From: Squalus acanthias
Taxonomy: Eukaryota
Direction of reading: 5' to 3'
Assembly (NCBI GenBank): GCA_030390025.1
Contig: CM059431.1
Coordinates: 110,548,001 to 110,612,000 of the forward strand
Length of the DNA stretch: 64,000 nucleotides
The notes beneath the pieces are model-generated. The model was not told the origin of the DNA. It ran no database searches and worked only from the letters and a program-made list of their open reading frames with translations. Position numbers and translations under genes: made by a program. Positions 1 to 64,000 of the stretch are shown in pieces. How positions within the stretch are numbered: position 1 is the stretch's first letter; each line of letters opens with the position of its first letter.

Positions 1-394
1 CTGAAAATTTGTTTTAGTTTCTGTACACTTTGCTTGTGTCAAAGAACAGAATAGTGTTTAATGTGGAGTGACTCTGTGAGGTAGATCGCACTGCTGCATC
101 CTGTGGTAAAGCCACAGCGCCATCTGCTGTCCCTCAGCTACGTCGCTGCGACATGTAATACTGGACTCTGGCCTTTAAAAGAAAATACTTTCATTTTATA
201 GAACACCTTAAAGCATCTCTTAAACATCTCAGGGCACTTCACCTACAATTTTGAAATGCAGTAACTATCGTCACACAGGCAACTGGCTGCCATTTTGTGC
301 ATAGCAAGATTCCACAAACAACAACAATGTGCAGGACCATGAGATTTGAGTAGGGAGCAGAGTTGTTAGTTGAAGGAGGAGTTGTGATTGATTA

Positions 395-990
395 GGATTA
401 CGTAGGATATACAGCACAGAAACAGACCATTCGGCCCAACCAGTCCATGCCGGCGTTTAAGCTCCACTCGAGCCTCCTCCCGTCTTTCCTCATCTAACTC
501 TATCAGCAAAGCCCTCTATTCCCTTCTCCCTCGTGTACTTATCTAGTCTCCCCTTAAATGTATCTACACTATTTGCTTCAACCACTCCCTGTGGTAGCGA
601 GTTTCACATTCTCTCACACTCTGGGTAAAGAAGTTTCTTCTGAATTCACTATTTGATTTCTTGGTGACTATCTTATATTGATGGCCTCTAGTTTTGCTCT
701 TCCCCACAAGTGGAAACACTCTCTCTGTATCCACTTTATCCAAACCTTTCATAATTTTATTAGGTCACCCCTCAGCCTTTTTTCCCCCAAGAGAAAAGAG
801 ACCCAGCCTGTTCATCCTTTCCCGATAGGTACACTCTCGCATTTCTGGTATCATCTTTGTAAATCTTTTTTGCACCCTCTCCAGTGCCTTTTTACAATAT
901 GGTGACCAGAACTGTACGCAGTACTCCAAGTGTGGTCTAACAAAGGTTTGATACAAGTTTAGCATAACTTCCCTACTTTTCAATTCTATA
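395..990 (-). mobile_element. CR1 LINE 3' fragment
   Basis: ORFs 765-1010 and 564-752 give CR1 RT C-terminal motifs (RPHLEYCVQFWSP, TRGHQYK, RRNFFTQ); CR1-type tail GGCCGAATGG..CTGTGCTGTA. Confidence 0.9.
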
Positions 991-1342
991 CCTAGGATCC
1001 TAGGATCCATCCACTTTCAATTTATAAGAAATTCTATATTTCAATTTTTTTTTTTACGTGAAATTATAGTTTGGCCGAGGCACTAGAAAGTTTAAAGTGG
1101 AAGCCATGGCTGATGTGATGATGATCTCCTTTACCTTAGCTTGACAGCAGCAGGCACAGAGCAATACATGCCTCTGGGAGCACTGCATATTATAGAGAAA
1201 TTTAAATTGGCTTGGTTAAAAAAAAGTGATTGATTTCTCAGTCCTAAGAGGCAGATAACAAGCAAACTGTTTGGGACCCACAGTTAATTAAGTCAAATCT
1301 TGATTTGTTGTGGAACAGCGCTGGTTGAAGTTGTTTATATCT

Positions 1343-1930
1343 GGGAGCTAGGTGGCACAGTGGGTTAGATGCTGGCCTTTCACCACTGGGACCTGGATTT
1401 AATTCTAGGCCACACTGATGGGTTGAATTTCTCCTCTATCAGCTGGCTGTGGAGGTCCTTAGTGAAATGAGTTTGTGCAGTCCCAATGGCGCATTACAAT
1501 AGCAAAATACTGCGGATGCTGGAAATCTGAACAACAACAGAAAATGCTGGAAACACTCAGTCAGTCAGGAAGCATCATGGAGAGAGAGAAACAGAGTCAA
1601 CGGTTCAGGTCGATGACCCTTCGCCAGAACTGGAAAAAGTGAGAGAAGTAACAGATTTTTAAGCAAGTGTAGGGGCAGGGAAAGGGAGGAGGGGAGGCAA
1701 GAACAAAAGGGAAGGTCTGTGATAGGATGGAAGGCAGGAGAGATTGACTGACAAAAGGGATGATGGTGCGAGGCAAAAGGAGATGGCAATGGGACAAGTT
1801 AAGAAATAAATTAAGAAGGTGCTCATAGAGCCACTTGCTCATAGAGTCATACCCATAACAAGTCCCAATGGCACATTGTTGCAGCAGACTAGAGGGAGCT
1901 TTACTGTGCATCTGGCTGTGCTATACTGTA
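1343..1930 (+). mobile_element. LF-SINE-like tRNA SINE relic interrupted by a Penelope pLTR
   Basis: tRNA-like head (GGTGGCACAGTGGG...CCTTTCACCACTGGGACCTGG) plus GGTCCTTAGTGAAATGAGTTTG and GGCACATTG...GCTGTGCTATACTG segments resembling LF-SINE as recalled. Confidence 0.45.
1498..1810 (-). mobile_element. Penelope-like 3' UTR/pLTR (family A) with degenerate hammerhead core
   Basis: Reverse complement matches 23700-23900 and 3926-4060. The core reads CTGGCGA...GAAC (mutated). Flanked by AGTCCCAATGGC(G/A)CATT at 1479-1495 and 1861-1877. Confidence 0.8.
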
Positions 1931-3224
1931 GGTGTCTGAAATGGGATGAGTTCCATCCCTCGGCTCGCACTAGCTGCATGAAGTGAGTAGAGATCCATTC
2001 TCCAACTCTAGCGTCCTTCACCTTGATGAGAACCAAAAGTTTGTAATATAAAACAACTCGTTTATACCACCAGATTTCATTTTGTCTCTGGCCTGCCACA
2101 GCAGGAAGTCATTCAAAGTGCTTCAGTTCTGGTTGGAAAAAAATTTTAATTCTATCTTAGCTTTTGTTAGCTTGGGCATCAAAGAAAAGAGGGACGTGCA
2201 ACGAGGCTCATACCCCATGTTCTTTAACTTCCAACATACTGTGCCATCATATATTTCCGGGATTTATAGGCACTCTGCGGGGTAATTCCTCATATATAAA
2301 GTCTTTCGTTACCTGCCCATGTTCAAAAGAAACTGAGGAGAACGGTTAAGGTTCAGAACTTCTATTGTGTTGGAACAGATGGAGTCAAGCAGTGTTTATG
2401 TTTATGCTAATTTGTTCTCGCTACTGTATAATTTAACTTCTTGCAATTAGGTTTTAGTCTGAGCTATGTGGTCTGTTGGCTGCATGTTGATTTCAATTGT
2501 TTCAAAGGGACCTGGAGGCTATGGTGCGTAGGCCATACAATTTCTGCTATCCGCCCTTCTATCTGATAGAAGGGTTCGTTGTCCACTGGTAGCACACAAC
2601 ACAAACACATAGTCAAGTTTCGGTTCATAGGAATTGACTTTTTGTTGACTTTTTCTGTTGAGCATAAGTAAAACATATTAGGAAGAATCCTGAACTGTAG
2701 CAGGAATATGGTTAGCATCCAAGCAGGATTCTTTGCTCTTCTTTGACTAGATCTTGAATGGCTCTTCCCCTCCCGAATACGCGCCCATCTTTCCTGGCAA
2801 CTCCACGTTCGAATCCCTCCAATCAGGTTTCCACCCCTGCCACAGCACTGAACCTAAGTCACAAATGACATCCTATGTGACTGTGACCATGGCGCATTGT
2901 CCCTCCTCATCCTGCAGCCCTTTTGAACAATCGACCACACCATCATCCTCCAAGGCCTTTCCTTGGCTGTCCAGCTCAGTATCATTGGTCTTCTTTAGTT
3001 CCACTCTTACCTATCCAACCGTAGCTTTTCTTCCTGCCCCCACACTGTTACCTCTGGAATTCCTCAATGATCTATCCTCGGATTCCTCCTCTCCCTCATC
3101 TCATGCTGCCCCTTGGTGACATCTTCCAACTCCTCGGGGCCACCTTCCTCAAAGATTCTGATGACACTCAGTTCTACCTCTCCGTCACCTCTCTTGACCC
3201 CTCCACTGCCTCTCTGTGTTGTCA

Positions 3225-3425
3225 TGATGTGGAGATGCCGGTGTTGGACTGGGGTGGACAAATGTGAGAAGTGGCACAACACCAGGTTATAGTCCAACAG
3301 CTTTATTTGAAATCACAAGCTTTCGGAGCGCTGCTCCTTCACCTGACGAAGGAGCAGCGCTCCGAAAGCTTGTGATTTCAAATAAAGCTGTTGGACTATA
3401 ACCTGGTGTTGTGCGACTTCTCACA
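3225..3425. mobile_element. Foldback pLTR insertion, family B, with hammerhead motif
   Basis: 12-bp TSD TCTGTGTTGTCA at 3213-3224 and 3426-3437. Arms 3262-3340 and 3348-3426 are near-perfect reverse complements around a 7-nt loop. Confidence 0.85.
3339..3375 (+). ncRNA. Minimal type I hammerhead ribozyme motif (family B)
   Basis: TCAC-CTGACGA-A-GGAGC-agc-GCTCC-GAAA-GC-TT-GTGA: stem I, CUGANGA core, stem II, GAAA, palindromic AGCU stem III, UH. Confidence 0.75.
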
Positions 3426-3802
3426 TCTGTGTTGTCAGACTGCTTGTCTGATATCCAGTCTTGGATGAGCAGCAATTTCCTCTAGTTCAACATTAGGAAG
3501 ACTGAAGTCATCGGTTTTGGCCCTCCCCACAAACTCTGTACCCTCGCCGCCACTGATTCCACCCCCATCCCTGGCAATTGTCTCAGGCTAAACCGGATTG
3601 TTCACAAACTCTTGTAGCCTGTTCAACCCTGAGCTGAGCTTCCAACCCCATACTCTTTCCATCGTAAAAGCCGCCTATTTCTACCTCGAACATTGGTCAC
3701 CTCCGCCCTTGCCTCAGCCCATCTATCACTGAATCCAAAATAACAACAGAAAACGCTGGAAAAACTCAGCAGGCCAGGCAGCATCCGTGGAGAGAGAAAG
3801 AG

Positions 3803-3839
3803 AGTTAACGTTTCAGGTCGATGACCTTTCATCAGAACT
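3803..3839 (-). ncRNA. Minimal type I hammerhead ribozyme motif (family A), KLF12 sense strand
   Basis: AGTT-CTGATGA-A-AGGTC-atc-GACCT-GAAA-CG-TT-AACT with palindromic ACGU stem III. Confidence 0.78.
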
Positions 3840-3925
3840 GGGAAGAGCCGGAAATCAAATAGATTTAAGGCCAGGGTAAAGCTGGGAACCCTGGCCTTAA
3901 ATCTATTTGATTTCTGGCTCTTCCC

Positions 3926-3962
3926 AGTTCTGATGAAAGGTCTTCGACCTGAAACGTTAACT
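3926..3962 (+). ncRNA. Minimal type I hammerhead ribozyme motif (family A)
   Basis: AGTT-CTGATGA-A-AGGTC-ttc-GACCT-GAAA-CG-TT-AACT. Confidence 0.78.
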
Positions 3963-4734
3963 CTGTTTCTCTCTCCACGGATGCTGCCTGGCCTGCTGAG
4001 TTTTTCCAGCGTTTTCTGTTGTTATTTCGGATTTCCAGCATCCGCAGTATTTTGCTATCGTATCACTGAATCCAAGTCTTTGTCATCTCCAGACTCAACT
4101 ATTCTGATGTTCTCCTAACCAGCCTCCATTCCAGCATGCCCTGTAGACTTCAATTCATCCAAAATTCTGCTACCTGTTTTCTATCCTGTACAAAGTCCTT
4201 ACCCATCACCTCTGGCCTTGCTCACCTACATTGACACCTGATCCCCCAACGCCTCAAATTAAAATTCTCATTTTCATATTTAAATCCCATCGCGGCCTCA
4301 CCCCTCCCCATCTCTGTAACCTCCTCGAGTCCTAAAACCTCACCCCACCCAAATTCTCCATTCCTCTGACTGGCCTATTGTGCATACCCCCCCCCCCCCG
4401 CCCCTCCCCTTCCCCAGCATTGGCAGTCGTGCCTTCAGCCATCTAGGCCCCACGCTCTGGAATTCCTTCCCTAAACCCCTCCATCTCTCCACCTTCCCCA
4501 TCTTGCTTTAAAGCCCTCCTTAAAACTCAGCTCCTTGACCACGCTTTTGGTCACTTTTTCTAATATCTCCTTCTTTGTCTCAGCATCTATTTTTGCCCGA
4601 TTATACCTCTGTGAAGTGCCTTGGGACATCCTTAGCTGTTATATACATTTTTTTATTGTTGCTGTTGTGCCTTGGAATCTTGAGTATCAGAACCATCAGA
4701 AGGGGCTAGCGCGTGACTGCAATTTCATCTGAGG

Positions 4735-5781
4735 TCTCAAATTTCTGAACTGTCTCAAGGTCCTTGCAGATAAGTGTGAGACTGACTTGCAACTCACCTG
4801 CAGCCCTGTGGGCCCAGTGTCTTTTGACATAAATAGCTGGGGGCATTGGTATTAGCAAGATGGTACCTCCGGAGGAACTTCATTGGCGTGTTATCCTAAA
4901 TAACATGCTGAAATCCTGCAGTCGGACTTGCACCCATATCCTTCTGACGCGAGGCTTTGGAACATGCAAATTCCGACAATCTGATTTGATTAGTCAATTG
5001 TAGAGTAAAACAGACATTCTTCTATTTTTCAGCACCTCATCTTCCGATTAGGCACTTTACAGCCTTCCGGACGCAATATCGAGTTCAACAATTTCAGATC
5101 ATAACCTCGGCCCCCACCATATATACATTTTATCCACCCTTTTGGTTTGTGCCTTTTTCCTTTTTTTTTCTCTCTCTCTCCCCCTACGGCACCTGTCTCT
5201 CATTCTGCCAGCATTTCACACTTCACCTTTTGTTTCTTAAATCTGTCCCATTACCATCTCGTCTTGCCTTGAGCATCTCTTAATGTCTCTACTTACCATA
5301 GTTATTCCTCCCCCCAGCCTCCCCCTTGCATTTTTATCTGTTTAATTTCCTGCTCTTTTCTCAGTTCTGATGAAGGGTTTCGACCTGAACCGTTAACTCT
5401 GTTTCTCTCTCCACGGATGTTGCCTGGCCTGCTGAGTTTTTCCAGCGTTTTCTGTTGTTGTTTCAACTCTTCTATTTTTGTTTGTTAAGAGCGATTAAGC
5501 TTAAAATACCCAAATTATGGTCTATAAAGTTGGTCGGTGAAGTTCTATTTTTCCTCACAAAAAATTATTTGAGGAGCATTAAGTTCAAGAAATGACAAGT
5601 CAAGAGTTTCCAAAACAGTTTCAGTCAATGGATCAATCCAGGAAGCAAATTTTCCAAATACATAAAGATCAGCCTCTCAAATTTCGGAACTGTCTCAAGG
5701 TCCTTGCAGATAAGTGTGAGACTGACTTGCAACTCACCTGCAGCCCTGTGGACCCAGGGTCTTTTGACATAAATAGCTGGG
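4735..5781 (+). repeat. 107-bp direct duplication (4735-4841 and 5675-5781)
   Basis: 3 mismatches in 107 bp, 940-bp offset. Confidence 0.95.
5030..5467 (+). mobile_element. 5'-truncated Penelope-like element (ORF end + pLTR, family A)
   Basis: QHLIFRLGTLQPSGRNIEFNNFRS* matches the ORF end at 23560-23638. Hammerhead motif 5363-5398 has GAAA changed to GAAC. 12-bp TSD TCTTCTATTTTT at 5018-5029 and 5468-5479. Confidence 0.85.
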
Positions 5782-6229
5782 CGGGGGGGGGTTGGTAACT
5801 TTTTGTAAATTGGTATTCCACAAACCTGTACAATTACTTTTTTTGGCCAATGGTGAAGGTTATTAGTTTTGCATGCTTCTAGCAAGATGTAAACATGTAG
5901 TGAGATATAACTGTGTCCAGGTGCAGTGTTCAGGCCCTGGGATGTTTGTGTTTGAGTACAAACTTAGCAGCAAGGCGAGATTCTGTGTTATGCACATGGA
6001 GGAAAGTCTTTTTTTGGACATGCTGGTTCCTGGGTTGGAGAAAATGAGTACCGAATATAATGTAAACTGTGTTAACAGCAGAAGCACCTGCCACAGACAC
6101 AAAAGATTTTTCACCTTATTGACCACAACACGCATTATTGTGCCTTGCTCGCGGTCAAGACTGCCTACTGTTCTAGGATCAGGGAAAGGGCAACCCAAAG
6201 CTTCTTTTCTCTTTCCCGCTTTCTAAAAT

Positions 6230-7725
6230 CCCTTTCCGTTTCTCCCTCTACCCTTACCTCCAACACCTGTGTGCAGACTTTCGTCATTTCTAAGCTCTAT
6301 CCACCAAGCTGCCTCTGTTATAATCCCTCTCAGCCATTCTAGACTTGATCCCCGATCACCTTGTAGTTTCTCGCCCATCTCCCCCTCACTCACCTCTTCC
6401 ATGAGACCCACCACCTGCTCTCTTGATCACCTCCACATGCAACTTTCCCTTTTGCCCCCCTGTATTGATGGCTCCCTTTCCTTAGACACCAACCCTGTCC
6501 CTTTCAAAACCACCAACATAACTCGCTCCTCAAAATATCCACTTTAAGCCCATTTGTCCAATCTACTACAATTGCCTCTCTTACCTCCCAATCATCTCAA
6601 GTCTTCAAAAAATCTTTCCTCTCCCAACTCCATGCCCACCTCTCTCAAAGCTCCCTATTTGAATCCCTCCAGTCCAGCTTCCACAGTTCTCGCAATAACA
6701 AGATAACCCAGGCCAGAGTCACAAATTACATCCTCTGTGATTGGTGCATTATCCTCCTTGACCTCTTTGCATCATTTGATATGGTTGACCATTCTATCCT
6801 CCACAATCCTTTCTAATCATTGCTCCATTCTATGAGATTGCCCTCTGTGGTAACACTCATACCTATCCGAATGCATTCAGTGCATCTCTAGGAATGGCTT
6901 TTCTTCCCACCTCTGCACAATTACCTCCAGAATCCATCAAGGATCTATCCTTGGCCCCCTTCTCTTCCTATTCTACATACTGTTCCTCGGTGACATCAAC
7001 TGCAGTCATAGGGCCAGTTATCATATGCATGCTGAGGGCAGTTAGGTCTACCTCTCCACCACCGCTTTGAATCCACAGCCACCTTCACTCTGCCAGGTTG
7101 CCTCTCTGACATCAGATGAGTCACCACTTCCTCCAGTTGAACATTAGGAAGGTCAAGCCATCGTTTTCAACCTCCACCATAAACTTAGCTCTGCTGCCAC
7201 TGACTGCACCCCCTCAGGCTGAAGCAGACTGGCTTTCCAACTTCCACCCTCCATAAATTGCAACTTTTCCAAAATGTAACCTGCCCCAATAGTTCTTTAC
7301 TCCAATCCCACATTAAATTTAACATCCTCATCTTCAAATCCCTCCACGGCCTCATCCTACCCTAACCTTACAGCTTCCTTCAGCCTTACATTGCCTCTTA
7401 CAACATTTTGACAGTGAATACACTTCAAAATTACCTCATTGGCTGAAAAGCATGTCCTGAGGTCGTGAAAGGTGCTATATAAAAGTTTGTTCTTTCTTTC
7501 GCCTTTAGGTCCTCTGACCTGTGTGTTCTACCTGACCCTTTTGCCCCACAAAGCCTAAGCCACATCAATTCTACGATCTGGATCTCCCACCCTCAACCTT
7601 TCCATTTCTCTCTGGCCTTAAAAACCCATCTTTTCAACAAACCTTTTGGTCAACTGTCCTAATCCCTCGCTTCATGACTTAGCGCCTGTTCCCCTATCTA
7701 TTTCCATTTGTAACACTTTTATGTT
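6230..7725 (+). mobile_element. Old, decayed L2 LINE remnant
   Basis: Pyrimidine-rich sequence paralleling 2790-4670 (FESLQSSF and QGSILGPLLF-like stretches); includes a short SINE tail at ~7400-7500. Confidence 0.65.
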
Positions 7726-7764
7726 AAAGGTCTTGTATCAATGCAAGCTGTTGTAGCTTCCTAC

Positions 7765-7922
7765 CTGTATGCGTCCTCCTATGTGCTTTCAAATGAGAGC
7801 TTTTTGTGTACACTTTATTGCAGCCCTCAAAATCACACCTGTGTATGCGCCGTTTCTTCGAGTCAGGGGACTCAGATCTTCGTTGTCGTCTTGTACCCTC
7901 AATACTGAAAGGTGAATCCGAA
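7765..7922 (-). CDS. KLF12: KLF12 coding exon (basic region + C2H2 zinc finger 1), 158 bp
   Basis: Reads (x)[52 protein letters not shown](G), recognisable as KLF12. Acceptor ccttctttttcag precedes 7922; donor GTAGGA follows 7765. Phase 2 start, phase 1 end. Confidence 0.96.
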
Positions 7923-8004
7923 CTGAAAAAGAAGGACACAATGACCATATAATAAAAAGCAAATCAGAACTGATTGTTACATTGGGTAAATTATCTCACG
8001 TGGA

Positions 8005-8281
8005 GGTAAGATAATTGGCCAAAGAACCAGAGGCGACATGAGGATAAACATTTTTTACGCAGCGAGTAGTTATGATCTGGAATGCACTGCCTGAAAGGGT
8101 GGTATAAGAAGATTCAATAATAACTTTCAAAAGGGAATTGGATAAATACTTGTAGGGGGAAAATTTGCAGGGCTATGAGGAAAGAGCAGGGGGAGTGGGA
8201 CTAATTGGATAGCTCTTGCAAAGAGCTGGCACGGGCATGATGGGCCGAATGGCCTCCTTCTATGCTGTATCATTCTATGAT
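8005..8281 (+). mobile_element. CR1 3' end
   Basis: FFTQRVVMIWNALPERVV followed by the tail GGGCCGAATGGCCTCCTTCT...TTCTATGA. Confidence 0.85.
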
Positions 8282-8313
8282 CAACATGACATGATAAATA
8301 TCAAAGAGATAAG

Positions 8314-8610
8314 GGCCTAGAAATTGTTACCTTTAGCGCTGGTCGTTAAGGTCGGTTTTGAAGAAAAAATGGCGGCCGCCTCGCTTCCACCCACTTCCGG
8401 CGCGGAGCGTGACAGCCGCCATATTGGGCAGGTTGGCAGTGCTGCCATTGCCTGCACTCACCGCAAGTATTTTAATTACCAGGAGCGTGACGTCAATCGG
8501 CGTGCTGCACCAAATTGATGCACGTTCAGCGATTTTGGATGTCGCCGCTCCTCTTACCGGCCTCGGCAGCCGTTGACAGCGCGTAGAGCCGGGAGAAAGC
8601 GGCGTTGAGC
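8314..8610. mobile_element. GC/CpG-rich MITE-like fragment (one end)
   Basis: Begins GGGCCTAGAAATTG like other MITE termini in the window; CpG-rich block in an AT-rich intron; second TIR not identified. Confidence 0.45.
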
Positions 8611-9344
8611 TATGAACCTACTTATAGTATAGTAAACATTCTGTACAATTCACATTTACCGAGCTGCTTTTAAATAAGTTACACCCAAATAACTGACTTC
8701 AATCGTCTTTCAGTTTATTGCAAAAATTCTTTAATATGATCCAGATCGAGCTGGCTTTTCTTTTGTTGCTGCTTAATTTAATTTTTTTTGATCTTTTCGT
8801 CAAGATCCTGTTTGCATCAAGAAAATGCTGATAAACCTGCTGAAGAAAGAAATATTAAGATTTATGGAGGGCTTTTTTGTTCTTATTGAAAATCTTAACT
8901 TCTCAACTGGCCCCATAATCTCATTAAAACGGGAAATGGCAATTTGCATTGCCTGGGGAATTGGGAGGAAGCGGGGGGTGGGGTGGGGGGTGTGGGTGGG
9001 GGTAGCGGTGTAACTGTTACAAAGATGACTGCCCGAGAGGCTGTCTGGCTGGATTCTGGTACTGTTTATTAGATCTCCGCCAAAGTCTTCAATACCTCTG
9101 CAGAGTATGTCCAGTCCCGTGAGATGGTTCATGGTGATTGGTGAAGAAACACATCAGCAGATTGAATGCCTGTTCTATATACACTTTAGATGCCGGCACT
9201 CAACCGGAGCAGGCCAGTAAGTTCTGGCACTTAATGTGTACAGAACAGCATGTGGCTACAAACAGTCTTGGGGGACTTGTGCTGCAGCTAAAGGCCAGAT
9301 CCATTATTGTCGCTTGCAGTTGTGTCAGGAAACCGGAAATGAAT

Positions 9345-10185
9345 TTTTTTTTTAAATTTGTTTTTTATGGGATGTGGGCGTCGCTGGCAATGCCAGCATT
9401 TATTGCCCATCCCTAATTGCCCTTGAGAAGGTGGTGGTGAGCCGCCTTCTTGAACCGCTGCAGTCTGTGTGGTGAAGGTACTCCCACAGTGCTGTTAGGG
9501 AGGGAGTTCCAGGATTTTGACCCAGCGACGATGAAGGAACGGCGATATACTTCTAAGTCAGGATGGTGTGTGACTTGGAGGGGAACTTGGAGGTGGTGGT
9601 GTTCCTATGAGTCTGCTGCCATTGTCCTTCTAGGTGGAAGAGGTCGCGGGTTTGGGAGGTGTTGCCGAAGATGCCTTGGCGAGTTGCTGCAGTGCATCTT
9701 GTAGATGGTACACACTGCAGCCACGGTACGCTGGTGGTGGAGGGAGTGAATCTTTAAGGTGGTGGATGGGGTGCCAATCAAGCGGGCTGCTTTGTCCTGG
9801 ATGGTATCGAGCTTCTTGAGTGTTGTTGAAGCTGCACTCATCCAGGCAAGTGGAGAGTATTCCATCACACTCCTTACTTGTGCCTTGTAGATGGTGGAAA
9901 GGCTTTGGGGAGTCAGGAGGTGAGACACTCGCTGCAGAATACCCAGACTCTGACCTGCTCTTGTTGCCACAGTATTTATGTGGCTGGTCCAGTTAAGTTT
10001 CTGGTTAATGGTGACCCCCAGGATGTTGATGGTGGGGGATTCGGCGATGGTAATGTCGTTGAATGTCAAGGGGAGGTGGTTAGACTCTCGCTTGTTGGAG
10101 ATAGTCATTGCCTGGCACTTCTGTGGTGCGAATGTTACCTGCCACTTATCAGCCCAAGCCTGAACGTCATCCAGGTCTTGTTGCG
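9345..10185 (-). mobile_element. Non-LTR retrotransposon (CR1/L2-related group) RT C-terminus and 3' tail
   Basis: ORF 9605-10108: ILGVTINQKLNWTSHI...IYKAQVRSVMEYSPLAW...LDTIQDKAARLI. Tail GGATGGGCAATAAATGCTGGC...CCCACATCCC plus A-run. Confidence 0.88.
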
Positions 10186-10590
10186 TGTGGGCATTTGGGC
10201 CTCGTAAATGTTTATTGTTATTGTTCCAAATGTCCGTGTTGAATATGCATCCTGTTCCTCTGATGTAACAGGTGCATGCTTATTACTTTTCCAATGAAAG
10301 GAGACCTAACAACCTTTTCCTGTTTCTGAAGGAATTTGTACTTATTTGCATTTACTCGTATTGATGTTCAGGTGTTTGGGGTATCCAGTTAACTTTTTAC
10401 ATCTCTTGCTTTATTCAGCGAGGAGTCATGGATCACCTATGCCAGCTCTGACATCCAGTATTGCAAACAAATCTCCCAATTCCAGTACACCATTGCCCTT
10501 TCAAAATGGTTATCCGGGTACTTTCTAGAGAGATATCCTCCCAAAAAGGCTTGCAGTGAAAAGCCTCTGTAATAACAAAGCTTATTCATT

Positions 10591-11573
10591 ATAGAGTCAT
10601 AGAGTTATACAGCACAGAAAGAGGCCCTTCGGCCCATCGTGCCCGCGCCGGCCATCAAGCCCTGTCTATTCTAATCCCATTTTCCAGCACTTGGTCCGTA
10701 GCCTTGTATGCTATGGCGTTTCAAGTGCTCATCTAAATGCTTCTTGAATGTTGTGAGGGTTCCTGCCTCTACCACCCTTTCAGGCAGTGAGTTCCAGATT
10801 CCAACCACCCTCTGGGTGAAAAAGTTTTTCCTCAAATCCCCTCTAAACCTCCTGCCCCTTACCTTGAAACTATGCCCCCTGGTTATTGACCCCTCTGTTA
10901 AGGGGAAAAGTTCCTTTCTATCTACCCTATCTATGCCCCTCATAATTTTGTACACCTCAATCAGGTCCCCCCTCAGCCTTCTCTGCTCTAAGAAAAACAA
11001 CCCCAGCCTGTCCAGTCTCTCTTCATAGCTGAAGCGCTCCAGCCCAGGTAACATCCTGGTGAATCTCCTCTGCACCCTCTCCAATGCAATCACATCCCTC
11101 CTATAGTGTGGTGACCAGAACTGCACACAGTATTCCAGCTGTGGCCTAACTAACGTTTTGTACAGCTCCATCATAACCTCCCTGCTTTTATATTCTATGC
11201 CTCGGCTAATGAAGGCAAGTATCCCATATGCCTTTTTAACCACCTTATCTACCTGTCCTGCTGCCTTCAGGGATCTATGTACATGCACACCAAGGTCCCT
11301 CTGATCCTCTGTCCTTCCTAGGATCCTACCATTCATTGTGTATTCCCTTGCCTTGTTAGTCCTTCCAAAATGCATCACCTCACACTTTTCAGGGTTAAAT
11401 TCTATTTGCCACTGTTCTGCCCATCTGACCAACCCGTCTATATCGTCCTGTAGCCTGAGGCTTCCCTCCTCGCTGTTTACCACTCCAACAATTTTCGTGT
11501 CATCTGCGAACTTACTGATCATACCTCCTACATTCATATCTAAATCATTAATGTACACTACAAACAGCAAAGG
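10591..11573 (-). mobile_element. CR1 LINE 3' fragment with uninterrupted 299-aa RT C-terminal ORF
   Basis: YINDLD...SKFADDTK...RPQLEYCVQFWSP...FFTQRVVGIWNSLP; no stops 10671-11570; (CTCTATGA)-type tail. Confidence 0.95.
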
Positions 11574-14267
11574 ACAGCAAAGAATATATATGTGTATTAA
11601 AAGAATTTGTATTCCAGGGAGTAGAATCGGAAATATTGGTTGCTTTCTTTAAAATATGACAGATTAGTCTATTCTTACGCTTTCATTTATCTTGCATATC
11701 CTCTCTGTCAACTGAGGAACATAACCGAGAAACATGGCAGTTCACTTTAAGAAATCGCGATCTTCTGAGAATGCCTTTCGACCCGACCTTCGACCTCCTG
11801 CTGCTTTTACCGCCAGAAAGAGTGTGTTGCCCGAGAGCATTTTTTGTGCTGCGTTCATTTAAATCAGCAGGCAGCCAGTCTCTTTGCGGGCGGCAGTTAA
11901 CCTTGTCCCCGTGGTGGCACCGCCCGTTTTCGGGCTTAATCGAGTTTCTAGGCCAAGATGTCTAGCCAGGGATTCTGCCAATAACATATGAAAAGTTATG
12001 TTTCAGGAGTTAAAGCAAATATTAAATTTACTTTTTCCAAAGTTCTTTCAATTTCGCATCTCTTGCTGTATTCAGGGAGGAGCCATGGATCCTGGAAATT
12101 TATATTCGATAACTTACATATATTTAGATTTAAAAAAATAATTTCTGTGCCTCTTTCTTTTCCTCCTTTCTTCTTTAAACCAGCCTTGTCCAACTGCACC
12201 ACTCCAACGTGCCTGGCACCCATTTATACCTGAGAATTGTAATCGGAGTCCTACAACAGTGCAGGGTCGCAATTTGCATATTTAAGCAGCGATACGCCCA
12301 AAACAGGCGGGCCTGCTGCTCACCCATTTAATGGCCCATCTGATGCAGCTTTTTGGCCGTCAATGGGGTGGCCAAGATGCCCCTTAACCACCCTCCAACC
12401 CCCCCCCAACTGATTTCCAACTTGGGTGAGAAACGGACGACCGGCAGATGAAAATCACCCCCCACGTGCAATGTTCCCTCTAATTCCTTTTGTCGTGCGC
12501 GGTCCCTTTAAATCTGCTGCGCGGCCGTGCATGCGCGGCATCTCTCCAAGCGGCAGGAGCTGGTGAGCAGCCTGCGCGGGACCTCGCAATTGGCCCGCGG
12601 CTGCGCACCTCGGGGGGAACATTGCCCATGTGTACCTCATCTGATTTTCATGCTCGGTATGGTAACATGATAATGTTCTTCCTGTACTTCCAACTGGCAG
12701 GGAACTAATTGCAAAGGGCCTGGTAGCATCTCACAAATATATTGAGAGTGGTCGTCTGGTACACACTGTGGATGTGATTCACATGCTGTGTACTTCAAAA
12801 GGAACTATTTTCAGCAGTGTTTTTTTTTAATTGTATCTTAAGCAGGAGGGTGAGAGAGATGTTAGATTCGCCCCAGAGGTATTGAAGTTTGGAAGCTACT
12901 TGTTTTTTATTGAGACCTATGAGATGCTGAGGGGAAAATAAAAGTTTAGCATGAAAGACGATTTTCCTCTAGGCTTGTCCCACTTCACCGCCATATCTTC
13001 AGTGGACGCTCCATTGCCACTTCTCCCAAAGTAACGGCGGCAGAACAGGAGGAGCCCTGAGGAAATTTCCAGCGCAGGTTTCTTGGAATTTCTCACTGAG
13101 CCATTGAGGAAGCCCAAGGAATCCTGCTTCTGGTATTTTGTCAATAATGGATCCCCAAGGTTGTGACTCTCCAATTATTGTAACTTAACCATCTCAAATC
13201 GAGTGGGACCGACGCTTCTGCTGATTGGAATAGTTTGGCGTTATAGCTTCATGTCCACCACGAAGGCCTAAATTCATCATTTGTGCCTCTCAGCAACTAT
13301 CTGAAAGACATGAATCTTTAGCCTCCAGTCTTCTGATTGGGTCTTAGCTCAGATTCACGGATCACTGTGTCAAGCATCACACCACACAGCCTAGCAGAAT
13401 TCCAGACCTCAGTGTATTATTATAGAAGGCTTATGTCACCAAAAAAAGGCATGAAAAGAAAAGCCAGTACTGCCACAAGTTTTTCTGTCAGTACATGATT
13501 AACCAATTTTAGAAACTGTACAACTGAATCAGTGTCCTCACTGTGCACTCAAACAACTAGTTGTATTTACTGTTTGAGTAATGCACACCCAAAAATAACA
13601 CAGAATTACCATGAGCACTGCCAGTAACTGATTGCGAAAGAAAAATATTGACAGACAATTAGATTTGATTAATTGCTGTCAAATGGGAACAGTACTGATA
13701 TTGTTCTATACGGGACTGTTGAAACATTGAAGCGTATTCTGAGTATTTTATTATCTGTACACTGACACAATAGGTATTGGTTGTAAAATGTAATCTGAAT
13801 GACCTGGGTTCATTCAGCAAAACATTAAATTGCTGTACAAAACCTGGAATACATTTTGAACCAGAACACTGTGCTGCCTGATGTATATGAATAGTCAAAT
13901 ATATTCCACGACAAAAATCTTCTATTGATCCAGCCCTGGATTTAAATCTTCACAGATTGTGCGATGTTTGCATGTATGCTGTGACTGAAGGACTCCACTC
14001 CCAATCAATCACTATGCTGTCAACTTCAGTTGCAAGAGATGAGCAATTGAGCATGTGCAGTTGTTTATAAACCCAGATTATGACTATCGGTATAAATCTT
14101 GAGCAATTCCGCTCCCGTCACAGAGTATCGCTCAACGGGAGCACGAACTGGGCTCCGGGGGCTCGGCATACTCTGATTCACGGAGCGCCCCATTTTCTAC
14201 AAACTGGAACTGCGACAGGAGTGGAATTTTGCAAAATTTATTCCTTCAATTTCCACCCACAGATTTT

Positions 14268-14703
14268 CTTTTATTCATTCACAGGACATGGGTGTCGCTG
14301 GCTGGCAAGGCCAGCATGTATTGGCCATCCCTGATTGCCCTTGAGGAAGTGGTGGTGAGCCGCCTTGTACAACTGAGTGGCTTGCTCGGCCATTTCAGAG
14401 GGCAGTTAAGAGTCAACCACATTGCTGTGGGTCTGGAGTCACATATAGGCCAGACCGGGTAAGGACAGTAGATTACCTTCCCAAAAGGACATTAGTGAAC
14501 CAGATGGGTTCTTTCAACAATCTGGTAGTTTCATGATTACCATTATTGAGGCAAGCTTTTTTTTTTTAAATTCCAGATATATTTAATTAACTGAATTGAA
14601 ATTCCCCAGCTGCCGTGGTGGGATTTGAATTCATGTCTCCAGATCATTAGTCCAAGTTTCTGGATTACTAGTCCAGTAACATAACCACTATGCTACCGTA
14701 CCC
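14268..14703 (-). mobile_element. tRNA-derived SINE sharing its 3' tail with the LINE at 9345-10185
   Basis: Head GGGTACGGTAGCATAGTGG (A box)...GAATTCAAATCC (B-box-like); 14285-14365 aligns with 9370-9447. Confidence 0.8.
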
Positions 14704-14898
14704 TTAATATTTCTTGAGAAGGCCAATGCAGGCTGCAAAGAAGTGGAACAGCAGTTTAGATTGCTGCACCAACTCTGTTGCCTATAGGGCCCCAAGGACT
14801 CTACCACGCTGTCGACAGCAGCAGCATCCAATCTTGTCAGCAGTGTTGATTCGTAAATGAGGTGGTGCTGCAAGTGAAATCGGGGCTGCGGTGGACAA

Positions 14899-15125
14899 GA
14901 ACAGCAACTTGTATTTATACAGCGCCTTTAATGTAGTAAAACGCCCCGCGGCGCTTCACAGGAGCGATTATCAGACAACATTGAACACCGAGCCACATAG
15001 TCAGATATTAGGACAGGTGACCAACAGCTTGGCCAAAGAGGTCGGTTTTACGGAGCGTCTAAAAGGAGAAGAGGGAAGTGGAGAGGTTCAGGGAGGGAAT
15101 TCCAGATCTTGGGTCCTCGGCAACC
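14899..15125 (-). mobile_element. L2 3' end
   Basis: Reverse complement of the TAAAGGCGCTGTATAAATACAAGTTG tail and upstream L2 3' sequence. Confidence 0.8.
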
Positions 15126-15750
15126 ACAGCGAATTGCAACATAAATTGAAACCTTTGGGTCAGCAGGATTGGAAAAAGATAAGTTGATCCCTGCTCAACA
15201 CAATGAGGGCTGCCGAAGAGAAGATTCTCATAATGGAGGGGTGCTCCATTGTGAGCTGCTTCTTAAAATATTTTTGTGTTCTATCTTTTCAGAATTTATT
15301 TTTTTAAGCTAGGTGGGGTTTTGTGAATTTAAAATGTGATTCGGTTGACTGCCTCTGTAAAGAGTCCTGTTATCTTTGTATGCGCGAGATACAGTCAAAT
15401 GCACAAAATGCTGTCTGACGCCACTGCCAGTTAATTGCAAGAGAAATATTCTCCCAGCTGTGAATCTATGGTTGTGCGCGAACTGGCAAATGTTTTTGGT
15501 ACCTCTAACCCGTCCTAAAAAATAAGCTGCCTCCAGTGACACCACAAGTCCCGGCCAGAATGGAGATGATTGGGTAATTCCCCTGTATCACGCCTGCTGT
15601 AAGTGACTGGGATTGACTTTACTCACATAATTTGTATTCTGTAACTACCCTCCACTCACTGCATTTTGCTGTAGAAATAATCCTGCTGTACTTGGGAGAC
15701 TCCCTTTGCTGCAGTTTTGGTTATGAGTCCAGAGGCTCTGGAAATTAAAA

Positions 15751-16285
15751 CCACACTTGGAGTACTGTGTACAGTTCTGGTCGCCATATTATAAACAGGA
15801 TTATAGAGGCACTGGAGAGGGTGCAGAGAAGATTTACCAAAAATGCGAGGGTTTACATCTCAGGAAAGGATGGACAGGCTGGGTCTCTTTTCTCTTGAAA
15901 AAAAGGCGGCTGAGGGGTGACCTAATAGAGGTCTTTAAAATTATGAAAAATTTTGATCAATGGAAATATTCTCGCTGTATCTACTCTGTGGGGAAGAGCA
16001 TAACTAGAGGCCATCAATATAAGATAGTCACCAAGAAATTCAATCGGGAATTCAGGAGAAACTTCTTTACCCAGAGAGTGGTGAGAATGTGGAACTCGCT
16101 ACCACAGGGAGTGGTTGAAGCGAATAGTATGGATGCATTTAAGGGGAGGCTAGACAAGCATATGAGGGAGAAGGGAATAGAGGGTTATGCTGATAGAGTT
16201 AGATGAGGAAAGACGGGAGGAGGCTCGAGTGGAGCATAAACGCCGGCATGGACTGGTTGGGCCGAATGGCCTGTTTCTGTGCCGT
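15751..16285 (+). mobile_element. CR1 3' fragment
   Basis: LEYCVQFWSP...RRLRGDLIEVFK...RRNFFTQRVVRMWNSLP; same subfamily as 395-990. Confidence 0.9.
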
Positions 16286-16421
16286 ATATCCTATGTAATG
16301 TAATCTACGTAAGTCCCGCCCCTGCCTCCAACTCATTGGCTGACACAGTGATGTCAATATTCACTCTGAATAAAGTATGCTTTGTTGTACAAAAGCAGGC
16401 CGAATGCACATTGTTTACAAT

Positions 16422-17142
16422 GGCCCGGATTTTGCGGTCGGCGGCGTAATTAAGGATTATGCCGCCGGCATCCAAACCGGACGCGCGCTTACCTGCTGGG
16501 ATCCCTCCTCCGAGAAGTTGCTGTCAGACGCTGCGGAGTTGAGCGCAGCGTACTGGCCCACGGATCCCGGGGGGCGCACCATGTGCGTAAGCGTACCTGG
16601 GATCACATGGGCCGGTGCTCCAATCAGCAGACAGAGGGTCTCTCATTAATACTATAAGAGATCGTTGGTCCTTGCCCTTCAATACTTCGAAAATAACTTA
16701 AATTTGTGATTCTGGGGTCTGGGGGGTGGGGGGGGGGGGGTGTGCAGAATGCATTTTGTAAGTCATCTACATTTTCATTTTCTTCCTCCCAGCAAAAACA
16801 TTTTAAAAACCTGAGAATAATGCTTTCTTCAAAAATCTATTGGAAGACAGTTCTTTATTTTTCATGGATAAAATCCTGTGGATCATATGTCAATGCTTCC
16901 ATTTCCAGCCTCAAACCAGGCCCAGCGCCAGCGGTAACATTTTCATATGTAATTGCTGGGCAATTAGCTCAACCCTGCGCCAGCAATTAGGATTCCAATG
17001 TCTGGGCGGCTCATCCGTCAAGTCACTTGACAGATCGCAAGTTCGGGATTTAGCGCACGTGCTTAACTTGCTGTCCATTTCAAAGGCGGTATGACAGCGT
17101 ACTCTGAGCGCACACCGTCATACCCGCCGCAAATTCTGGCCC
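16422..17142. mobile_element. PIF/Harbinger-like MITE
   Basis: Imperfect TIRs GGCCCGGATTTTGCGG / CCGCAAATTCTGGCCC; 3-bp TSD AAT. Confidence 0.75.
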
Positions 17143-17615
17143 AATATTTAGCAGTTCCTGGGTAATGCAGATGATCAGTGTTGGTGCTCATTAACAAGCA
17201 ATGTGAGCATCTCCAACTACTGTGTCTTTGATCTGGTTTGTTTGACCTTTTTCTATCCTGGGGCCTGGTGATGAGGGAGTGTGTTCTGCAGTGTTCAGGC
17301 CACCTCTAGCCTAGTATATGGAAAAAGTGAGACATCTACTGAGTAAATAAGAGTTGAAGACTGAAAAAGGCCTGAACACTTGTCAATTGGCCATTTGGAT
17401 AAATCCTGTCATATCTGATCATGTCAAATTTTAGATGCTGTTGTCCACTTCTTCAGTGTTCTTGATTCATCTGTTTATGTCTACAACATGGGGGTAAATT
17501 TTGAACTGCCTTTGCAGATTAGTTGCCTGTTCTAGAAACTGTTGATTTTAACATCCATTGATTTCTTTTTGCTACTGTGTGAATTTTATACTTTGATAAA
17601 TCGGACTTTAGCTTT

Positions 17616-18070
17616 AAAAGAAAAAAGACCTGCATTTATATAACGCCTTTCACAACCACTGGATGCCCCAAAGTGCTTTACAGCCCATGAAGTGTCGTCA
17701 CTGTTGTAATGTAGGAATTGCAGCAGCCCAATTTGCGCACAGCAAGCTCCCACAAACAGCAATGTGATAATGACCAGATAATCTGGGGTGTTTTTTTGTT
17801 GATTGATGGATAGATATTGGCCAGGACACCGGGGATAACTCCCCCTGCTCTTCTTCAAAATAGTGCCATGGGATCTTTTGTGTCCAGCAGAGAGGGAAGC
17901 CAACGCTTCAGTGTAATATCTCATCTGAAAGACGGCACCTCTGACAGCGCCGCACTCCCTCAGCACTGCACTGGAGTGTCAGCCTAGATTTCTGTGCTCA
18001 AGTCTCTGGAGTGGGAATTGAACCCACAACTTTCTGATGCAGAGGTGAGGTGCTACCCACTGAGCCACAG
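17616..18070 (-). mobile_element. Deu-domain tRNA SINE (SacSINE1-like), full length
   Basis: TGGCTCAGTGGG A box, GGTTCAATTCC B box, Deu-like core GGTGCCGTCTTT...GATCCCATGGCACTATTT, L2-like tail. Confidence 0.85.
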
Positions 18071-18184
18071 GCTTTAGTCTTGCGTTATATGCTATGACAG
18101 CATGGTCTGTTTATACCAATCAAGGAGACCAGGACTATGACTTACACTAGATAACCAAGCAGTACAGGAGATGTTGTTAACCCT

Positions 18185-18500
18185 GAAGATATCTGGGCTC
18201 CTCTAATTCTGCCCTCTTGAGCATCCCTGATTATAATCGCTCAACCTTTTGAGGCCGTGCCTTCTGTTGCCTAGGCCCTAAGCTCTGGAATTCCCTGCCT
18301 AAACCTCTCCGCCTCACTACCTCTCTTTCTTCCTTTAAGACGTTCCTTAAAACCTACCTCTTTGACCAAGCTTTTGGTCTCCTGCCCTAATTTATCCTTA
18401 TGTGGATCGGTGTCAAATTTTTTGTCTTAATACTCCTGTGCAGCACCTTGGGCCGTTTTACCACGTTAAGGGTGCTATATAAATACAAGTTGTTGTTGTT
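18185..18500 (+). mobile_element. L2 3' end
   Basis: GPKLWNSLP motif; tail GCTATATAAATACAAG(TTG)n. Confidence 0.85.
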
Positions 18501-18592
18501 GAAGCTTGCTATTCCTCTTCACCACATAGTTCACATTTTAAGTTCTGTTTCAATGGGAACGCAGGATGCCTATGGAAACTATAATCCCTTGT

Positions 18593-18900
18593 GAAAGAAA
18601 GAAATGGTATTTATATAGCACCTTTCACAACCACAGGACGTCCCAAAGCGCTTTACAGCCAATTAAGTACTTTTTAAATTGCAGTCACTGTTGTAATGTA
18701 GGAAATGCGGTTGCCAAATAACGCACAGCAAGCTCCCACAAACAGCAATGAGGTAAATGACTGGATAATCTGTTTTAGTGATCGTGGTTGAGGGATCAAT
18801 ATTGGCCGGGACACCGGGGTGAACTCCCCTGTTCTTCTTCGAAGTAGTGCCGTGGAATTTTTTTACGTCCACGTGAGAGGGCAGACGGGGCCTCGGTTTA
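18593..18900 (-). mobile_element. Deu-domain SINE, 5'-truncated
   Basis: Matches the tail and core of 17616-18070. Confidence 0.8.
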
Positions 18901-19116
18901 ACAAATGAAGTCAAGAGAGACACCAAAAAAAGTCACCAGGGTGGGTCTTCGCCAATTTTCTTTTTAAAAAGGCCTAGATTTTCCTGGTGCCATTAACTTT
19001 TTTTTAATCCGGTGACTTTAAAAAAAAAATATTATTACCTCGCATTGATGATGATAACCTTGTGAAATAACCTTATTGCCGCTGTTAATGGAAGAAAAAT
19101 GAGTATCCAGGTATAA

Positions 19117-19334
19117 AAGTGAGAAGTCGCACAATACCAGGTTATAGTCCAACAATTTTATTTGAAATCACAAGCTTTCGGAGCGCTGCTCCTTCGTCAG
19201 GTCACTTCACCTGACGAAGGAGCAGCCGCTCTGAAAGCTCGTGATTTCAAATAAAGCTGTTGGACTATAACCTGGTGTTGTGCGACTTCTCACTTTTGTC
19301 CCCCCCAGTCCAACACCGGCATCTCCGCATCTTC
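19117..19334. mobile_element. Foldback pLTR insertion, family B, two opposed hammerhead cores
   Basis: 11-bp TSD TCCAGGTATAA at 19106-19116 and 19335-19345. CTGACGA...GAAA cores at 19168-19204 (-) and 19207-19244 (+). Confidence 0.85.
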
Positions 19335-19564
19335 TCCAGGTATAAGGCAGTGAAATTACCAATCTTCCTGCTAAATGTCAGCAGGGAAAGGGACAACTCA
19401 AGGTTGCTGACAACTCTGTTTTCTGTTTTTTTTTTGCTGTGATTACCTTCCTATCCTTACACAAGTCCTGTCATGCGTGGGGCAGAATTCCAACTCGCAT
19501 TTTTTCGGGAGCAGCACGGCTTGGAGTTAAACACATTTTACTTGTTGCTTCGAAGTAGTGCCGT

Positions 19565-21370
19565 GATACAAAGCTGGGTGGGAATGTAAGTTGTGAGGAG
19601 GATGCGAGGAGGCTTCAAGGGGATATAGACAGGCTAAGTGAGTGGGCAAGAACATGGCAAATGGAATATAATGTGGAGAAATGTGAAGTTATCCACTTTG
19701 GTCAGAAAAATAGAAAAGCAGAGTATTTTTTTAAATGGTGAGAGATTGGGAAATGTTGGTGTTCAGAGGGACCTGGGTGTCCTTGTACACGAATCACTGA
19801 AAGTTAACATGCAGGTACAGCAAGCAATTAGGAAAGCAAATGGTATGTTGACCTTTATTACAAGAGGGTTTGGGGGAAAAATTCAGTTGGTTTGCGCCTC
19901 ACGTTAGCACCTTAAGAGGGCGCTAATGGGGCGCAAAGCAACTAGTGCCCGTGTGCGGCGATGTTTGCGCCGCTCATGAAATTAACTAGACATTTTACGG
20001 CGGTGCTAAACACTACCGCCACGATCTCTTGCGCCGGCAGATCGTGACGTCAGTCGAGTGCGCAATGCCCTGGTAGTGCCCCGGAGCGGATATTGAGTGG
20101 CGCCCCCTGCCTTACCGCCTGCCGCTAGCAACGACAGGTTGAGGGGAGCGTTTTGCAGTCAGGAAGGGACTGGGGGAGCGCTATTTAAAGGCGAACGCTT
20201 CCTGCCTTTTTTTGTTGGTGACATTTTTGCACCACGTATTCTGAGAGAGAGAGAGAGAGAGACTTCTGGTGAGATTCAACGCTGTGTGAAGGAGCTTTGG
20301 GTACTGAGCAGCACTTTGCAGGTTCATTTTGATTTGCCCTTCCTTGTATCGATTTAGAAGAGACTGTGGGGGCTGCACTCTGAGATCTTTCCCTGGTTCT
20401 CTCCATTGTTCTTTCCAGCAGATTTGATGTACAGGTCTCTCCAGGCCAAGATTCAAGGCTGCAATGAGCAGGATGTGGATGGAGAGCAAGATCAACCCTC
20501 CCCTTTAAGAACTGGCCGGCACCATTGTGTCTGTGTTCCATTGCTGACTGACATCACATGAGCTTCGCCAGCGCTCTGAGGTAGCGCCTCGCTCCTCGGC
20601 CTTTGCGCCTTAAGACAGGTGTGAAGCGCCTGATTTAGCGCTCCAATCACCCCCAGGGGCGATAAAAGTCAAGTTTGCAGTCGGAGGCGATAATTAGCGC
20701 CAGGCGCTAATCTTTGTGCCTGACTGATAATTGCGCCCCAAATGGGGCGATACTGAATTTTTCCCAGAGTAAAGACATCTTACTGCAATTATATAGGGCC
20801 CTGGTGAGACCACACCTGGAGTATTGTGTACAGTTTTGGTCTCTTTACCTAAGCAAGGATATACTTGCCATAGTGCAACGAAGGTTCACCAGACTGGTTC
20901 CTGGGATCTGGGGATTGTCCTATGAGGAGAGACTGAGTAGTCTCGGCCTATATTCTCTTGAGTTTAGAAGAATGAGAAGTGATCTCATTGAAACATACAA
21001 AATTCTTACAGGGCTTGACAAGGTAGATGCAGGGAGGATGTTTCCCCTGGCTGTGGAGTCTAGAACCAGGGGTCACAGTCTCAGAATAAGGGGTCGGCCA
21101 TTTAGGACTGAGACGAGGAGAAATTTCTTCACTCAGAGGGTGGTGAATCTTTGGAAATCTCTACCCCAGAGGGCTGTGGAGGCTCAGTCGTTGAGTATAT
21201 TCAAGATAGAGATCGATAGATTTTTGAATATTAAGGGAATCAAGGGATATGGGGATAGTGCAGGAAAGTGGAGATGAGGTAGAAGATCAACCATGATCTT
21301 ATTGAATGGCGGAGCAGGCTCGAGGGGCCAAATGGCCTACTCCTGCTCCTAATTCTTATTCTTATGTTCT
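19565..21370 (+). mobile_element. CR1 fragment split by a MITE
   Basis: DTKLGG...QRDLGVLVH...ITRGF, then SKDILLQLYRALVRPHLEYCVQFWS...; tail CTCCTGCTCCTAATTCTT. Confidence 0.9.
19872..20765. mobile_element. GC-rich MITE inserted in CR1
   Basis: Perfect 14-bp TIR GGGAAAAATTCAGT at 19874-19887 and 20752-20765; left end homologous to 43066-43150. Confidence 0.85.
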
Positions 21371-21679
21371 TTCCAGGCACGTCTTAGTCACTCAATAGAC
21401 TTCTCATTTTTTTTTCTACGTACTGCTTGAGGTGGCTGCAGTTCTGGCCTCAACACTAACCACTGGTCATTTGGACAAATGCTCTAAGATCGAGGAACGT
21501 AAATTTTTTTTAGAATGTCCTGTTCATTTTTATCTATCTACCACCAATAGTGCGAAATACTCCAAGTGGCATTTTCAGTGGGCCTGCTAAAACCAGTACT
21601 TGGGGTCTAAATCCAGAAGCTCTTTTCTAACATGTTCATGGTGCGTTTTCTGGAGGTTTTGATGGAAGATTGTTCATCG

Positions 21680-21810
21680 AATCATAGATCATACAGCACA
21701 GAATGAGGCCATTCAGCCCACCGTGTCTGTGCCGGCTCTTTGAAAGAGCTGTGCAATTAGTCCCACTCCCCTGCTCTTTGCTCATAGCCCTTCAAATTCT
21801 CCTTTTCACG
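21680..21810 (-). mobile_element. CR1 3' tail
   Basis: CATAGATCATACAGCACAGAATGAGGCCATTCAGCCC is the reverse complement of the CR1 tail. Confidence 0.75.
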
Positions 21811-21915
21811 TATGTATTAAGTGTATATTAAATATTATATGAAAAAATAGCATTTAAAACAATAGTACAGACTTAAGTTGTTTTGGGTCATTCACAATTG
21901 GTATATAAAGCTACA

Positions 21916-22562
21916 AGGGGAAAAATTGGGTCGCGCCCCCTTTGGGGCGCTAACTTCGCTGGGGCGAAAATGTTGGCGCTCCTGCACTGGAAATTGAATG
22001 GTAGCGCCCCAGGCAGGAGACGGGGCGCTACTGGAAGCGCTCCCCCTCCCTCTTGGGGCGCTACCATTCAAGATCGCGCGCTACGTGCAGCAGTGCCACG
22101 CGTGTCGGCTCGTAGCGCCGCGGTACTGCAGGCCTCCCTCCCCCGATTAAAGGGGAGGGGCCTAGCGCAGCACACACCGGGGCCCTGCTGGACCACCGGG
22201 GAGCGGGGCGCTGGGAAAACAGCCCGGCACTCAAGAGGAGCGCTGGGTTGACCGATCGCGGCCGACACCCGCAGGAGGAAGTGAGGTGGGGGGAGCAGGT
22301 GCTGGCAGGCGGCCCAAAAAAAATGGCCGCCCGGCACCTGCCCTTTAATTTGCGCCGCCGCGGCCGCAAACACAACACCCTGACCCTATCGGGCATAGCG
22401 TCTGGCGGTAGGTCAGCGGGCACAAGCTAAGTTTGCGGCCGGGGCGCGAGCGGGGCGATAACGTCATCGCCGCGGGGCGCTACCGGCTACCGCAGCTGAA
22501 TTTCGCGGGAGGCGTTACTGGTGCCGCTAACGGGAGGTGCAAATCAACCCAATTTTTCCCCC
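21916..22562. mobile_element. GC-rich MITE
   Basis: Perfect 15-bp TIR GGGGAAAAATTGGGT at 21917-21931 and 22547-22561; opposite-orientation relative of 43066-43709. Confidence 0.88.
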
Positions 22563-23307
22563 ATAGACTTTCCCCTATGCCTATCACTGCATCTTCAGAG
22601 TTCATCTGTTGTTGGCAGGTCCAGAAAATGAGCCTGCCTCCAAAAACAAGAACCATTTTTAATCTAGAATTTGGATTCTGCCCACTCCAGATCTGGAGTA
22701 TGAATCCATCCAAATGCTCATTCCCACGCAAAATGTTCCAAAGGAATATTAGGCAAATGTTTCCGACGAACCATCTTTTAGCGCAAGAAAATCTCCCCCT
22801 GCAGAAGTGTTGAGCAAATTTTTTTCCTGTTTGTCTGATGAGTGGCCGCATGAAACCGATGACATCATTGAAGTAAAGCGTCATTCGGTTGCTTGCAAAG
22901 GATGTCACCACGGCTAGTGCGCCATGTTTGCTGTTTCATTGGCTGTGAAGAGCTTTGAGCCTTCTTGAGGACATGAAAAAGGCGCTATATAAATGCAAGT
23001 TTGCCCTTTGTGTGCTACTGGGAACAAAGGCAGTATCGCTTTTAGCATTATCGGCTTGTTTAACGTGCATTTCCATTTTAAACCACAAGATGGCGCAGGT
23101 GAAATGCATTGCTTTTCATGCAACAAAGCTGAGTCTCCCAGCTGATGGAAACTTTGAATAGGGGAACTAATATAATTTTTGATAACTTCCCCTCTCAAGG
23201 AGGGCATAGGGTATTTGTAAGATTATGCCTAGAGGATGTATTTTAGTCAAAGTTGAAAGCTGTAATGGTCCATCTATATAAAAACTTAGCAAGAACACAG
23301 TTGCAGT

Positions 23308-23903
23308 ACTCCTTCAGGGTGAAACAGCGATTTACTTGTGCTTCTTACACTTTAGTATACTGTATTCGCTGCTCGCGATGCGGTCTCCTCTGCATTGGGG
23401 AGACCAAACACAGACTGGGCGAGCGTTTTGTGGAACACCTCTATTCAGTCCCTAAGCGTGAGCCCGAGTTTCCGGTCGCCTGTCACTTTAATTCTCCGCT
23501 CCACTCCCACTCTGACTTCTCCGTCCTCGGCCTCTTAAACTGTTCCAATGTAAGCTCGAGGAACAGCATCTCATCTTTCGATTAGGCACTTTACAGCCTT
23601 CTGGACTCAACATCGAGTTCAACAATTTCAGACCATAACCTCTGCCCCTATTTTTTCCACATGGCAGCTGTTGATGATTCTGCTGTTCCCATTTACACCT
23701 CTTCGAGACTCATCTTTCATTTCTTTACTTGTCCCATTACCATCTCCTTTTGCTTTGTACACTCATACCTTTTGTCATTTAATCTCTCCTGCCTTCCACC
23801 CCATCACAGACCTTCCCTTTTGTTCTTTCCTCCCCTCCTCCCTTTCCCTGCCCTTACTTAAAATCTGTTACTTCTCTAACTTTTTCCAATTCTGATGAAA
23901 GGT
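23308..23903 (+). mobile_element. Penelope-like element: GIY-YIG endonuclease C-terminal region + 3' UTR, pLTR truncated by CR1
   Basis: FTCASYTLVYCIRCSRCGLLCIGETKHRLGERFVEH...VACHFNSPLHS, frameshift near 23550, then KLEEQHLIFRLGTLQPSGLNIEFNNFRP* (stop 23636-23638). Ends at CTGATGAAAGGT. Confidence 0.9.
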
Positions 23904-24857
23904 GTTCCCCAGGGGGTCGGTTCTAGGACCACTGCTTTTCTTGATATATATTAATGACTTAGACTTGGGTATACAGGGCACAATTTCAAAATTTGCAGAT
24001 GACACAAAACTTGGAAGTATAGTGAACAGTGAGGAGGAGAGTGATAGACTTCAAGAGGACATAGACAGGCTGATGGAATGGGCGGACACGTGGCTGATGA
24101 AATTTAACACCGAAAAGTGCAAAGTGATACATTTTGGTAGAAAGAATGAGGAGAGGAAATATAAACTAAAGGGTACAATCCTAAAGGGGGTGCATGAACA
24201 GAGAGACCTAGGGGTATATGTGCACAAATCGTTGAAGGTGGTAGGGCAGGTTGAGAAAGCAGTTAAAAGAAGCACACGGGATTCTGGGCTTCAAAAATAG
24301 AGGTATAGAGTACAAAAGTGTGGAAGTTATGATGAACCTGTATAAAACACTGGTTCGGCCTCAACTGGAATATTGTGTCCAATTCTGGGCACAGCACTTT
24401 AGGAAGGATGTGAAGGCCTTAGAGAGGGTGCAGAAAAGATTTACGAGAATGGGTCCAGGGACGAGGGACTTCAGTTACGTGGATAAACTGGAGAAGCTGG
24501 GGTTGTTCTCCTTCAAGCTGAGAAGATTGAAAGGAGATTTGATAGAGGTGTTCAAAATCATGAGGGGTCTGGACAGAGTAGATAGAGGGAAACTGTTCCC
24601 ATTGGCGGAAGGGTCAAGAACCAGAGGACACAGATTTAAGGCGATTGGTAGAAGCGACATGAGGGAAAACTTTTTTTTACACAGCGAGTGGTTATGATCT
24701 GGAATGCACTGCCTGAAAGGGTGGTGGAGGCAGATTCAATCGTGGCTTTCAAAAGGAGTTGGATAAGCACCTGAAAGAAAAAAATTGCATAGCTACGGGG
24801 GAAAGGGCGGGGGAGTGGGACTAGCTGAAGTGCTCTTGCAGAGAGCCGGCACGGGCT
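23901..24857 (+). mobile_element. CR1 RT fragment
   Basis: GSVLGPLLFLIYINDLD...KFADDTKLG...RPQLEYCVQFW with frameshifts; 3' tail cut at ~24857. Confidence 0.93.
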
Positions 24858-24861
24858 CAAC

Positions 24862-25176
24862 AGCACCTGCCCTTTAATAATCGCCGACCCGGCTGCAAAA
24901 TCGCCACCCTGACCCTGTCGGACATGGCGTCCGGCGGTAGGTCAGGGGGCGCGAGCCAAGTTTGCGGCCAGGGCGGCCATTTTTTTCGGGCAGCCCGTCA
25001 GCACCTGTCCCCTCTGGCCTCCTCCTGCGGGGGTGCTGGCCGCGATCGGGCAGCCCGGCACTCCTTTTGCGCTGCCGGGCTCTTTTGCCGGCACCCCGCT
25101 CCCCGGCGGTCCAGCAGGACCGCGGTGCGCGCTGCGCTAGGCCCCTCCCCTTTAATCAGGGGAGGGAGGCCTGCAG
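24862..25176. mobile_element. Internally inverted fragment of the 21916/43066 MITE family
   Basis: 24862-24972 resembles 22334-22443 (+); 24972-25176 resembles the reverse complement of 22125-22332. Confidence 0.8.
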
Positions 25177-25379
25177 TTCAAATTTCCTGGGCTTGACTCT
25201 GTTGCCCCAGAAGCCAGTGGAGGGGAGATGGGGGAGATTGACGTAGATTTCTTGTGAATTAGCCAAAGAACTACAGGTTAGAAAAGTAGTGCTGCAAAAA
25301 TAGCAGCCGAACGCCTAACATGTTTCGATGACACACCTCTATCTGATAATTTAAACTAAACTGATCAACACCTTCGTTT

Positions 25380-25642
25380 AATAACAACAACAACAACTTG
25401 TATTTATATAGCGCCTTTAACATAGTAAAACGTCCCAAGGCGCTGCACAGGAGTATTATAAAACAAAAAATTTGACACCGATCCACATAAGGGGAAATTA
25501 GGGCAGGTGACCAAAAGAGGAGCGCAGATAGCTCGGGGGGGGGGGGGGGGGGAGGTTGTGGGGCTGAAGGAGATTACAGAGATAGGGAGGGGCGAGAGGC
25601 CATGGAGGGATTTGAAAACAAGAATGAGAATTTTGAAATCGC
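25380..25642 (-). mobile_element. L2 3' fragment with internal deletion
   Basis: (CAA)n CTTGTATTTATATAGCGCCTTT tail; LAPPYLCNLLQ motif. Confidence 0.82.
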
Positions 25643-26139
25643 AGACAGTTTAAATAGCAGACAGAGGAATGCCATGCAAGTGTGTGCCTGCTAATATGAC
25701 CAACAGCAATTACTAGCCTTTCATCCACCTACGCTCAACACCAATGCACTCTTCTGATGCCGACTCATCCATTTTCACAGAGGTGCTGACTGAACCTGGA
25801 GAGACAGATTTGCCCAAAGTCAATCGGGTGGTAGACATCAACTGCTAAGACTTCCCTTCGATCTGTGCAGTGACCTGTGTTTGAGGATGGAGATTAACCA
25901 TTTTTTTGTCACTTTGCCTTTAGTCAGAAGTCACACTAGTGTGATTCTTTGACATTGCACTGTGTGTCTGTAAACAAACTTAAGATTTACCAATTTTTTG
26001 TCAGAAATTCTTCAATATTAGCATTTTTGGAAAGATAATTAATGCATGCTTGAACTCATTGGCTTATCCTAAAATTACTGGGGGTGAAATTTTTTTGCCA
26101 TTATACAATGGACTAACAAACCAGGGGCCAGCTCACAAG

Positions 26140-26212
26140 TTTTTCCAGCTGAGTTTTTCCAGCGTTTTCTGTTGTTATTTCGGATTTCCAGCATCCGCAG
26201 TATTTTGCTATC
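26140..26212 (+). mobile_element. Very short Penelope pLTR 3'-end insertion (family A)
   Basis: Identical to the 3' end of the 3739-4060 copy; 13-bp TSD GCCAGCTCACAAG at 26127-26139 and 26213-26225. Confidence 0.85.
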
Positions 26213-28732
26213 GCCAGCTCACAAGAGTAGTGTTGTGAATGCTCCGGGACATCTACAATGAAAACGTGTATTTTTTTTTTGTTTAATGCATCTATATTGG
26301 TTGGTAGAAATTTCTGAACACAGAAGTGTTGGTTCGTCAGATACACTGCTGTCAGAAATGCTAACAGGAACTTCTGAACTCAAAGGTATCAGTGCCTCAA
26401 AGACACCTTCTGGTCCACAGGTTATTTGATGGGTAGCTCTTCAGCATGTTAAAGTTTGCCCTACTTTTGCACCATCTAAATGCAGAGTTGTGTTACAAGG
26501 AAGGCACTTCTGGAGGTTGTAGAAAATCCAGCATTTCACTTAATTAGGATTTCTTCAGCACAGAGGACTTTGTTTTGGCAGCACATCTCATCATGATGTT
26601 GCAGTTATATTCCAGAAGAGCTTCTGCTTGAAGTGGTTCTGTGATAGTCTTGGCTGCTTAATGCTGTGGCATCCTCCCCATTTACATTATCTGGGAGAAT
26701 CCACACCACTGGCAGCAGTCACAAACAAGGAAGCAGGACTTTCATTTCGGGTTTCTTGGACCGTTCCCAATGTCTGGGGGAGGTGTGCAAAGACCAGAAG
26801 GTGCCACATGCGTTGCTGCACTATATCAGCAGCAGTCAGCTGCCGGCCGGGGAAAATGGTGGTTATTTACAGCGCACTTCAGAAAAGCTCTTCCGGAGGC
26901 AGTGGAGCCCGGACCCACTTATCTCAGTGTTGCTGCCGGTAATGACAGCAGCAACACTGTCGCTAGGTGAATGCATCTTCAATTGTCTGTTTCTAATGTC
27001 TTTCTGGCAGTTAAGGTTCTTTTACTAGTAGAAGTATACTTGCTGTAGGTGTTGTTAGCATGGTCAGAATTGCTTTTGTCTATTCCATTTTGCAATACTG
27101 ATTTCACAGCCCAGTTATGTAATAATTCACGTGGTTTGATGTAGAAGTACTATTCTACAAGGATGGGCCCCCACTGAAAGCGACAGGAGGCCGTATTGAT
27201 GGTGCGTTACCTGTGATGGGCCATAACTGAGATGTCTTAGCAGTGCTGGGATGTTATGGGTCTTTCACACAACACTCTGTGATATCCATTGCACAACTGA
27301 TTTTTGCTTTGAGAGGACAATTTCAATAATTGTTTACGTGAAACATGGGCACTCATTTCTCCCCCCCAAAAGTTGTTCTTTGTGAGGTCGTCAACTGTCT
27401 CACTGTTCGGTTTTCCTTTTAGTTAGCGAGTCTGTGTAGTCCGAGCTACACAATTTCATTCAGACCTGAACAGGTAGCTGACGAGAGTATGACGTGAAGA
27501 TGGCAGTTTTTACAATGAGGTTTATGCACAGTTTGACAAATGCCAGCTTCACACAAACTTTCGCTCAAAGATCAAACTTGCCAAAGTCCTTATTATAACA
27601 AATGATGGTGCTGCGTTCGCTGCCATTCTCATTCTCACTGAAGAGTCTCCGTTGTATATTAGCAATGATGTCTCATATTGGTGTAAAAATGTCTGCCGTT
27701 CATTCAGCAAAAACAGCAAGGTGGCACAATGTCTCTCAGTGGCACGAGAGAAGCACTTAAAAGTAAATAAATCAAGCTCAGTATCCGACATGGAAGATTT
27801 TGAAGAAATATGCTGCCAATTGCAGCAGTTAGTTTCTCTGCTTCTGCAGTGTGTTGCCTGCTGGTGGCGACTCTTCCATTGGTTATTGGACACTGCAACG
27901 TTCTAGTCTACTCAATCTGAGCCTTTATGCTGAAAGCACCATCTGCAAGCTGCTACACAAGGCTTACTTCGCCCCCCCTCCCCCCCGTCACTATGTAACT
28001 CTGGATCATGCACATTGAACCGCGCATAGAATGCGATGTACGACTGCGCTGTAACAAAACAGTTGCAAATAACATGAAAAGTCCGACTAATGACCGAGCA
28101 GCATGAACAAGCTGCGTCTGTAAGAGGGAAGGTCGAGCAGAAAGTTCACAGCTGATGGACTTCAAAATACTGTCATTTTCCATGGGTTTTGAATTGCCCT
28201 GTCTCTTAGTATATCTGGAAGACTTCTTTCTTTAAACAAAATAACACTGGTTACAGTATTTTAAGTGTTATTTTTTCTGCCTCATTGTGTTCTCCCCATG
28301 TGTCCCTCTTTGGCTCGTGCTGTAAACAGGATCGTTACAGCATCGTAAAACATTATTGCCACTAAAAAGAAAATGTGCAAGTCAAATTTTCATTTGTAGT
28401 CTGGTTGTTGTTGTCTGAATTTTAAAAAAAATCCCCTTTTTAAGTTATGCGATTCCACGTGCCAATGTAATGGGTAAGAGGGGAGCTACTTGCAGACATC
28501 TGCCAATATTATTGTGTAACCAGATGCCAGGAGATGTGCAAGAGCAGTCGGGGGTGACTTGTTTTCTTGGTTATTTTTCTTCCCCATTGCCTGTGGGGAA
28601 AGTGTTTCTACTTCAACACAGAGTCACTTCTTTAGGGCATGACCAAAAGCTCAATCTTTGTGAGGAATTCAGGGTGGGAATCCCTGTACTTAGACAGGGT
28701 GCCGTGCACTGTTCCATCATTGTGCCATGCTA

Positions 28733-29825
28733 CCAACAACAACAACTTTTATTTATATAGCACCCTTAACGTAGCAAAACGTCCCAAGGTGCTTCACAGG
28801 AGTGTTATAAGACAAAAAATTTGACACGAGCCACATAAGGAGAAATTAGGGCAGGTGACTTGGTCAAAGAGGTGGGTTTTAAGGAGCGTCTTAAAGGAGG
28901 AAAGAGAGGTAGCGAGGCGGAGAGGCTTAGGCAGGGAATTCCAGAGCTTAGGGCCTAGGCAACAGAAGGCACGGCCACCAATGGTGGAGCGATTATAATC
29001 AGGGATGCTCAAGAGGCCAGAATTGGAGGAGCGCAGAGAGATGACGGTGGGAGAAAAGCAGAGAGGTATATACAGGGAGAAAGACAATTTAAAAAAAAAT
29101 GTCTGAACATCACCAAAGGAGATCAGCTGATAATAACTGATAAGCCATTAACAGTAGAATCGCAATATTAATGATTCCACCACCTAGAATGCCAATTTAA
29201 GTATATTAAAAAAAAACCTAACATGCTAAAATTTCTTCAAGCCAACAATGTATAATATACTCTTCAGATTTTAAGGAGCGTCTTAAAGGAGGAAAGACAG
29301 GTAGAGAGGCGGAAAGGTTTAGGCAGGGAATTCCAGAGCTTAGGGCCGAGGCAACAGAAGGCACGGCCACCAATGGTTGAGCGATTATAATCAGGGATGC
29401 TCAAGAGGGCAGAATTAGAGGAGCGCAGATATCTCGGGGGGAGTTGTGGGGCTAAAGGAGATTACAGAGATAGGGAGGGGCGAGGCCATGGAGGGATTTG
29501 AAATCGAAGCATTGCTTAACTGGGAGCCAATGTAGGTCTGCGAGCATGGGGGTGATGGGCGAACGGGACTTGGTGCGAGTTAGGACACGGGCAGCCGAGT
29601 TTTGGATGACCTCAAGTTTATGTAGGGTAGAATGCGGGAGGCCAGCCAGGAGTGCGTTGGAATAGTCAAGCCTAGAGGTAACAAAGACATGGATGAGGGT
29701 TTCAGCAGCAAATGAGCTGAGGCAAGGGCGGAGACGGGCGATGTTACGGAGGTGCAAATAGGCAGTCTTAGTTATGCTGCGGATATGTGGTCGGAAGCTC
29801 GTTTCAGGGTCAAATATGACACCTT
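28733..29825 (-). mobile_element. L2 LINE fragments (28733-29038 and 29268-29825) with a ~160-bp segment present twice
   Basis: HLRNIARLRPCLSSFAAETLIHVFVTSRLDYSNALLAGLP...IQNSAARVLT...LHWLPV; GRAFCCLGPKLWNSLP occurs twice; (TTG)n tail. Confidence 0.92.
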
Positions 29826-30054
29826 AAAATTACATTTTAAAATGGACTGTGTAGTATAACGTTTAATCTGAATTGCAACGTAGAATGCAAGGTAGCCCCC
29901 CTATTCATCACAGCAGAGTTTCCTTCTACACTATCTGGGGGGAGGTAGCAACCTTGGGGTGTGGCACTGCCCAGGCTGGTGAGATGCAACTCCGAGGGCA
30001 GGTCCGACCATTATGGTTTTGTGTACCTTCCAGTGGCTGGCTTATAAGGAGCTT

Positions 30055-30640
30055 TCATAGAATCATACAGCATAGAAGGGGGCCATTCAGCCCATTGTGC
30101 CTGTGCCGGCTCTTTGAAAGAGCTCTCCAATTTAGTCCCACACCCTAGTTTTCTCTCCACAATGCTGCAAATTAGTTCTCTTCAAATACCAATTGCCTTT
30201 TGAAAGTTCCTATGGTATCTGATTCTACCACCCTTTCAGGTAGTGCGTTCCAGATCATAACAACCCTCTGTGTGAAATAATTTATCCTCATTTTCCTCTA
30301 ATTCTTTTGCCAATTATTTTAAATCTATGACCTCTGGTTATTGACCCACTTGCAGTGGAAACAGATTCCCCCTACTTGCTCTATCAAAAGCCCTCATAAT
30401 TTTGAACACCTCTATTAGGTCTCCCCTTAACCTTCTCTGCTCTAAGGAGAACAATCCCAGCTTCTCCAATCTCTCCACATAACTGAAGTCCCTCATCCCT
30501 GGTATTATCCTGTTAAACCTCCTCTGTACCCTTTCCAAGGCCTGGACATCCTTCCTAAAATGTGGTGCCCAGAATGGTACACAATACTCCAGCTGAGTTT
30601 AGCATAACTACTTGTTTTTTGTATTCAATACACCTATTTA
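30055..30640 (-). mobile_element. CR1 3' fragment
   Basis: ERVQRRFNRIIPG...EQRRLRGDLIEVFK; CR1 tail. Confidence 0.88.
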
Positions 30641-31039
30641 CAAAGCAACGCCCCTATTTGCAAACCTTTGTCCTGGAAACAGCCTACTTGCCTACCCTTT
30701 TGGCTGAGGAATGGTGTATGGCATGGAGGTTGCCTTAGGAGAAGAAGGAGAAAGTAATACAAAAATGGGGATTAGGAGAAAAAGATTGCAGTAATTAATT
30801 TATCCACAAGTAAAATGGATTATGGTTTTTGCGTTATGCCACCCTTCAGCAGAAATAGCTGCTGGGTTAGCAGCCTCTGTAATGAGTAGGCAAAGATCAA
30901 CATCTCTACCTTGGATTAGAAAAACTCTGTGGCTCTCCGAAGTAGCAATCTAATTAGAAGGATCTTGCATAATAATTTACAGCTACAAAGCCAGTGTTAC
31001 TTGCAATAATTTTCCGAGAGTTTCTTGTTAAAACCTTCA

Positions 31040-31200
31040 CCTTAAAACCTACCTATTTGACCAAGCTTTTGGTCACCTGCCCTAATTTATCCTTATGTGG
31101 ATCGGTGTCAAATATTTTGTCTTAAAATACTCCTGTGCAGCGCCTTGGGACGTTTTACTATGTTAAAGGCGCTATATAAATACAAGTTGTTGTTGTTGTT
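31040..31200 (+). mobile_element. L2 3' end
   Basis: AAAGGCGCTATATAAATACAAG(TTG)n tail. Confidence 0.85.
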
Positions 31201-31824
31201 AAGAGTTTAATGTGAAGAAGGACATTTGAATAAACACGGTAATGCGTTGCTGTGCAAGAGAGAATGCTTCAGGTTACAGGGGAAAGCATTTAAACATCGA
31301 GTGATACGTATCCCTTACAAGGAATTGGTTACATCCGAATAATAGTAAAAAAGGGTAGAATTTTTTTAATCCCTCATTCTTTTGAAAAATTATAAATTCT
31401 GTCTGGTTAGAATACTAATTGGGATTTTCCTCAAGGTAGACTAGAAATCATCGGAAATCTCCCAATCTTTCAGTGTTCCATTTTGTTGCGGCTTAAAAGA
31501 AAAATAAGGATAAATTAGGGCAGGTGTCCAAAAGGTTGGTCAAAGAGGTGGTTTTAAGGAGAAGGTTTGAACAAGAAACTCTTGGAAAATTATGACTCTA
31601 TGACTTCATGCAACTGTATGGTGAGGACAAAATGCCACGGTTGATGAGCAGTTGCAATGTTTGTATGGGGTGTATTCCCTATGATGTGGAAATGAAACAG
31701 CGTAGGATTGTATCTCTACCAACATTACAAGGGAAATGCTGCAGGTAGGTGGATTTTACAGTCAGGCTGCCCTGTTTGAAGATTGCCCCGACCCTTTCCC
31801 CTAGCCCTGGCCTGATACTTATCG

Positions 31825-32182
31825 TTAACACTTTCACGACCTCAGGATGTTCCACACCCAACGAAGTACAGTTTTTTTGACGTGTTGTCACAGTACCAAT
31901 AATGGGAATCCTGGCAGTCAATGTACAAATAGCAAGGTCCCACAAACAGCAGTGAGATAAATGACCAATTAAACTGTTTCTTAGTGATGTTTGAATCATG
32001 CCATGGTATCTTTTACATCCACCCGAGAGAGTTGACAGGGTCTTGGTTTAATATCTCAGCCAAAAGATGGCACCTCTAACTGTGCAGCACTCCCTTAGTA
32101 CGACACTTAAGTGTCAGCCTAGATATCTGCTCCAGTCTCTGGAGTGGGGCTTGAACCCTTGACCCACTGAGCCAAATCTGAC
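31825..32182 (-). mobile_element. Deu-domain SINE, diverged
   Basis: Similar to 17616-18070 with deletions. Confidence 0.7.
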
Positions 32183-33149
32183 ATCTAGAGGAAATCTGAA
32201 CACCTGCCACAAAATACACTGAGCTAAAGACCATTATTAACTCTCACAGCTGAGAAATTCTAGCCTCAAGTTACTGAAACAATTTAATGGTAAATCTAGG
32301 GCCAATGGAGGTTTAAATGTTTAATTGTTGTGTTTCAGAGCTAACAAAAGTTTTGGTATTGAAAGGTGGTTTTACAACTAACAAAGAGCAGACAACATAA
32401 ACCCAGACCCAAAATCAGAGTCCATCTGAGCTGAAATGGTTTGGCAGAATAGAACCAAACAAACCTTGATGGACTGGCGCTCAGGATAAAGTTTAACTGG
32501 ATGTATAACAACAGTTTACTGGAGTTCAACAGTGTGATTAAATATAACTTCACTTTAACATGTTCACGGCACTATAATGAATTAAATATAGGCAGGAAAG
32601 ATTTATTTTCACATGGGTTGAGGTATTGGGTCCTCATTCACCACAAGTCACACTGTTTCTCATTAAGTTCATTTTTCACTTTTAACATTCATTTTATTTT
32701 ATTGATTGCTTTACTTTAAAGTATGACAGTTGTGGCTTAAAAGTCATTTAATGGCATCTACAATACAGATGAATAATTCAAATTTGCCTTTACATGTTGT
32801 TCAGTGTCTTACAGTTTACAAGCATCTCCACATGAGAAAGGGCAAACAGCAGGTCAGTGACAAACAGCACTTGCTCCATAGATTGTCGTCCGTTCCCCAG
32901 ACTTTAATCTTGCCACAATTTTAGTCGCGTGTAAAACTGGGCATCTAGTTGCACTGGCTCCCTTACTCATAAAAAAAATTGGGATGGCTGACTCTGTATA
33001 GCTTTGACACGCCAAAGTAAAGTTACATTTAACCACGCTAGTGTAAATTCACCTGAGCCCCAGCAAACTGTTGTCCATGTTTAGTAAAAGAATAGGATTT
33101 AAAGAAGTACAGTTTCTCTGATAATTAACATTAAAGGAAAAATGAAATG

Positions 33150-33710
33150 ACTACCATTCATAGAGCACCCTTCACATCCTTGGAATGGCTGAAAGCACTT
33201 CACAGCCAGTTTACTTTTGAATTGTAGTCACTGTTGTGAGGACAAACGTGACAGTCAACTTGCTCACAACAAGGTGCTGCCAGAAGCAAATGAATCAATG
33301 ACTAAATCGTCTGTCTTTGATAAAAAAAATACTGCGGATGTTGGAAATCTGAAATAAAAACAGGAAATGCTGGAAACACTCAGCAGGTCAGGCAACATCT
33401 GTGGAGAGAGAGAGAAACAGAGTTAACGTTTCAGGTCGATGGCCTTTCGTCAGAACTGGAACTGAAAGGTCATCGCCCTGAAACGTTAACTCTGTTTCTC
33501 TCTCTCTCCACAGATGTTGCCTGACCTGCTGAGTGTTTTCCAGGATTTCCTGTTTTTATTTCAGTCTGTCCTTGAACCTGGCGTTGGTCGAGGTTGGAAT
33601 GTTGGCCAGGACATCAGAATTCCCTATTCTTTAAATATAGTGACATGGGGATTTTTTACATTCACCTGAACAGGCGGACATGGTCTCGGTTTAACGCTTC
33701 ATCTGAAAGG
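33150..33710 (-). mobile_element. Diverged Deu-domain SINE interrupted by a Penelope foldback
   Basis: SINE tail 33150-33320 resumes at 33576 (GTTGGCCAGGACA...CTCGGTTTAACG). Confidence 0.65.
33321..33563. mobile_element. Foldback Penelope pLTR insertion, family A
   Basis: TSD GTCTGTC(T/C)TTGA at 33309-33320 and 33564-33575. Minus-strand hammerhead motif 33421-33457 (CTGACGA..GAAA-CG-TT); the plus arm starts within the core. Confidence 0.85.
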
Positions 33711-35735
33711 AGGATGTGACATGCTCAATTTTTCCCTTATCTTCATGACCGAAAATATCTTGGCGTTCCATACACCTTTTGTGATCAAGGGGATAGAGGG
33801 GAGGATGATTGACCTCTGCCAGTGCAGTTCTTCGTGCAGCCTCTAGGAGCTGTGAGATAATAATCCCTATCCTTCGTGAGAAAGTACCTGGCTTCATTTA
33901 GCATCTCTTCATAGCAGTGCGGCTACTCTTGGGAAGCCAGTGGCATGGTGGGGGGTGGGGGGTGGGGGAAGGAGGTAATCAAACCGGTGTCCTTCCACCT
34001 AGGGTTGACACCTGGCTGTTCTTCTACCTGCCCAGCCAGGTTTTTGGAACAATTGATTGCCATTTGGTAGTTTTTTTAAAAATCAGCAATACGGTGGCCA
34101 CGTGCATGTTGAAAGCTCGGGTTTCCAACTCTGGCTGGAGATATTCCTGAAGGTGTTATCTCATGACCTCCTGCCACTGACCCAACACTCCTGCCATTGG
34201 TTACCCGACACGTCCATCCTCGCTACGCACGCCAATTGTAAAGTGAGCAGACTCTTCATTACCCGATTGGATGATACTTGACCGTTAGTCACAGAGCCAT
34301 TTTTCCCGATATAACAAATAAACAAAAGGGTGAAAAGAAATTTTTTTTTTTAAATGCACTATTTTTTTTATTGCCCCTATGATTTTTCTCCTGGGTGTTG
34401 CTCACAGCAGTCTCCTGGAGACTCCAGGGCAAGCCTGGAGGGTTGGCAACCCTATTGAGAGCCTTAGCACAACAAATGAAAGTCGACACCGTACTGCTGG
34501 TTAAAAATGTCAGCTGACAACGGCTGGCTCTTTCAAAGCTGACCATTTCAAAAACTGCCAGGTGGCAAGTCTGCCTCTGTTCTCTGCTGCGCTGTGTCAC
34601 TTAGTAAAGCAGGGTGCATTTTGCCATAATAGTAATGTAGGTAAATGGTTTGAAAGCTACCTTGTTATTGGATCCAAGTCACAAAGCAATTGAGTATGAA
34701 TGAACTGTACTTTAAGTAGGTTTATTTATAAAAGGTGGAGAAAAGCCAGCCAGACCTAATTGTGAACTGTCTCATAAACACATCCAGCCCACTTCCTGCT
34801 GTTTTGCAGTTTGGAAGATCACCTGTTGCTTTTGGCTTACTGCCAGGCTGGGACTTAACAGAAATTATAGAATCAGTTAGAAATTGGATGGATCTGTTCT
34901 TGCAAGTACCAAAAATGATGGTCAATATGAAAGCAGACTGGTGCACCAAAACTGGCTGACCGAAAGCAGTAACTTTGTAGCGAGCGATAGGATTCCTTTC
35001 CAATCTACTCAATTGCCAACCGTGCAATTAACAGCTGAAGGCCTTTTAAAAACAAAACAGAACAAAGATTCACACAAATAGTGTCAGCATCATTTATCTG
35101 TGTTCCTTTAAATATAAAGGAAATAGTGCTGATGTGTGAAATGTTAGTTTTCCTTTTTAAAGGAAATGTGTATGTTATAGATTATCAATAGACTGGTGAT
35201 CTACTCTTGGGCACATGCTTGGTGCTTTGATTGGGTTTACTTTTGACATTCATGGTAATCTTGACACTATCTCCGCAGTCTTGCTCAGCTCATAGCTGCA
35301 GTTATCAATAATATTAAGGAAAAACTGCAATGAGGCGAATAAAGTATGATAAAGATACTTTAGAATAATTTGCCCCACACATCCATCTTGGTTGGGAATA
35401 GTTACTCCATTATAGGTTAAGGATTTTTGTTCTTTCTCTGAATTTGTAACTGAAATGTCACGTTTACTACAGTCGCAGATATATGCATATGTTACTGGGT
35501 TTCTAACACTTGACCTGTCTGCAGTAAAGGCCTATGTAAACACTGAGTGAGATTTTATGATCTATGATATATGATTGGGGGAATGCAATAAATGATGGCG
35601 AGCATGCCAAGAACACTTTTACTTTTAAAGCAGCATGTGCTTGTTATTACAAAATCTGAACCAGCTTCAAGGTTTCTGTCTCTGTGCTCCAGAGATTAGG
35701 AATCAGTGATCAGGAATTTTCACATTTTAGGCTTT

Positions 35736-36656
35736 GAAAAGAAAAGAAAGACAGACTTGCATTTATACAGTGCCTTGCACAACCTCAGGACGTCCCAGAG
35801 CGCTCTACAACCAATGAAGTACTTTTTTTGAAGTGTAGTCACTGTTGTAATGTAAGAAGCGTGGCAGCCAATTTGCGCACAGCAAGCTCCCACAAACAGC
35901 AATGATAATGAATTAGCGTGTCAGCCATGGCTCAGTGGGTCAGAAAGTTGTGAGTTCAAGTCCCACTCGAGAGGCTCAAGCACAAAAATCCAGGCTGACA
36001 CTCCAGTGCAGTGCTGAGGGAGCGCTGCACTGTCAGAGGTTCCGTCTTTCGGATGAGACGTTAAACCGAGGCCCCGTCTGCCCTCTCAGGTGGATGTAAA
36101 AGATCCAATGGCACTATTTCGAAGAAGAACAGGGGAGTTATCCCTGGTGTCTTGGCCAATATTTATCCCTCAATCAACATCACTAAAAAAACAGATTATC
36201 TGGTCATTATCACATTGCTGTTTGTGGGAGTTTGCTGAGCGCGAATTGGCTGCCGTGTTTCCTACATTACAACAGTGACTCCACTTCAAAAGTAATTCAT
36301 TGGCTGTAAATCTTTGGGACATCCTGAGGTCATGAAAGGCGTTATATAAATGCAAGTCTTTCTTTATATAATCTGTTTTTATGTGTTGGTTGTGGAATAT
36401 ATATTGGCCAGGACACTGGGGAGAACACCCCTGTTCTTCTTTGAAATAGTGCCATGGAATCTTTGACATCCACCTGAGAGGGCAGACGGGGCCTCAGTTT
36501 AATGTCTCATCCAAAAGACGGCACCTCCCACAGTGCAGCACTTCGTCGGTACTGCACTGGGAGCGTCGGCCTGGATTCTGTGCTCAAGTCTCTGGAGTGC
36601 GACTTGAACCCAAGGCCTGCTGACTCAGAGCGCGAGAGTGCTACCCACTGAGCCAC
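35736..36656 (-). mobile_element. Deu-domain SINE (tail 35736-35911, body/head 36368-36656) split by an oppositely oriented copy
   Basis: The two minus-strand pieces are contiguous in the family consensus. Confidence 0.85.
35919..36366 (+). mobile_element. Deu-domain SINE, near full length
   Basis: TGGCTCAGTGGG, GTTCAAGTCC, Deu-like core, tail GAAAGGCGTTATATAAATGCAAGTCTT. Confidence 0.88.
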
Positions 36657-37003
36657 TGCCTTAAAAGTCCTAACATTCCAGTGTTCATGGAGTCAAGGCT
36701 TCATAACATAATCCCCTTCATACTGCCAAGGGCCATGAACATATCAAGTTTGATCACCATGAATTGGATGTGCATTTAAATACCTAATATCACTGTCTTT
36801 CTGGATTGTTGCAATGTAGAAGCACACCTAACACGAGATTGACAGGGATAGGGTGCCTCTACCCGAGCAGAGGGTATCATATAAACAGAACCAGTCACAA
36901 GACTGATGCTGACTGGAAACCTGCTGCCGTGAAACTGCATGTGATTAGATGCACTCTTTAGACTAGTAGGGATAAAATAAAAATGAATAACTAACAAGAA
37001 AGA

Positions 37004-37209
37004 CCTGATGTGGAGATGCCGGTGTTGGACTGGGGTGGACAAATGTGAGAAGTCGCACAACACCAGGTTATAGTCCAACAGCTTTATTTGAAATCACAAG
37101 CTTTCGGAGCGCTGCTCCACTTCACCTGACGAAGGAGCAGCACTCCGAAAGCTCGTGATTTCAAATAAGCTGTTGGACTATAACCTGGTGTTGTGCGACT
37201 TCTCACATT
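37004..37209. mobile_element. Foldback pLTR insertion, family B, hammerhead motif 37122-37158 (+)
   Basis: 12-bp TSD TAACAAGAAAGA at 36992-37003 and 37210-37221; TCAC-CTGACGA-A-GGAG-cagca-CTCC-GAAA-GC-TC-GTGA. Confidence 0.85.
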
Positions 37210-37954
37210 TAACAAGAAAGAGATTGGGTACATAAACTGCCACTTGACATAGACTAGATTCGTCTGGATTTCAGAGACTGGACGCTGTCCACAAAAGTGC
37301 AAGGACATGGGGAGCCCCCTACTTGAGCATCATGCCTTGGTTACTTCTCACAATGCTCCTACCACAAAAGTCCGAGAGACTAAATGTTCCCCCCAGTAGA
37401 ACATGGGGTAAGAACTCTGGAAAAACAAGAGAACAAAAATACTTAACAACTGCTGCGGTTCCAGTCACCGACATCAAGCAACAAGGAGCAGATATTTTTG
37501 ACAAGAAACAAACAACATCTGAAACAGGTAGAGCCACATAATTGGCACTTTGACAAGACACGCAGAGAATACTTGAGGAGGGGATGGGGGCGAATGCACC
37601 AAGAAATACATTTTATTACATTATCTTAGTAGTGTGCTCCTGGCAAGGAGAAAGAATAGGCAATAGAGGACTCCTTGTACTCTTCAAGATGACAATTATA
37701 GATGGCCCCTTACATTAGGAGATTAGAAGGGAGAACATTTCTTTTGTTAAAATATACTCTAGAAACACACTCCAACACGCTTAAATTCGAGAACCAGAAA
37801 GAAGTATATACAGACAGCAAAGTTCTGTACGCATCGCAGTAATTAGCTATACCACATGATCTGCGCTTAAAAGATTCACGTTTTGTAAAAGCTCTGCCAC
37901 GATGTTAGTACCACAGATAATTGGGGAGGGATACCGTTTTTCAGAACACATGTA

Positions 37955-38218
37955 AACATAGAAACATAGAAGATAGGAGCAGGCCATTCGGCCCCTCTAG
38001 CCTGCTCCACCATTCAATGCGATCATGGCTGATCATCCAAACTCAGTACCCTGTCCCTGCTTTCTCCCCATATCCCTTGATCCCTTTAGCCTTAAGAAAT
38101 ATATCCAACTCCTTCTTGAATATATTAATGAATTGGCCTCTACTGCCTTCTGTGGTAGAGAATTCCACAGGTTCACCACTCTCTGGGTGAAGAAATTCCT
38201 CCTCATTTCTGTCCTAAA
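37955..38218 (-). mobile_element. CR1 3' end adjacent to the KLF12 donor site
   Basis: RRNFFTQRVVNLWNSLP and CR1 tail on the minus strand. Confidence 0.88.
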
Positions 38219-38243
38219 AGTGCAAAGGAAGAGTTGTACTTAC

Positions 38244-38373
38244 TCTTGTACAGCTCGCGCGATAGAGAGTGCTGTGGATCCAGTTTCATTAACACTGTCC
38301 AAAGTCACATTTGGCAGGTCGTCATCTTCACTATCACTTTTGATGCGCCCAGGTGACAGGCTCCTCAGTTGTG
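38244..38373 (-). CDS. KLF12: KLF12 coding exon (acidic central region), 130 bp; absent from the ORF track
   Basis: Reads (x)QLRSLSPGRIKSDSEDDDLPNVTLDSVNETGSTALSIARAVQ(D/E), matching the KLF12 DDDLPNVTLDSVNETGSTALSIARAVQ segment. Acceptor tttttatttgctacag; donor GTAAGT. Its phase 2 end joins 7922 in frame (GA|T). Confidence 0.95.
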
Positions 38374-39067
38374 CTGTAGCAAATAAAAACATATCATTGC
38401 CTAAGAATGGCCAGCCTACTTAGAACAAATAACCTCATTTTTTTTCTTTTAATATCAAACATGAACTTTCATCAGATCATTAAATTGAAGAGAGTTGAAA
38501 CACATCAACAGCCCTATACCACAGCTCATTCCAATATATATATTTTTTAATTATATAGTTTTTTTTCTTAAATTCAGGTCCACTTCCAATTATTACGGTG
38601 GCTATCTGTTCATTTAAAGGGGTATCACCACTATGCTAAAATATGTGCACGTTATTATGTCAGACATTTGTCAACAAGGATGTACCATGATGTGATTGGT
38701 GCCATGAAGATGTCATCACGCAATGATTATGTCCTTTTAAAGCCTCAAAAGAAATGAAACCAGCCATGTGAAATCTGCACCAGCGGTAAGAGTTGTAATT
38801 TCTATGTAATTCTATGACTGACCCACTTTACATTTCCAGCATTTTATTTTTTTTTTAAATTCAGATTTCAAAATATTGTACAGTGTGTTCAAATATCTGC
38901 TCCAGAATTGAGTCTGCCTGGAAACTCCCCAAAAGTGTGATCCTCTCTCTCCTGTCTTTCATACGAAAGGCAATTGTCATGATTTGTACATCACTTGGTC
39001 CCATTGCATACTTCCCCATTAAGAGGGGTGGATTGCGGTTAAGATGAGGAACAAACACCGACGGTGT

Positions 39068-39190
39068 TAGAATCATAGAATCAGACAGCACAGAAGGAGG
39101 CCATTCGGCCATTCGGTGGTAGAGCTAACCAATTAATCCCACTCCCCTGCTCTTTCCCCATAGCCTTGTAATTTTTTTTCCTTTCAAGCA
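39068..39190 (-). mobile_element. CR1 3' tail
   Basis: AGAATCATAGAATCAGACAGCACAGAAGGAGGCCATTCGGCC. Confidence 0.75.
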
Positions 39191-39813
39191 TTTAGGAATA
39201 CTGGTTGTAAAGGTTAGAATGGTCGTTATTTGCTTTCTTGATTTGTCCGACTTTCGTGAGCTGCAAAGTCGGAAATGCAAAACTAGTCGCTTACAAAAGA
39301 CGAAAATTGTCTTTGGTTTGATACATAGGAGAGACATGATCACCCTTTTGGAGGACATCATTGGCCAGTAGTGAAGATCAGAAATGGTAGGCAGCAGCCA
39401 ATATGTGCTGCAGGCAGGTGAGGCTCCCACCAGCAGTGAGGATTGATGAAATTATCTATACTATCGGGAGCATCGTGTGGAGAACCAACTGAATATCAGA
39501 AACGGACAGAACCGTAACCTTTCTTGAAAGATGGATCTCTTGTCACTTTTACAAACCTCAGTGGATAGATTATGTTATAATGGTAATTACAAACTGTATC
39601 CTGCTTCCCCCGCGAATTCGCCGTGCTAGATATCCTTCTACAAGTGTTACAATAAGGAAATGAGTACCATTTTATTGTAACCCCCATGCTTATGGCTTCT
39701 GAGGAATCGTCTATCAAGTTTTACAGCTCATTACGATAGCCAACCTCTTGTGGCATATCTAACGATGCAAGGATGTCATACCCTATCAAAAGGTTCCACA
39801 ATATCACTGGTTA

Positions 39814-40068
39814 CATAGGAACAGGAGTAGGCCATTTAGCCCCTCGAACCTGTTCCGCCATTCAATTAAAATCTTGGTTAATCTGTGCCTTAAATCCATC
39901 TCCATCCTTGGTTCCGTACCCCCCTAATACCCTTGCCTAACAAAAAATCTATCAATCTCAGTTTTGAAATTTTCAATTGACCCCCGCAGCCTCAACAGCT
40001 TTTTGTGGGAGGGAGTTCCAGATTTCCACTACCCTGTGTGTGAAGAAGTGCTTCCTGACGTCACCCTG
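39814..40068 (-). mobile_element. CR1 3' end
   Basis: RKHFFTHRVVEIWNSLP on the minus strand; CR1 tail. Confidence 0.85.
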
Positions 40069-40973
40069 ATGTACTCCTGGAACTTTTGTGCTGACCATGG
40101 AGAGAACTGCTCCTCTTCTGGATCAGGAAACTAAACGTGCCGCCAGTTGACCAATTTGCTCTGAAGATAAATTGGGAGCCAGATAGTCAGTCTCTTTGAT
40201 GGAGCACCTCATTCATTATGGGTTCCTCCATTGTGTTGTGGCTAAGCATAATATTTGCAGCTTTCCACTTGCAATTGGACAACAGTGATTGACTGGGACA
40301 GTTGAAGTAGGTGATCCAGAGGAGCAGCTAGTTTCTCATTGCAGACATTTAGAACCTTAGCACCTACACACCCGGGACCCGAAGCTCTCCTCAGTTAGTT
40401 CATAAAAGGAGTTATTTTACTTTTCTGAACCATGTCTTGATGTGGGTGATTTTATTGCCATACTTTGATCGCGTTTTTTTGGTACATGAACTAGGATTCC
40501 ATCTGGCTTTTCAACAGAAACAATGTCCACCAATTCCCGACAACCGGCATGGCTTGCTGCTTCCAGAAGAAAAATCCCGATAAAGGGTAGTAGCACTACA
40601 ATTGCATAAAAAGCGGGAGATGGGACAGTTGATGGAGGTCAGGAGCCAGGCACTGGCAATACTTTGTCACACCTGCAATTACGTTGCTTTTCTCTCCTGT
40701 TTATCTTGTGTAAACGTCTGAGCAGGTGCTTCAGAATGTTAGAGTTTGGAGTCCAGCTCTGGGCCTGAGCACAACCATATGGAATTGTATCTGATCTTTT
40801 CCCAGCCATTTGCACAGACTGATTGGATGGTTGACAATGCTGAAGAGTAATGCGGGGAACCAACACTTCGCTTCGAGTGTATCTCCTGTTAATCAGGGGT
40901 TCCATTACTTTTGGATACTCCCACCTATTTATCCACAGTACTGTGGTTCTAGAAGGATCTTTATGGATGCATG

Positions 40974-41222
40974 GGCCTCGATATTAACCCCCTCACGACC
41001 TAGGCAGGAGACTGCAAGGGTCTCCGTTGCTGGTGTTCCCTCCCGCCCACCGGCCAGTCTGCCCATTTGGTCGTCTGCCAGGCGGGAAACGGAACCAAAA
41101 AAAAAAAAATGTTAACAAGGTCCTGCTGTTAAAACTCGGCAGGCTCTCCGCCTCCCCGGAATTTCCGGGTTCTTCGGCCGTTTTAGGCCTCCCCCGCACC
41201 CTCCCCGTAAATATCGGGGCCT
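40974..41222. mobile_element. Short Harbinger-like MITE
   Basis: TIRs GGCCTCGATATT / AATATCGGGGCC; ATG on both flanks. Confidence 0.7.
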
Positions 41223-41750
41223 ATGCTGTTCAAAGGATGGAAGAAAGGGCACAAATCAGTTACAAAATGCGGGGCGGGGGGGGAGGAGGGGGAATGTTTG
41301 TTAGTCATTCATATATCTGCTAATGCTATTACTTACCTATCTCCCCTTCAATTATAGTATGGTGCCAGGAGTGGTTGTGTGGAACAATACTGTGAGGCTG
41401 CAGGCCGAATGGTTTTTTCACAATGCACTGTTGAGCGTCCACTATAATTGAAGGGAAGAAATAGCATTATATATATATATATATATATTTTGTAAAATAC
41501 TGAGTGTATTTGGTCCCACTAGCTACAGAACATTAGGGGCGCGAGTTCAGACACATCTTCAAAGGTCTGAACACATTAAATTGGCAACATTTGATGAGGA
41601 TGTGTTAATTGAGTTCTACCCTGTTAATGGCGATGGAATTTCCACAGTAACTTCATTAGTAAAAGATGGACTACTCTGTGGTGTACTATAATGTGTCGTG
41701 TACAACATAGCAGAGAAATCCAATCGGCTATTGGGCAGTGCTGATTCATG

Positions 41751-42987
41751 GGACTCGATTTTATGCCCCCTCCCTCCTGATCAGCAGGAAAGGGTCAGTC
41801 GGACGGGGGTTAAAATCCCAAAAGTCAAAATCCCGCCAACAACCCATAGCGTTCCCGGCCACCGAAATATTAAGGGCGACGATTCGGGTCTTCGAGGAGG
41901 CTCCAGCTAAAAGCAGGCGGTGACCTACTTAACTGTCAGCCGTGGCTCAGTGGGTAGCACACTCGCCTCTGAGTCAGAAGGTTGTGGGTTCATAGTCCCA
42001 CTCCAGAGACTTGAGCACATAAAGCTAGGCTGACACTCCCAGTGCAGTGCTGAGGGAGCGCTGCACTGTCGGAGGTGCCGTCTTTCGGATGAGACGTTAA
42101 ACCGAGGCCCGGTCTGCTCTCTCAGGTGGACGTAAAAGATCCCATGGCACTATTTTGAAGAAGAGCAGGGGAGTTATCCCCGGTGTCCTGGCCAATATTT
42201 ATCCCTCAATCAACAAAACAAAAACAAACAGAATATCTGGTCATTATCACATTGCTGTTTGTGGGAGCTTGCTCTGCGCAAATTGGCTGCCGCATTTCCC
42301 ACATTACAACAGTGACTACACTTCCAAAAATTACTTAATTGGCTGTAAAGCGCTTTGAGATGTCTGGTGGTCGTGAAAGGCGCTATATAAATGCAAGTCT
42401 TTCTTTTCTTTTTAAGATGCAGAGGTCGTGGCCCGATGACGTCCTTGGCGCCGCAACGTAATATTAATGTCAAGGCAGGGAGAGTCTTGCACTGTCTGCA
42501 GCCCAGCAGCAGAACCATGGAGGGAGGAGCCTACTGGCCAGAAGAGGCCCAGGTAAGTTTTTAAAAACTCCCTTATCTTTGGACTCCTTGTGGGCCAGGA
42601 GGAATGGGGGTGCTTTACCCCCCCCCCCCTCCTCCTCCACACCCCTCGAGGAATCCTTGGGCCTCCCCAGCCCACCCCCAGATCACGCACCGGAATGGAA
42701 TCTCTAGCTCTCCCCAATTCTACCCGGGGACCCACAATGGGCTGCTGGGTCCGTTCCCACGGGTCCCCGACTGTGGCTTCCTGCGGCCAAATTCTCGCTG
42801 CCGGCCAGGTGGTGAATATGGTCGGCTGTCGGGCGGGAGTCTGGGAAGTTTTATTCAAATGAGGCCCCGCCGTTAAGATGGGCCAGGCCTCCACGTCTGT
42901 GACCTGGCCGGGTTCACTGCCCGCTGCCGGGCTCCCCCCAACCCCCAACCCTTTCCACCCACCCCACCCACTGTAAAAATCGAGGCC
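41751..42987. mobile_element. Harbinger-like MITE containing a nested SINE
   Basis: TIRs GGACTCGATTTTA / AAAATCGAGGCC; 3-bp TSD ATG at 41748-41750 and 42988-42990. Confidence 0.75.
41934..42413 (+). mobile_element. Deu-domain tRNA SINE, full length
   Basis: TGTCAGCCGTGGCTCAGTGGGTAGC head, Deu-like core, L2-like tail AAAGGCGCTATATAAATGCAAG. Confidence 0.9.
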
Positions 42988-43065
42988 ATGATTTCTGTGC
43001 GGAACAGTCAAAATACATCTGCACTGGGCACTGCTCTTGAGAGAACGTCATTACTTATAGTCATT

Positions 43066-43709
43066 GGCCTAAAAATTCGGTTGCTTTGCGCCTCCCGTTA
43101 GCGCTCTAAGAGGGCGCTAACGGGGCACAAAGCAACTAGCGCCCGGGCGCAGTGCCGCCAACGCCTCCCGTGAAATTCAGCGGGAGGTTAGCAGTGGCAG
43201 TAACCGTTAGCGCCCTGTGGTGCTGCGCTGCCGGCGATGACGTCATCGCCGTGCGCAGCGCCCCGCTCGCGCCCCGGACGCGATCTTCGGTAGCGCCCCT
43301 TGACTTACCGCCGGACGCTATGTCCGACGGGGTCAGGGGGGCTTACCTGCGGCCGGGGCGGCACAAATTAAAGGGGAGGTGCCAGGCGACCATTTTTGTT
43401 GCTGGCCACCTGCCAGCACCTGCCCCCTCTGCCGTCCCCGGCATCCTCTGCAGCCCCCCTGCGGAGTGCTGGCTGCGCTCCGTGAGCCCGGGACTTCTCT
43501 AGTGCTGGGCTCTTTTGCCGGCACTCCGATCCCTGGTGGCCCAGCTGGGCCCCGGGTCGCGCTGCGCAAGGCCCCTCCCTCTTGGGGCGCTACTGGTGAA
43601 TTTCAGCCGCGGGGGGGCGCTAATTTTTCCGGGGCGCTAAAAGTAGCCCCCCCCCCCCCCCCGGATGAAGGTAGCACCCCAAAGGGGGCGCGACCTAATT
43701 TTTCCCCCC
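43066..43709. mobile_element. GC-rich Harbinger-like MITE
   Basis: TIRs GGCCTAAAAATTCGGTTGC / GCGACCTAATTTTTCCCCC; TSD ATT; same family as 21916-22562. Confidence 0.85.
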
Positions 43710-45006
43710 ATTATGTATCATAAAGAGAGAATAGATCAGGGATAAACAATGTGAAGCAGTGGATTATGAAAAATACGATATTCAGTGGCATTTGGTCAGA
43801 GAACTCCTGAATGCCACAAGTTAAAGAAGATTCATATACCAGTTTGCGTACTGACATAGTTGTAATACATTTTCTTAACGCAGTAACTTATATTGAAGCA
43901 GCTTGAGGTTTACTTTTTGTAATTAATTCACCACCATCATGTCATATTTTCTATGTATTCAATACATCAAAGTGCTTTTTAAAAAATAGTTCTAACAGTT
44001 ACTTATTGTGGTAATTTTTTTTATTTTTGCAGAGGTTGATGCAGAACAGAGGTGGTCAGGTTGATACCATCGGTGTTCTGTTGGGCTTGTGTCATTGTCG
44101 CTTAGCCTTTGGGTCTGTCAACTCAAATTGGGAAAGCCCATCAACTCAACATTGCAATGGAAAGCAGAAGGAAGAAGGGCAGGAAAGATAAACTGAGCAG
44201 TAAGATTGGGGACAGGAGAGACCGGAGGAAAGGCTGATGCAGGCAGCAGCAGAATGGTAGGGAAGATGGTGAATGATTAACTATCTGCTCGCAGGGGAAT
44301 GAAAATCAGACGGGTTGCTTACAGTCGTGCTACACACAGTTCAAGTAGTTGCTTATAAAATCTTTAAACCACAAAGTATCACTTTCTGCTGTAAATACCA
44401 TATGTGTTGGATAAATGATCTTATTTACGTAGCACCACTTCTTAAATCCCATTTTTGGCTGAATGTTTTAACAAACATAAGTACATGCAAGAAAGCTGGT
44501 TTTAGCTAAATCCAATTTTTTTAAATGTTTAATTTGCTTCAAATCATTGTAATTCACGCTCTGTGGTGACTGGGGAAATCCCAACAGAAGCCCTGCAGCT
44601 AAATGAACAGGCTGATATATCATCTAAACCTGGCAGCTTCCATTCTGTGGAACAGAGGGTATTTGGGTCACGGTCAAAATAAATCTTTCACATCAGCCAC
44701 TGAAAAACATGGACGCTGCAATTAAGTCAACCCAAATGTAAAATTATATACACTGCTGTAATTAGCTTAAGGAGGTACAACGGCTAAATGATAAAGAAAG
44801 AGGATAATACAACATTAGAGAATGATTGCGAATGTGCTCATAACTCAAGACAATAAAAAGGCTTACTCTGGTGTGGGGAATATTTTGGTACACAACCACT
44901 TACAAAAGGATTTTTTCATTGTTCTTATTTTGCAGAATGAGCGATCCACTGCCCTTGTTCCTCACTCGTTATGGTGCAGGAATGGAGTGGAGCAGGACTT
45001 GACCAT

Positions 45007-45458
45007 AAAAGAAAGACTTGCATTTATATAGCGCCTTTCAGGACCACTGGACGTCCCAAAGCGTTTCACAGCCAATGAAGTACTTTTGAAGTGTAGTCAC
45101 TGTTGTGATGTAGGAAACACGGCAGCAAGCTCCCACAAACAGCAATGTGATAATAACCAGATAATCTGTGTTTAGTGATGCTGTTTGAGGGTAAATATTA
45201 GCCAGGACACCGGGGAGAGCTCCCCTGCTCTTTTCAAAAGAGTACCATGGGATCTTTTACATCCACCTGTGGGAGCAGATGGGGCCTTGATTTAACGTCT
45301 CATCCGAAAGACGGCACCTCCGACAGTGCAGCGCTTCCTCAGCACTGCACTGGAGTGTCAGCCTAGATTTTTGTGCTCAAGTCTCTGGAGTGGGACTTGA
45401 ACCCACAAGCTTCCTGAACTCAAAGGCGAGAGTGCTACCCACTGAGCCACAGCTGACA
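45007..45458 (-). mobile_element. Deu-domain SINE, full length
   Basis: Reverse complement of 41934-42413. Confidence 0.9.
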
Positions 45459-47629
45459 CATCCATATATGCTCCGAAACACTGTGTTAGCACATCAACAT
45501 TCAATGCCACCTCACATCTTCAGGCTTAGAGAGCTCAAAGAACTGAAGCTAGGAGGCTTAAAGTTTCAATCCATTGATACAGATCTGAATCCAGAATGAG
45601 AAATTTGAATCCATGAATGCAGGGCGGTTTTGGAAGAGAAAAAAGCAGAACCTGATAACCTTGATCTGTACCTGACAACAGAGATACAGATCCTGAAATA
45701 AAGGCAACACTGGGACCTGAGGCTGCAGCTCTCAAGACCCATGTTCTACCATGGGCAGTAAACCAACTGGTGGCCACCAGGAGGCCGCTCCATTCCCCAG
45801 GCACTATTTTTTAATGTTGAGAGAGAGCCGGTGACTCTGCAGGTCCACCTGAGCAATTTTTAAACCCAGCTTTACATCTGACTGCAGTCATTCACTGCAA
45901 AGTGTTGAGCCTAAGCAGTGTGAGATGCTCTACTGCTCAGGATCTCTAACCCCATGCCTTTTAGTATTCTTGGGAACTAGGTCAGGTCCTGGTCATATTG
46001 ATACAGTGCCAGCTTTTCATTAATGCACACCCCAAACCGCTTTACATCATCAACACAAAAGCACCCGTATAACTGCACCCAAAATTCAGAGCTGAATTCA
46101 ATCTTAAAGATCCAAATTGTAAGTACAGAACTGTCAATGCAGTTGTAATTTAACAGTTGCCCAAACCCAAAAATGATAGTTCTGAAACTAAAGTAATGAA
46201 ACTTCTTTTTATATTTTAGTTACACAGAGACCGGCACGGACTTGATGGGCCGAATGGCCTCCTTCTGTGCCGTTATGACTCTATGACTTGGCGCGTAATG
46301 CAAGTCAGAAATCGAATCGGGTCAAGTACGTGCCCTGCTCTATTGAATGGCATTGTATGTATGATGAATGTTGCATGTATGGACAATGGTAGGAAGTGAC
46401 AATGGGAGGAAGATGCATGACATGGCTGGTGTAGAAGGAGGGACTAGGTCATGAGTAAATTGAGAATATATATTGGCACCAGTACGAGAGCAAACCCTTA
46501 GTAAGTCTGATGTGCACCATGGTGGTTGAGAACGTGTCGTTCTGACAGTTTATGGTGGCTAAGAGTTCTGTTTTCTGATTGAATCCAACCTGCCTCCTAC
46601 TTTAAACGGGATATCAGGAATGCACTTGGAGCAAGAATGATGGGGCCTTTCTAAGGGCTTCCCTTCTCCAGTTTCTAGAAGTCGAGCAACCCCTAGAAAA
46701 TGAACATGCCCATTCCCTATAGGGGCCTATACCATGATGTATCGTGATCTTTTTCAGTAACAGAGGATTTAACTACTGTATTTTATTACCTATTTAAATC
46801 TAGGCAGAGGGCTTGTTATGCTACCCAAGTAGAGTTCCTGTTTATTCAGCTGGATAAGAAGTAGACGCCATAATGTGAGCTATACTTTTGGAATGCAGTC
46901 AGCGGTTGAGGCAAATTGGCATGAGACAATGTGTTCTTTAATCTGATGATACTGCATATATGACTTTTTCTCAGTTTGTAGGGGTTCTTTTCGAAGAGGA
47001 GATTCATGTTTCTCTATGGGTAATAATGGATTTTAATTGACTTTCAAAGAACAACAAATGTTCTACCTTTCACTGATGGACTCGTGCACCACATGACGTC
47101 AACCATTGAGCAAGCCAAGCTCATTAAATTAGCCCAACCCATCCCATTCCAGCTAGTTGCTCGATCTTTCCACTGCATGGGGAGAAATGTAATCACTCTC
47201 TGCTCCCATTACTTCCACCTTTTTCTCCCTTAAAGGAGCACCATAATTATATTTTCTTCATACCCATTATCACATCAAACAACACAACAAAGCGATTCTT
47301 TTTACCCTCCTCTCACTTTCTCCCCCTCTTCTTCTGAAGGTGTTGGTGCCATCCAGTAACATATCTAAGTAGCTTTTATTCATGAAAGTTTTTATTACAG
47401 GCTATGGAGAACATCATAGCTGAGCCTGATTCGGTCTTCATGTTACATCCAGATACTCACGTATGTGGCAAGGGTCAATAGGTAGAGATCGGGAGCCCTG
47501 GCCAATTTTGTGCTCTCTGATCCAAAAGCACTTCAATCAACTGTAGCAGTTCTACCTCTGCTCTAGCTTAGCCCAATCACCACAGACTGGGAATCGAGCC
47601 TGGGACTTTCCTTGTTTAAATGGCTCCGG

Positions 47630-48295
47630 GACAGAGACTGCGGCACCGATATTGGTGATGAGGGTGCGTGGGAGGCTGAAAGCGGGCGAAGAACCTGGCA
47701 AGGCCCGGGACGCAGAGGTCCTGCCGATCTTAACAGCAGGACCTCATTATCAATTTCATGGTCCGTTTCCCGCCGGCAGCTGGTCAAATTGACAGCCTAG
47801 CCGGTGGCTGGGAGGAATGACCGGCGGCAGGAGGCCGTCCCCCGGGACTCTTATGGACGGTCCCTGGCAATTAGGAGGGGAAATGTGCGGCGATCGTGGT
47901 GGGGGGGGTGGGGAAAAGAGGCCGTGATTGGCTCTGAGGGAGGCTGAAAGCTTTCTTGAGGGGCCGGGGGGGGGGAAGCACTTCTGCTCCTGGCCCACAA
48001 GGAGTGCTGAAAAAGGCTCTTCCCTTGTGGAGCCAGCAGCTCCCATCTCCCTTTCACTGCCGGGTTTCCCGACCCCCGTCAAACCCGTGCAGCAACTGTG
48101 AATTTTAAATCGGACTCCCAATTGTACTGTGGGAGCCCGATTGTAAAATGCTAATGAAGTGTTCCACCTCTCGGACGCCCTGATATCCGCCGCGGGAGTG
48201 TGCACTCCGTGTTTGGGAAGTGTTCCCCATATTTAAATATTTAAATCCCCCTTCCTGCCAAACACAGGAGGGTTAATAGCGAGGCTTTAACTCTG
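47630..48295. mobile_element. GC-rich MITE-like element
   Basis: CpG-rich block sharing motifs with 41751-42987 (CTCCTGGCCCACAAGGAGT is the reverse complement of 42583-42601); termini uncertain. Confidence 0.55.
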
Positions 48296-49024
48296 AGCCA
48301 TTGGGGCCCCTGCATGGTGATGTGCTTCAATGGAATTTACATTATTGTGCTGTGCGCTTACAATTGGGAAGAAGAAGAAGAAAGGTTTGACAAAGGGTCT
48401 CAGAACGACAGTGTTCCAGATAAACTCTCTCGTTGCTCTGCTTTACCTTCCGCAGTCAGGAGACAGGATCACAGTGTTTCCATCACTGCCCTGTCACCAG
48501 TGCCCCGGTGTGTTTGACAAGAGGTCAAACGGCTAGGAGGATAAGATGGGCAAAGACAAGTACTGCAGCTCCATCGAAATGCTATTGAACTGGGATGAAG
48601 GAATGGTTGGTATTTGAAGGCCGTGCTGTTTAGCAGAGCTCGAGCAGGTTCAGGAGTGTGACCTGAACACATTATTGGTTACACAACTGACTGCTTCCTT
48701 CATTTAATTTGAAGTCAAATCATTCTCAAGTTTACAGAATAGTAGGATAATAGTAGCCTCCAACATAAGCAGATTTACATGGATAGGCGGATGACCAGTT
48801 TTCAGGTGTTCCCCAATGCTTGTCTGAAAATTTACTTCACTGTCATTGGTTGTCACATCATATAAATCTCTCAATGGGTTAATGATCTGGAACACTCTCC
48901 AGATTATCGCTACACAATTAACCAGACCTACCTATCATAGCTGCAAAATGGATTACATTTAAATCTGTGACTTCTTTCTGCACAATCTACTTGCTGTTTA
49001 GGAATTGCAATTGGTTTCAACATG

Positions 49025-49483
49025 AAAAGAAAAAAGAAAAACTTGCATTTATATCGTGCTTAAACGACCTCAGGACTTTACAGCCAAAGAATCACTTTTT
49101 GAAGTGTAGTCACTGCTGTAATGTGGGAAACGCGGCAGCCAATTTGCACACAGCAAGTTCCCACAAACAGCAATGTGATAATGACCAGATATTCTGTTTT
49201 AGTGATGTTGGTTGAGGGATAAATATTGGCCAGGACACCGGGGATAACTCCCCTACTCTCCTTGGAAATAGTGCCGTGGGATCTTTTACATCCACCTGAG
49301 AGAGCAGACAAGGCCTTGTTTTAACGTCTCATCTGAAAGACGGCACCTCCGACAGTGCAGCACTCCCTCAGCACTGCACTGGAGTGTCAGTCTAGATTTT
49401 TGTGCTCAAGTCTCTGGAGTGGGACTTGAACCCACAACCTTCTGACTCAGAGGCGAGAGTGCTACCCACTGAGCCACGGCTGA
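49025..49483 (-). mobile_element. Deu-domain SINE, full length
   Basis: Head CAGCCGTGGCTCAGTGGG...GGTTCAAGTCC on the minus strand; core and tail as in other copies. Confidence 0.9.
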
Positions 49484-50782
49484 TACTTGGGCCATGATTT
49501 CGCCTGCCGAGGTGGGTCCAGGGTCGATGGCGGGGTGCAACCTCGCTGCTGGCTCTATGCCGCTCTGTGAAAAGAATTTTACACTGATTGGGCTTGTTAA
49601 GCCCGCCCAGCGCGTTTCCCAGCCAATTGAAAAAAGCGGGTCTGATGACGTCACTTGATGATGCGTCATCAGCTGGTTTCCTTAAAGGGACGATGCCCAA
49701 ATTTAGTTTGACAGTTCTGCTGTCAGTGTTCTGCAGCACTGACAGGTCATCAGAGAGAGCCCATTGGGGCTGGACTTGAACGCAAGTCCCAAAGGTGAAA
49801 AGCCTGGACTTGCACCGTACTGGCCTTTCCTGCAAAATCGTTATCTACTGTATGATCAAATACAACAATTCTTTATCTATGCTCTAATGACCTCAGTACA
49901 ATGATGATGCCATCGGCGTCCAACAGTGACAAATGCTTCACTGCAACGTTATTTTACAGAGGACACGTAATTAGTTTTCTGCAAAAATGTAGTATAAATT
50001 CTAAAAATCCATGCACACCAGAGTTGTCTTCACAATCCCAAGTTGCATGGCATGTGAATAGAAAAAAAGAAACAGATGTTTTGAACCTAGGGCCTTGTAT
50101 CTCACCAGAGCAAAAAAGGGATACTTGTCAAGCATATACTGCAGCCAACACCCTGGCATCCACTCGCATACTTTGGGTGTGTTGCAACGATAATAACCTA
50201 ACTGCTCAGCCCCAGCATCCGTTCAGACACACCCATCTCCTTTTGCAACTCTGATTAGCAAAATGAGTCTGGATCTCGTCCATACCATACTCACGTACTG
50301 CAGCTACACAGCTGATAGAGGACCAAGTGTCTGATCCGAGTCTAATCAGTCTAATTCACCAGCTCTGAACGCTGAACTAACACAAAAAGGAATTGGGAGA
50401 ATGTCGGATAACACCAATTATCTTCACAGTTCCTCTGCTGCTGCCACAGACAGACATTGCTGGTGGGAGATAAGTCCAAATGTCTGGAGGCCTGGTTCCT
50501 TCTTTGCTTATTTTGTAACATCTTTAATTAAATCAGAAATATGTCATCCACATTTTAAAAAAATAACGTGCTCGTGCAAATAAGATGTGTGGTATAACTA
50601 CTTATGCATCCTATTTATTTATCTACTGAAGTGGAAAACATCATTTAAAATGCTTTTTTTTTAATGTATTGGTACTTATCAAAAGGCTTGGTTATTGCAA
50701 AGCTTTGCCCTTTCAGCTGACAATTAGTATAACCTATCACACACTCGCATACCTAAACAAAAAAGAAATCAAAGCTAAATTG

Positions 50783-51163
50783 GCTGAAACATATAAAATT
50801 CTTATGGGCTTGACAAGTTAGATGCTGGAAGGCTGTTTCCCCTCAGAGGGGAGTCTAGAACTAGGGGGGGTGGTCACAGTCTCAGAATAAGGGGTCGGCC
50901 ATTTAGGACTGAGCTGAGGAGAAATTTCTTCACTCAAAGGCTTGTGAATCATTGGAATTCTCTACCCCAGAGGGCTGTGGATGCTCAGTCGTTGAGTGTA
51001 TTCAAGACAGAGAGCGATAGATTTTTGGATACTAAGGGAACCAAGGGATATTGGGATAGTACGGGAAAGTGGAGCTGAGGTAGAAGATCAGCCATGATCT
51101 CACTGAATGGTGGAGCAGGCTCGAAGGGCTGAATGCACTACTCCTGCTCCTAATTCTTATGTT
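50783..51163 (+). mobile_element. CR1 3' fragment
   Basis: Highly similar to 20988-21370. Confidence 0.88.
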
Positions 51164-51372
51164 TGTTCACATCAGAAAGTGTCTGACAGTAATAACGAGC
51201 ATAAAAACTTGGAAGTGAATGGGTAAAAAGGAATATAAATGAATTTAAGAAACAGGATCATAAAATCAAGAAACAAGAATAGAAATGGAATACAAATTGT
51301 AAAGAAAGTCAATGTTAGGGAAAAGTAAATGGAATGCAAGAGAGAAAGGAGAGACATGAGTATATTGTGTAG

Positions 51373-52318
51373 TGCCAACAACACAAAATCTCTCCTAAAA
51401 TATTAAACCCTATACTAAAGCGCCAGGCTGCTGAAACCTGGAATCCACTTGAATACGCAGTAGAAATCTGTACATAGCAGGTTCAGGGTTAAGATTAATG
51501 ATCCAAATAATGTGATGCATCTGCAAAGATTGAGAATGAAAAGAAAATTGAGAATCTCCATGGATTTATGCCATTTTTCCAGGGATTCGGCGACTCTTCT
51601 GCCGAAGTTTGGGCTGACGAGCGGGAGAATCCCCGTGGAATTCATCGCCACGGTCTATGTGGAGGGTGGGCAACCTACCCAGAATGCACTGGATGAAAAG
51701 GCGCAATGGTTCCTGAAATCGCTCCTCCACTCTGTTCTAAACATTTGGGAGAGGATTGTGTTGTGAGGAAAGCATTTAGATTTTTACCATTTTTAAAATA
51801 GGGCTGACACTCCCTTTAATTTCGCACTGGATCTCAACAGACATGAGATAATGGATAATAAAGTTAAAGGCCTTTCTGACTCACAAGAACACAAGACGTA
51901 AGAGTAGGAGTAGGTCATTTGGCCCCTCGAGCCTACCCCGCCATTCAGTAAGATCTTGGCTGATCTGATCTTGGCCTCAACTCCACTTCCCTGCCCGCTC
52001 CCCGTAACCCTTGACTCCCTTACCTTTCAAAAATTCGGGCGTGACAAAAATCCTAAAATTTGAAGCACCCTCTCACACACCATAGTCTGCAAAATAAGCT
52101 CTACTTTGAACTAGATAACTGAGCATCACTGCATCGAACTCTTTACAGTCAAATGAATCCACACATTCTTGCCAACAACACAAAAATCTCCCCAAAAATA
52201 TTAAACCCTATACCAATGTGTCAGGCTGCTGAAACCTGGAATCCACTTGAATGCACAGCACAAATCTGTGTGTAGGAGGCTCAGGGTTAAGATTAATGAT
52301 CCAAATAATGTGATGCAT
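51373..52318 (+). repeat. ~148-bp direct duplication (51373-51520 and 52170-52318)
   Basis: Colinear with scattered substitutions; identical CAGGGTTAAGATTAATGATCCAAATAATGTGATGCAT end. Confidence 0.92.
51886..52030 (-). mobile_element. CR1 3' tail
   Basis: TAGGAGTAGGTCATTTGGCCCCTCGAGCC...GCTGATCTG. Confidence 0.75.
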
Positions 52319-52954
52319 ATGAATGATTTCATTGATGCTCAATTCCAGTTCTGATGTAGAGGAAAAGATGAGGAGGAAGATGGAAGAAGAGAAAGGGGAG
52401 GAGAAATGTCAGCCTCTGATATTTCCCCCTAACCCTCAGCAATTTGTGCAATTCTAAAATACCATTGCAATATTGATCCAACAGATGAATACTTCCACAT
52501 TACAGATTAGCAAAAAATAATGATTAAGAGCAGGGTAAATAAAATAAAAAAATGCCGTTGATGTTTTTGGATGAACTCTATGTTGTGTTTGCTTTCACCC
52601 ATCCTAATAAACTCACAATCAGTCGAGCGGCCGAAGAAGATTGATGGGCACTGGCAAACGAGCTGTTTGTTTGGCAGGTGTAAAAGCTGCATTTGGAAAA
52701 TTGGAAAGTATTTAGGAAGCAATCATAGATTGTAATAACAAAATATATAAAATTTAATACGGCAAAAACTATTTTAAAGCTGCAATGCCTTGTGGCCATT
52801 TAATTTTAAAAGCAGGTGATTTATTACCAGCTGCTGTACTTTGGGTAATCTGTCCACAATTACATGCCTGTGCTGCACAGGTTTTGTGTAATTTAAAAAA
52901 ACAATTTGGTTCCACTGATCATGAGGGTCTCGGTTTCGATCCTTGCTCTGTGCT

Positions 52955-53755
52955 GATCTTTAAGATTATGAAAGGGTTGATGTAGAGATTTTTCCACTTG
53001 TGTGGGGGGGGGAAAACCAAAACTAGAGGCTATAAATATAAAAGAGAGAGAGTCACTAATAAATCCAATAGGGAATTCACGAGAAACAATTTTACCCAGT
53101 GAGTGTTTAGAATGCTGAACTAGCTACCACAAGGAGTAGTTGAGGCGACTAGCATTGGTGCTTTTAATGGGAACCTAGATAAACATATGAGGGAGAAAGG
53201 AATAGAAGGTTATGCTGATAGGATGAGGTGAAGAGGGGTGGGAGGAGGCTCGTGTGGAGCATAAACACCGTCATAGACCAGTTGGGCCGAATGGCTGTTT
53301 CTGTGCTGTAAATTCTATGTGCTGAGTAGGGGCATGAAGACTAGAGAAGCTGAGGTTGTTCTCCTTAGAGCAGAGATGGTTAAGGGGAGATTTAATTGAG
53401 CCGTTCAAAATCATGAAAGATTTTGATAGAGTAAATAAGGAGAAACTATTTCCATTGGCATAAGGGTCAGTAACCAGACGACACAGATTAACGGCAATTG
53501 CCAAAAGAGCCAGAGGCGAGATGAGGATAATTGTTTTTTTTTTAAACGCAGCAGGTTATTATGGTGGAATCAGATTCAATGGTAACTTTCAAAAAAGGGA
53601 ATTGGATAAATACTTGAAGGGGAGATAATTGCAGGGCTATGGGGAAAGAGCAGGGGGGGGGGGGGGCGGTGGGACTAATTGGAGAGCTCTTTCAAAGAGT
53701 TGGCACAGCCACAATGAGCTGAATGGAATCTTTCTGTGCTGTGAGATACAATGAT
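52955..53755 (+). mobile_element. Two adjacent CR1 3' fragments (52955-53320; 53341-53755)
   Basis: Each has LIxxFKIMK...TRG-like motifs and its own tail. Confidence 0.82.
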
Positions 53756-53869
53756 TAGGAGGGTATATAGGTGAGAAAAAAACACCCCAAGTAAACATTT
53801 TCTATATTTAAAAAGAGTGTTATGAGATGATCAGTGAAGCTTCTAGAAAATAGACATGAATACAGTGCA

Positions 53870-54130
53870 CGATAGCAAAATACTACGGATGCTGGAAATC
53901 CGAAATAACAACAGAAAACGCTGGAAAAACTCAGCAGGCCAGGCAGCATCCGTGGAGAGAGAAACAGAGTTAACGTTTCAGGTCGAAGACCCTTCGTCGG
54001 AACTGGAAAAAAGCAGGAAATGAAATAGATTTAAAGCAAGGATAAAGCTGGGAAAAGGGGGAGGGAATGAAAGAACAAAAGGAGAGATTAAGAGACATTG
54101 AAAGACATTAAGAGATAATCAAGGCACGAG
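53870..54130 (-). mobile_element. Penelope pLTR (family A), monomeric, hammerhead core mutated to CCGACGA
   Basis: Reverse complement of 3890-4060; motif at 53968-54004. Confidence 0.85.
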
Positions 54131-54970
54131 GAGGTGTTGATGTAACAGCATGTTGGGTAGATGCAAGGAACAAATTCTTCTCTAAAACAACAAACTTGAG
54201 CTTGCCCAGTCGCTCAGGAAACGTATTAGTGAGAAACTCAGTGATACCGACCAAGAAATTCCCAGGCTTGACCCTCGGTTTGTGCTGAGGTAGCTAACTC
54301 AGCGACAGCGCTCATTCCTGATAGCTACTGTGACTCTTGCCGGAAGGAAGCGTGTGTGGAAGTTGTGCGAGGATTGGATGGAATCAGGATGGCTTGTGAT
54401 GTCCCCCCCCGCCAAATCAACCCTATTGTCAAATAGCTTGCAGATACTCACTGAATAATGACCATGAGAATGATTGGTGCTCATGAAACTATACCTCAGT
54501 AAGCAGTTCATTCCTTCAGGGAGAAAACTGATGAAAAATAAAGCAGGCACAAAATCCACACAGCACAAAATGTGCAGTTGGTGAGTGTAATCCTATTATC
54601 CTAAAATGTAATAGCTGTATTGTATTTCTGCTATAATTGAACGGCATAATCTGTAAAAAGGACCTATTATTTCATTAGCTTAAAGCAGCCTTTGGAACGC
54701 CAGCAGCCACTGTGATTGAGGATGGAAACAATCGACATGAAAATGGTCATCGCCATCTAGAACCACATTTCAAGGGTGAGATCATGAAGGCAAAATGTGT
54801 TGTAAGAACAGATAATTTATCTTCTGTAGAAGCAGCGCAGAGCAGTGGAGTCATTGCCAACATCTACCGTGACAATCTTTAATTTGTTATCTTGATTTAC
54901 TTTTGAAAAATACGCTCTGTACTGACTACAGTTCCGGCTCAGTATAAACCTTCTGTAGCAGAGATTCTCA

Positions 54971-55935
54971 GGGCGGATGTTTGCTGGATGATCCAAGACT
55001 GCCTTAAATCTCCTTTTTAGCCGGGGAACGTGGAGAGAGGGAGGGGAGTGGAGGTAAGGCAAGTTGAATGCTCCTTTAATACTTACTTTTACTTCCATGC
55101 CAGACCTGCTAAGACCAGCACCTAAGAAAAGCCTCCACAGAGTTCAGTGCTGCTGCTACATCAGTGCAGGATTCGCTGGAGCGGGGCATCACACAGCATG
55201 CCTCATTAGTCAGACTTGTTTCTGCACCCTTCAGCTCAAAATATTTTGCCCACAAAGTTGCTGAAGTGCGAGCTGATAACGGCGCGGCCAGGGCAACAGG
55301 GCATCTGGGACCTTGGTGAACGATGGAACAGTCTATCTCCTTAACCAATGAGAGTGAAGGATTGAGAAATAAACAGAGGAAGAACTGAGAAGGAGGGTGC
55401 ATTTGAGTGGGTGAATTCACTGTCAAAATCAGGTTCAGAAAGAGAAATAGAGAGGAAAAGAAAGATTGGATTAAGAGAAGGAAAGAAAAAAAAAGATACA
55501 TAAAGGAAAGGTAAGCGAAAATAATTACTTTTTATAATGTGACATTATTAAAATCTCCAACAACAATTCACTACCCGAAGGAATGAGACTCCACACTTTT
55601 AATTATTCACTTTCTGGGCAAGAGAGGTTGATTGACAATCATTAACAATGTTAAATGGTTACTTACGCTATTAATTACTAGACTTAACTTTCTGTGACGA
55701 GTTTAATGGGCAATAAACACGCAAATGCAGCTACTTCATGAAACTCATGGTAAGGTTAAGTGCGAGATGTCGTTTTCACGAGGCTAATGGCGGAGCGGCA
55801 CAAATCGGCCAGCAACTTGTGGCGATTCGCAATTCACGGGGTATCTCTTCCTCGCCACCAGTTGCTGGCCGATTTACACACCAATAACAGTGTGCGTCGT
55901 TCACACGCTGTTATTTTTTCAGCAAATCCTGGACC
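54971..55935. mobile_element. Non-autonomous TIR element (Harbinger-like)
   Basis: Ends GGGCGGATGTTTGCTG / CAGCAAATCCTGGACC; internally homologous to 58241-58927. Confidence 0.7.
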
Positions 55936-56364
55936 ATCGTATTTTCACATTTTAATTCTAAAGCTGGTATTACCTTCAAACAAGCAGCTGTTTAGCGGGG
56001 CGGCATGCTGAGGCGAGAAGAGCTTTTTCCGCAGCACAAGTTTTCATGCCTATTTGCTGCACTTTCAACTCCAAACTGAAGAACTATTCTCGAATGGATG
56101 ACCTCCAAAACTAACAAAACTTGGCTATCACGTGGTTCATTTCAAGTTGTAATGTACAAACTCTTTTTTTTTAATTTGTATTTATTATTTTGAATTTACA
56201 AAGTTGAAGAATGTTGATGCTTTCCCATTATTGGGATTGAATACCATAATCAAATGTTTATGCCAGCTGGATAAAGCTTCCTCTTCTCTTTCTTAATAAT
56301 GTGCCTTTACCCCACCTTCAGAAGAACACTATATCAGTGTTAAGAGTCCAGTTCCAGTACCAGC

Positions 56365-56843
56365 CATCCTCGTGTCCTAACTGGCACCAAGTCCCGTTCA
56401 CCCATCACCCCTGTGCTCGCTGACCTACATCGGCTCCCAGTCAAGCAAAGCCTCGAATTTAAAATTCTCAGCCTTGTTTTCAAATCCCTCCATGGCCTCG
56501 CCCCTCCCTATCTCTGTAACTCCTCCAGCCCTACAACCCTCCAAGATATCTGCGCTCCTCCAATTCTGGCCTGTTACGCATCCCCGATTTTAATCGCTCC
56601 ACCATTGGCAGCCAGGGCCCTAAGCTCTGGAATTCCCTCCCTAAACCTCTCCGCCTCGCTACCTCTCTTTCCTCCTTTAAGACGTTCCTTAAAAGCTACC
56701 TCTTTGACCAAGCTTTTGGCCATCTGCCCTCATTTCTGCTTACGTGGCTCGGTGTCAAATTTTGTTTGATAATCGCTCCTGTGCAGCGCCTTGAGACGCT
56801 TTACTATGTTAAAGGCGCTGCATAAATAAAAGTTGTTGTTGTT
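56365..56843 (+). mobile_element. L2 3' fragment
   Basis: LADLHRLPVKQSLEFKILSLVFKSLHGLAPPYL; (TTG)n tail. Confidence 0.9.
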
Positions 56844-58240
56844 GAGCAAGACTGCCAATCTGCCCACTTGGGCCCAGTGTGCGTCAAATCATGGGGTATT
56901 TTGCTCAGTGGATCTGTAGGTTGAGACCGGTCACCTCATTTCACATTGGAGCCTGCGACCAGCGACGGTAGGAAACTTTCAACCAAGCTGGATTGAAGCC
57001 CACATCCCAGGAATGAATCAGCTATGTTCTAAGTCACTGTGGTACAAGACCTAGACCAATGAGCAATTCTGGGGCCCAATAACGAGAGGGTAATCTGCCT
57101 GAAGTAGAACTTTCTGACATTAAAACCTGATCATCTTGGCACAAAAAGTGTGTTTGGGGAGGTGGAGGGGGGCAGGGGGGGAAGAGAGAAAAAGATGAAG
57201 CAGATACAAATGAAAAATATGGACTTCCCGCACATCAGATGTGCTGCAAGAAGGCTTAATTCAGAACATCAACTGGCTCGAGCATCACATGAAATGACAC
57301 CGTTGTTTGCATTTACAGAGCGATCTTTCTACAAGCTGTATTAACACAATTGCAGTCACCTTTGATGATTTGGAAACCTCCGAGACATTACATCACTGTA
57401 AGCTCAGTAAACTGAAAAAGGACGACCTATTCTGCTCACCATATTTATCAAATCAGTCCGGGTGAAGTGCCCAGTCTCTCCGTGTACCTCCAACGGTTGT
57501 GGTTAACACCAACTTGCAAAGTCGGTTCCACCTAATTAAACAAACCTCTGCCCCCTGTGGCTGGCATTAAAATGTTGCTTCCTCAGCACTGCCTTCTGCT
57601 TCGAGAACTCTAGGAGACTGCAGGCATTCCAGATCAAAAACAAACCGTTTAGTGGCATCTATTTTTATTTATAGAAATATATTTTATGAAATATATAAAT
57701 AAAACCTAAAAAAAAAAGGCCCTCTTCGTTTTCCCCCCCTCCCCCCCACCAAAACAAAAAGCTGGGCGGCTGGAAATCAAACACACACCCTATTGGAAAT
57801 CAGTTCCCGAACACTAATTCACTTCATAAGAGCAGAGAGTTCAAAAAGGACGTGTAATAAAAAGCAGGCCAGTGACCTGGTTCCAATTACAATTAGAGTG
57901 TTACTTATTGTGGGCCAAAATTAACCGTATTTCAAAGGCATAAAAATATATCCAATCCTTTCATAACATTCAGTGTAGTTGATTTAAAAGAAATTAAACC
58001 AAGAACGCAGCATTTTCCAGTCTCGTGCAAAATGATGTCGGTCACGCCTTACCATTTGTTTAAAATATCATTTGGGATTCTAAAGGGCTTACATTAGAAT
58101 GAATTATTACAAATGCAAAGGGTAAGGTTGGTAGAAAGACAGCTGCGTGCATGGTCATGTTTGAAGGGAACCTACGCAGGAAGTGCTCTCTTTTTAAAAT
58201 TGAGGTAATTAAAAGCAAGGATTTATTAATTTACGCAATA

Positions 58241-58927
58241 GATCTTGCTGGAGTGGGGCATCTCGCTGCGTGCCCCATTAATTAGACCTTTCCCCCCTCA
58301 CCCTTCAGCTCAAAGATTTTTTTTGCGCCGTAACTTGCTGGAATTGCGAGCTGATAATGGCGAGGGTATCTGGGACCTTAGTGAACAACGGGACCGACAG
58401 TCTATCGCCTTAACCAATGAGCTTTAAGGATTGAGAAAGAAACAGAGGATCAACTGAGAAGGAGGGTGAATTAAGAGTCAAATCAGGTACAGAAAGAGAG
58501 GGAAAGAAAGATTGGCTTAAGGGAGAGAGGAAAAAAAGAGACAGAAAGAAAAAGAAAGATTTTTTTTTTAATTTGACATTTTAAAAATCTCTAAGAACAA
58601 TTTACTACCTAAAGGAATGAGACTCCACAGTTTAACTTGTTCAATTTCTGGACCACAGGCACAGCATTAACAATTATCACGTTGTTAAAAAGGTACTCAC
58701 ACTGTTAATTACCAGACTTAACATTCTGTGGCCCCGTTAACGGGCAATTAATGTGCAAATCCAGCAAGTTCTTTGCGCGAAGCAAACGCAGAAGCGATGT
58801 GAAATACCAGCAATTTCTGGAGATTCAGAACTCACGCCGTATCTCTTAATCCCCGCAACTGGCCGCTTTGCACATTAATGAGGCATGCATCGTTAACTCG
58901 CCATTATTTATCCAGCAAGATCAGCCC
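58241..58927. mobile_element. Non-autonomous TIR element, second copy of the 54971 family
   Basis: Perfect 12-bp inverted repeat GATCTTGCTGGA at 58241-58252 and 58911-58922; shared internal CCTTAACCAATGAG...GGAATGAGACTCCACA. Confidence 0.78.
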
Positions 58928-61012
58928 AATGTTGTATTCAACAAAATCTGTAAACATCAGCAACGTAATGTGCATTTCATTTAGGTCCATTGTTCTAGAT
59001 TATTATTTCAACCACTGCAGTCTTGTATCCTCAACTGAATTTAAAGCAAGTTCTTTTTAAAATGACTTTACATAGGATTTGCAATCGTTTTAATGAATTT
59101 GACAATAGCATTTATTGCAAACTTGAAACAAATACCTTACCTCATCGTATTTTTTTAAAAAGTGCAATGCTTTTTTACTTTAACTGTTGACTTTTTTCTT
59201 TTATTATGCTCTTTTATAATCGGTTGGCTCTTACTTTCTCAGAATAGTCTCTCCATCTCTCCTAATGTCATTGACTTACGTTAAGGTATAGTTCCACCGA
59301 CGACAGCTGCCCTCTGCTACTTTGCACAAGTTATCATTCTTTATGCGCGAGTCGAGACAGTGAGTATTGGCAGCTATTTGACAATGTGCGGCATCACAGC
59401 GTCCCCAATCCTCTAAACCACACATGCACACTTTCTTATTGGGACCACTGGTTACTGATTACAGCCCTTCATAACATGAGGAAAATAATCTAAAGCAAAA
59501 GACACAGCAAAATGCCAAAGGTATGAGATGCAGCCAAATTCTGGGGATGGGGAGGGGTTCCTTTAGGTCCCCAGAAACATTGGGCTACCACAAACATTTA
59601 TTCTATTTGGCACACAATATGCTAGTAAACTAAGTATGGAGATTAGTGTGCCTCCATTAAAAATCCAGGGGCTTGTTCAAAAATGACCGTTAATTGGAAG
59701 GCCTGTGATTCAAAGTGGGAGCCCTGGCTGATTATTCCCCACACTAACTCAGCCTCTCGGGCCTTCTGTAGTGCCTGCAGCTGAAATCAGCTAACTCGGC
59801 ACAGATCAAAGATCTCGAGGGTCAGGGATTTCTTGCCTTAGTTTTGGAGATGGAACATTTCGCTGTTGATATTAACTTGTAATCTGAGAGGGCCAGGAAG
59901 GTAAACCTAATTCAGGAGCTGGGAGCTACTGCGGCAGATGTGTTTGAATTAATGCTTTCTGTTGATTTGAAGACGGAAAATTGTTAATCTGTACCATTCT
60001 CCTCTTTGCTGTGCACTTTCGATGGAATAGCAGTAGTTCCAGGTTTCTACCACTTGGGGCACTATGGGCTTCTTGAAGCAATTTGGATTCCTGTTGCCAT
60101 GGCCAGAAGCAAGACTTTGATTCTGAGTGCATCACAGCGAGTGTTACAAGGGGCAAGGTGATGAAAGCTTACGGACAAAAGCAGCTTTTCTCTTCCTGTC
60201 TGTTTTTTTTCATGCTACTTAAATCTAATCAACTCTGACTGGTCTCTATAAATACTCCACGCATCTATCGTGATCTGAGGCAAAAGCACAAAGCCCACGT
60301 CGTCCTCTGCCCTTCCACATAAATAGAAAAAAACTCAGAAATGAGATGTTTTGAAAATGTAGTTTGCAATGATATCTTTTTAAACTTTGCTGCTGTCAGA
60401 CAGCGTTCTGTATCATCCTGTATACATTAATGTTATTGCATAATTACCAAGCACAATTTTCCAATACTAGCAACAATTACTGCTAGTTTGCATTGGGCTC
60501 AATATTAAATATGACTGTTACTGTAAGGTGCTAACTAAAGCAATTATTAAGGGAAGACTATCATTTGAATAAACTGAAATAGTGATTTTCGGGGAGACGA
60601 TGACAAAGTCACATTGAAAGTAGGCCTCCCAACACAAATATATTTTCCAAAAATTTGAGTCTGGTATAAGGTCTCGATGTACTTCAATGCATGATAGAGT
60701 TTAATTATTTTGAACAATAGTTGAATTTTGAAAAATAACAATTAGGACTTCAATACATATAACACCAGATCGAAAGGGACATTAATTGTAGTAACAATTT
60801 CGCTTTCCATATTGTACTGTTTTTAAAAATTTATTGGCACCAGATAAACCTTCTTTTACAAGGTCAAAGTAAGGAAATCAGAATCTGGAGTAGATTTTCC
60901 AGTTCTCACCATGAATAGTGCACACCCAACCCTTCTGGGTCAGTCCTAATTTCATATGCATGTCGAGCTCCTGGTTTGAATTGAGATTCCTGCTGGGAAC
61001 TCTGAGAATCAC

Positions 61013-61265
61013 AGGAATGTAGAAACAGAAGCAGGCCATTCAGCCCCTCGAGCCTGTTCCGCCACTCAATTAGATCATGGCTGATCTGTATCTTAACTCC
61101 ATCTACCCGCCTTGGTCCCGTTACACTTAATACCCTTGCCCAACAAAAATCTATCAATCTCAGTTTTTAAATTTTCTATTCTCCTAGCCTCAATAGATTT
61201 TTGGGGTGGGGAGTTCCAGATTTCCACTCTCCTTTGTGTGAAGATGTGCTTCCTGACATCACCTC
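61013..61265 (-). mobile_element. CR1 3' end
   Basis: Similar to 39814-40068. Confidence 0.85.
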
Positions 61266-62401
61266 AGTTCTTTAAGGGCTGCAGGTAGCATTTAAGGGCA
61301 GAGGGTCACTTAAAGTTAAGTGGCTGCATATGGGGGCAAAATCTGTTTCCTACCATCCTAAAACTGTATTAGGCAAATAAAGTGTCTTCCAAAAACCAGT
61401 GGAAGGCAAAGATATGTGGATGTAAGAAACGGAGTCTGTGGGCAATTGATAAAGCCACACAGCACCCAAACCCCTATTTGAAGGATTGCAAAGTGGAGGT
61501 GCTGCTGCATAAGGTGGATGAGAAAGAAGGCTTAGCACAGAGGACAGCAGTGCAGGAAACGACAGTCAGGGCCAACATGGGCTACAGTACCCATTGCAAC
61601 AGGTTAGAAACAGATGCTGAAGAAAGTGGCAGACTTGCAGAAAGATTGCTAAGGTGCGACTTCCCAATAATACCATACACCAGATAGCTGGCCCAAGTAT
61701 GGAAGCTGCAAAGTGATGTCCGTCAACCTTGCTACATATTTACTGCAGCTCTTTCACTGCTTATTATGCATGGCCATACTGCACAGGGCGCATATCAAAG
61801 CTCGAACTTATAATTGAAACCCGCTGCAGATGGGCAAGCAGAGAGACCACATCGTAATTCCACGCTAAATGGACAGGAAATCACGAGGGGTGATTTTAAT
61901 TCATTAACATGTCGTAACAAAGCCATTTACGGCTAGCTGGAAGATTGCATTCAGTGTGAATTGAATCGGGGCTCCAGTGAAATAGTTCCCATCCAGTTTC
62001 TCAGATCTCACGTGCCTCTTTCATACTGGCAGTTCGCCTCCTGCTGAATAGAAAATCCATCGCTTCTCGTATAAAACATGTTCGGAAACTGAAATGTGGC
62101 GGACGTGGTTAATTTGTCTCGTGTGGCGCAATTTGCAGCATTTTGTTTTTTGATTTAAGTAGTATCTGGTTGTCTGCAGGGAGCAAGAAGGGCTTGCACA
62201 CAAACGTGATGAAATTCAACATTTTATTCAACAAAGTAAATAAAATAAAAACATAATTTTTTTTGCAGGTCAGTCGAAAAAATATGGTTGCGTTACTGGT
62301 GGTCAATGCATAAGAAGGCAGGTCTGAACAGCAAGAATTAGTGTTGGACACGGAATCTGTGAAAGGAAGCTCGATAGAGACAGCCTCAGAGGTGATTGGT
62401 A

Positions 62402-62640
62402 TAAGAACATAAGAAATAGGAGCAGGAGTAGGCCATTTGGCCCTTCAAGCCTGCTCCGCCATTCAATGAGATCATGGCTGATCTTCTGCCTCAACTCCAT
62501 TTACTGGCCATATCCCTTGATGCCCTTACTAGTCAGAAATCTATCGACTTCTGTTTTGAATATACCCAATGACTGAGCCTCCACAGCCGTCTGGGGTAGA
62601 GAATTCCAAAGATTCACCACCCTGTGTGTGAAGAAATTTC
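62402..62640 (-). mobile_element. CR1 3' end
   Basis: NFFTHRVVNLWNSLPQ on the minus strand; tail CTCCTGCTCCTATTTCTTATGTTCTTAT. Confidence 0.85.
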
Positions 62641-63042
62641 AGCCACCGCGATATTGGGGATTGCTGCCTTCGTTCCACCAGACTGAACAGAGGAAGGCAC
62701 CAAGTAGCTCTAATCGGCTTTATCCATGAACTGCACGGAGCAGGGTGCCTGTTTTTCCACCGACATAGTCAACAGTTTGGTTCAATAGTTATTCTGCGTG
62801 GGCGATTAAGCCAAGCTGTGACGCATACAGGACACAAACTGATGTCACTGTATAGTTTCTTTTTATATTTTAAATAAGCTTGCATAATAACAACAATGGC
62901 ATTTCCAGTGCCTTGAATTCTGTGATTACTCCCTGTTTCCACCTGCTCTGGATGTGAGGTGGACGGTTTCAAACTTAATGTCTGCCCCTCACCCCCCCAA
63001 CACCCTGCCATGGTTTGTTCCCCTTTCCTTTCTTGCAAATTG

Positions 63043-63776
63043 TCATTTTCGTAACAGCCTCTCCCAAAGTCGCTCTATAGAGCTCCCTGCCCTCAAGAAG
63101 CCTGGTGGCTCTTCATTGTTTTGGGGATAATGTTGGTCCCAGAGATTGCTTGGACTGCAACCCCCTTTCTCCATCGAGCTTTTGGAGATTGCTTCTTCAG
63201 AAATCATGATGGGTTCACCCCCAGAAGAGCCATCAGTTGGCATTGATGACGATGAACCATCTGTGGAGATATAATTGTAGAAATAATCATGTATTTTAAA
63301 AGTCGTCTGCATACCTGCATCATAAAGACAACTGCATTAGATTTGAAGCTATTTATTTTAATTTTTAGCATGCAGATAAGAGAGGTCTATGAAGATTAGG
63401 GATCATTATAAGATCTCTACATAAAGTTATGCTTGTCAATTTATGGTACATTACATGTGTTTGGTATCCGTATGTAGTGAATGACATCAGTGAATCAACA
63501 TACCAGTATCAAAGGCATCTGTTGATTGGGTCTCCTCTTCTCTCAGAGAATGCCTTTAACCTCCCTTTTTAAGGTTCTGCCACCTCTTTTGCACTCTTCT
63601 GTATCCCTGGAATGAATGCGTTGACCTTTTTTGGCTGCTTCAACCATGATACTTCAATGTCATGATGCTAGCGGATCTTTCGTGGAAAGCTCTATAAAGG
63701 TCCTGCTGTATTTCTCGCAGTTCTTTTTGCCAACGCTTTGTCTTGGTTTCCCGAAAAGTTTATTTTCACTTGCCAT
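63043..63776 (-). pseudogene. Decayed Myb/SANT-like ORF, possibly Harbinger ORF2
   Basis: With frameshifts, 63541-63650 reads W...KKVNA...RDTEECK(K)RWQNLKK(E)VKGIL. Possible intron between donor GTATGT (63503) and acceptor ATGCAG (63315). Confidence 0.45.
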
Positions 63777-64000
63777 TTTGAAGGTTTATCACAGCAGCAG
63801 ATAAGCCAAAAGTGAAATGGTTCATTTCCAGTCATAAAGATGGCAAATAGGCATCATGTTATTTAACCTTCTCCGTGGACTCAAATAACCATTGTCTGTG
63901 CATTGCCACGTGTAATTGCAGATGACATTTTTATGCATTAGCGATAAACATAAATGACTTTACTACATATCGCACAGGACGATTCACCCAAATTATTGTT

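Follow-up and report, generated by a model that had tools for sequence, protein, structure and literature searches.

How does a palindrome of about 200 bp come to carry a hammerhead ribozyme at its centre, and how is that centre formed when the palindrome inserts? The window analysed, a stretch of 64,000 nucleotides of Squalus acanthias DNA, contains three such insertions, of 201 bp (copy 1, 3225-3425), 218 bp (copy 2, 19117-19334) and 206 bp (copy 3, 37004-37209). The first-pass annotation had located all three correctly, each with its own TSD (12, 11 and 12 bp), and had recognized them as palindromes; its length of ~165 nt is slightly exceeded by the 172-184 nt, matching at 91-95%, that self-BLAST returns. 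In the following, arm positions are numbered relative to C3 of the hammerhead core. Copy 1 lies between TSDs at 3213-3224, whose last 4 nt also equal the first bases of the element ORF described below, and 3426-3437; its tail-bearing arm is on the minus strand (3225-3340, from +5 to the ORF start) and its tailless arm on the plus strand (3337-3425, -6 to about +83), with 4 nt (3337-3340) common to both. Copy 2, between TSDs at 19106-19116 and 19335-19345, has its tailless arm on the minus strand (19117-19202, -2 to about +86) and its tail-bearing arm on the plus strand (19202-19334, -9 to +120, then 3 extra bases). The TSDs of copy 3 are at 36992-37003 and 37210-37221; they enclose a minus-strand tail-bearing arm (37004-37118, +8 to +121) and a plus-strand tailless arm (37118-37209, -8 to about +85). 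The junctions of these three copies are indeed all different, as had been claimed for every copy, but genome-wide some junction types recur.

The arm sequence corresponds to the 5' UTR and 3' end of a Penelope-like element (PLE) with a single 892-aa ORF for a reverse transcriptase (RT) plus GIY-YIG nuclease, of which intact copies are present elsewhere in the genome. This bears out the link to PLEs that had been proposed, and the GIY-YIG/RT element ending in this pLTR, which had been left to be sought, is the one with this ORF. Genome-wide there are >50,000 exact arm matches; the abundance is not due to chance, since an arm 32-mer gives 31,854 exact matches compared with 0 for the reversed control. 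Of 20 loci retrieved in a search for long frames, 10 contain the ORF, at whose ATG the tail stops; the 5' UTR is 127-132 nt long and includes the hammerhead. Long copies encode an RT, a C-x4-C-x2-C linker and a GIY-YIG-type motif. The protein matches Pfam RVT_1 (E=9.6e-09) and shows the RT motifs GLKF, DKG, DVSALY, GTAMG and YIDD; CHGKLCKTC at 753 is a linker of the CX2-5CxxC type between RT and EN, described in the sections covered of PMC8557442 as a Neptune feature common to Nematis. As nuclease features, VYLIRCRKECTAAWYIG at 791 and histidines at 820 and 836 were found, which make up a GIY-YIG with CCHH motif and two cysteines between GIY and YIG. The Pfam search of the 892-aa protein did not call the GIY-YIG domain and a PDB sequence search with the C-terminal 143 aa gave no relevant match; relatives at 32-39% carry PF01541. 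The element also has the pLTRs, with the hammerhead motif inside, the inverted 5'-truncated copy, the 30-40 bp tail and the TSD. Judged by these motifs, it is an endonuclease-positive PLE and would be of the Neptune/Nematis type. Elements of that type, as far as PMC8557442 and PMC3846280 were covered, share the single ORF of RT plus C-terminal GIY-YIG, the DKG, GxKF and CX2-5CxxC linker motifs, and partial-tandem pLTRs with inverted 5'-truncated copy, 30-40 bp tail and TSD. Within the window itself, blastn of the full element matches the three hairpins only, in agreement with the earlier statement that a coding partner is absent there; the single tblastn match in the window (37%, 23331-23525) belongs to another family.

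Minimal type I hammerheads are found at 3339-3375 (+) in copy 1, with stem I, core, stem II, GAAA and palindromic AGCU and a predicted cut after 3371, at 19207-19244 (+) on the tail-bearing arm of copy 2, and at 37122-37158 (+) in copy 3. The cores proper are at 3343-3367, 19211-19236 and 37126-37150 on the plus strand and, on the minus strand of copy 2, from 19200 to about 19172-19176; the latter core is intact, with most of the 5' strand of stem I gone. Among 23 hammerhead haplotypes, 99.0% of cells are paired and stems I and II show compensatory changes; the covariation score exceeds that of all 500 shuffles, while the number of covarying pairs is reached in 40 of the 500. The minimal hammerhead of the annotation is real, and its fold, with covarying stems I and II around CUGANGA and GAAA, is structurally conserved; the cut site is predicted from the hammerhead consensus. 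Stems I and II also appear in monomer folds, with z-scores near zero, and an Rfam search returned no hammerhead match and only sub-threshold matches to microRNAs. The flank downstream is as invariant as the core among 299 arms, in a set that was selected by the motif. Like the metazoan PLE hammerheads of PMC4209133, the ribozyme has the minimal type I fold with an extra base before stem II and a palindromic stem III, and occurs in many solo motifs and in opposite-strand pairs 100-700 bp apart; unlike them, one linked young subfamily with intact ORFs has a CCGACGA core, with C for U4 (27 of 299 arms).

The architecture of the insertions was followed in a sample consisting of the first 13 Mb of one contig and 214 kb around the window, the young part of which was picked partly as visible pairs. 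In 97 of 99 head-to-head pairs, a short site at about +85 bounds one arm, while the partner arm continues for another ~35 nt, as far as the ORF start (about +122, at the ATG), and so carries the tail. A TSD of 11-14 nt flanks 79 of 98 pairs, compared with 2 of 98 shifted controls. Arm lengths span <50 nt to 3 kb in a continuum into 3' UTR and ORF, which 38 of 235 arms enter. At their 5' ends, with end points from BLAST blurred by microhomology, 92 of these 235 arms terminate in -12..0, 5 in -25..-13 and 25 in +1..+13. The corresponding numbers are 66, 5 and 19 with repeated junction types collapsed (n=197), and 19, 1 and 6 in the young subfamily (n=76). Ends pile up at -9 to -2, and there is a sharp step at -12/-13. 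With 7 of 197 ends in +23..+35, the cleavage site shows no excess, and a junction at the ribozyme cut was rejected on this ground; the ribozyme-defined junction of the first-pass annotation thus gives way to ends concentrated at a promoter-like site 5' of the core. Among ORF-spanning arms, two start at -9/-7, two at -17/-19 and the others between +119 and -870; full-length copies thus lack a sharp start at -7, which counts against the start site proposed below.

The promoter-like site consists of an initiator-like TCA(+1)CTT at -7 and a TATA-like box about 30 nt above it. In the 14 commonest upstream haplotypes (145 arms), the distance from the TATA start to A(+1) is 29-34 nt, with varying intervening sequence. 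Transcription would start at -7, that is, at the predicted start A 19204 (+) in copy 2 and 37119 (+) in copy 3. A search of sequence runs for the transcript yielded contigs, none of them recorded as RNA, and four of these proved uninformative on its ends. A TATA and a TCACT initiator in the pLTR are likewise described for rotifer elements in the sections covered of PMC8557442 and PMC3846280; the Penelope promoter of D. virilis is reported, in the part of PMC2377424 covered, as internal and TATA-less, which counts against a TATA-based start-site model. Of the first 100 R-prefixed matches listed, 86 have a G directly before A(-7) when counted by eye, and this G is also seen in spacers templated by neither arm. 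The test for a cap-derived G is weak in this family itself: G precedes ends at -2 in 74 of 100 (Fisher p=0.05 against -7), and the control at -4 (86 of 100) is confounded by the two microhomology junction types that dominate it. Family A, also present in the window, is laid out likewise: its initiator A is at -4, and a TATA-like box lies 30-31 nt above it. There, the G:A ratio by eye is 68:32, compared with 7:13 one base up; at this -5 control, 80 of 100 rows come from a subfamily in which the A is templated, and the ratio is based on the other 20.

The palindromes are stump insertions of the autonomous element itself and probably consist of two cDNAs that were primed on opposite strands, started at two internal sites, ran off the 5' end of the mRNA and were joined head to head. 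A staggered cut of 12-13 bp would allow both strands to prime, and each arm would be a separate reverse transcription. The cDNAs would begin at two internal sites near the ORF start and copy only the first 100-130 bases before running off, and their ends would be joined by microhomology or bluntly. Hammerhead cleavage would not be needed for stump formation; the central position of the ribozyme is likely due to its beginning 7 nt downstream of the predicted start. Long arms would derive from tandem read-through or circular RNA. The short-site and tail ends paired in 97 of 99 insertions correspond to the pair of internal RT start sites delimiting the tail of the green anole Poseidon element in vitro, for which the sections covered of PMC11167929 report that both strands are cut and extended and that insertion does not need hammerhead cleavage. 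The layout differs in that Poseidon has its start sites within the ORF and a hammerhead overlapping the ATG, whereas in the present element the ATG marks the end of the tail and the 5' UTR contains the hammerhead; inverted two-arm products and run-off at the RNA 5' end are not treated in those sections. In LINE-1 twin priming, two target nicks each prime and the resulting inversion is joined by microhomology. There, the joined pieces come from different parts of the RNA, while the two arms here are copies of one stretch, begun at two fixed starts. Two RNA templates per insertion were rejected as a rule, as long young arms mostly differ by 0-1.2%; they are usually each other's nearest relatives, with one exception at 5.85% (L032). 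The run-off reading is also in keeping with the agreement between the two arms of an insertion in haplotype (68 differences in 88 pairs, with 794 expected for random partners) and in length class (60 stump-stump, 22 long-long and 17 mixed pairs among 99, with 47, 9 and 42 expected).

Inverted copies, tails and hammerheads are already published Penelope features. Differences from Neptune/Nematis-type PLEs are that most sampled insertions are two-arm stumps of the 5' UTR only, that these share an abrupt 5' boundary at the predicted start and that there are tens of thousands of copies. In literature searches, with subscription papers, Repbase entries and supplements outside their scope, neither Penelope palindromes in sharks nor twin priming in Penelope elements nor the start-site run-off explanation was found. 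The origin of the inverted and tandem structures of PLEs is called undefined in the part of PMC8557442 covered; as there are tens of thousands of short products here, whose ends show both positions at which RT starts, how far the cut is staggered and probably where the RNA begins, this question can be tested by counting. A wider proposal is put forward tentatively, being possible rather than likely: PLE integration would be two-ended, with both nicked strands priming separate cDNAs at two fixed internal sites. A linear capped mRNA would yield only 5'-UTR stumps, and full-length copies would therefore need circular or tandem RNA, the provision of which would be the role of the hammerhead; the palindromes would be break-prone and swap centres with neighbours on the same chromosome, in a local network of gene conversion readable from unique junction tags.

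An improbable, albeit the best surviving, alternative derives the second arm from self-priming of the same element, with the cDNA or antisense RNA folding back near the hammerhead, where RNA structure or short inverted repeats stall the RT. For rotifer Penelope elements, self-priming has been proposed to occur on antisense templates (PMC3846280, sections covered). Self-priming would likewise explain the haplotype shared by both arms of an insertion, and also that 35 of the 74 junctions measured directly have an overlap of 1-8 nt and that recurrent junctions lie on small inverted repeats, such as the 4-nt one in copy 1; about 45 of 100 matches listed have a TCA/TGA junction by eye. Against it, 26 of the 74 junctions hold 1-56 extra bases, and the sharp -12/-13 step sits at TATA-Inr spacing. 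Moreover, a fold-back copy can neither out-reach the first strand in the 5' direction nor gain a tail, yet the 5' end of the tailless arm lies beyond that of its partner by 5 nt or more in 47 of 97 pairs; among young pairs, this holds for 17 of 28. The tailless arm is also the longer one in 15 of 21 pairs over 400 bp, among them near-identical multi-kb pairs (L161, L177, L170). Fold-back of a single tail-primed cDNA is excluded as the source of such an arm, and simple fold-back is therefore disfavoured. Hence, of the earlier claim of a foldback made de novo at integration, the first part stands, as hairpins are mostly built anew (78 unordered junction types in 97 pairs, arms of <50 nt to 3 kb), whereas the fold-back is not supported.

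Palindromes of this kind can readily be misread as retrozymes, MITEs or microRNA hairpins. That a small ORF-less hammerhead RNA, excised by the ribozyme, is mobilized in trans by the Penelope protein, as the annotation had suggested, is very unlikely, even though the hammerhead is structurally conserved and Penelope pLTRs are reported as the origin of animal retrozymes (bioRxiv 10.64898/2026.07.22.740005, sections covered). Most sampled insertions are ORF-less, 60 of 99 pairs being stump-stump, and a short RNA from a solo copy's own promoter may be conceivable; stumps, which lack the TATA box, would not be sources. Non-LTR retrozymes, in the sections covered of PMC7229834 and the Li et al. 2026 preprint, are similarly small, ORF-less and Penelope-related with a type I hammerhead, but occur as head-to-tail tandems with RNAs of 170-400 nt, whereas head-to-head pairs with TSD are found here. 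Head-to-tail arrays are absent: among 235 arms, same-strand neighbours within 700 bp number 3 and do not form an array. Arms start upstream of the core, away from the cut. Their continuity with the 3' UTR and ORF of an autonomous element is inconsistent with a separate non-autonomous unit.

Amplification of a few palindromic masters as units, MITE-like or as re-retrotransposed hairpins, would account for complex junctions shared exactly by distinct loci whose TSDs differ (L068/L070, L077/L081, L110/L117, L064/L091 and two in L102), but is very unlikely given varied junctions in place of a fixed interior (the 78 types noted above, which likewise uphold the earlier denial of one palindromic master), asymmetric ends with the tail on one side only and no terminal inverted repeat spanning to both, a junction identical in L068 and L070 with the tail on opposite arms, and the two complex junctions searched genome-wide, each of which was found at exactly two loci, 0.1 and 0.9 Mb apart on one contig.

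The restriction of these two junctions to two nearby loci each suggests later local gene conversion instead, and under the run-off scheme some hairpin centres would likely have been overwritten in this way from nearby copies. Such local sharing shows that some present-day junctions are secondary and that their polarity can be swapped, which weakens the argument from arm length for old short copies. Locally shared junctions are natural tags for ectopic conversion between palindromes. The length of the stem II loop differs between arms in 7 of 41 older pairs, with 15.6 expected at random; in L081 the loop mismatch lies just past a tract identical to L077, so that conversion can explain it.

The family B palindromes, hammerhead-bearing hairpins of about 200 bp, are a real feature and give useful clues to mechanism. 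The positions reported in the first-pass annotation for the three copies in the window (copy 1, 3225-3425; copy 2, 19117-19334; copy 3, 37004-37209), together with their TSDs and hammerhead cores, are all confirmed on the sequence. Each copy is composed of one tail-bearing arm, which runs to the ORF start, and one tailless arm, which ends about 35 nt sooner; the two are in opposite orientation and both face outwards. Counted from C3, with which the CUGA core begins, the arms start at +5 and -6 in copy 1, with a 4-nt overlap, at -9 and -2 in copy 2, and at +8 and -8 in copy 3.

An older arm 32-mer has 31,854 exact matches in the genome and a younger variant 18,520, both arms of one insertion being included in these counts (reversed controls, 0 each). 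Among the best 30 DNA matches, many extend upstream of the core, three continue into an ORF, and one forms an insertion of 2.7 kb whose inverted arm is 450 bp long. In a protein search, 150 of 15,924 candidates were scored; all are 96-100% identical, with 921-codon open frames in 7, and 10 of the 20 loci retrieved on account of long frames carry an 892-aa ORF. The tail stops exactly at the ATG of this ORF. The encoded protein comprises an RT, DKG and GLKF motifs, a C-x4-C-x2-C linker and a GIY-YIG-type C-terminus in which both inner cysteines are present; its closest named relatives are shark proteins (80-95% identity). By the features described in PMC8557442, the coding element of family B is a Penelope-like element (PLE) of probable Neptune or Nematis type, and the hairpin arm is its 5' UTR and, being a pLTR, also its 3' end. 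Published PLEs likewise have inverted truncated copies, tails, hammerheads in the pLTR and motif pairs on opposite strands. The earlier idea of an ORF-less, retrozyme-like RNA moved in trans is not supported, because a coding form exists, arms continue into the ORF, and no tandem arrays occur among the 235 sampled family B arms, whereas retrozymes are described as tandem arrays (PMC7229834; preprint bioRxiv 10.64898/2026.07.22.740005). Elsewhere in the window, positions 23331-23525 (+) match the nuclease portion of the family B protein at 37% identity (tblastn E=3e-07) and are a predicted remnant of another PLE family. In the reference sequence of one fetched locus, L032, a segment of the 3' UTR matches, in inverted orientation, an ORF-region stretch 1.1 kb upstream (about -1225..-1157 versus -124..-49); an old inversion junction may have left this trace.

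Three sets of sequence were sampled for arms: the complete set of the first 100 hits that the older 32-mer gives on contig C1 of genome G000; the first 30 hits of the younger variant together with 40 regions picked partly as visible pairs; and 150 kb beside the window. They contain 235 arms, of which 37 are unpaired and the rest make up 99 head-to-head pairs. In 97 of these pairs, one arm has a short end, mostly at +80 to +90, and the other a tail end, mostly at +120 to +128. These two ends correspond to the two internal RT start sites flanking the tail of an anole element. In that element, cutting and extension take place on both target strands, and hammerhead mutants are still capable of insertion (PMC11167929). 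TSDs of 11-14 nt flank 79 of 98 pairs, 44 of them being 12 nt long (controls, 2 of 98). Within other repeats, independent insertions at L068, L098, L112 and L115, and at L071, L083, L161 and L165, have nearly identical targets, which hints that some AT-rich sites are preferred.

The 5' ends of the arms form a continuum up to 3 kb, the ORF being reached by 38 of 235, with a single sharp peak: 92 ends fall in -12..0, 5 in -25..-13 and 25 in +1..+13. The respective numbers are 66, 5 and 19 when each junction type is counted once (n=197), and 19, 1 and 6 for young arms (n=76). Where both arms are stumps, that is, short and confined to the 5' UTR, the further-reaching one halts at -11 to -3 in 48 of 60 pairs. 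Arm 5' ends show no enrichment at the predicted cut site, +29/+30 (7 of 197 in +23..+35). An initiator-like TCACTT has its A at -7, which is 127-132 nt above the ATG, and in the 14 commonest haplotypes a conserved TATATA box is located 29-34 nt above this A. The same TATA and TCACT pair is found in rotifer pLTRs (PMC3846280), whereas the fly promoter is reported as TATA-less (PMC2377424). Position -7 is inferred to be where the RNA begins. For LINE-1, an untemplated G is expected when the cap is copied. Among the family B matches listed, a G precedes 86 of 100 ends at -7 versus 74 of 100 at -2 (by eye; p=0.05), and in several double cases both arms end at -7, each with an extra base, around an unrelated spacer; this is a possible sign of an untemplated G at -7 from cap copying.

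If the second arm were formed by fold-back of a single tail-primed cDNA, the tail arm would always be the longer one. In 47 of 97 pairs, however, the tailless arm extends at least 5 nt beyond the tail arm; the reverse holds in 30, and 20 are ties. Among 28 young pairs the numbers are 17, 7 and 4, and the tailless arm is further also in multi-kb near-identical pairs. Two separate primings fit these arm lengths better than fold-back. The arms of one insertion usually share a haplotype (68 differences versus 794 expected in 88 pairs; likewise in long pairs) and a length class, so that both would derive from one RNA or one source locus. Of 74 junctions, 35 overlap by 1-8 nt, 9 are flush, 26 carry 1-56 extra bases and 4 have long gaps. 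On a linear transcript from -7, start sites near the ATG would give only cDNAs of 90-130 nt, and hence a 200-bp hairpin. Long arms would require start sites placed downstream of a 3' UTR, as in tandem read-through or in the circle put forward in PMC4209133. Searches of the literature outside subscription papers, Repbase and supplementary files yielded no description of run-off at the start site, of the arm-length test or of junctions shared locally.

Junctions with simple microhomology reappear at many places and in either polarity; some complex ones, too, are shared by loci whose TSDs differ and whose flanks are unrelated. L251 and L252 (G000 C1, 2.94 and 3.04 Mb) have an identical complex junction, different TSDs and the tail on opposite arms; L253 and L254 (8.77 and 9.68 Mb) likewise have an identical junction and different TSDs. 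Searched genome-wide, either junction occurs exactly twice, on one contig, 0.1 and 0.9 Mb apart. Dispersal of palindromic masters is disfavoured, each tested complex junction being limited to two nearby loci; these two cases fit ectopic gene conversion, in which neighbours donate the hairpin centres. Gene conversion may also be the source of the stem II loop length mismatch between arms seen in 7 of 41 older pairs, window copy 2 being among such pairs.

In 23 haplotypes, both hammerhead stems contain compensatory changes and the loop length ranges from 3 to 9 nt, so the hammerhead fold is under selection in the source elements. The core is not invariant, C replacing U4 in 27 of 299 arms, in a young subfamily with intact ORFs; this CCGA core mostly goes together with a compensated change in stem II. 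CCGA instead of CUGA is carried by the pLTRs of L161, L162, L163, L166, L168, L173 and L176, which have intact or long ORFs. A solitary CUGAUGA...GAAA motif with a 3-bp stem at window 22835-22855 (+), outside both families, may be a chance occurrence.

Family A, the second hammerhead-bearing family in the window, is represented by two palindromes and a solo arm (3732-4033, 33349-33564, 53869-54019). Its initiator A is at -4, with a TATA-like box 30-31 nt above, and 1,345 genome matches start at this A after a purine. The ratio of G to A is 68:32 before the initiator A and 7:13 one base up, the latter counted on the 20 rows left after 80 subfamily rows were dropped. The window further contains an 80-bp imperfect palindrome, 80% complementary, at 21994-22071, and numerous dispersed SINE- or LINE-like repeat families, e.g., at 17619-18049, 35746-36635, 45007-45428 and 49076-49457.

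Follow-up and report, generated by a model that had tools for sequence, protein, structure and literature searches.

A 322-base hairpin with two opposed hammerhead motifs as a probable insertion of head-to-head Penelope-like element stumps

Features of the Locus

The window, which denotes the whole 64,000-nt stretch of DNA analysed here, contains a 322-base hairpin at 3739-4060, a head-to-head repeat of 139 bp with a 98% match that lies between two copies of a target site duplication (TSD). The hairpin is located within a decayed LINE remnant, and its arms align to copies of a repeat referred to here as family A. The features of the locus are listed below.

3430..4640, + strand: host sequence, a decayed LINE 3′ remnant interrupted by the element; flanks colinear with the copy at 29269-29810 (− strand), 64% identity
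3724..3738, no strand: TSD, left copy; 15/15 exact, only two copies in the window
3739..3888, − strand: left arm, a tail-less 5′-truncated pLTR copy of 150 nt, 5′ end at C3-53, including the apparent loop 3878-3887 (alignment to family A copies; loose contig ends at 3888)
3803..3839, − strand: minimal type I hammerhead motif, C3 at 3835, predicted cut 3807/3806 (motif scan and fold)
3878..3888, − strand: turn, in which the left arm extends for a further 10 nt and 1 nt (3888) is common to both arms (family alignment)
3888..4060, + strand: right arm, a tailed 5′-truncated pLTR copy of 173 nt, 5′ end at C3-42 (alignment to family A copies)
3926..3962, + strand: minimal type I hammerhead motif, C3 at 3930, predicted cut 3958/3959 (motif scan and fold)
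4027..4060, + strand: one-sided 3′ tail of 34 nt, a signature of Penelope-like elements (PLEs), on the right arm only
4061..4075, no strand: TSD, right copy; exact repeat of the left copy

Between the two TSD copies, an inverted stump of 150 nt without a tail is followed by a tailed one of 173 nt. The original prediction, made from the letters alone, of a foldback bounded by a 15-bp TSD proved correct. A repeat search returned arms at 3732-3877 and 3888-4033 (146 nt, 97% complementary, 10-nt gap), the outer 7 nt of which extend into the left TSD copy; within the TSD bounds, the arms occupy 3739-3877 and 3888-4026 (139 bp, 3 differences). The TSD 15-mer, TATCACTGAATCCAA, occurs exactly twice on the + strand of the 64 kb (3724-3738 and 4061-4075) and nowhere on the − strand, and among random 322-nt intervals used as a control, a 15-nt exact repeat near both ends was detected in 0/3000 and a 12-nt one in 2/3000. 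On the other hand, the 10-nt loop that had been taken for a spacer is family sequence and belongs to the left arm, whose end is at 3888, and the turn at 3878-3888 contains no untemplated bases. Both arms are truncated at most 55 nt upstream of the ribozyme, and no ORF lies between them.

The 3 differences between the arms, their asymmetry, which is typical of the family, and the bounding TSD speak against an assembly artefact, which was rejected. No contig bridging the turn was present among the 15 of 674 contig joints listed for four other organisms (A, B, C, and F; see below). The arms differ at one site of loop II, where either letter is seen in other copies, and an origin from two source RNAs was dropped, since this difference is too little to count as evidence. 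The earlier prediction had also missed the absence from the left arm of the 34-nt right-arm tail and the A-U pair at hammerhead positions 10.1-11.1.

Host LINE Remnant and Orthologous Site

The interrupted LINE remnant, which we take to be of the L2 type, has a private 7-nt deletion that is spanned by both TSD copies, and therefore the duplication is younger than the decay of its host. When the paralogue was compared with constructs carrying one or two TSD copies, both scored 198 bits, a score that does not discriminate between them.

With regard to the orthologous site, a 264-nt contig of organism C aligns to 4061-4253 (4 differences), and no fit to the element tail is seen in its first 71 letters. 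A variant that lies at 3690, 34 nt from 3724, is equally deep, as would be expected of an empty allele. Similarly, a contig of organism B aligns to 3624-3737 (2 differences) without continuing into the element in its last 47 letters. These contigs appear to point to an empty site in both organisms, the joint itself being absent from the 15 of 674 joints listed. The arm-to-arm difference (3/139) resembles the flank differences (2/114 in organism B and 4/193 in organism C), which suggests that the insertion is roughly as old as the splits from these two organisms.

Family A and Family B Insertions in the Window

Seven family A insertions (at about 1496, 3739, 5030, 23308, 26140, 33321, and 53869) and three family B insertions (3225, 19117, and 37004) were found in the window. 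Those that bear most on the hairpin are as follows.

5030..5467, + strand: uninverted, tail-less family A copy comprising an ORF C-terminus (5030-5104), 3′ UTR/pLTR, and hammerhead (alignment, TSD, translation)
5018-5029 and 5468-5479: 12-bp TSD of the preceding copy
23308..23903, + strand: related PLE fragment comprising a GIY-YIG end, 3′ UTR, and half of a hammerhead; a LINE RT fragment comes next (alignment, translation, homologs)
33321..33563 (33309-33575 with TSDs), no strand: second family A foldback, of another subfamily, with the tail on the left arm, the turn inside the core, and a 12-bp TSD (1 mismatch)
3225..3425 (3213-3437), no strand: family B foldback in the same host LINE remnant as 3739-4060, 290 nt to the left
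19117-19334 (19106-19345) and 37004-37209 (36992-37221): family B foldbacks

Each of the five foldbacks (two of family A and three of family B) is composed of one tailed and one tail-less arm and has an 11-15-bp TSD and its own turn. The tails of the four other than 3739-4060 are 28-39 nt long, the tail side flips between copies, and the turn of 33321-33563 includes 1-3 untemplated bases. In each of the family B foldbacks, a single tail of 38-39 nt is combined with a TSD of 11-12 bp, and the turn, although always at the hammerhead, differs from copy to copy. Overall, TSDs of 11-17 bp are present at 8/10 insertions, with none found for the 53869 copy and the 23308 fragment left out. Uninverted copies occur both with a tail (three, beginning at 1496, 26140, and 53869) and without one (5030-5467), which indicates that both reverse transcription (RT) starts are also used on their own.

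Several of the uninverted copies have features of their own. The family A copy at 1479-1877 (− strand) has a 17-bp TSD with one mismatch and, at 1815-1860, some 45 nt of filler, and the tailed copy at 53869-54100, for which no TSD of at least 8 bp was found within 1.4 kb, is the closest relative of the 3739-4060 subfamily. A tailed family A stump of 74 nt with a 13-bp TSD (26127-26225) shows a 10-nt partial tandem at its 5′ end, which is a miniature of the partial-tandem layout of PLEs. In addition, a direct repeat of about 107 nt (by eye) flanks the 5030-5467 copy at 4736-4842 and 5676-5782.

Link to a PLE ORF and Clade Assignment

The original prediction assigned the pLTR to Penelope through two copies said to join it to a GIY-YIG ORF end. 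One of these copies upholds the link. At the sequence level, the 5030-5467 copy, which is 91.8% identical to 23564-23648 and 90.8% identical to the right arm (3901-4028), provides a firm connection between family A and an ORF, as an ORF end (last codons QHLIFRLGTLQPSGRNIEFNNFRS, then stop) and the pLTR lie within a single TSD-bounded copy. The 23308-23903 copy does not serve this purpose, since it matches 3739-4060 over only 47 nt (77%, E 2e-4) and breaks off inside stem II. Its endonuclease (EN) is broken, with C in place of the YIG tyrosine and a frame change near 23550, and a LINE RT fragment (23899-24697; RVT_1, E 5e-11) starts exactly at its break in stem II. No ORF link was seen in the window for family B, and no PLE reverse transcriptase is present in the 64 kb.

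A 79-aa fragment of the 23308 copy has 2034 homologous proteins at E ≤ 0.001. Among the 12 scanned, which were the longest or best of 150 listed, GIY-YIG was detected in 12/12 and an upstream RVT_1 in 8/12 at E ≤ 0.05, and the curated GIY-YIG cut-off was passed by only 2/12; the EN fragment of the window itself gave no GIY-YIG match in Pfam. The fragment at 23313-23549 retains C20, C23, H42, and H58, which are invariant against 8 homologs (CCHH motif), and a DKG motif was found in 6/6 long homologs. A further protein search returned one chimeric-looking match. Features of EN+ PLEs that are found here are a pLTR directly 3′ of a GIY-YIG/CCHH ORF end, a one-sided tail of 30-40 bp, and an inverted 5′-truncated copy with a variable short TSD.

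The origin of the hairpin from a PLE pLTR stood, and the name Penelope should be replaced by EN+ PLE, probably of the Neptune/Nematis type rather than Penelope/Poseidon as judged from homologs only. A CX2-5CxxC linker between RT and EN is present in 8/8 aligned homologs (the window fragment begins downstream of it), and in the part of PMC8557442 concerned, this linker is a hallmark of Neptune and Nematis that Penelope/Poseidon lack.

Hammerhead Motifs

Both hammerhead motifs were recovered intact and opposed by motif scan and fold at the positions predicted from the letters, and the core alignment agreed with the prediction that families A and B have a minimal hammerhead architecture in common. 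Each core consists of a 4-bp stem I, CUGAUGA, one extra A, a 5-bp stem II with a 3-nt loop, GAAA, the palindrome ACGU, and U17. All elements of a minimal type I hammerhead were found, i.e., CUGANGA with an extra H, helix II, GAAA, palindromic 15.1-16.1, NUH, and a short helix I. A strict hammerhead descriptor gave 4 matches in the window versus 0 in 200 first-order Markov simulations. The motif at 3803-3839 fits the published consensus (CUGANGAH..GAAAN, palindrome, NUH) except for the A10.1-U11.1 pair, which is A-U rather than G10.1-C11.1 in both arms; family B has G-C at this pair, and three further family A copies, of which two are included in the alignment, have G-U. In the part of PMC4209133 concerned, the G10.1-C11.1 consensus of minimal hammerheads exceeds 80% and is not absolute. 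A reading of GUU as a defect was dropped, as GUU is common in PLE motifs, with 12 of 44 published alignment rows carrying it; no passage on GUU was found in the accessible part of PMC1636495.

In an alignment of 8 cores chosen as gap-free (5 of family A and 3 of family B), 95.8% of the cells are paired and double changes are found in 7/9 pairs. The alignment leaves out the copies at 5363, 33463, 23892, and 19207 and two truncated family B arms, and its covariation amounts essentially to one event, family A versus family B. No hammerhead family was matched in Rfam (E ≤ 1); the only matches, to miRNA-like hairpins below the gathering score, reflect nothing other than the hairpin.

The whole element folds as a single rod, with a fold z-score of −40.9, which is what any long inverted repeat yields. 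The predicted cost of a hammerhead-ready fold (stems I and II forced) is 59.5 kcal/mol on the + strand and 58.9 kcal/mol on the − strand; it is 52-60 kcal/mol for nascent + transcripts and 3.0-4.5 kcal/mol for an arm alone. On either strand, the antisense arm precedes the core in the transcript and pairs with it, which buries the core. In addition, stem III is unclosed in a monomer, so a second RNA would be required to form it, and in the computed fold of two isolated cores, the hammerhead dimer was not the minimum-energy state. The statement that a transcript of either strand contains a core holds as far as the presence of both cores is concerned, and its implication of a usable ribozyme is not supported, given the predicted burial of about 59 kcal/mol. 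If made, a transcript of the insertion would be a 139-bp duplex and a dsRNA source, not a ribozyme. The hammerheads are passengers derived from the pLTR, and the presence of two intact cores is a by-product of a turn that lies 42-53 nt upstream of them.

Contigs of Four Other Organisms

Contig sets of organisms A, B, C, and F were aligned to 3450-4400 (951 nt). The numbers of contigs that fit this stretch were 30,575 (A), 53,513 (B), 5,681 (C), and 86,521 (F), with the depth concentrated on the element. Among the 24 of 2134 loose ends listed, records end in two classes with unrelated flanks, at 4028 (175 and 402 records) and at 4056-4063 (207-331 records), and by sequence, these classes appear to be the tail signature. 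Loose ends at 3888 enter the normal upstream sequence of the family in 2/4 runs (23 and 5 records, agreement 0.98 and 0.84). Depth at 3866-3897 is present in organisms A and C and zero in B and F, which suggests that the subfamily is limited to certain lineages.

A total of 674 distinct fold-back joints were found, a number to be read with the caveats that the region upstream of 3924 is subfamily-specific and that library artefacts can also fold back; 15 joints were listed, by an unclear sort rule. Some of these have a depth of 100-366, compared with 2-20 for single-copy flank contigs. The deepest, 3830>3954, 3837>3947, and 3785>3946, reach 213-366 in 1-3 contigs. Such deep joints may be junctions copied as units, or the contig means may be inflated by shared words.

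Origin of the Insertion

Taken as a whole, the element at 3739-4060 is probably a dead-on-arrival insertion of an EN-bearing Penelope-like retrotransposon that consists of two head-to-head pLTR 3′-end stumps; its identity, considered separately, is held with high confidence. Because all five foldbacks of the window have different turns, each insertion would have generated its mirror arm anew, the most likely route being the priming of both target strands. Briefly, the endonuclease of the element would nick both target strands 15 bp apart, and each nick would prime reverse transcription on uncleaved element RNA. One cDNA would start at the distal start and carry the tail, and the other would start 34 nt further in and lack it. 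Both would stop early, approximately 150-170 nt on, and would be joined 5′ end to 5′ end at a 1-nt overlap, after which repair would leave the 15-bp TSD. Dual target priming is the mechanism towards which we lean, with somewhat better than even confidence. It takes in the observed TSD, one-sided tail, family-derived loop, copy-specific turns, and arms that run through the cut site; the two nicks, the two priming events, and their order are what we infer.

The predicted cut site is traversed by all ten foldback arms of the window, which indicates that the templates were uncleaved. Of six tail-less ends, five share at least 1 base with the TSD (P ~0.011 at an assumed 0.3 per end), and at 3739-4060, the continuation of the element agrees with 6 of the first 7 bases of the TSD. 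For a purified anole PLE protein, a predicted dimer, cleavage and extension of both target strands on uncleaved RNA were reported in part of PMC11167929, with two internal RT start sites that bound the tail. By analogy, the window evidence fits the behaviour of this protein. The arm that owns the loop, i.e., reaches further 5′, is the tail-less one in 3/5 foldbacks (3739-4060 included) and the tailed one in 2/5. Simple snap-back of the first cDNA was excluded for the former three, because such a cDNA must own both tail and loop.

Some observations suit a hairpin intermediate better, in which self-priming comes first and the endonuclease then trims the tail from one arm and integrates the product. 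Arm ends lie within 6-16 nt of each other in 5/5 foldbacks, and this near-symmetry, although from only five foldbacks, is predicted by a hairpin intermediate and not by two independent cDNAs; the 98% likeness of the arms points the same way. Self-priming on an antisense template was proposed by Arkhipova 2013 (in the relevant part of PMC3846280), and the tail was ascribed to EN-mediated resolution in the corresponding part of PMC8557442. However, where the tail-less arm owns the loop (3/5), trimming would have to ignore which arm was the template, the overlap at the turn (0-4 nt) is weak for self-priming, the target overlap at tail-less ends speaks against this route, and both strands were primed from the target in vitro (PMC11167929, in part). 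We consider such an intermediate possible but unlikely. Dual priming also has to face the deep joints, which could mean that some foldbacks are copied as units. These high depths and the 97% likeness of the family B foldbacks at 3225 and 37004 over 204 nt would be explained if the entire 322 nt moved as one unit of a non-autonomous, MITE- or retrozyme-like fold-back family, and tandem retrozymes do derive from PLE pLTRs (bioRxiv 10.64898/2026.07.22.740005, in part). Nevertheless, the turns differ in 5/5 window foldbacks, 674 distinct joints (15 listed) occur in the other organisms, the tail side flips and the TSD length varies (11-17), contigs leave the turn at 3888 into normal upstream family sequence, and no tandem array was found, all of which makes movement as a unit quite improbable. 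Two specific forms do not fit: a MITE or fold-back DNA transposon, given termini that differ by the tail, TSDs of 11-17 bp, and five turns in five copies, and a non-LTR retrozyme, given head-to-head arms and no direct tandem of the unit.

Even less probable, and hardly credible, is a functional bidirectional self-cleaving cassette that would cut host transcripts of either strand. The intactness of both cores and the covariation of stems I and II between families A and B are in its favour, but the cores are predicted to be buried by about 59 kcal/mol and stem III cannot close in a monomer. In the published data concerned, metazoan minimal hammerheads show no cleavage as monomers and low cleavage as dimers (PMC4209133, in part), the anole PLE motif needs protein (PMC11167929, in part), and Xenopus retrozyme dimers were cut in 1/9 cases and uncut in 8/9 (bioRxiv 10.64898/2026.07.22.740005, in part). 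Moreover, the arms are only 2% apart, so their intactness reflects youth, the site looks absent in two related organisms, and no host gene was found in the 39 ORFs scanned of 75 long ones in the window.

Turn Position at the Hammerhead Core

The position of the turn deserves separate mention. In the window, the turn lies within 8 nt of C3 in 4/5 foldbacks, and none of five uninverted copies ends there (Fisher one-sided 0.024, two-sided 0.048, post hoc). At the level of arms, 8/10 ends are within 8 nt of C3, two family B values being lower bounds and two arms being accurate to 1-2 nt. Among the 15 of 674 joints listed for organisms A, B, C, and F, 13 have both ends inside the core. The hairpin at 3739-4060 is the exception, with its turn 42-53 nt upstream of C3.

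Stalling at a folded ribozyme, or template pairing via stem III, would explain both the core turns and the near-symmetry. In a speculative extension, which we regard as doubtful, the minimal hammerhead of PLEs would act as a pairing or stopping signal rather than a cutter, with two RNAs kissing via the palindromic stem III. A dimeric RT would copy the kissing RNAs from two target nicks, and the cDNAs would meet and join at the ribozyme. This lead is kept weak because of small numbers and detection bias. No report of turn positions or of a pairing role for the hammerhead was found in the literature covered, which included few subscription papers. If true, the function of the PLE hammerhead could be tested from sequence through thousands of such junctions per genome, and a pile-up of turns at the hammerhead would imply a role of the ribozyme in cDNA synthesis that needs no cleavage.

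Relation to Known Systems

The hairpin is an ordinary member of a described class, whose layout and motifs are already in print. An inverted 5′-truncated copy with a one-end tail of 30-40 bp and a TSD is known for PLEs (parts of PMC8557442, PMC3846280, and PMC2377424). Like complex insertions of EN+ PLEs, the family shows head-to-head arms, a short TSD, heavy 5′ truncation, and a GIY-YIG ORF just upstream of the pLTR, and the tail is on one arm (34 nt here versus 34-37 in D. virilis and 31 in A. vaga, in the parts concerned). Unlike in those insertions, no ORF is left between the arms, and the TSD is 15 bp rather than the 8-10 bp of the A. vaga examples given there.

A paper of 2014 (PMC4209133, in part) already describes opposed pairs of minimal hammerheads 100-700 bp apart, together with the palindrome and the extra nucleotide. 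As in the metazoan PLE motifs of that paper, the cores here are of type I, with a nucleotide between 9 and 10.1, a short helix I, and palindromic 15.2-16.2. ACGU followed by U17 was counted by eye in 12 of the 44 alignment rows examined. In contrast to the G-C of the PLE consensus, the pair is A10.1-U11.1 here, as in a few published rows (e.g., D. willistoni and Latimeria 2). No chondrichthyan row is present in the examined part of the alignment, and the terms "shark", "Callorhinchus", and "Leucoraja" are absent from its supplement file 2.

The hairpin also resembles the behaviour of PAc, the Poseidon of Anolis carolinensis (Frangieh et al. 2024, PMC11167929, in part), in the two RT starts bounding the tail, the cutting and extension of both strands, and the uncleaved template, whereas the clade is a different one. 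In the results part of that paper, no inverted product is derived and no cDNA stop sites are reported, and the accessible supplement text is without the terms inverted, tail, truncat, and HHR.

A search for papers on family A (Penelope with hammerhead, shark/elasmobranch, Neptune, twin priming, and hairpin endo-siRNA), which covered few subscription papers, found none. In LINE-1 twin priming, two target-primed cDNAs are joined at a short overlap, which results in a 5′ inversion inside one TSD; adjacent, non-overlapping RNA segments are copied there, whereas both arms here copy the same stretch. Animal non-LTR retrozymes were reportedly treated by Cervera and de la Pena in 2020. The hairpin resembles the retrozymes discussed in part of Li et al. 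2026 (bioRxiv) in being non-coding, of hammerhead type I, and derived from a PLE pLTR, but retrozymes are head-to-tail tandem units, in contrast to the head-to-head arrangement with a TSD and a copy-specific turn found here. Tandem retrozymes were reported in one chondrichthyan in the same source (bioRxiv 10.64898/2026.07.22.740005).

As an object, the hairpin matters little, being one of very many dead PLE stumps. Its value lies in the clear record that it preserves of PLE integration, the mechanism of which is still open in the literature. Dual priming can be told apart from a hairpin intermediate by reading, copy by copy, which side has the tail, which arm owns the loop, how the ends overlap the target, and where the turn lies. 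Such hairpins in transcribed DNA may also be sources of dsRNA and small RNAs. Another opposed pair in the window is formed by two SINE-like repeat copies (36003-36179 and 36384-36560), which lie 204 nt apart and are 86% complementary.
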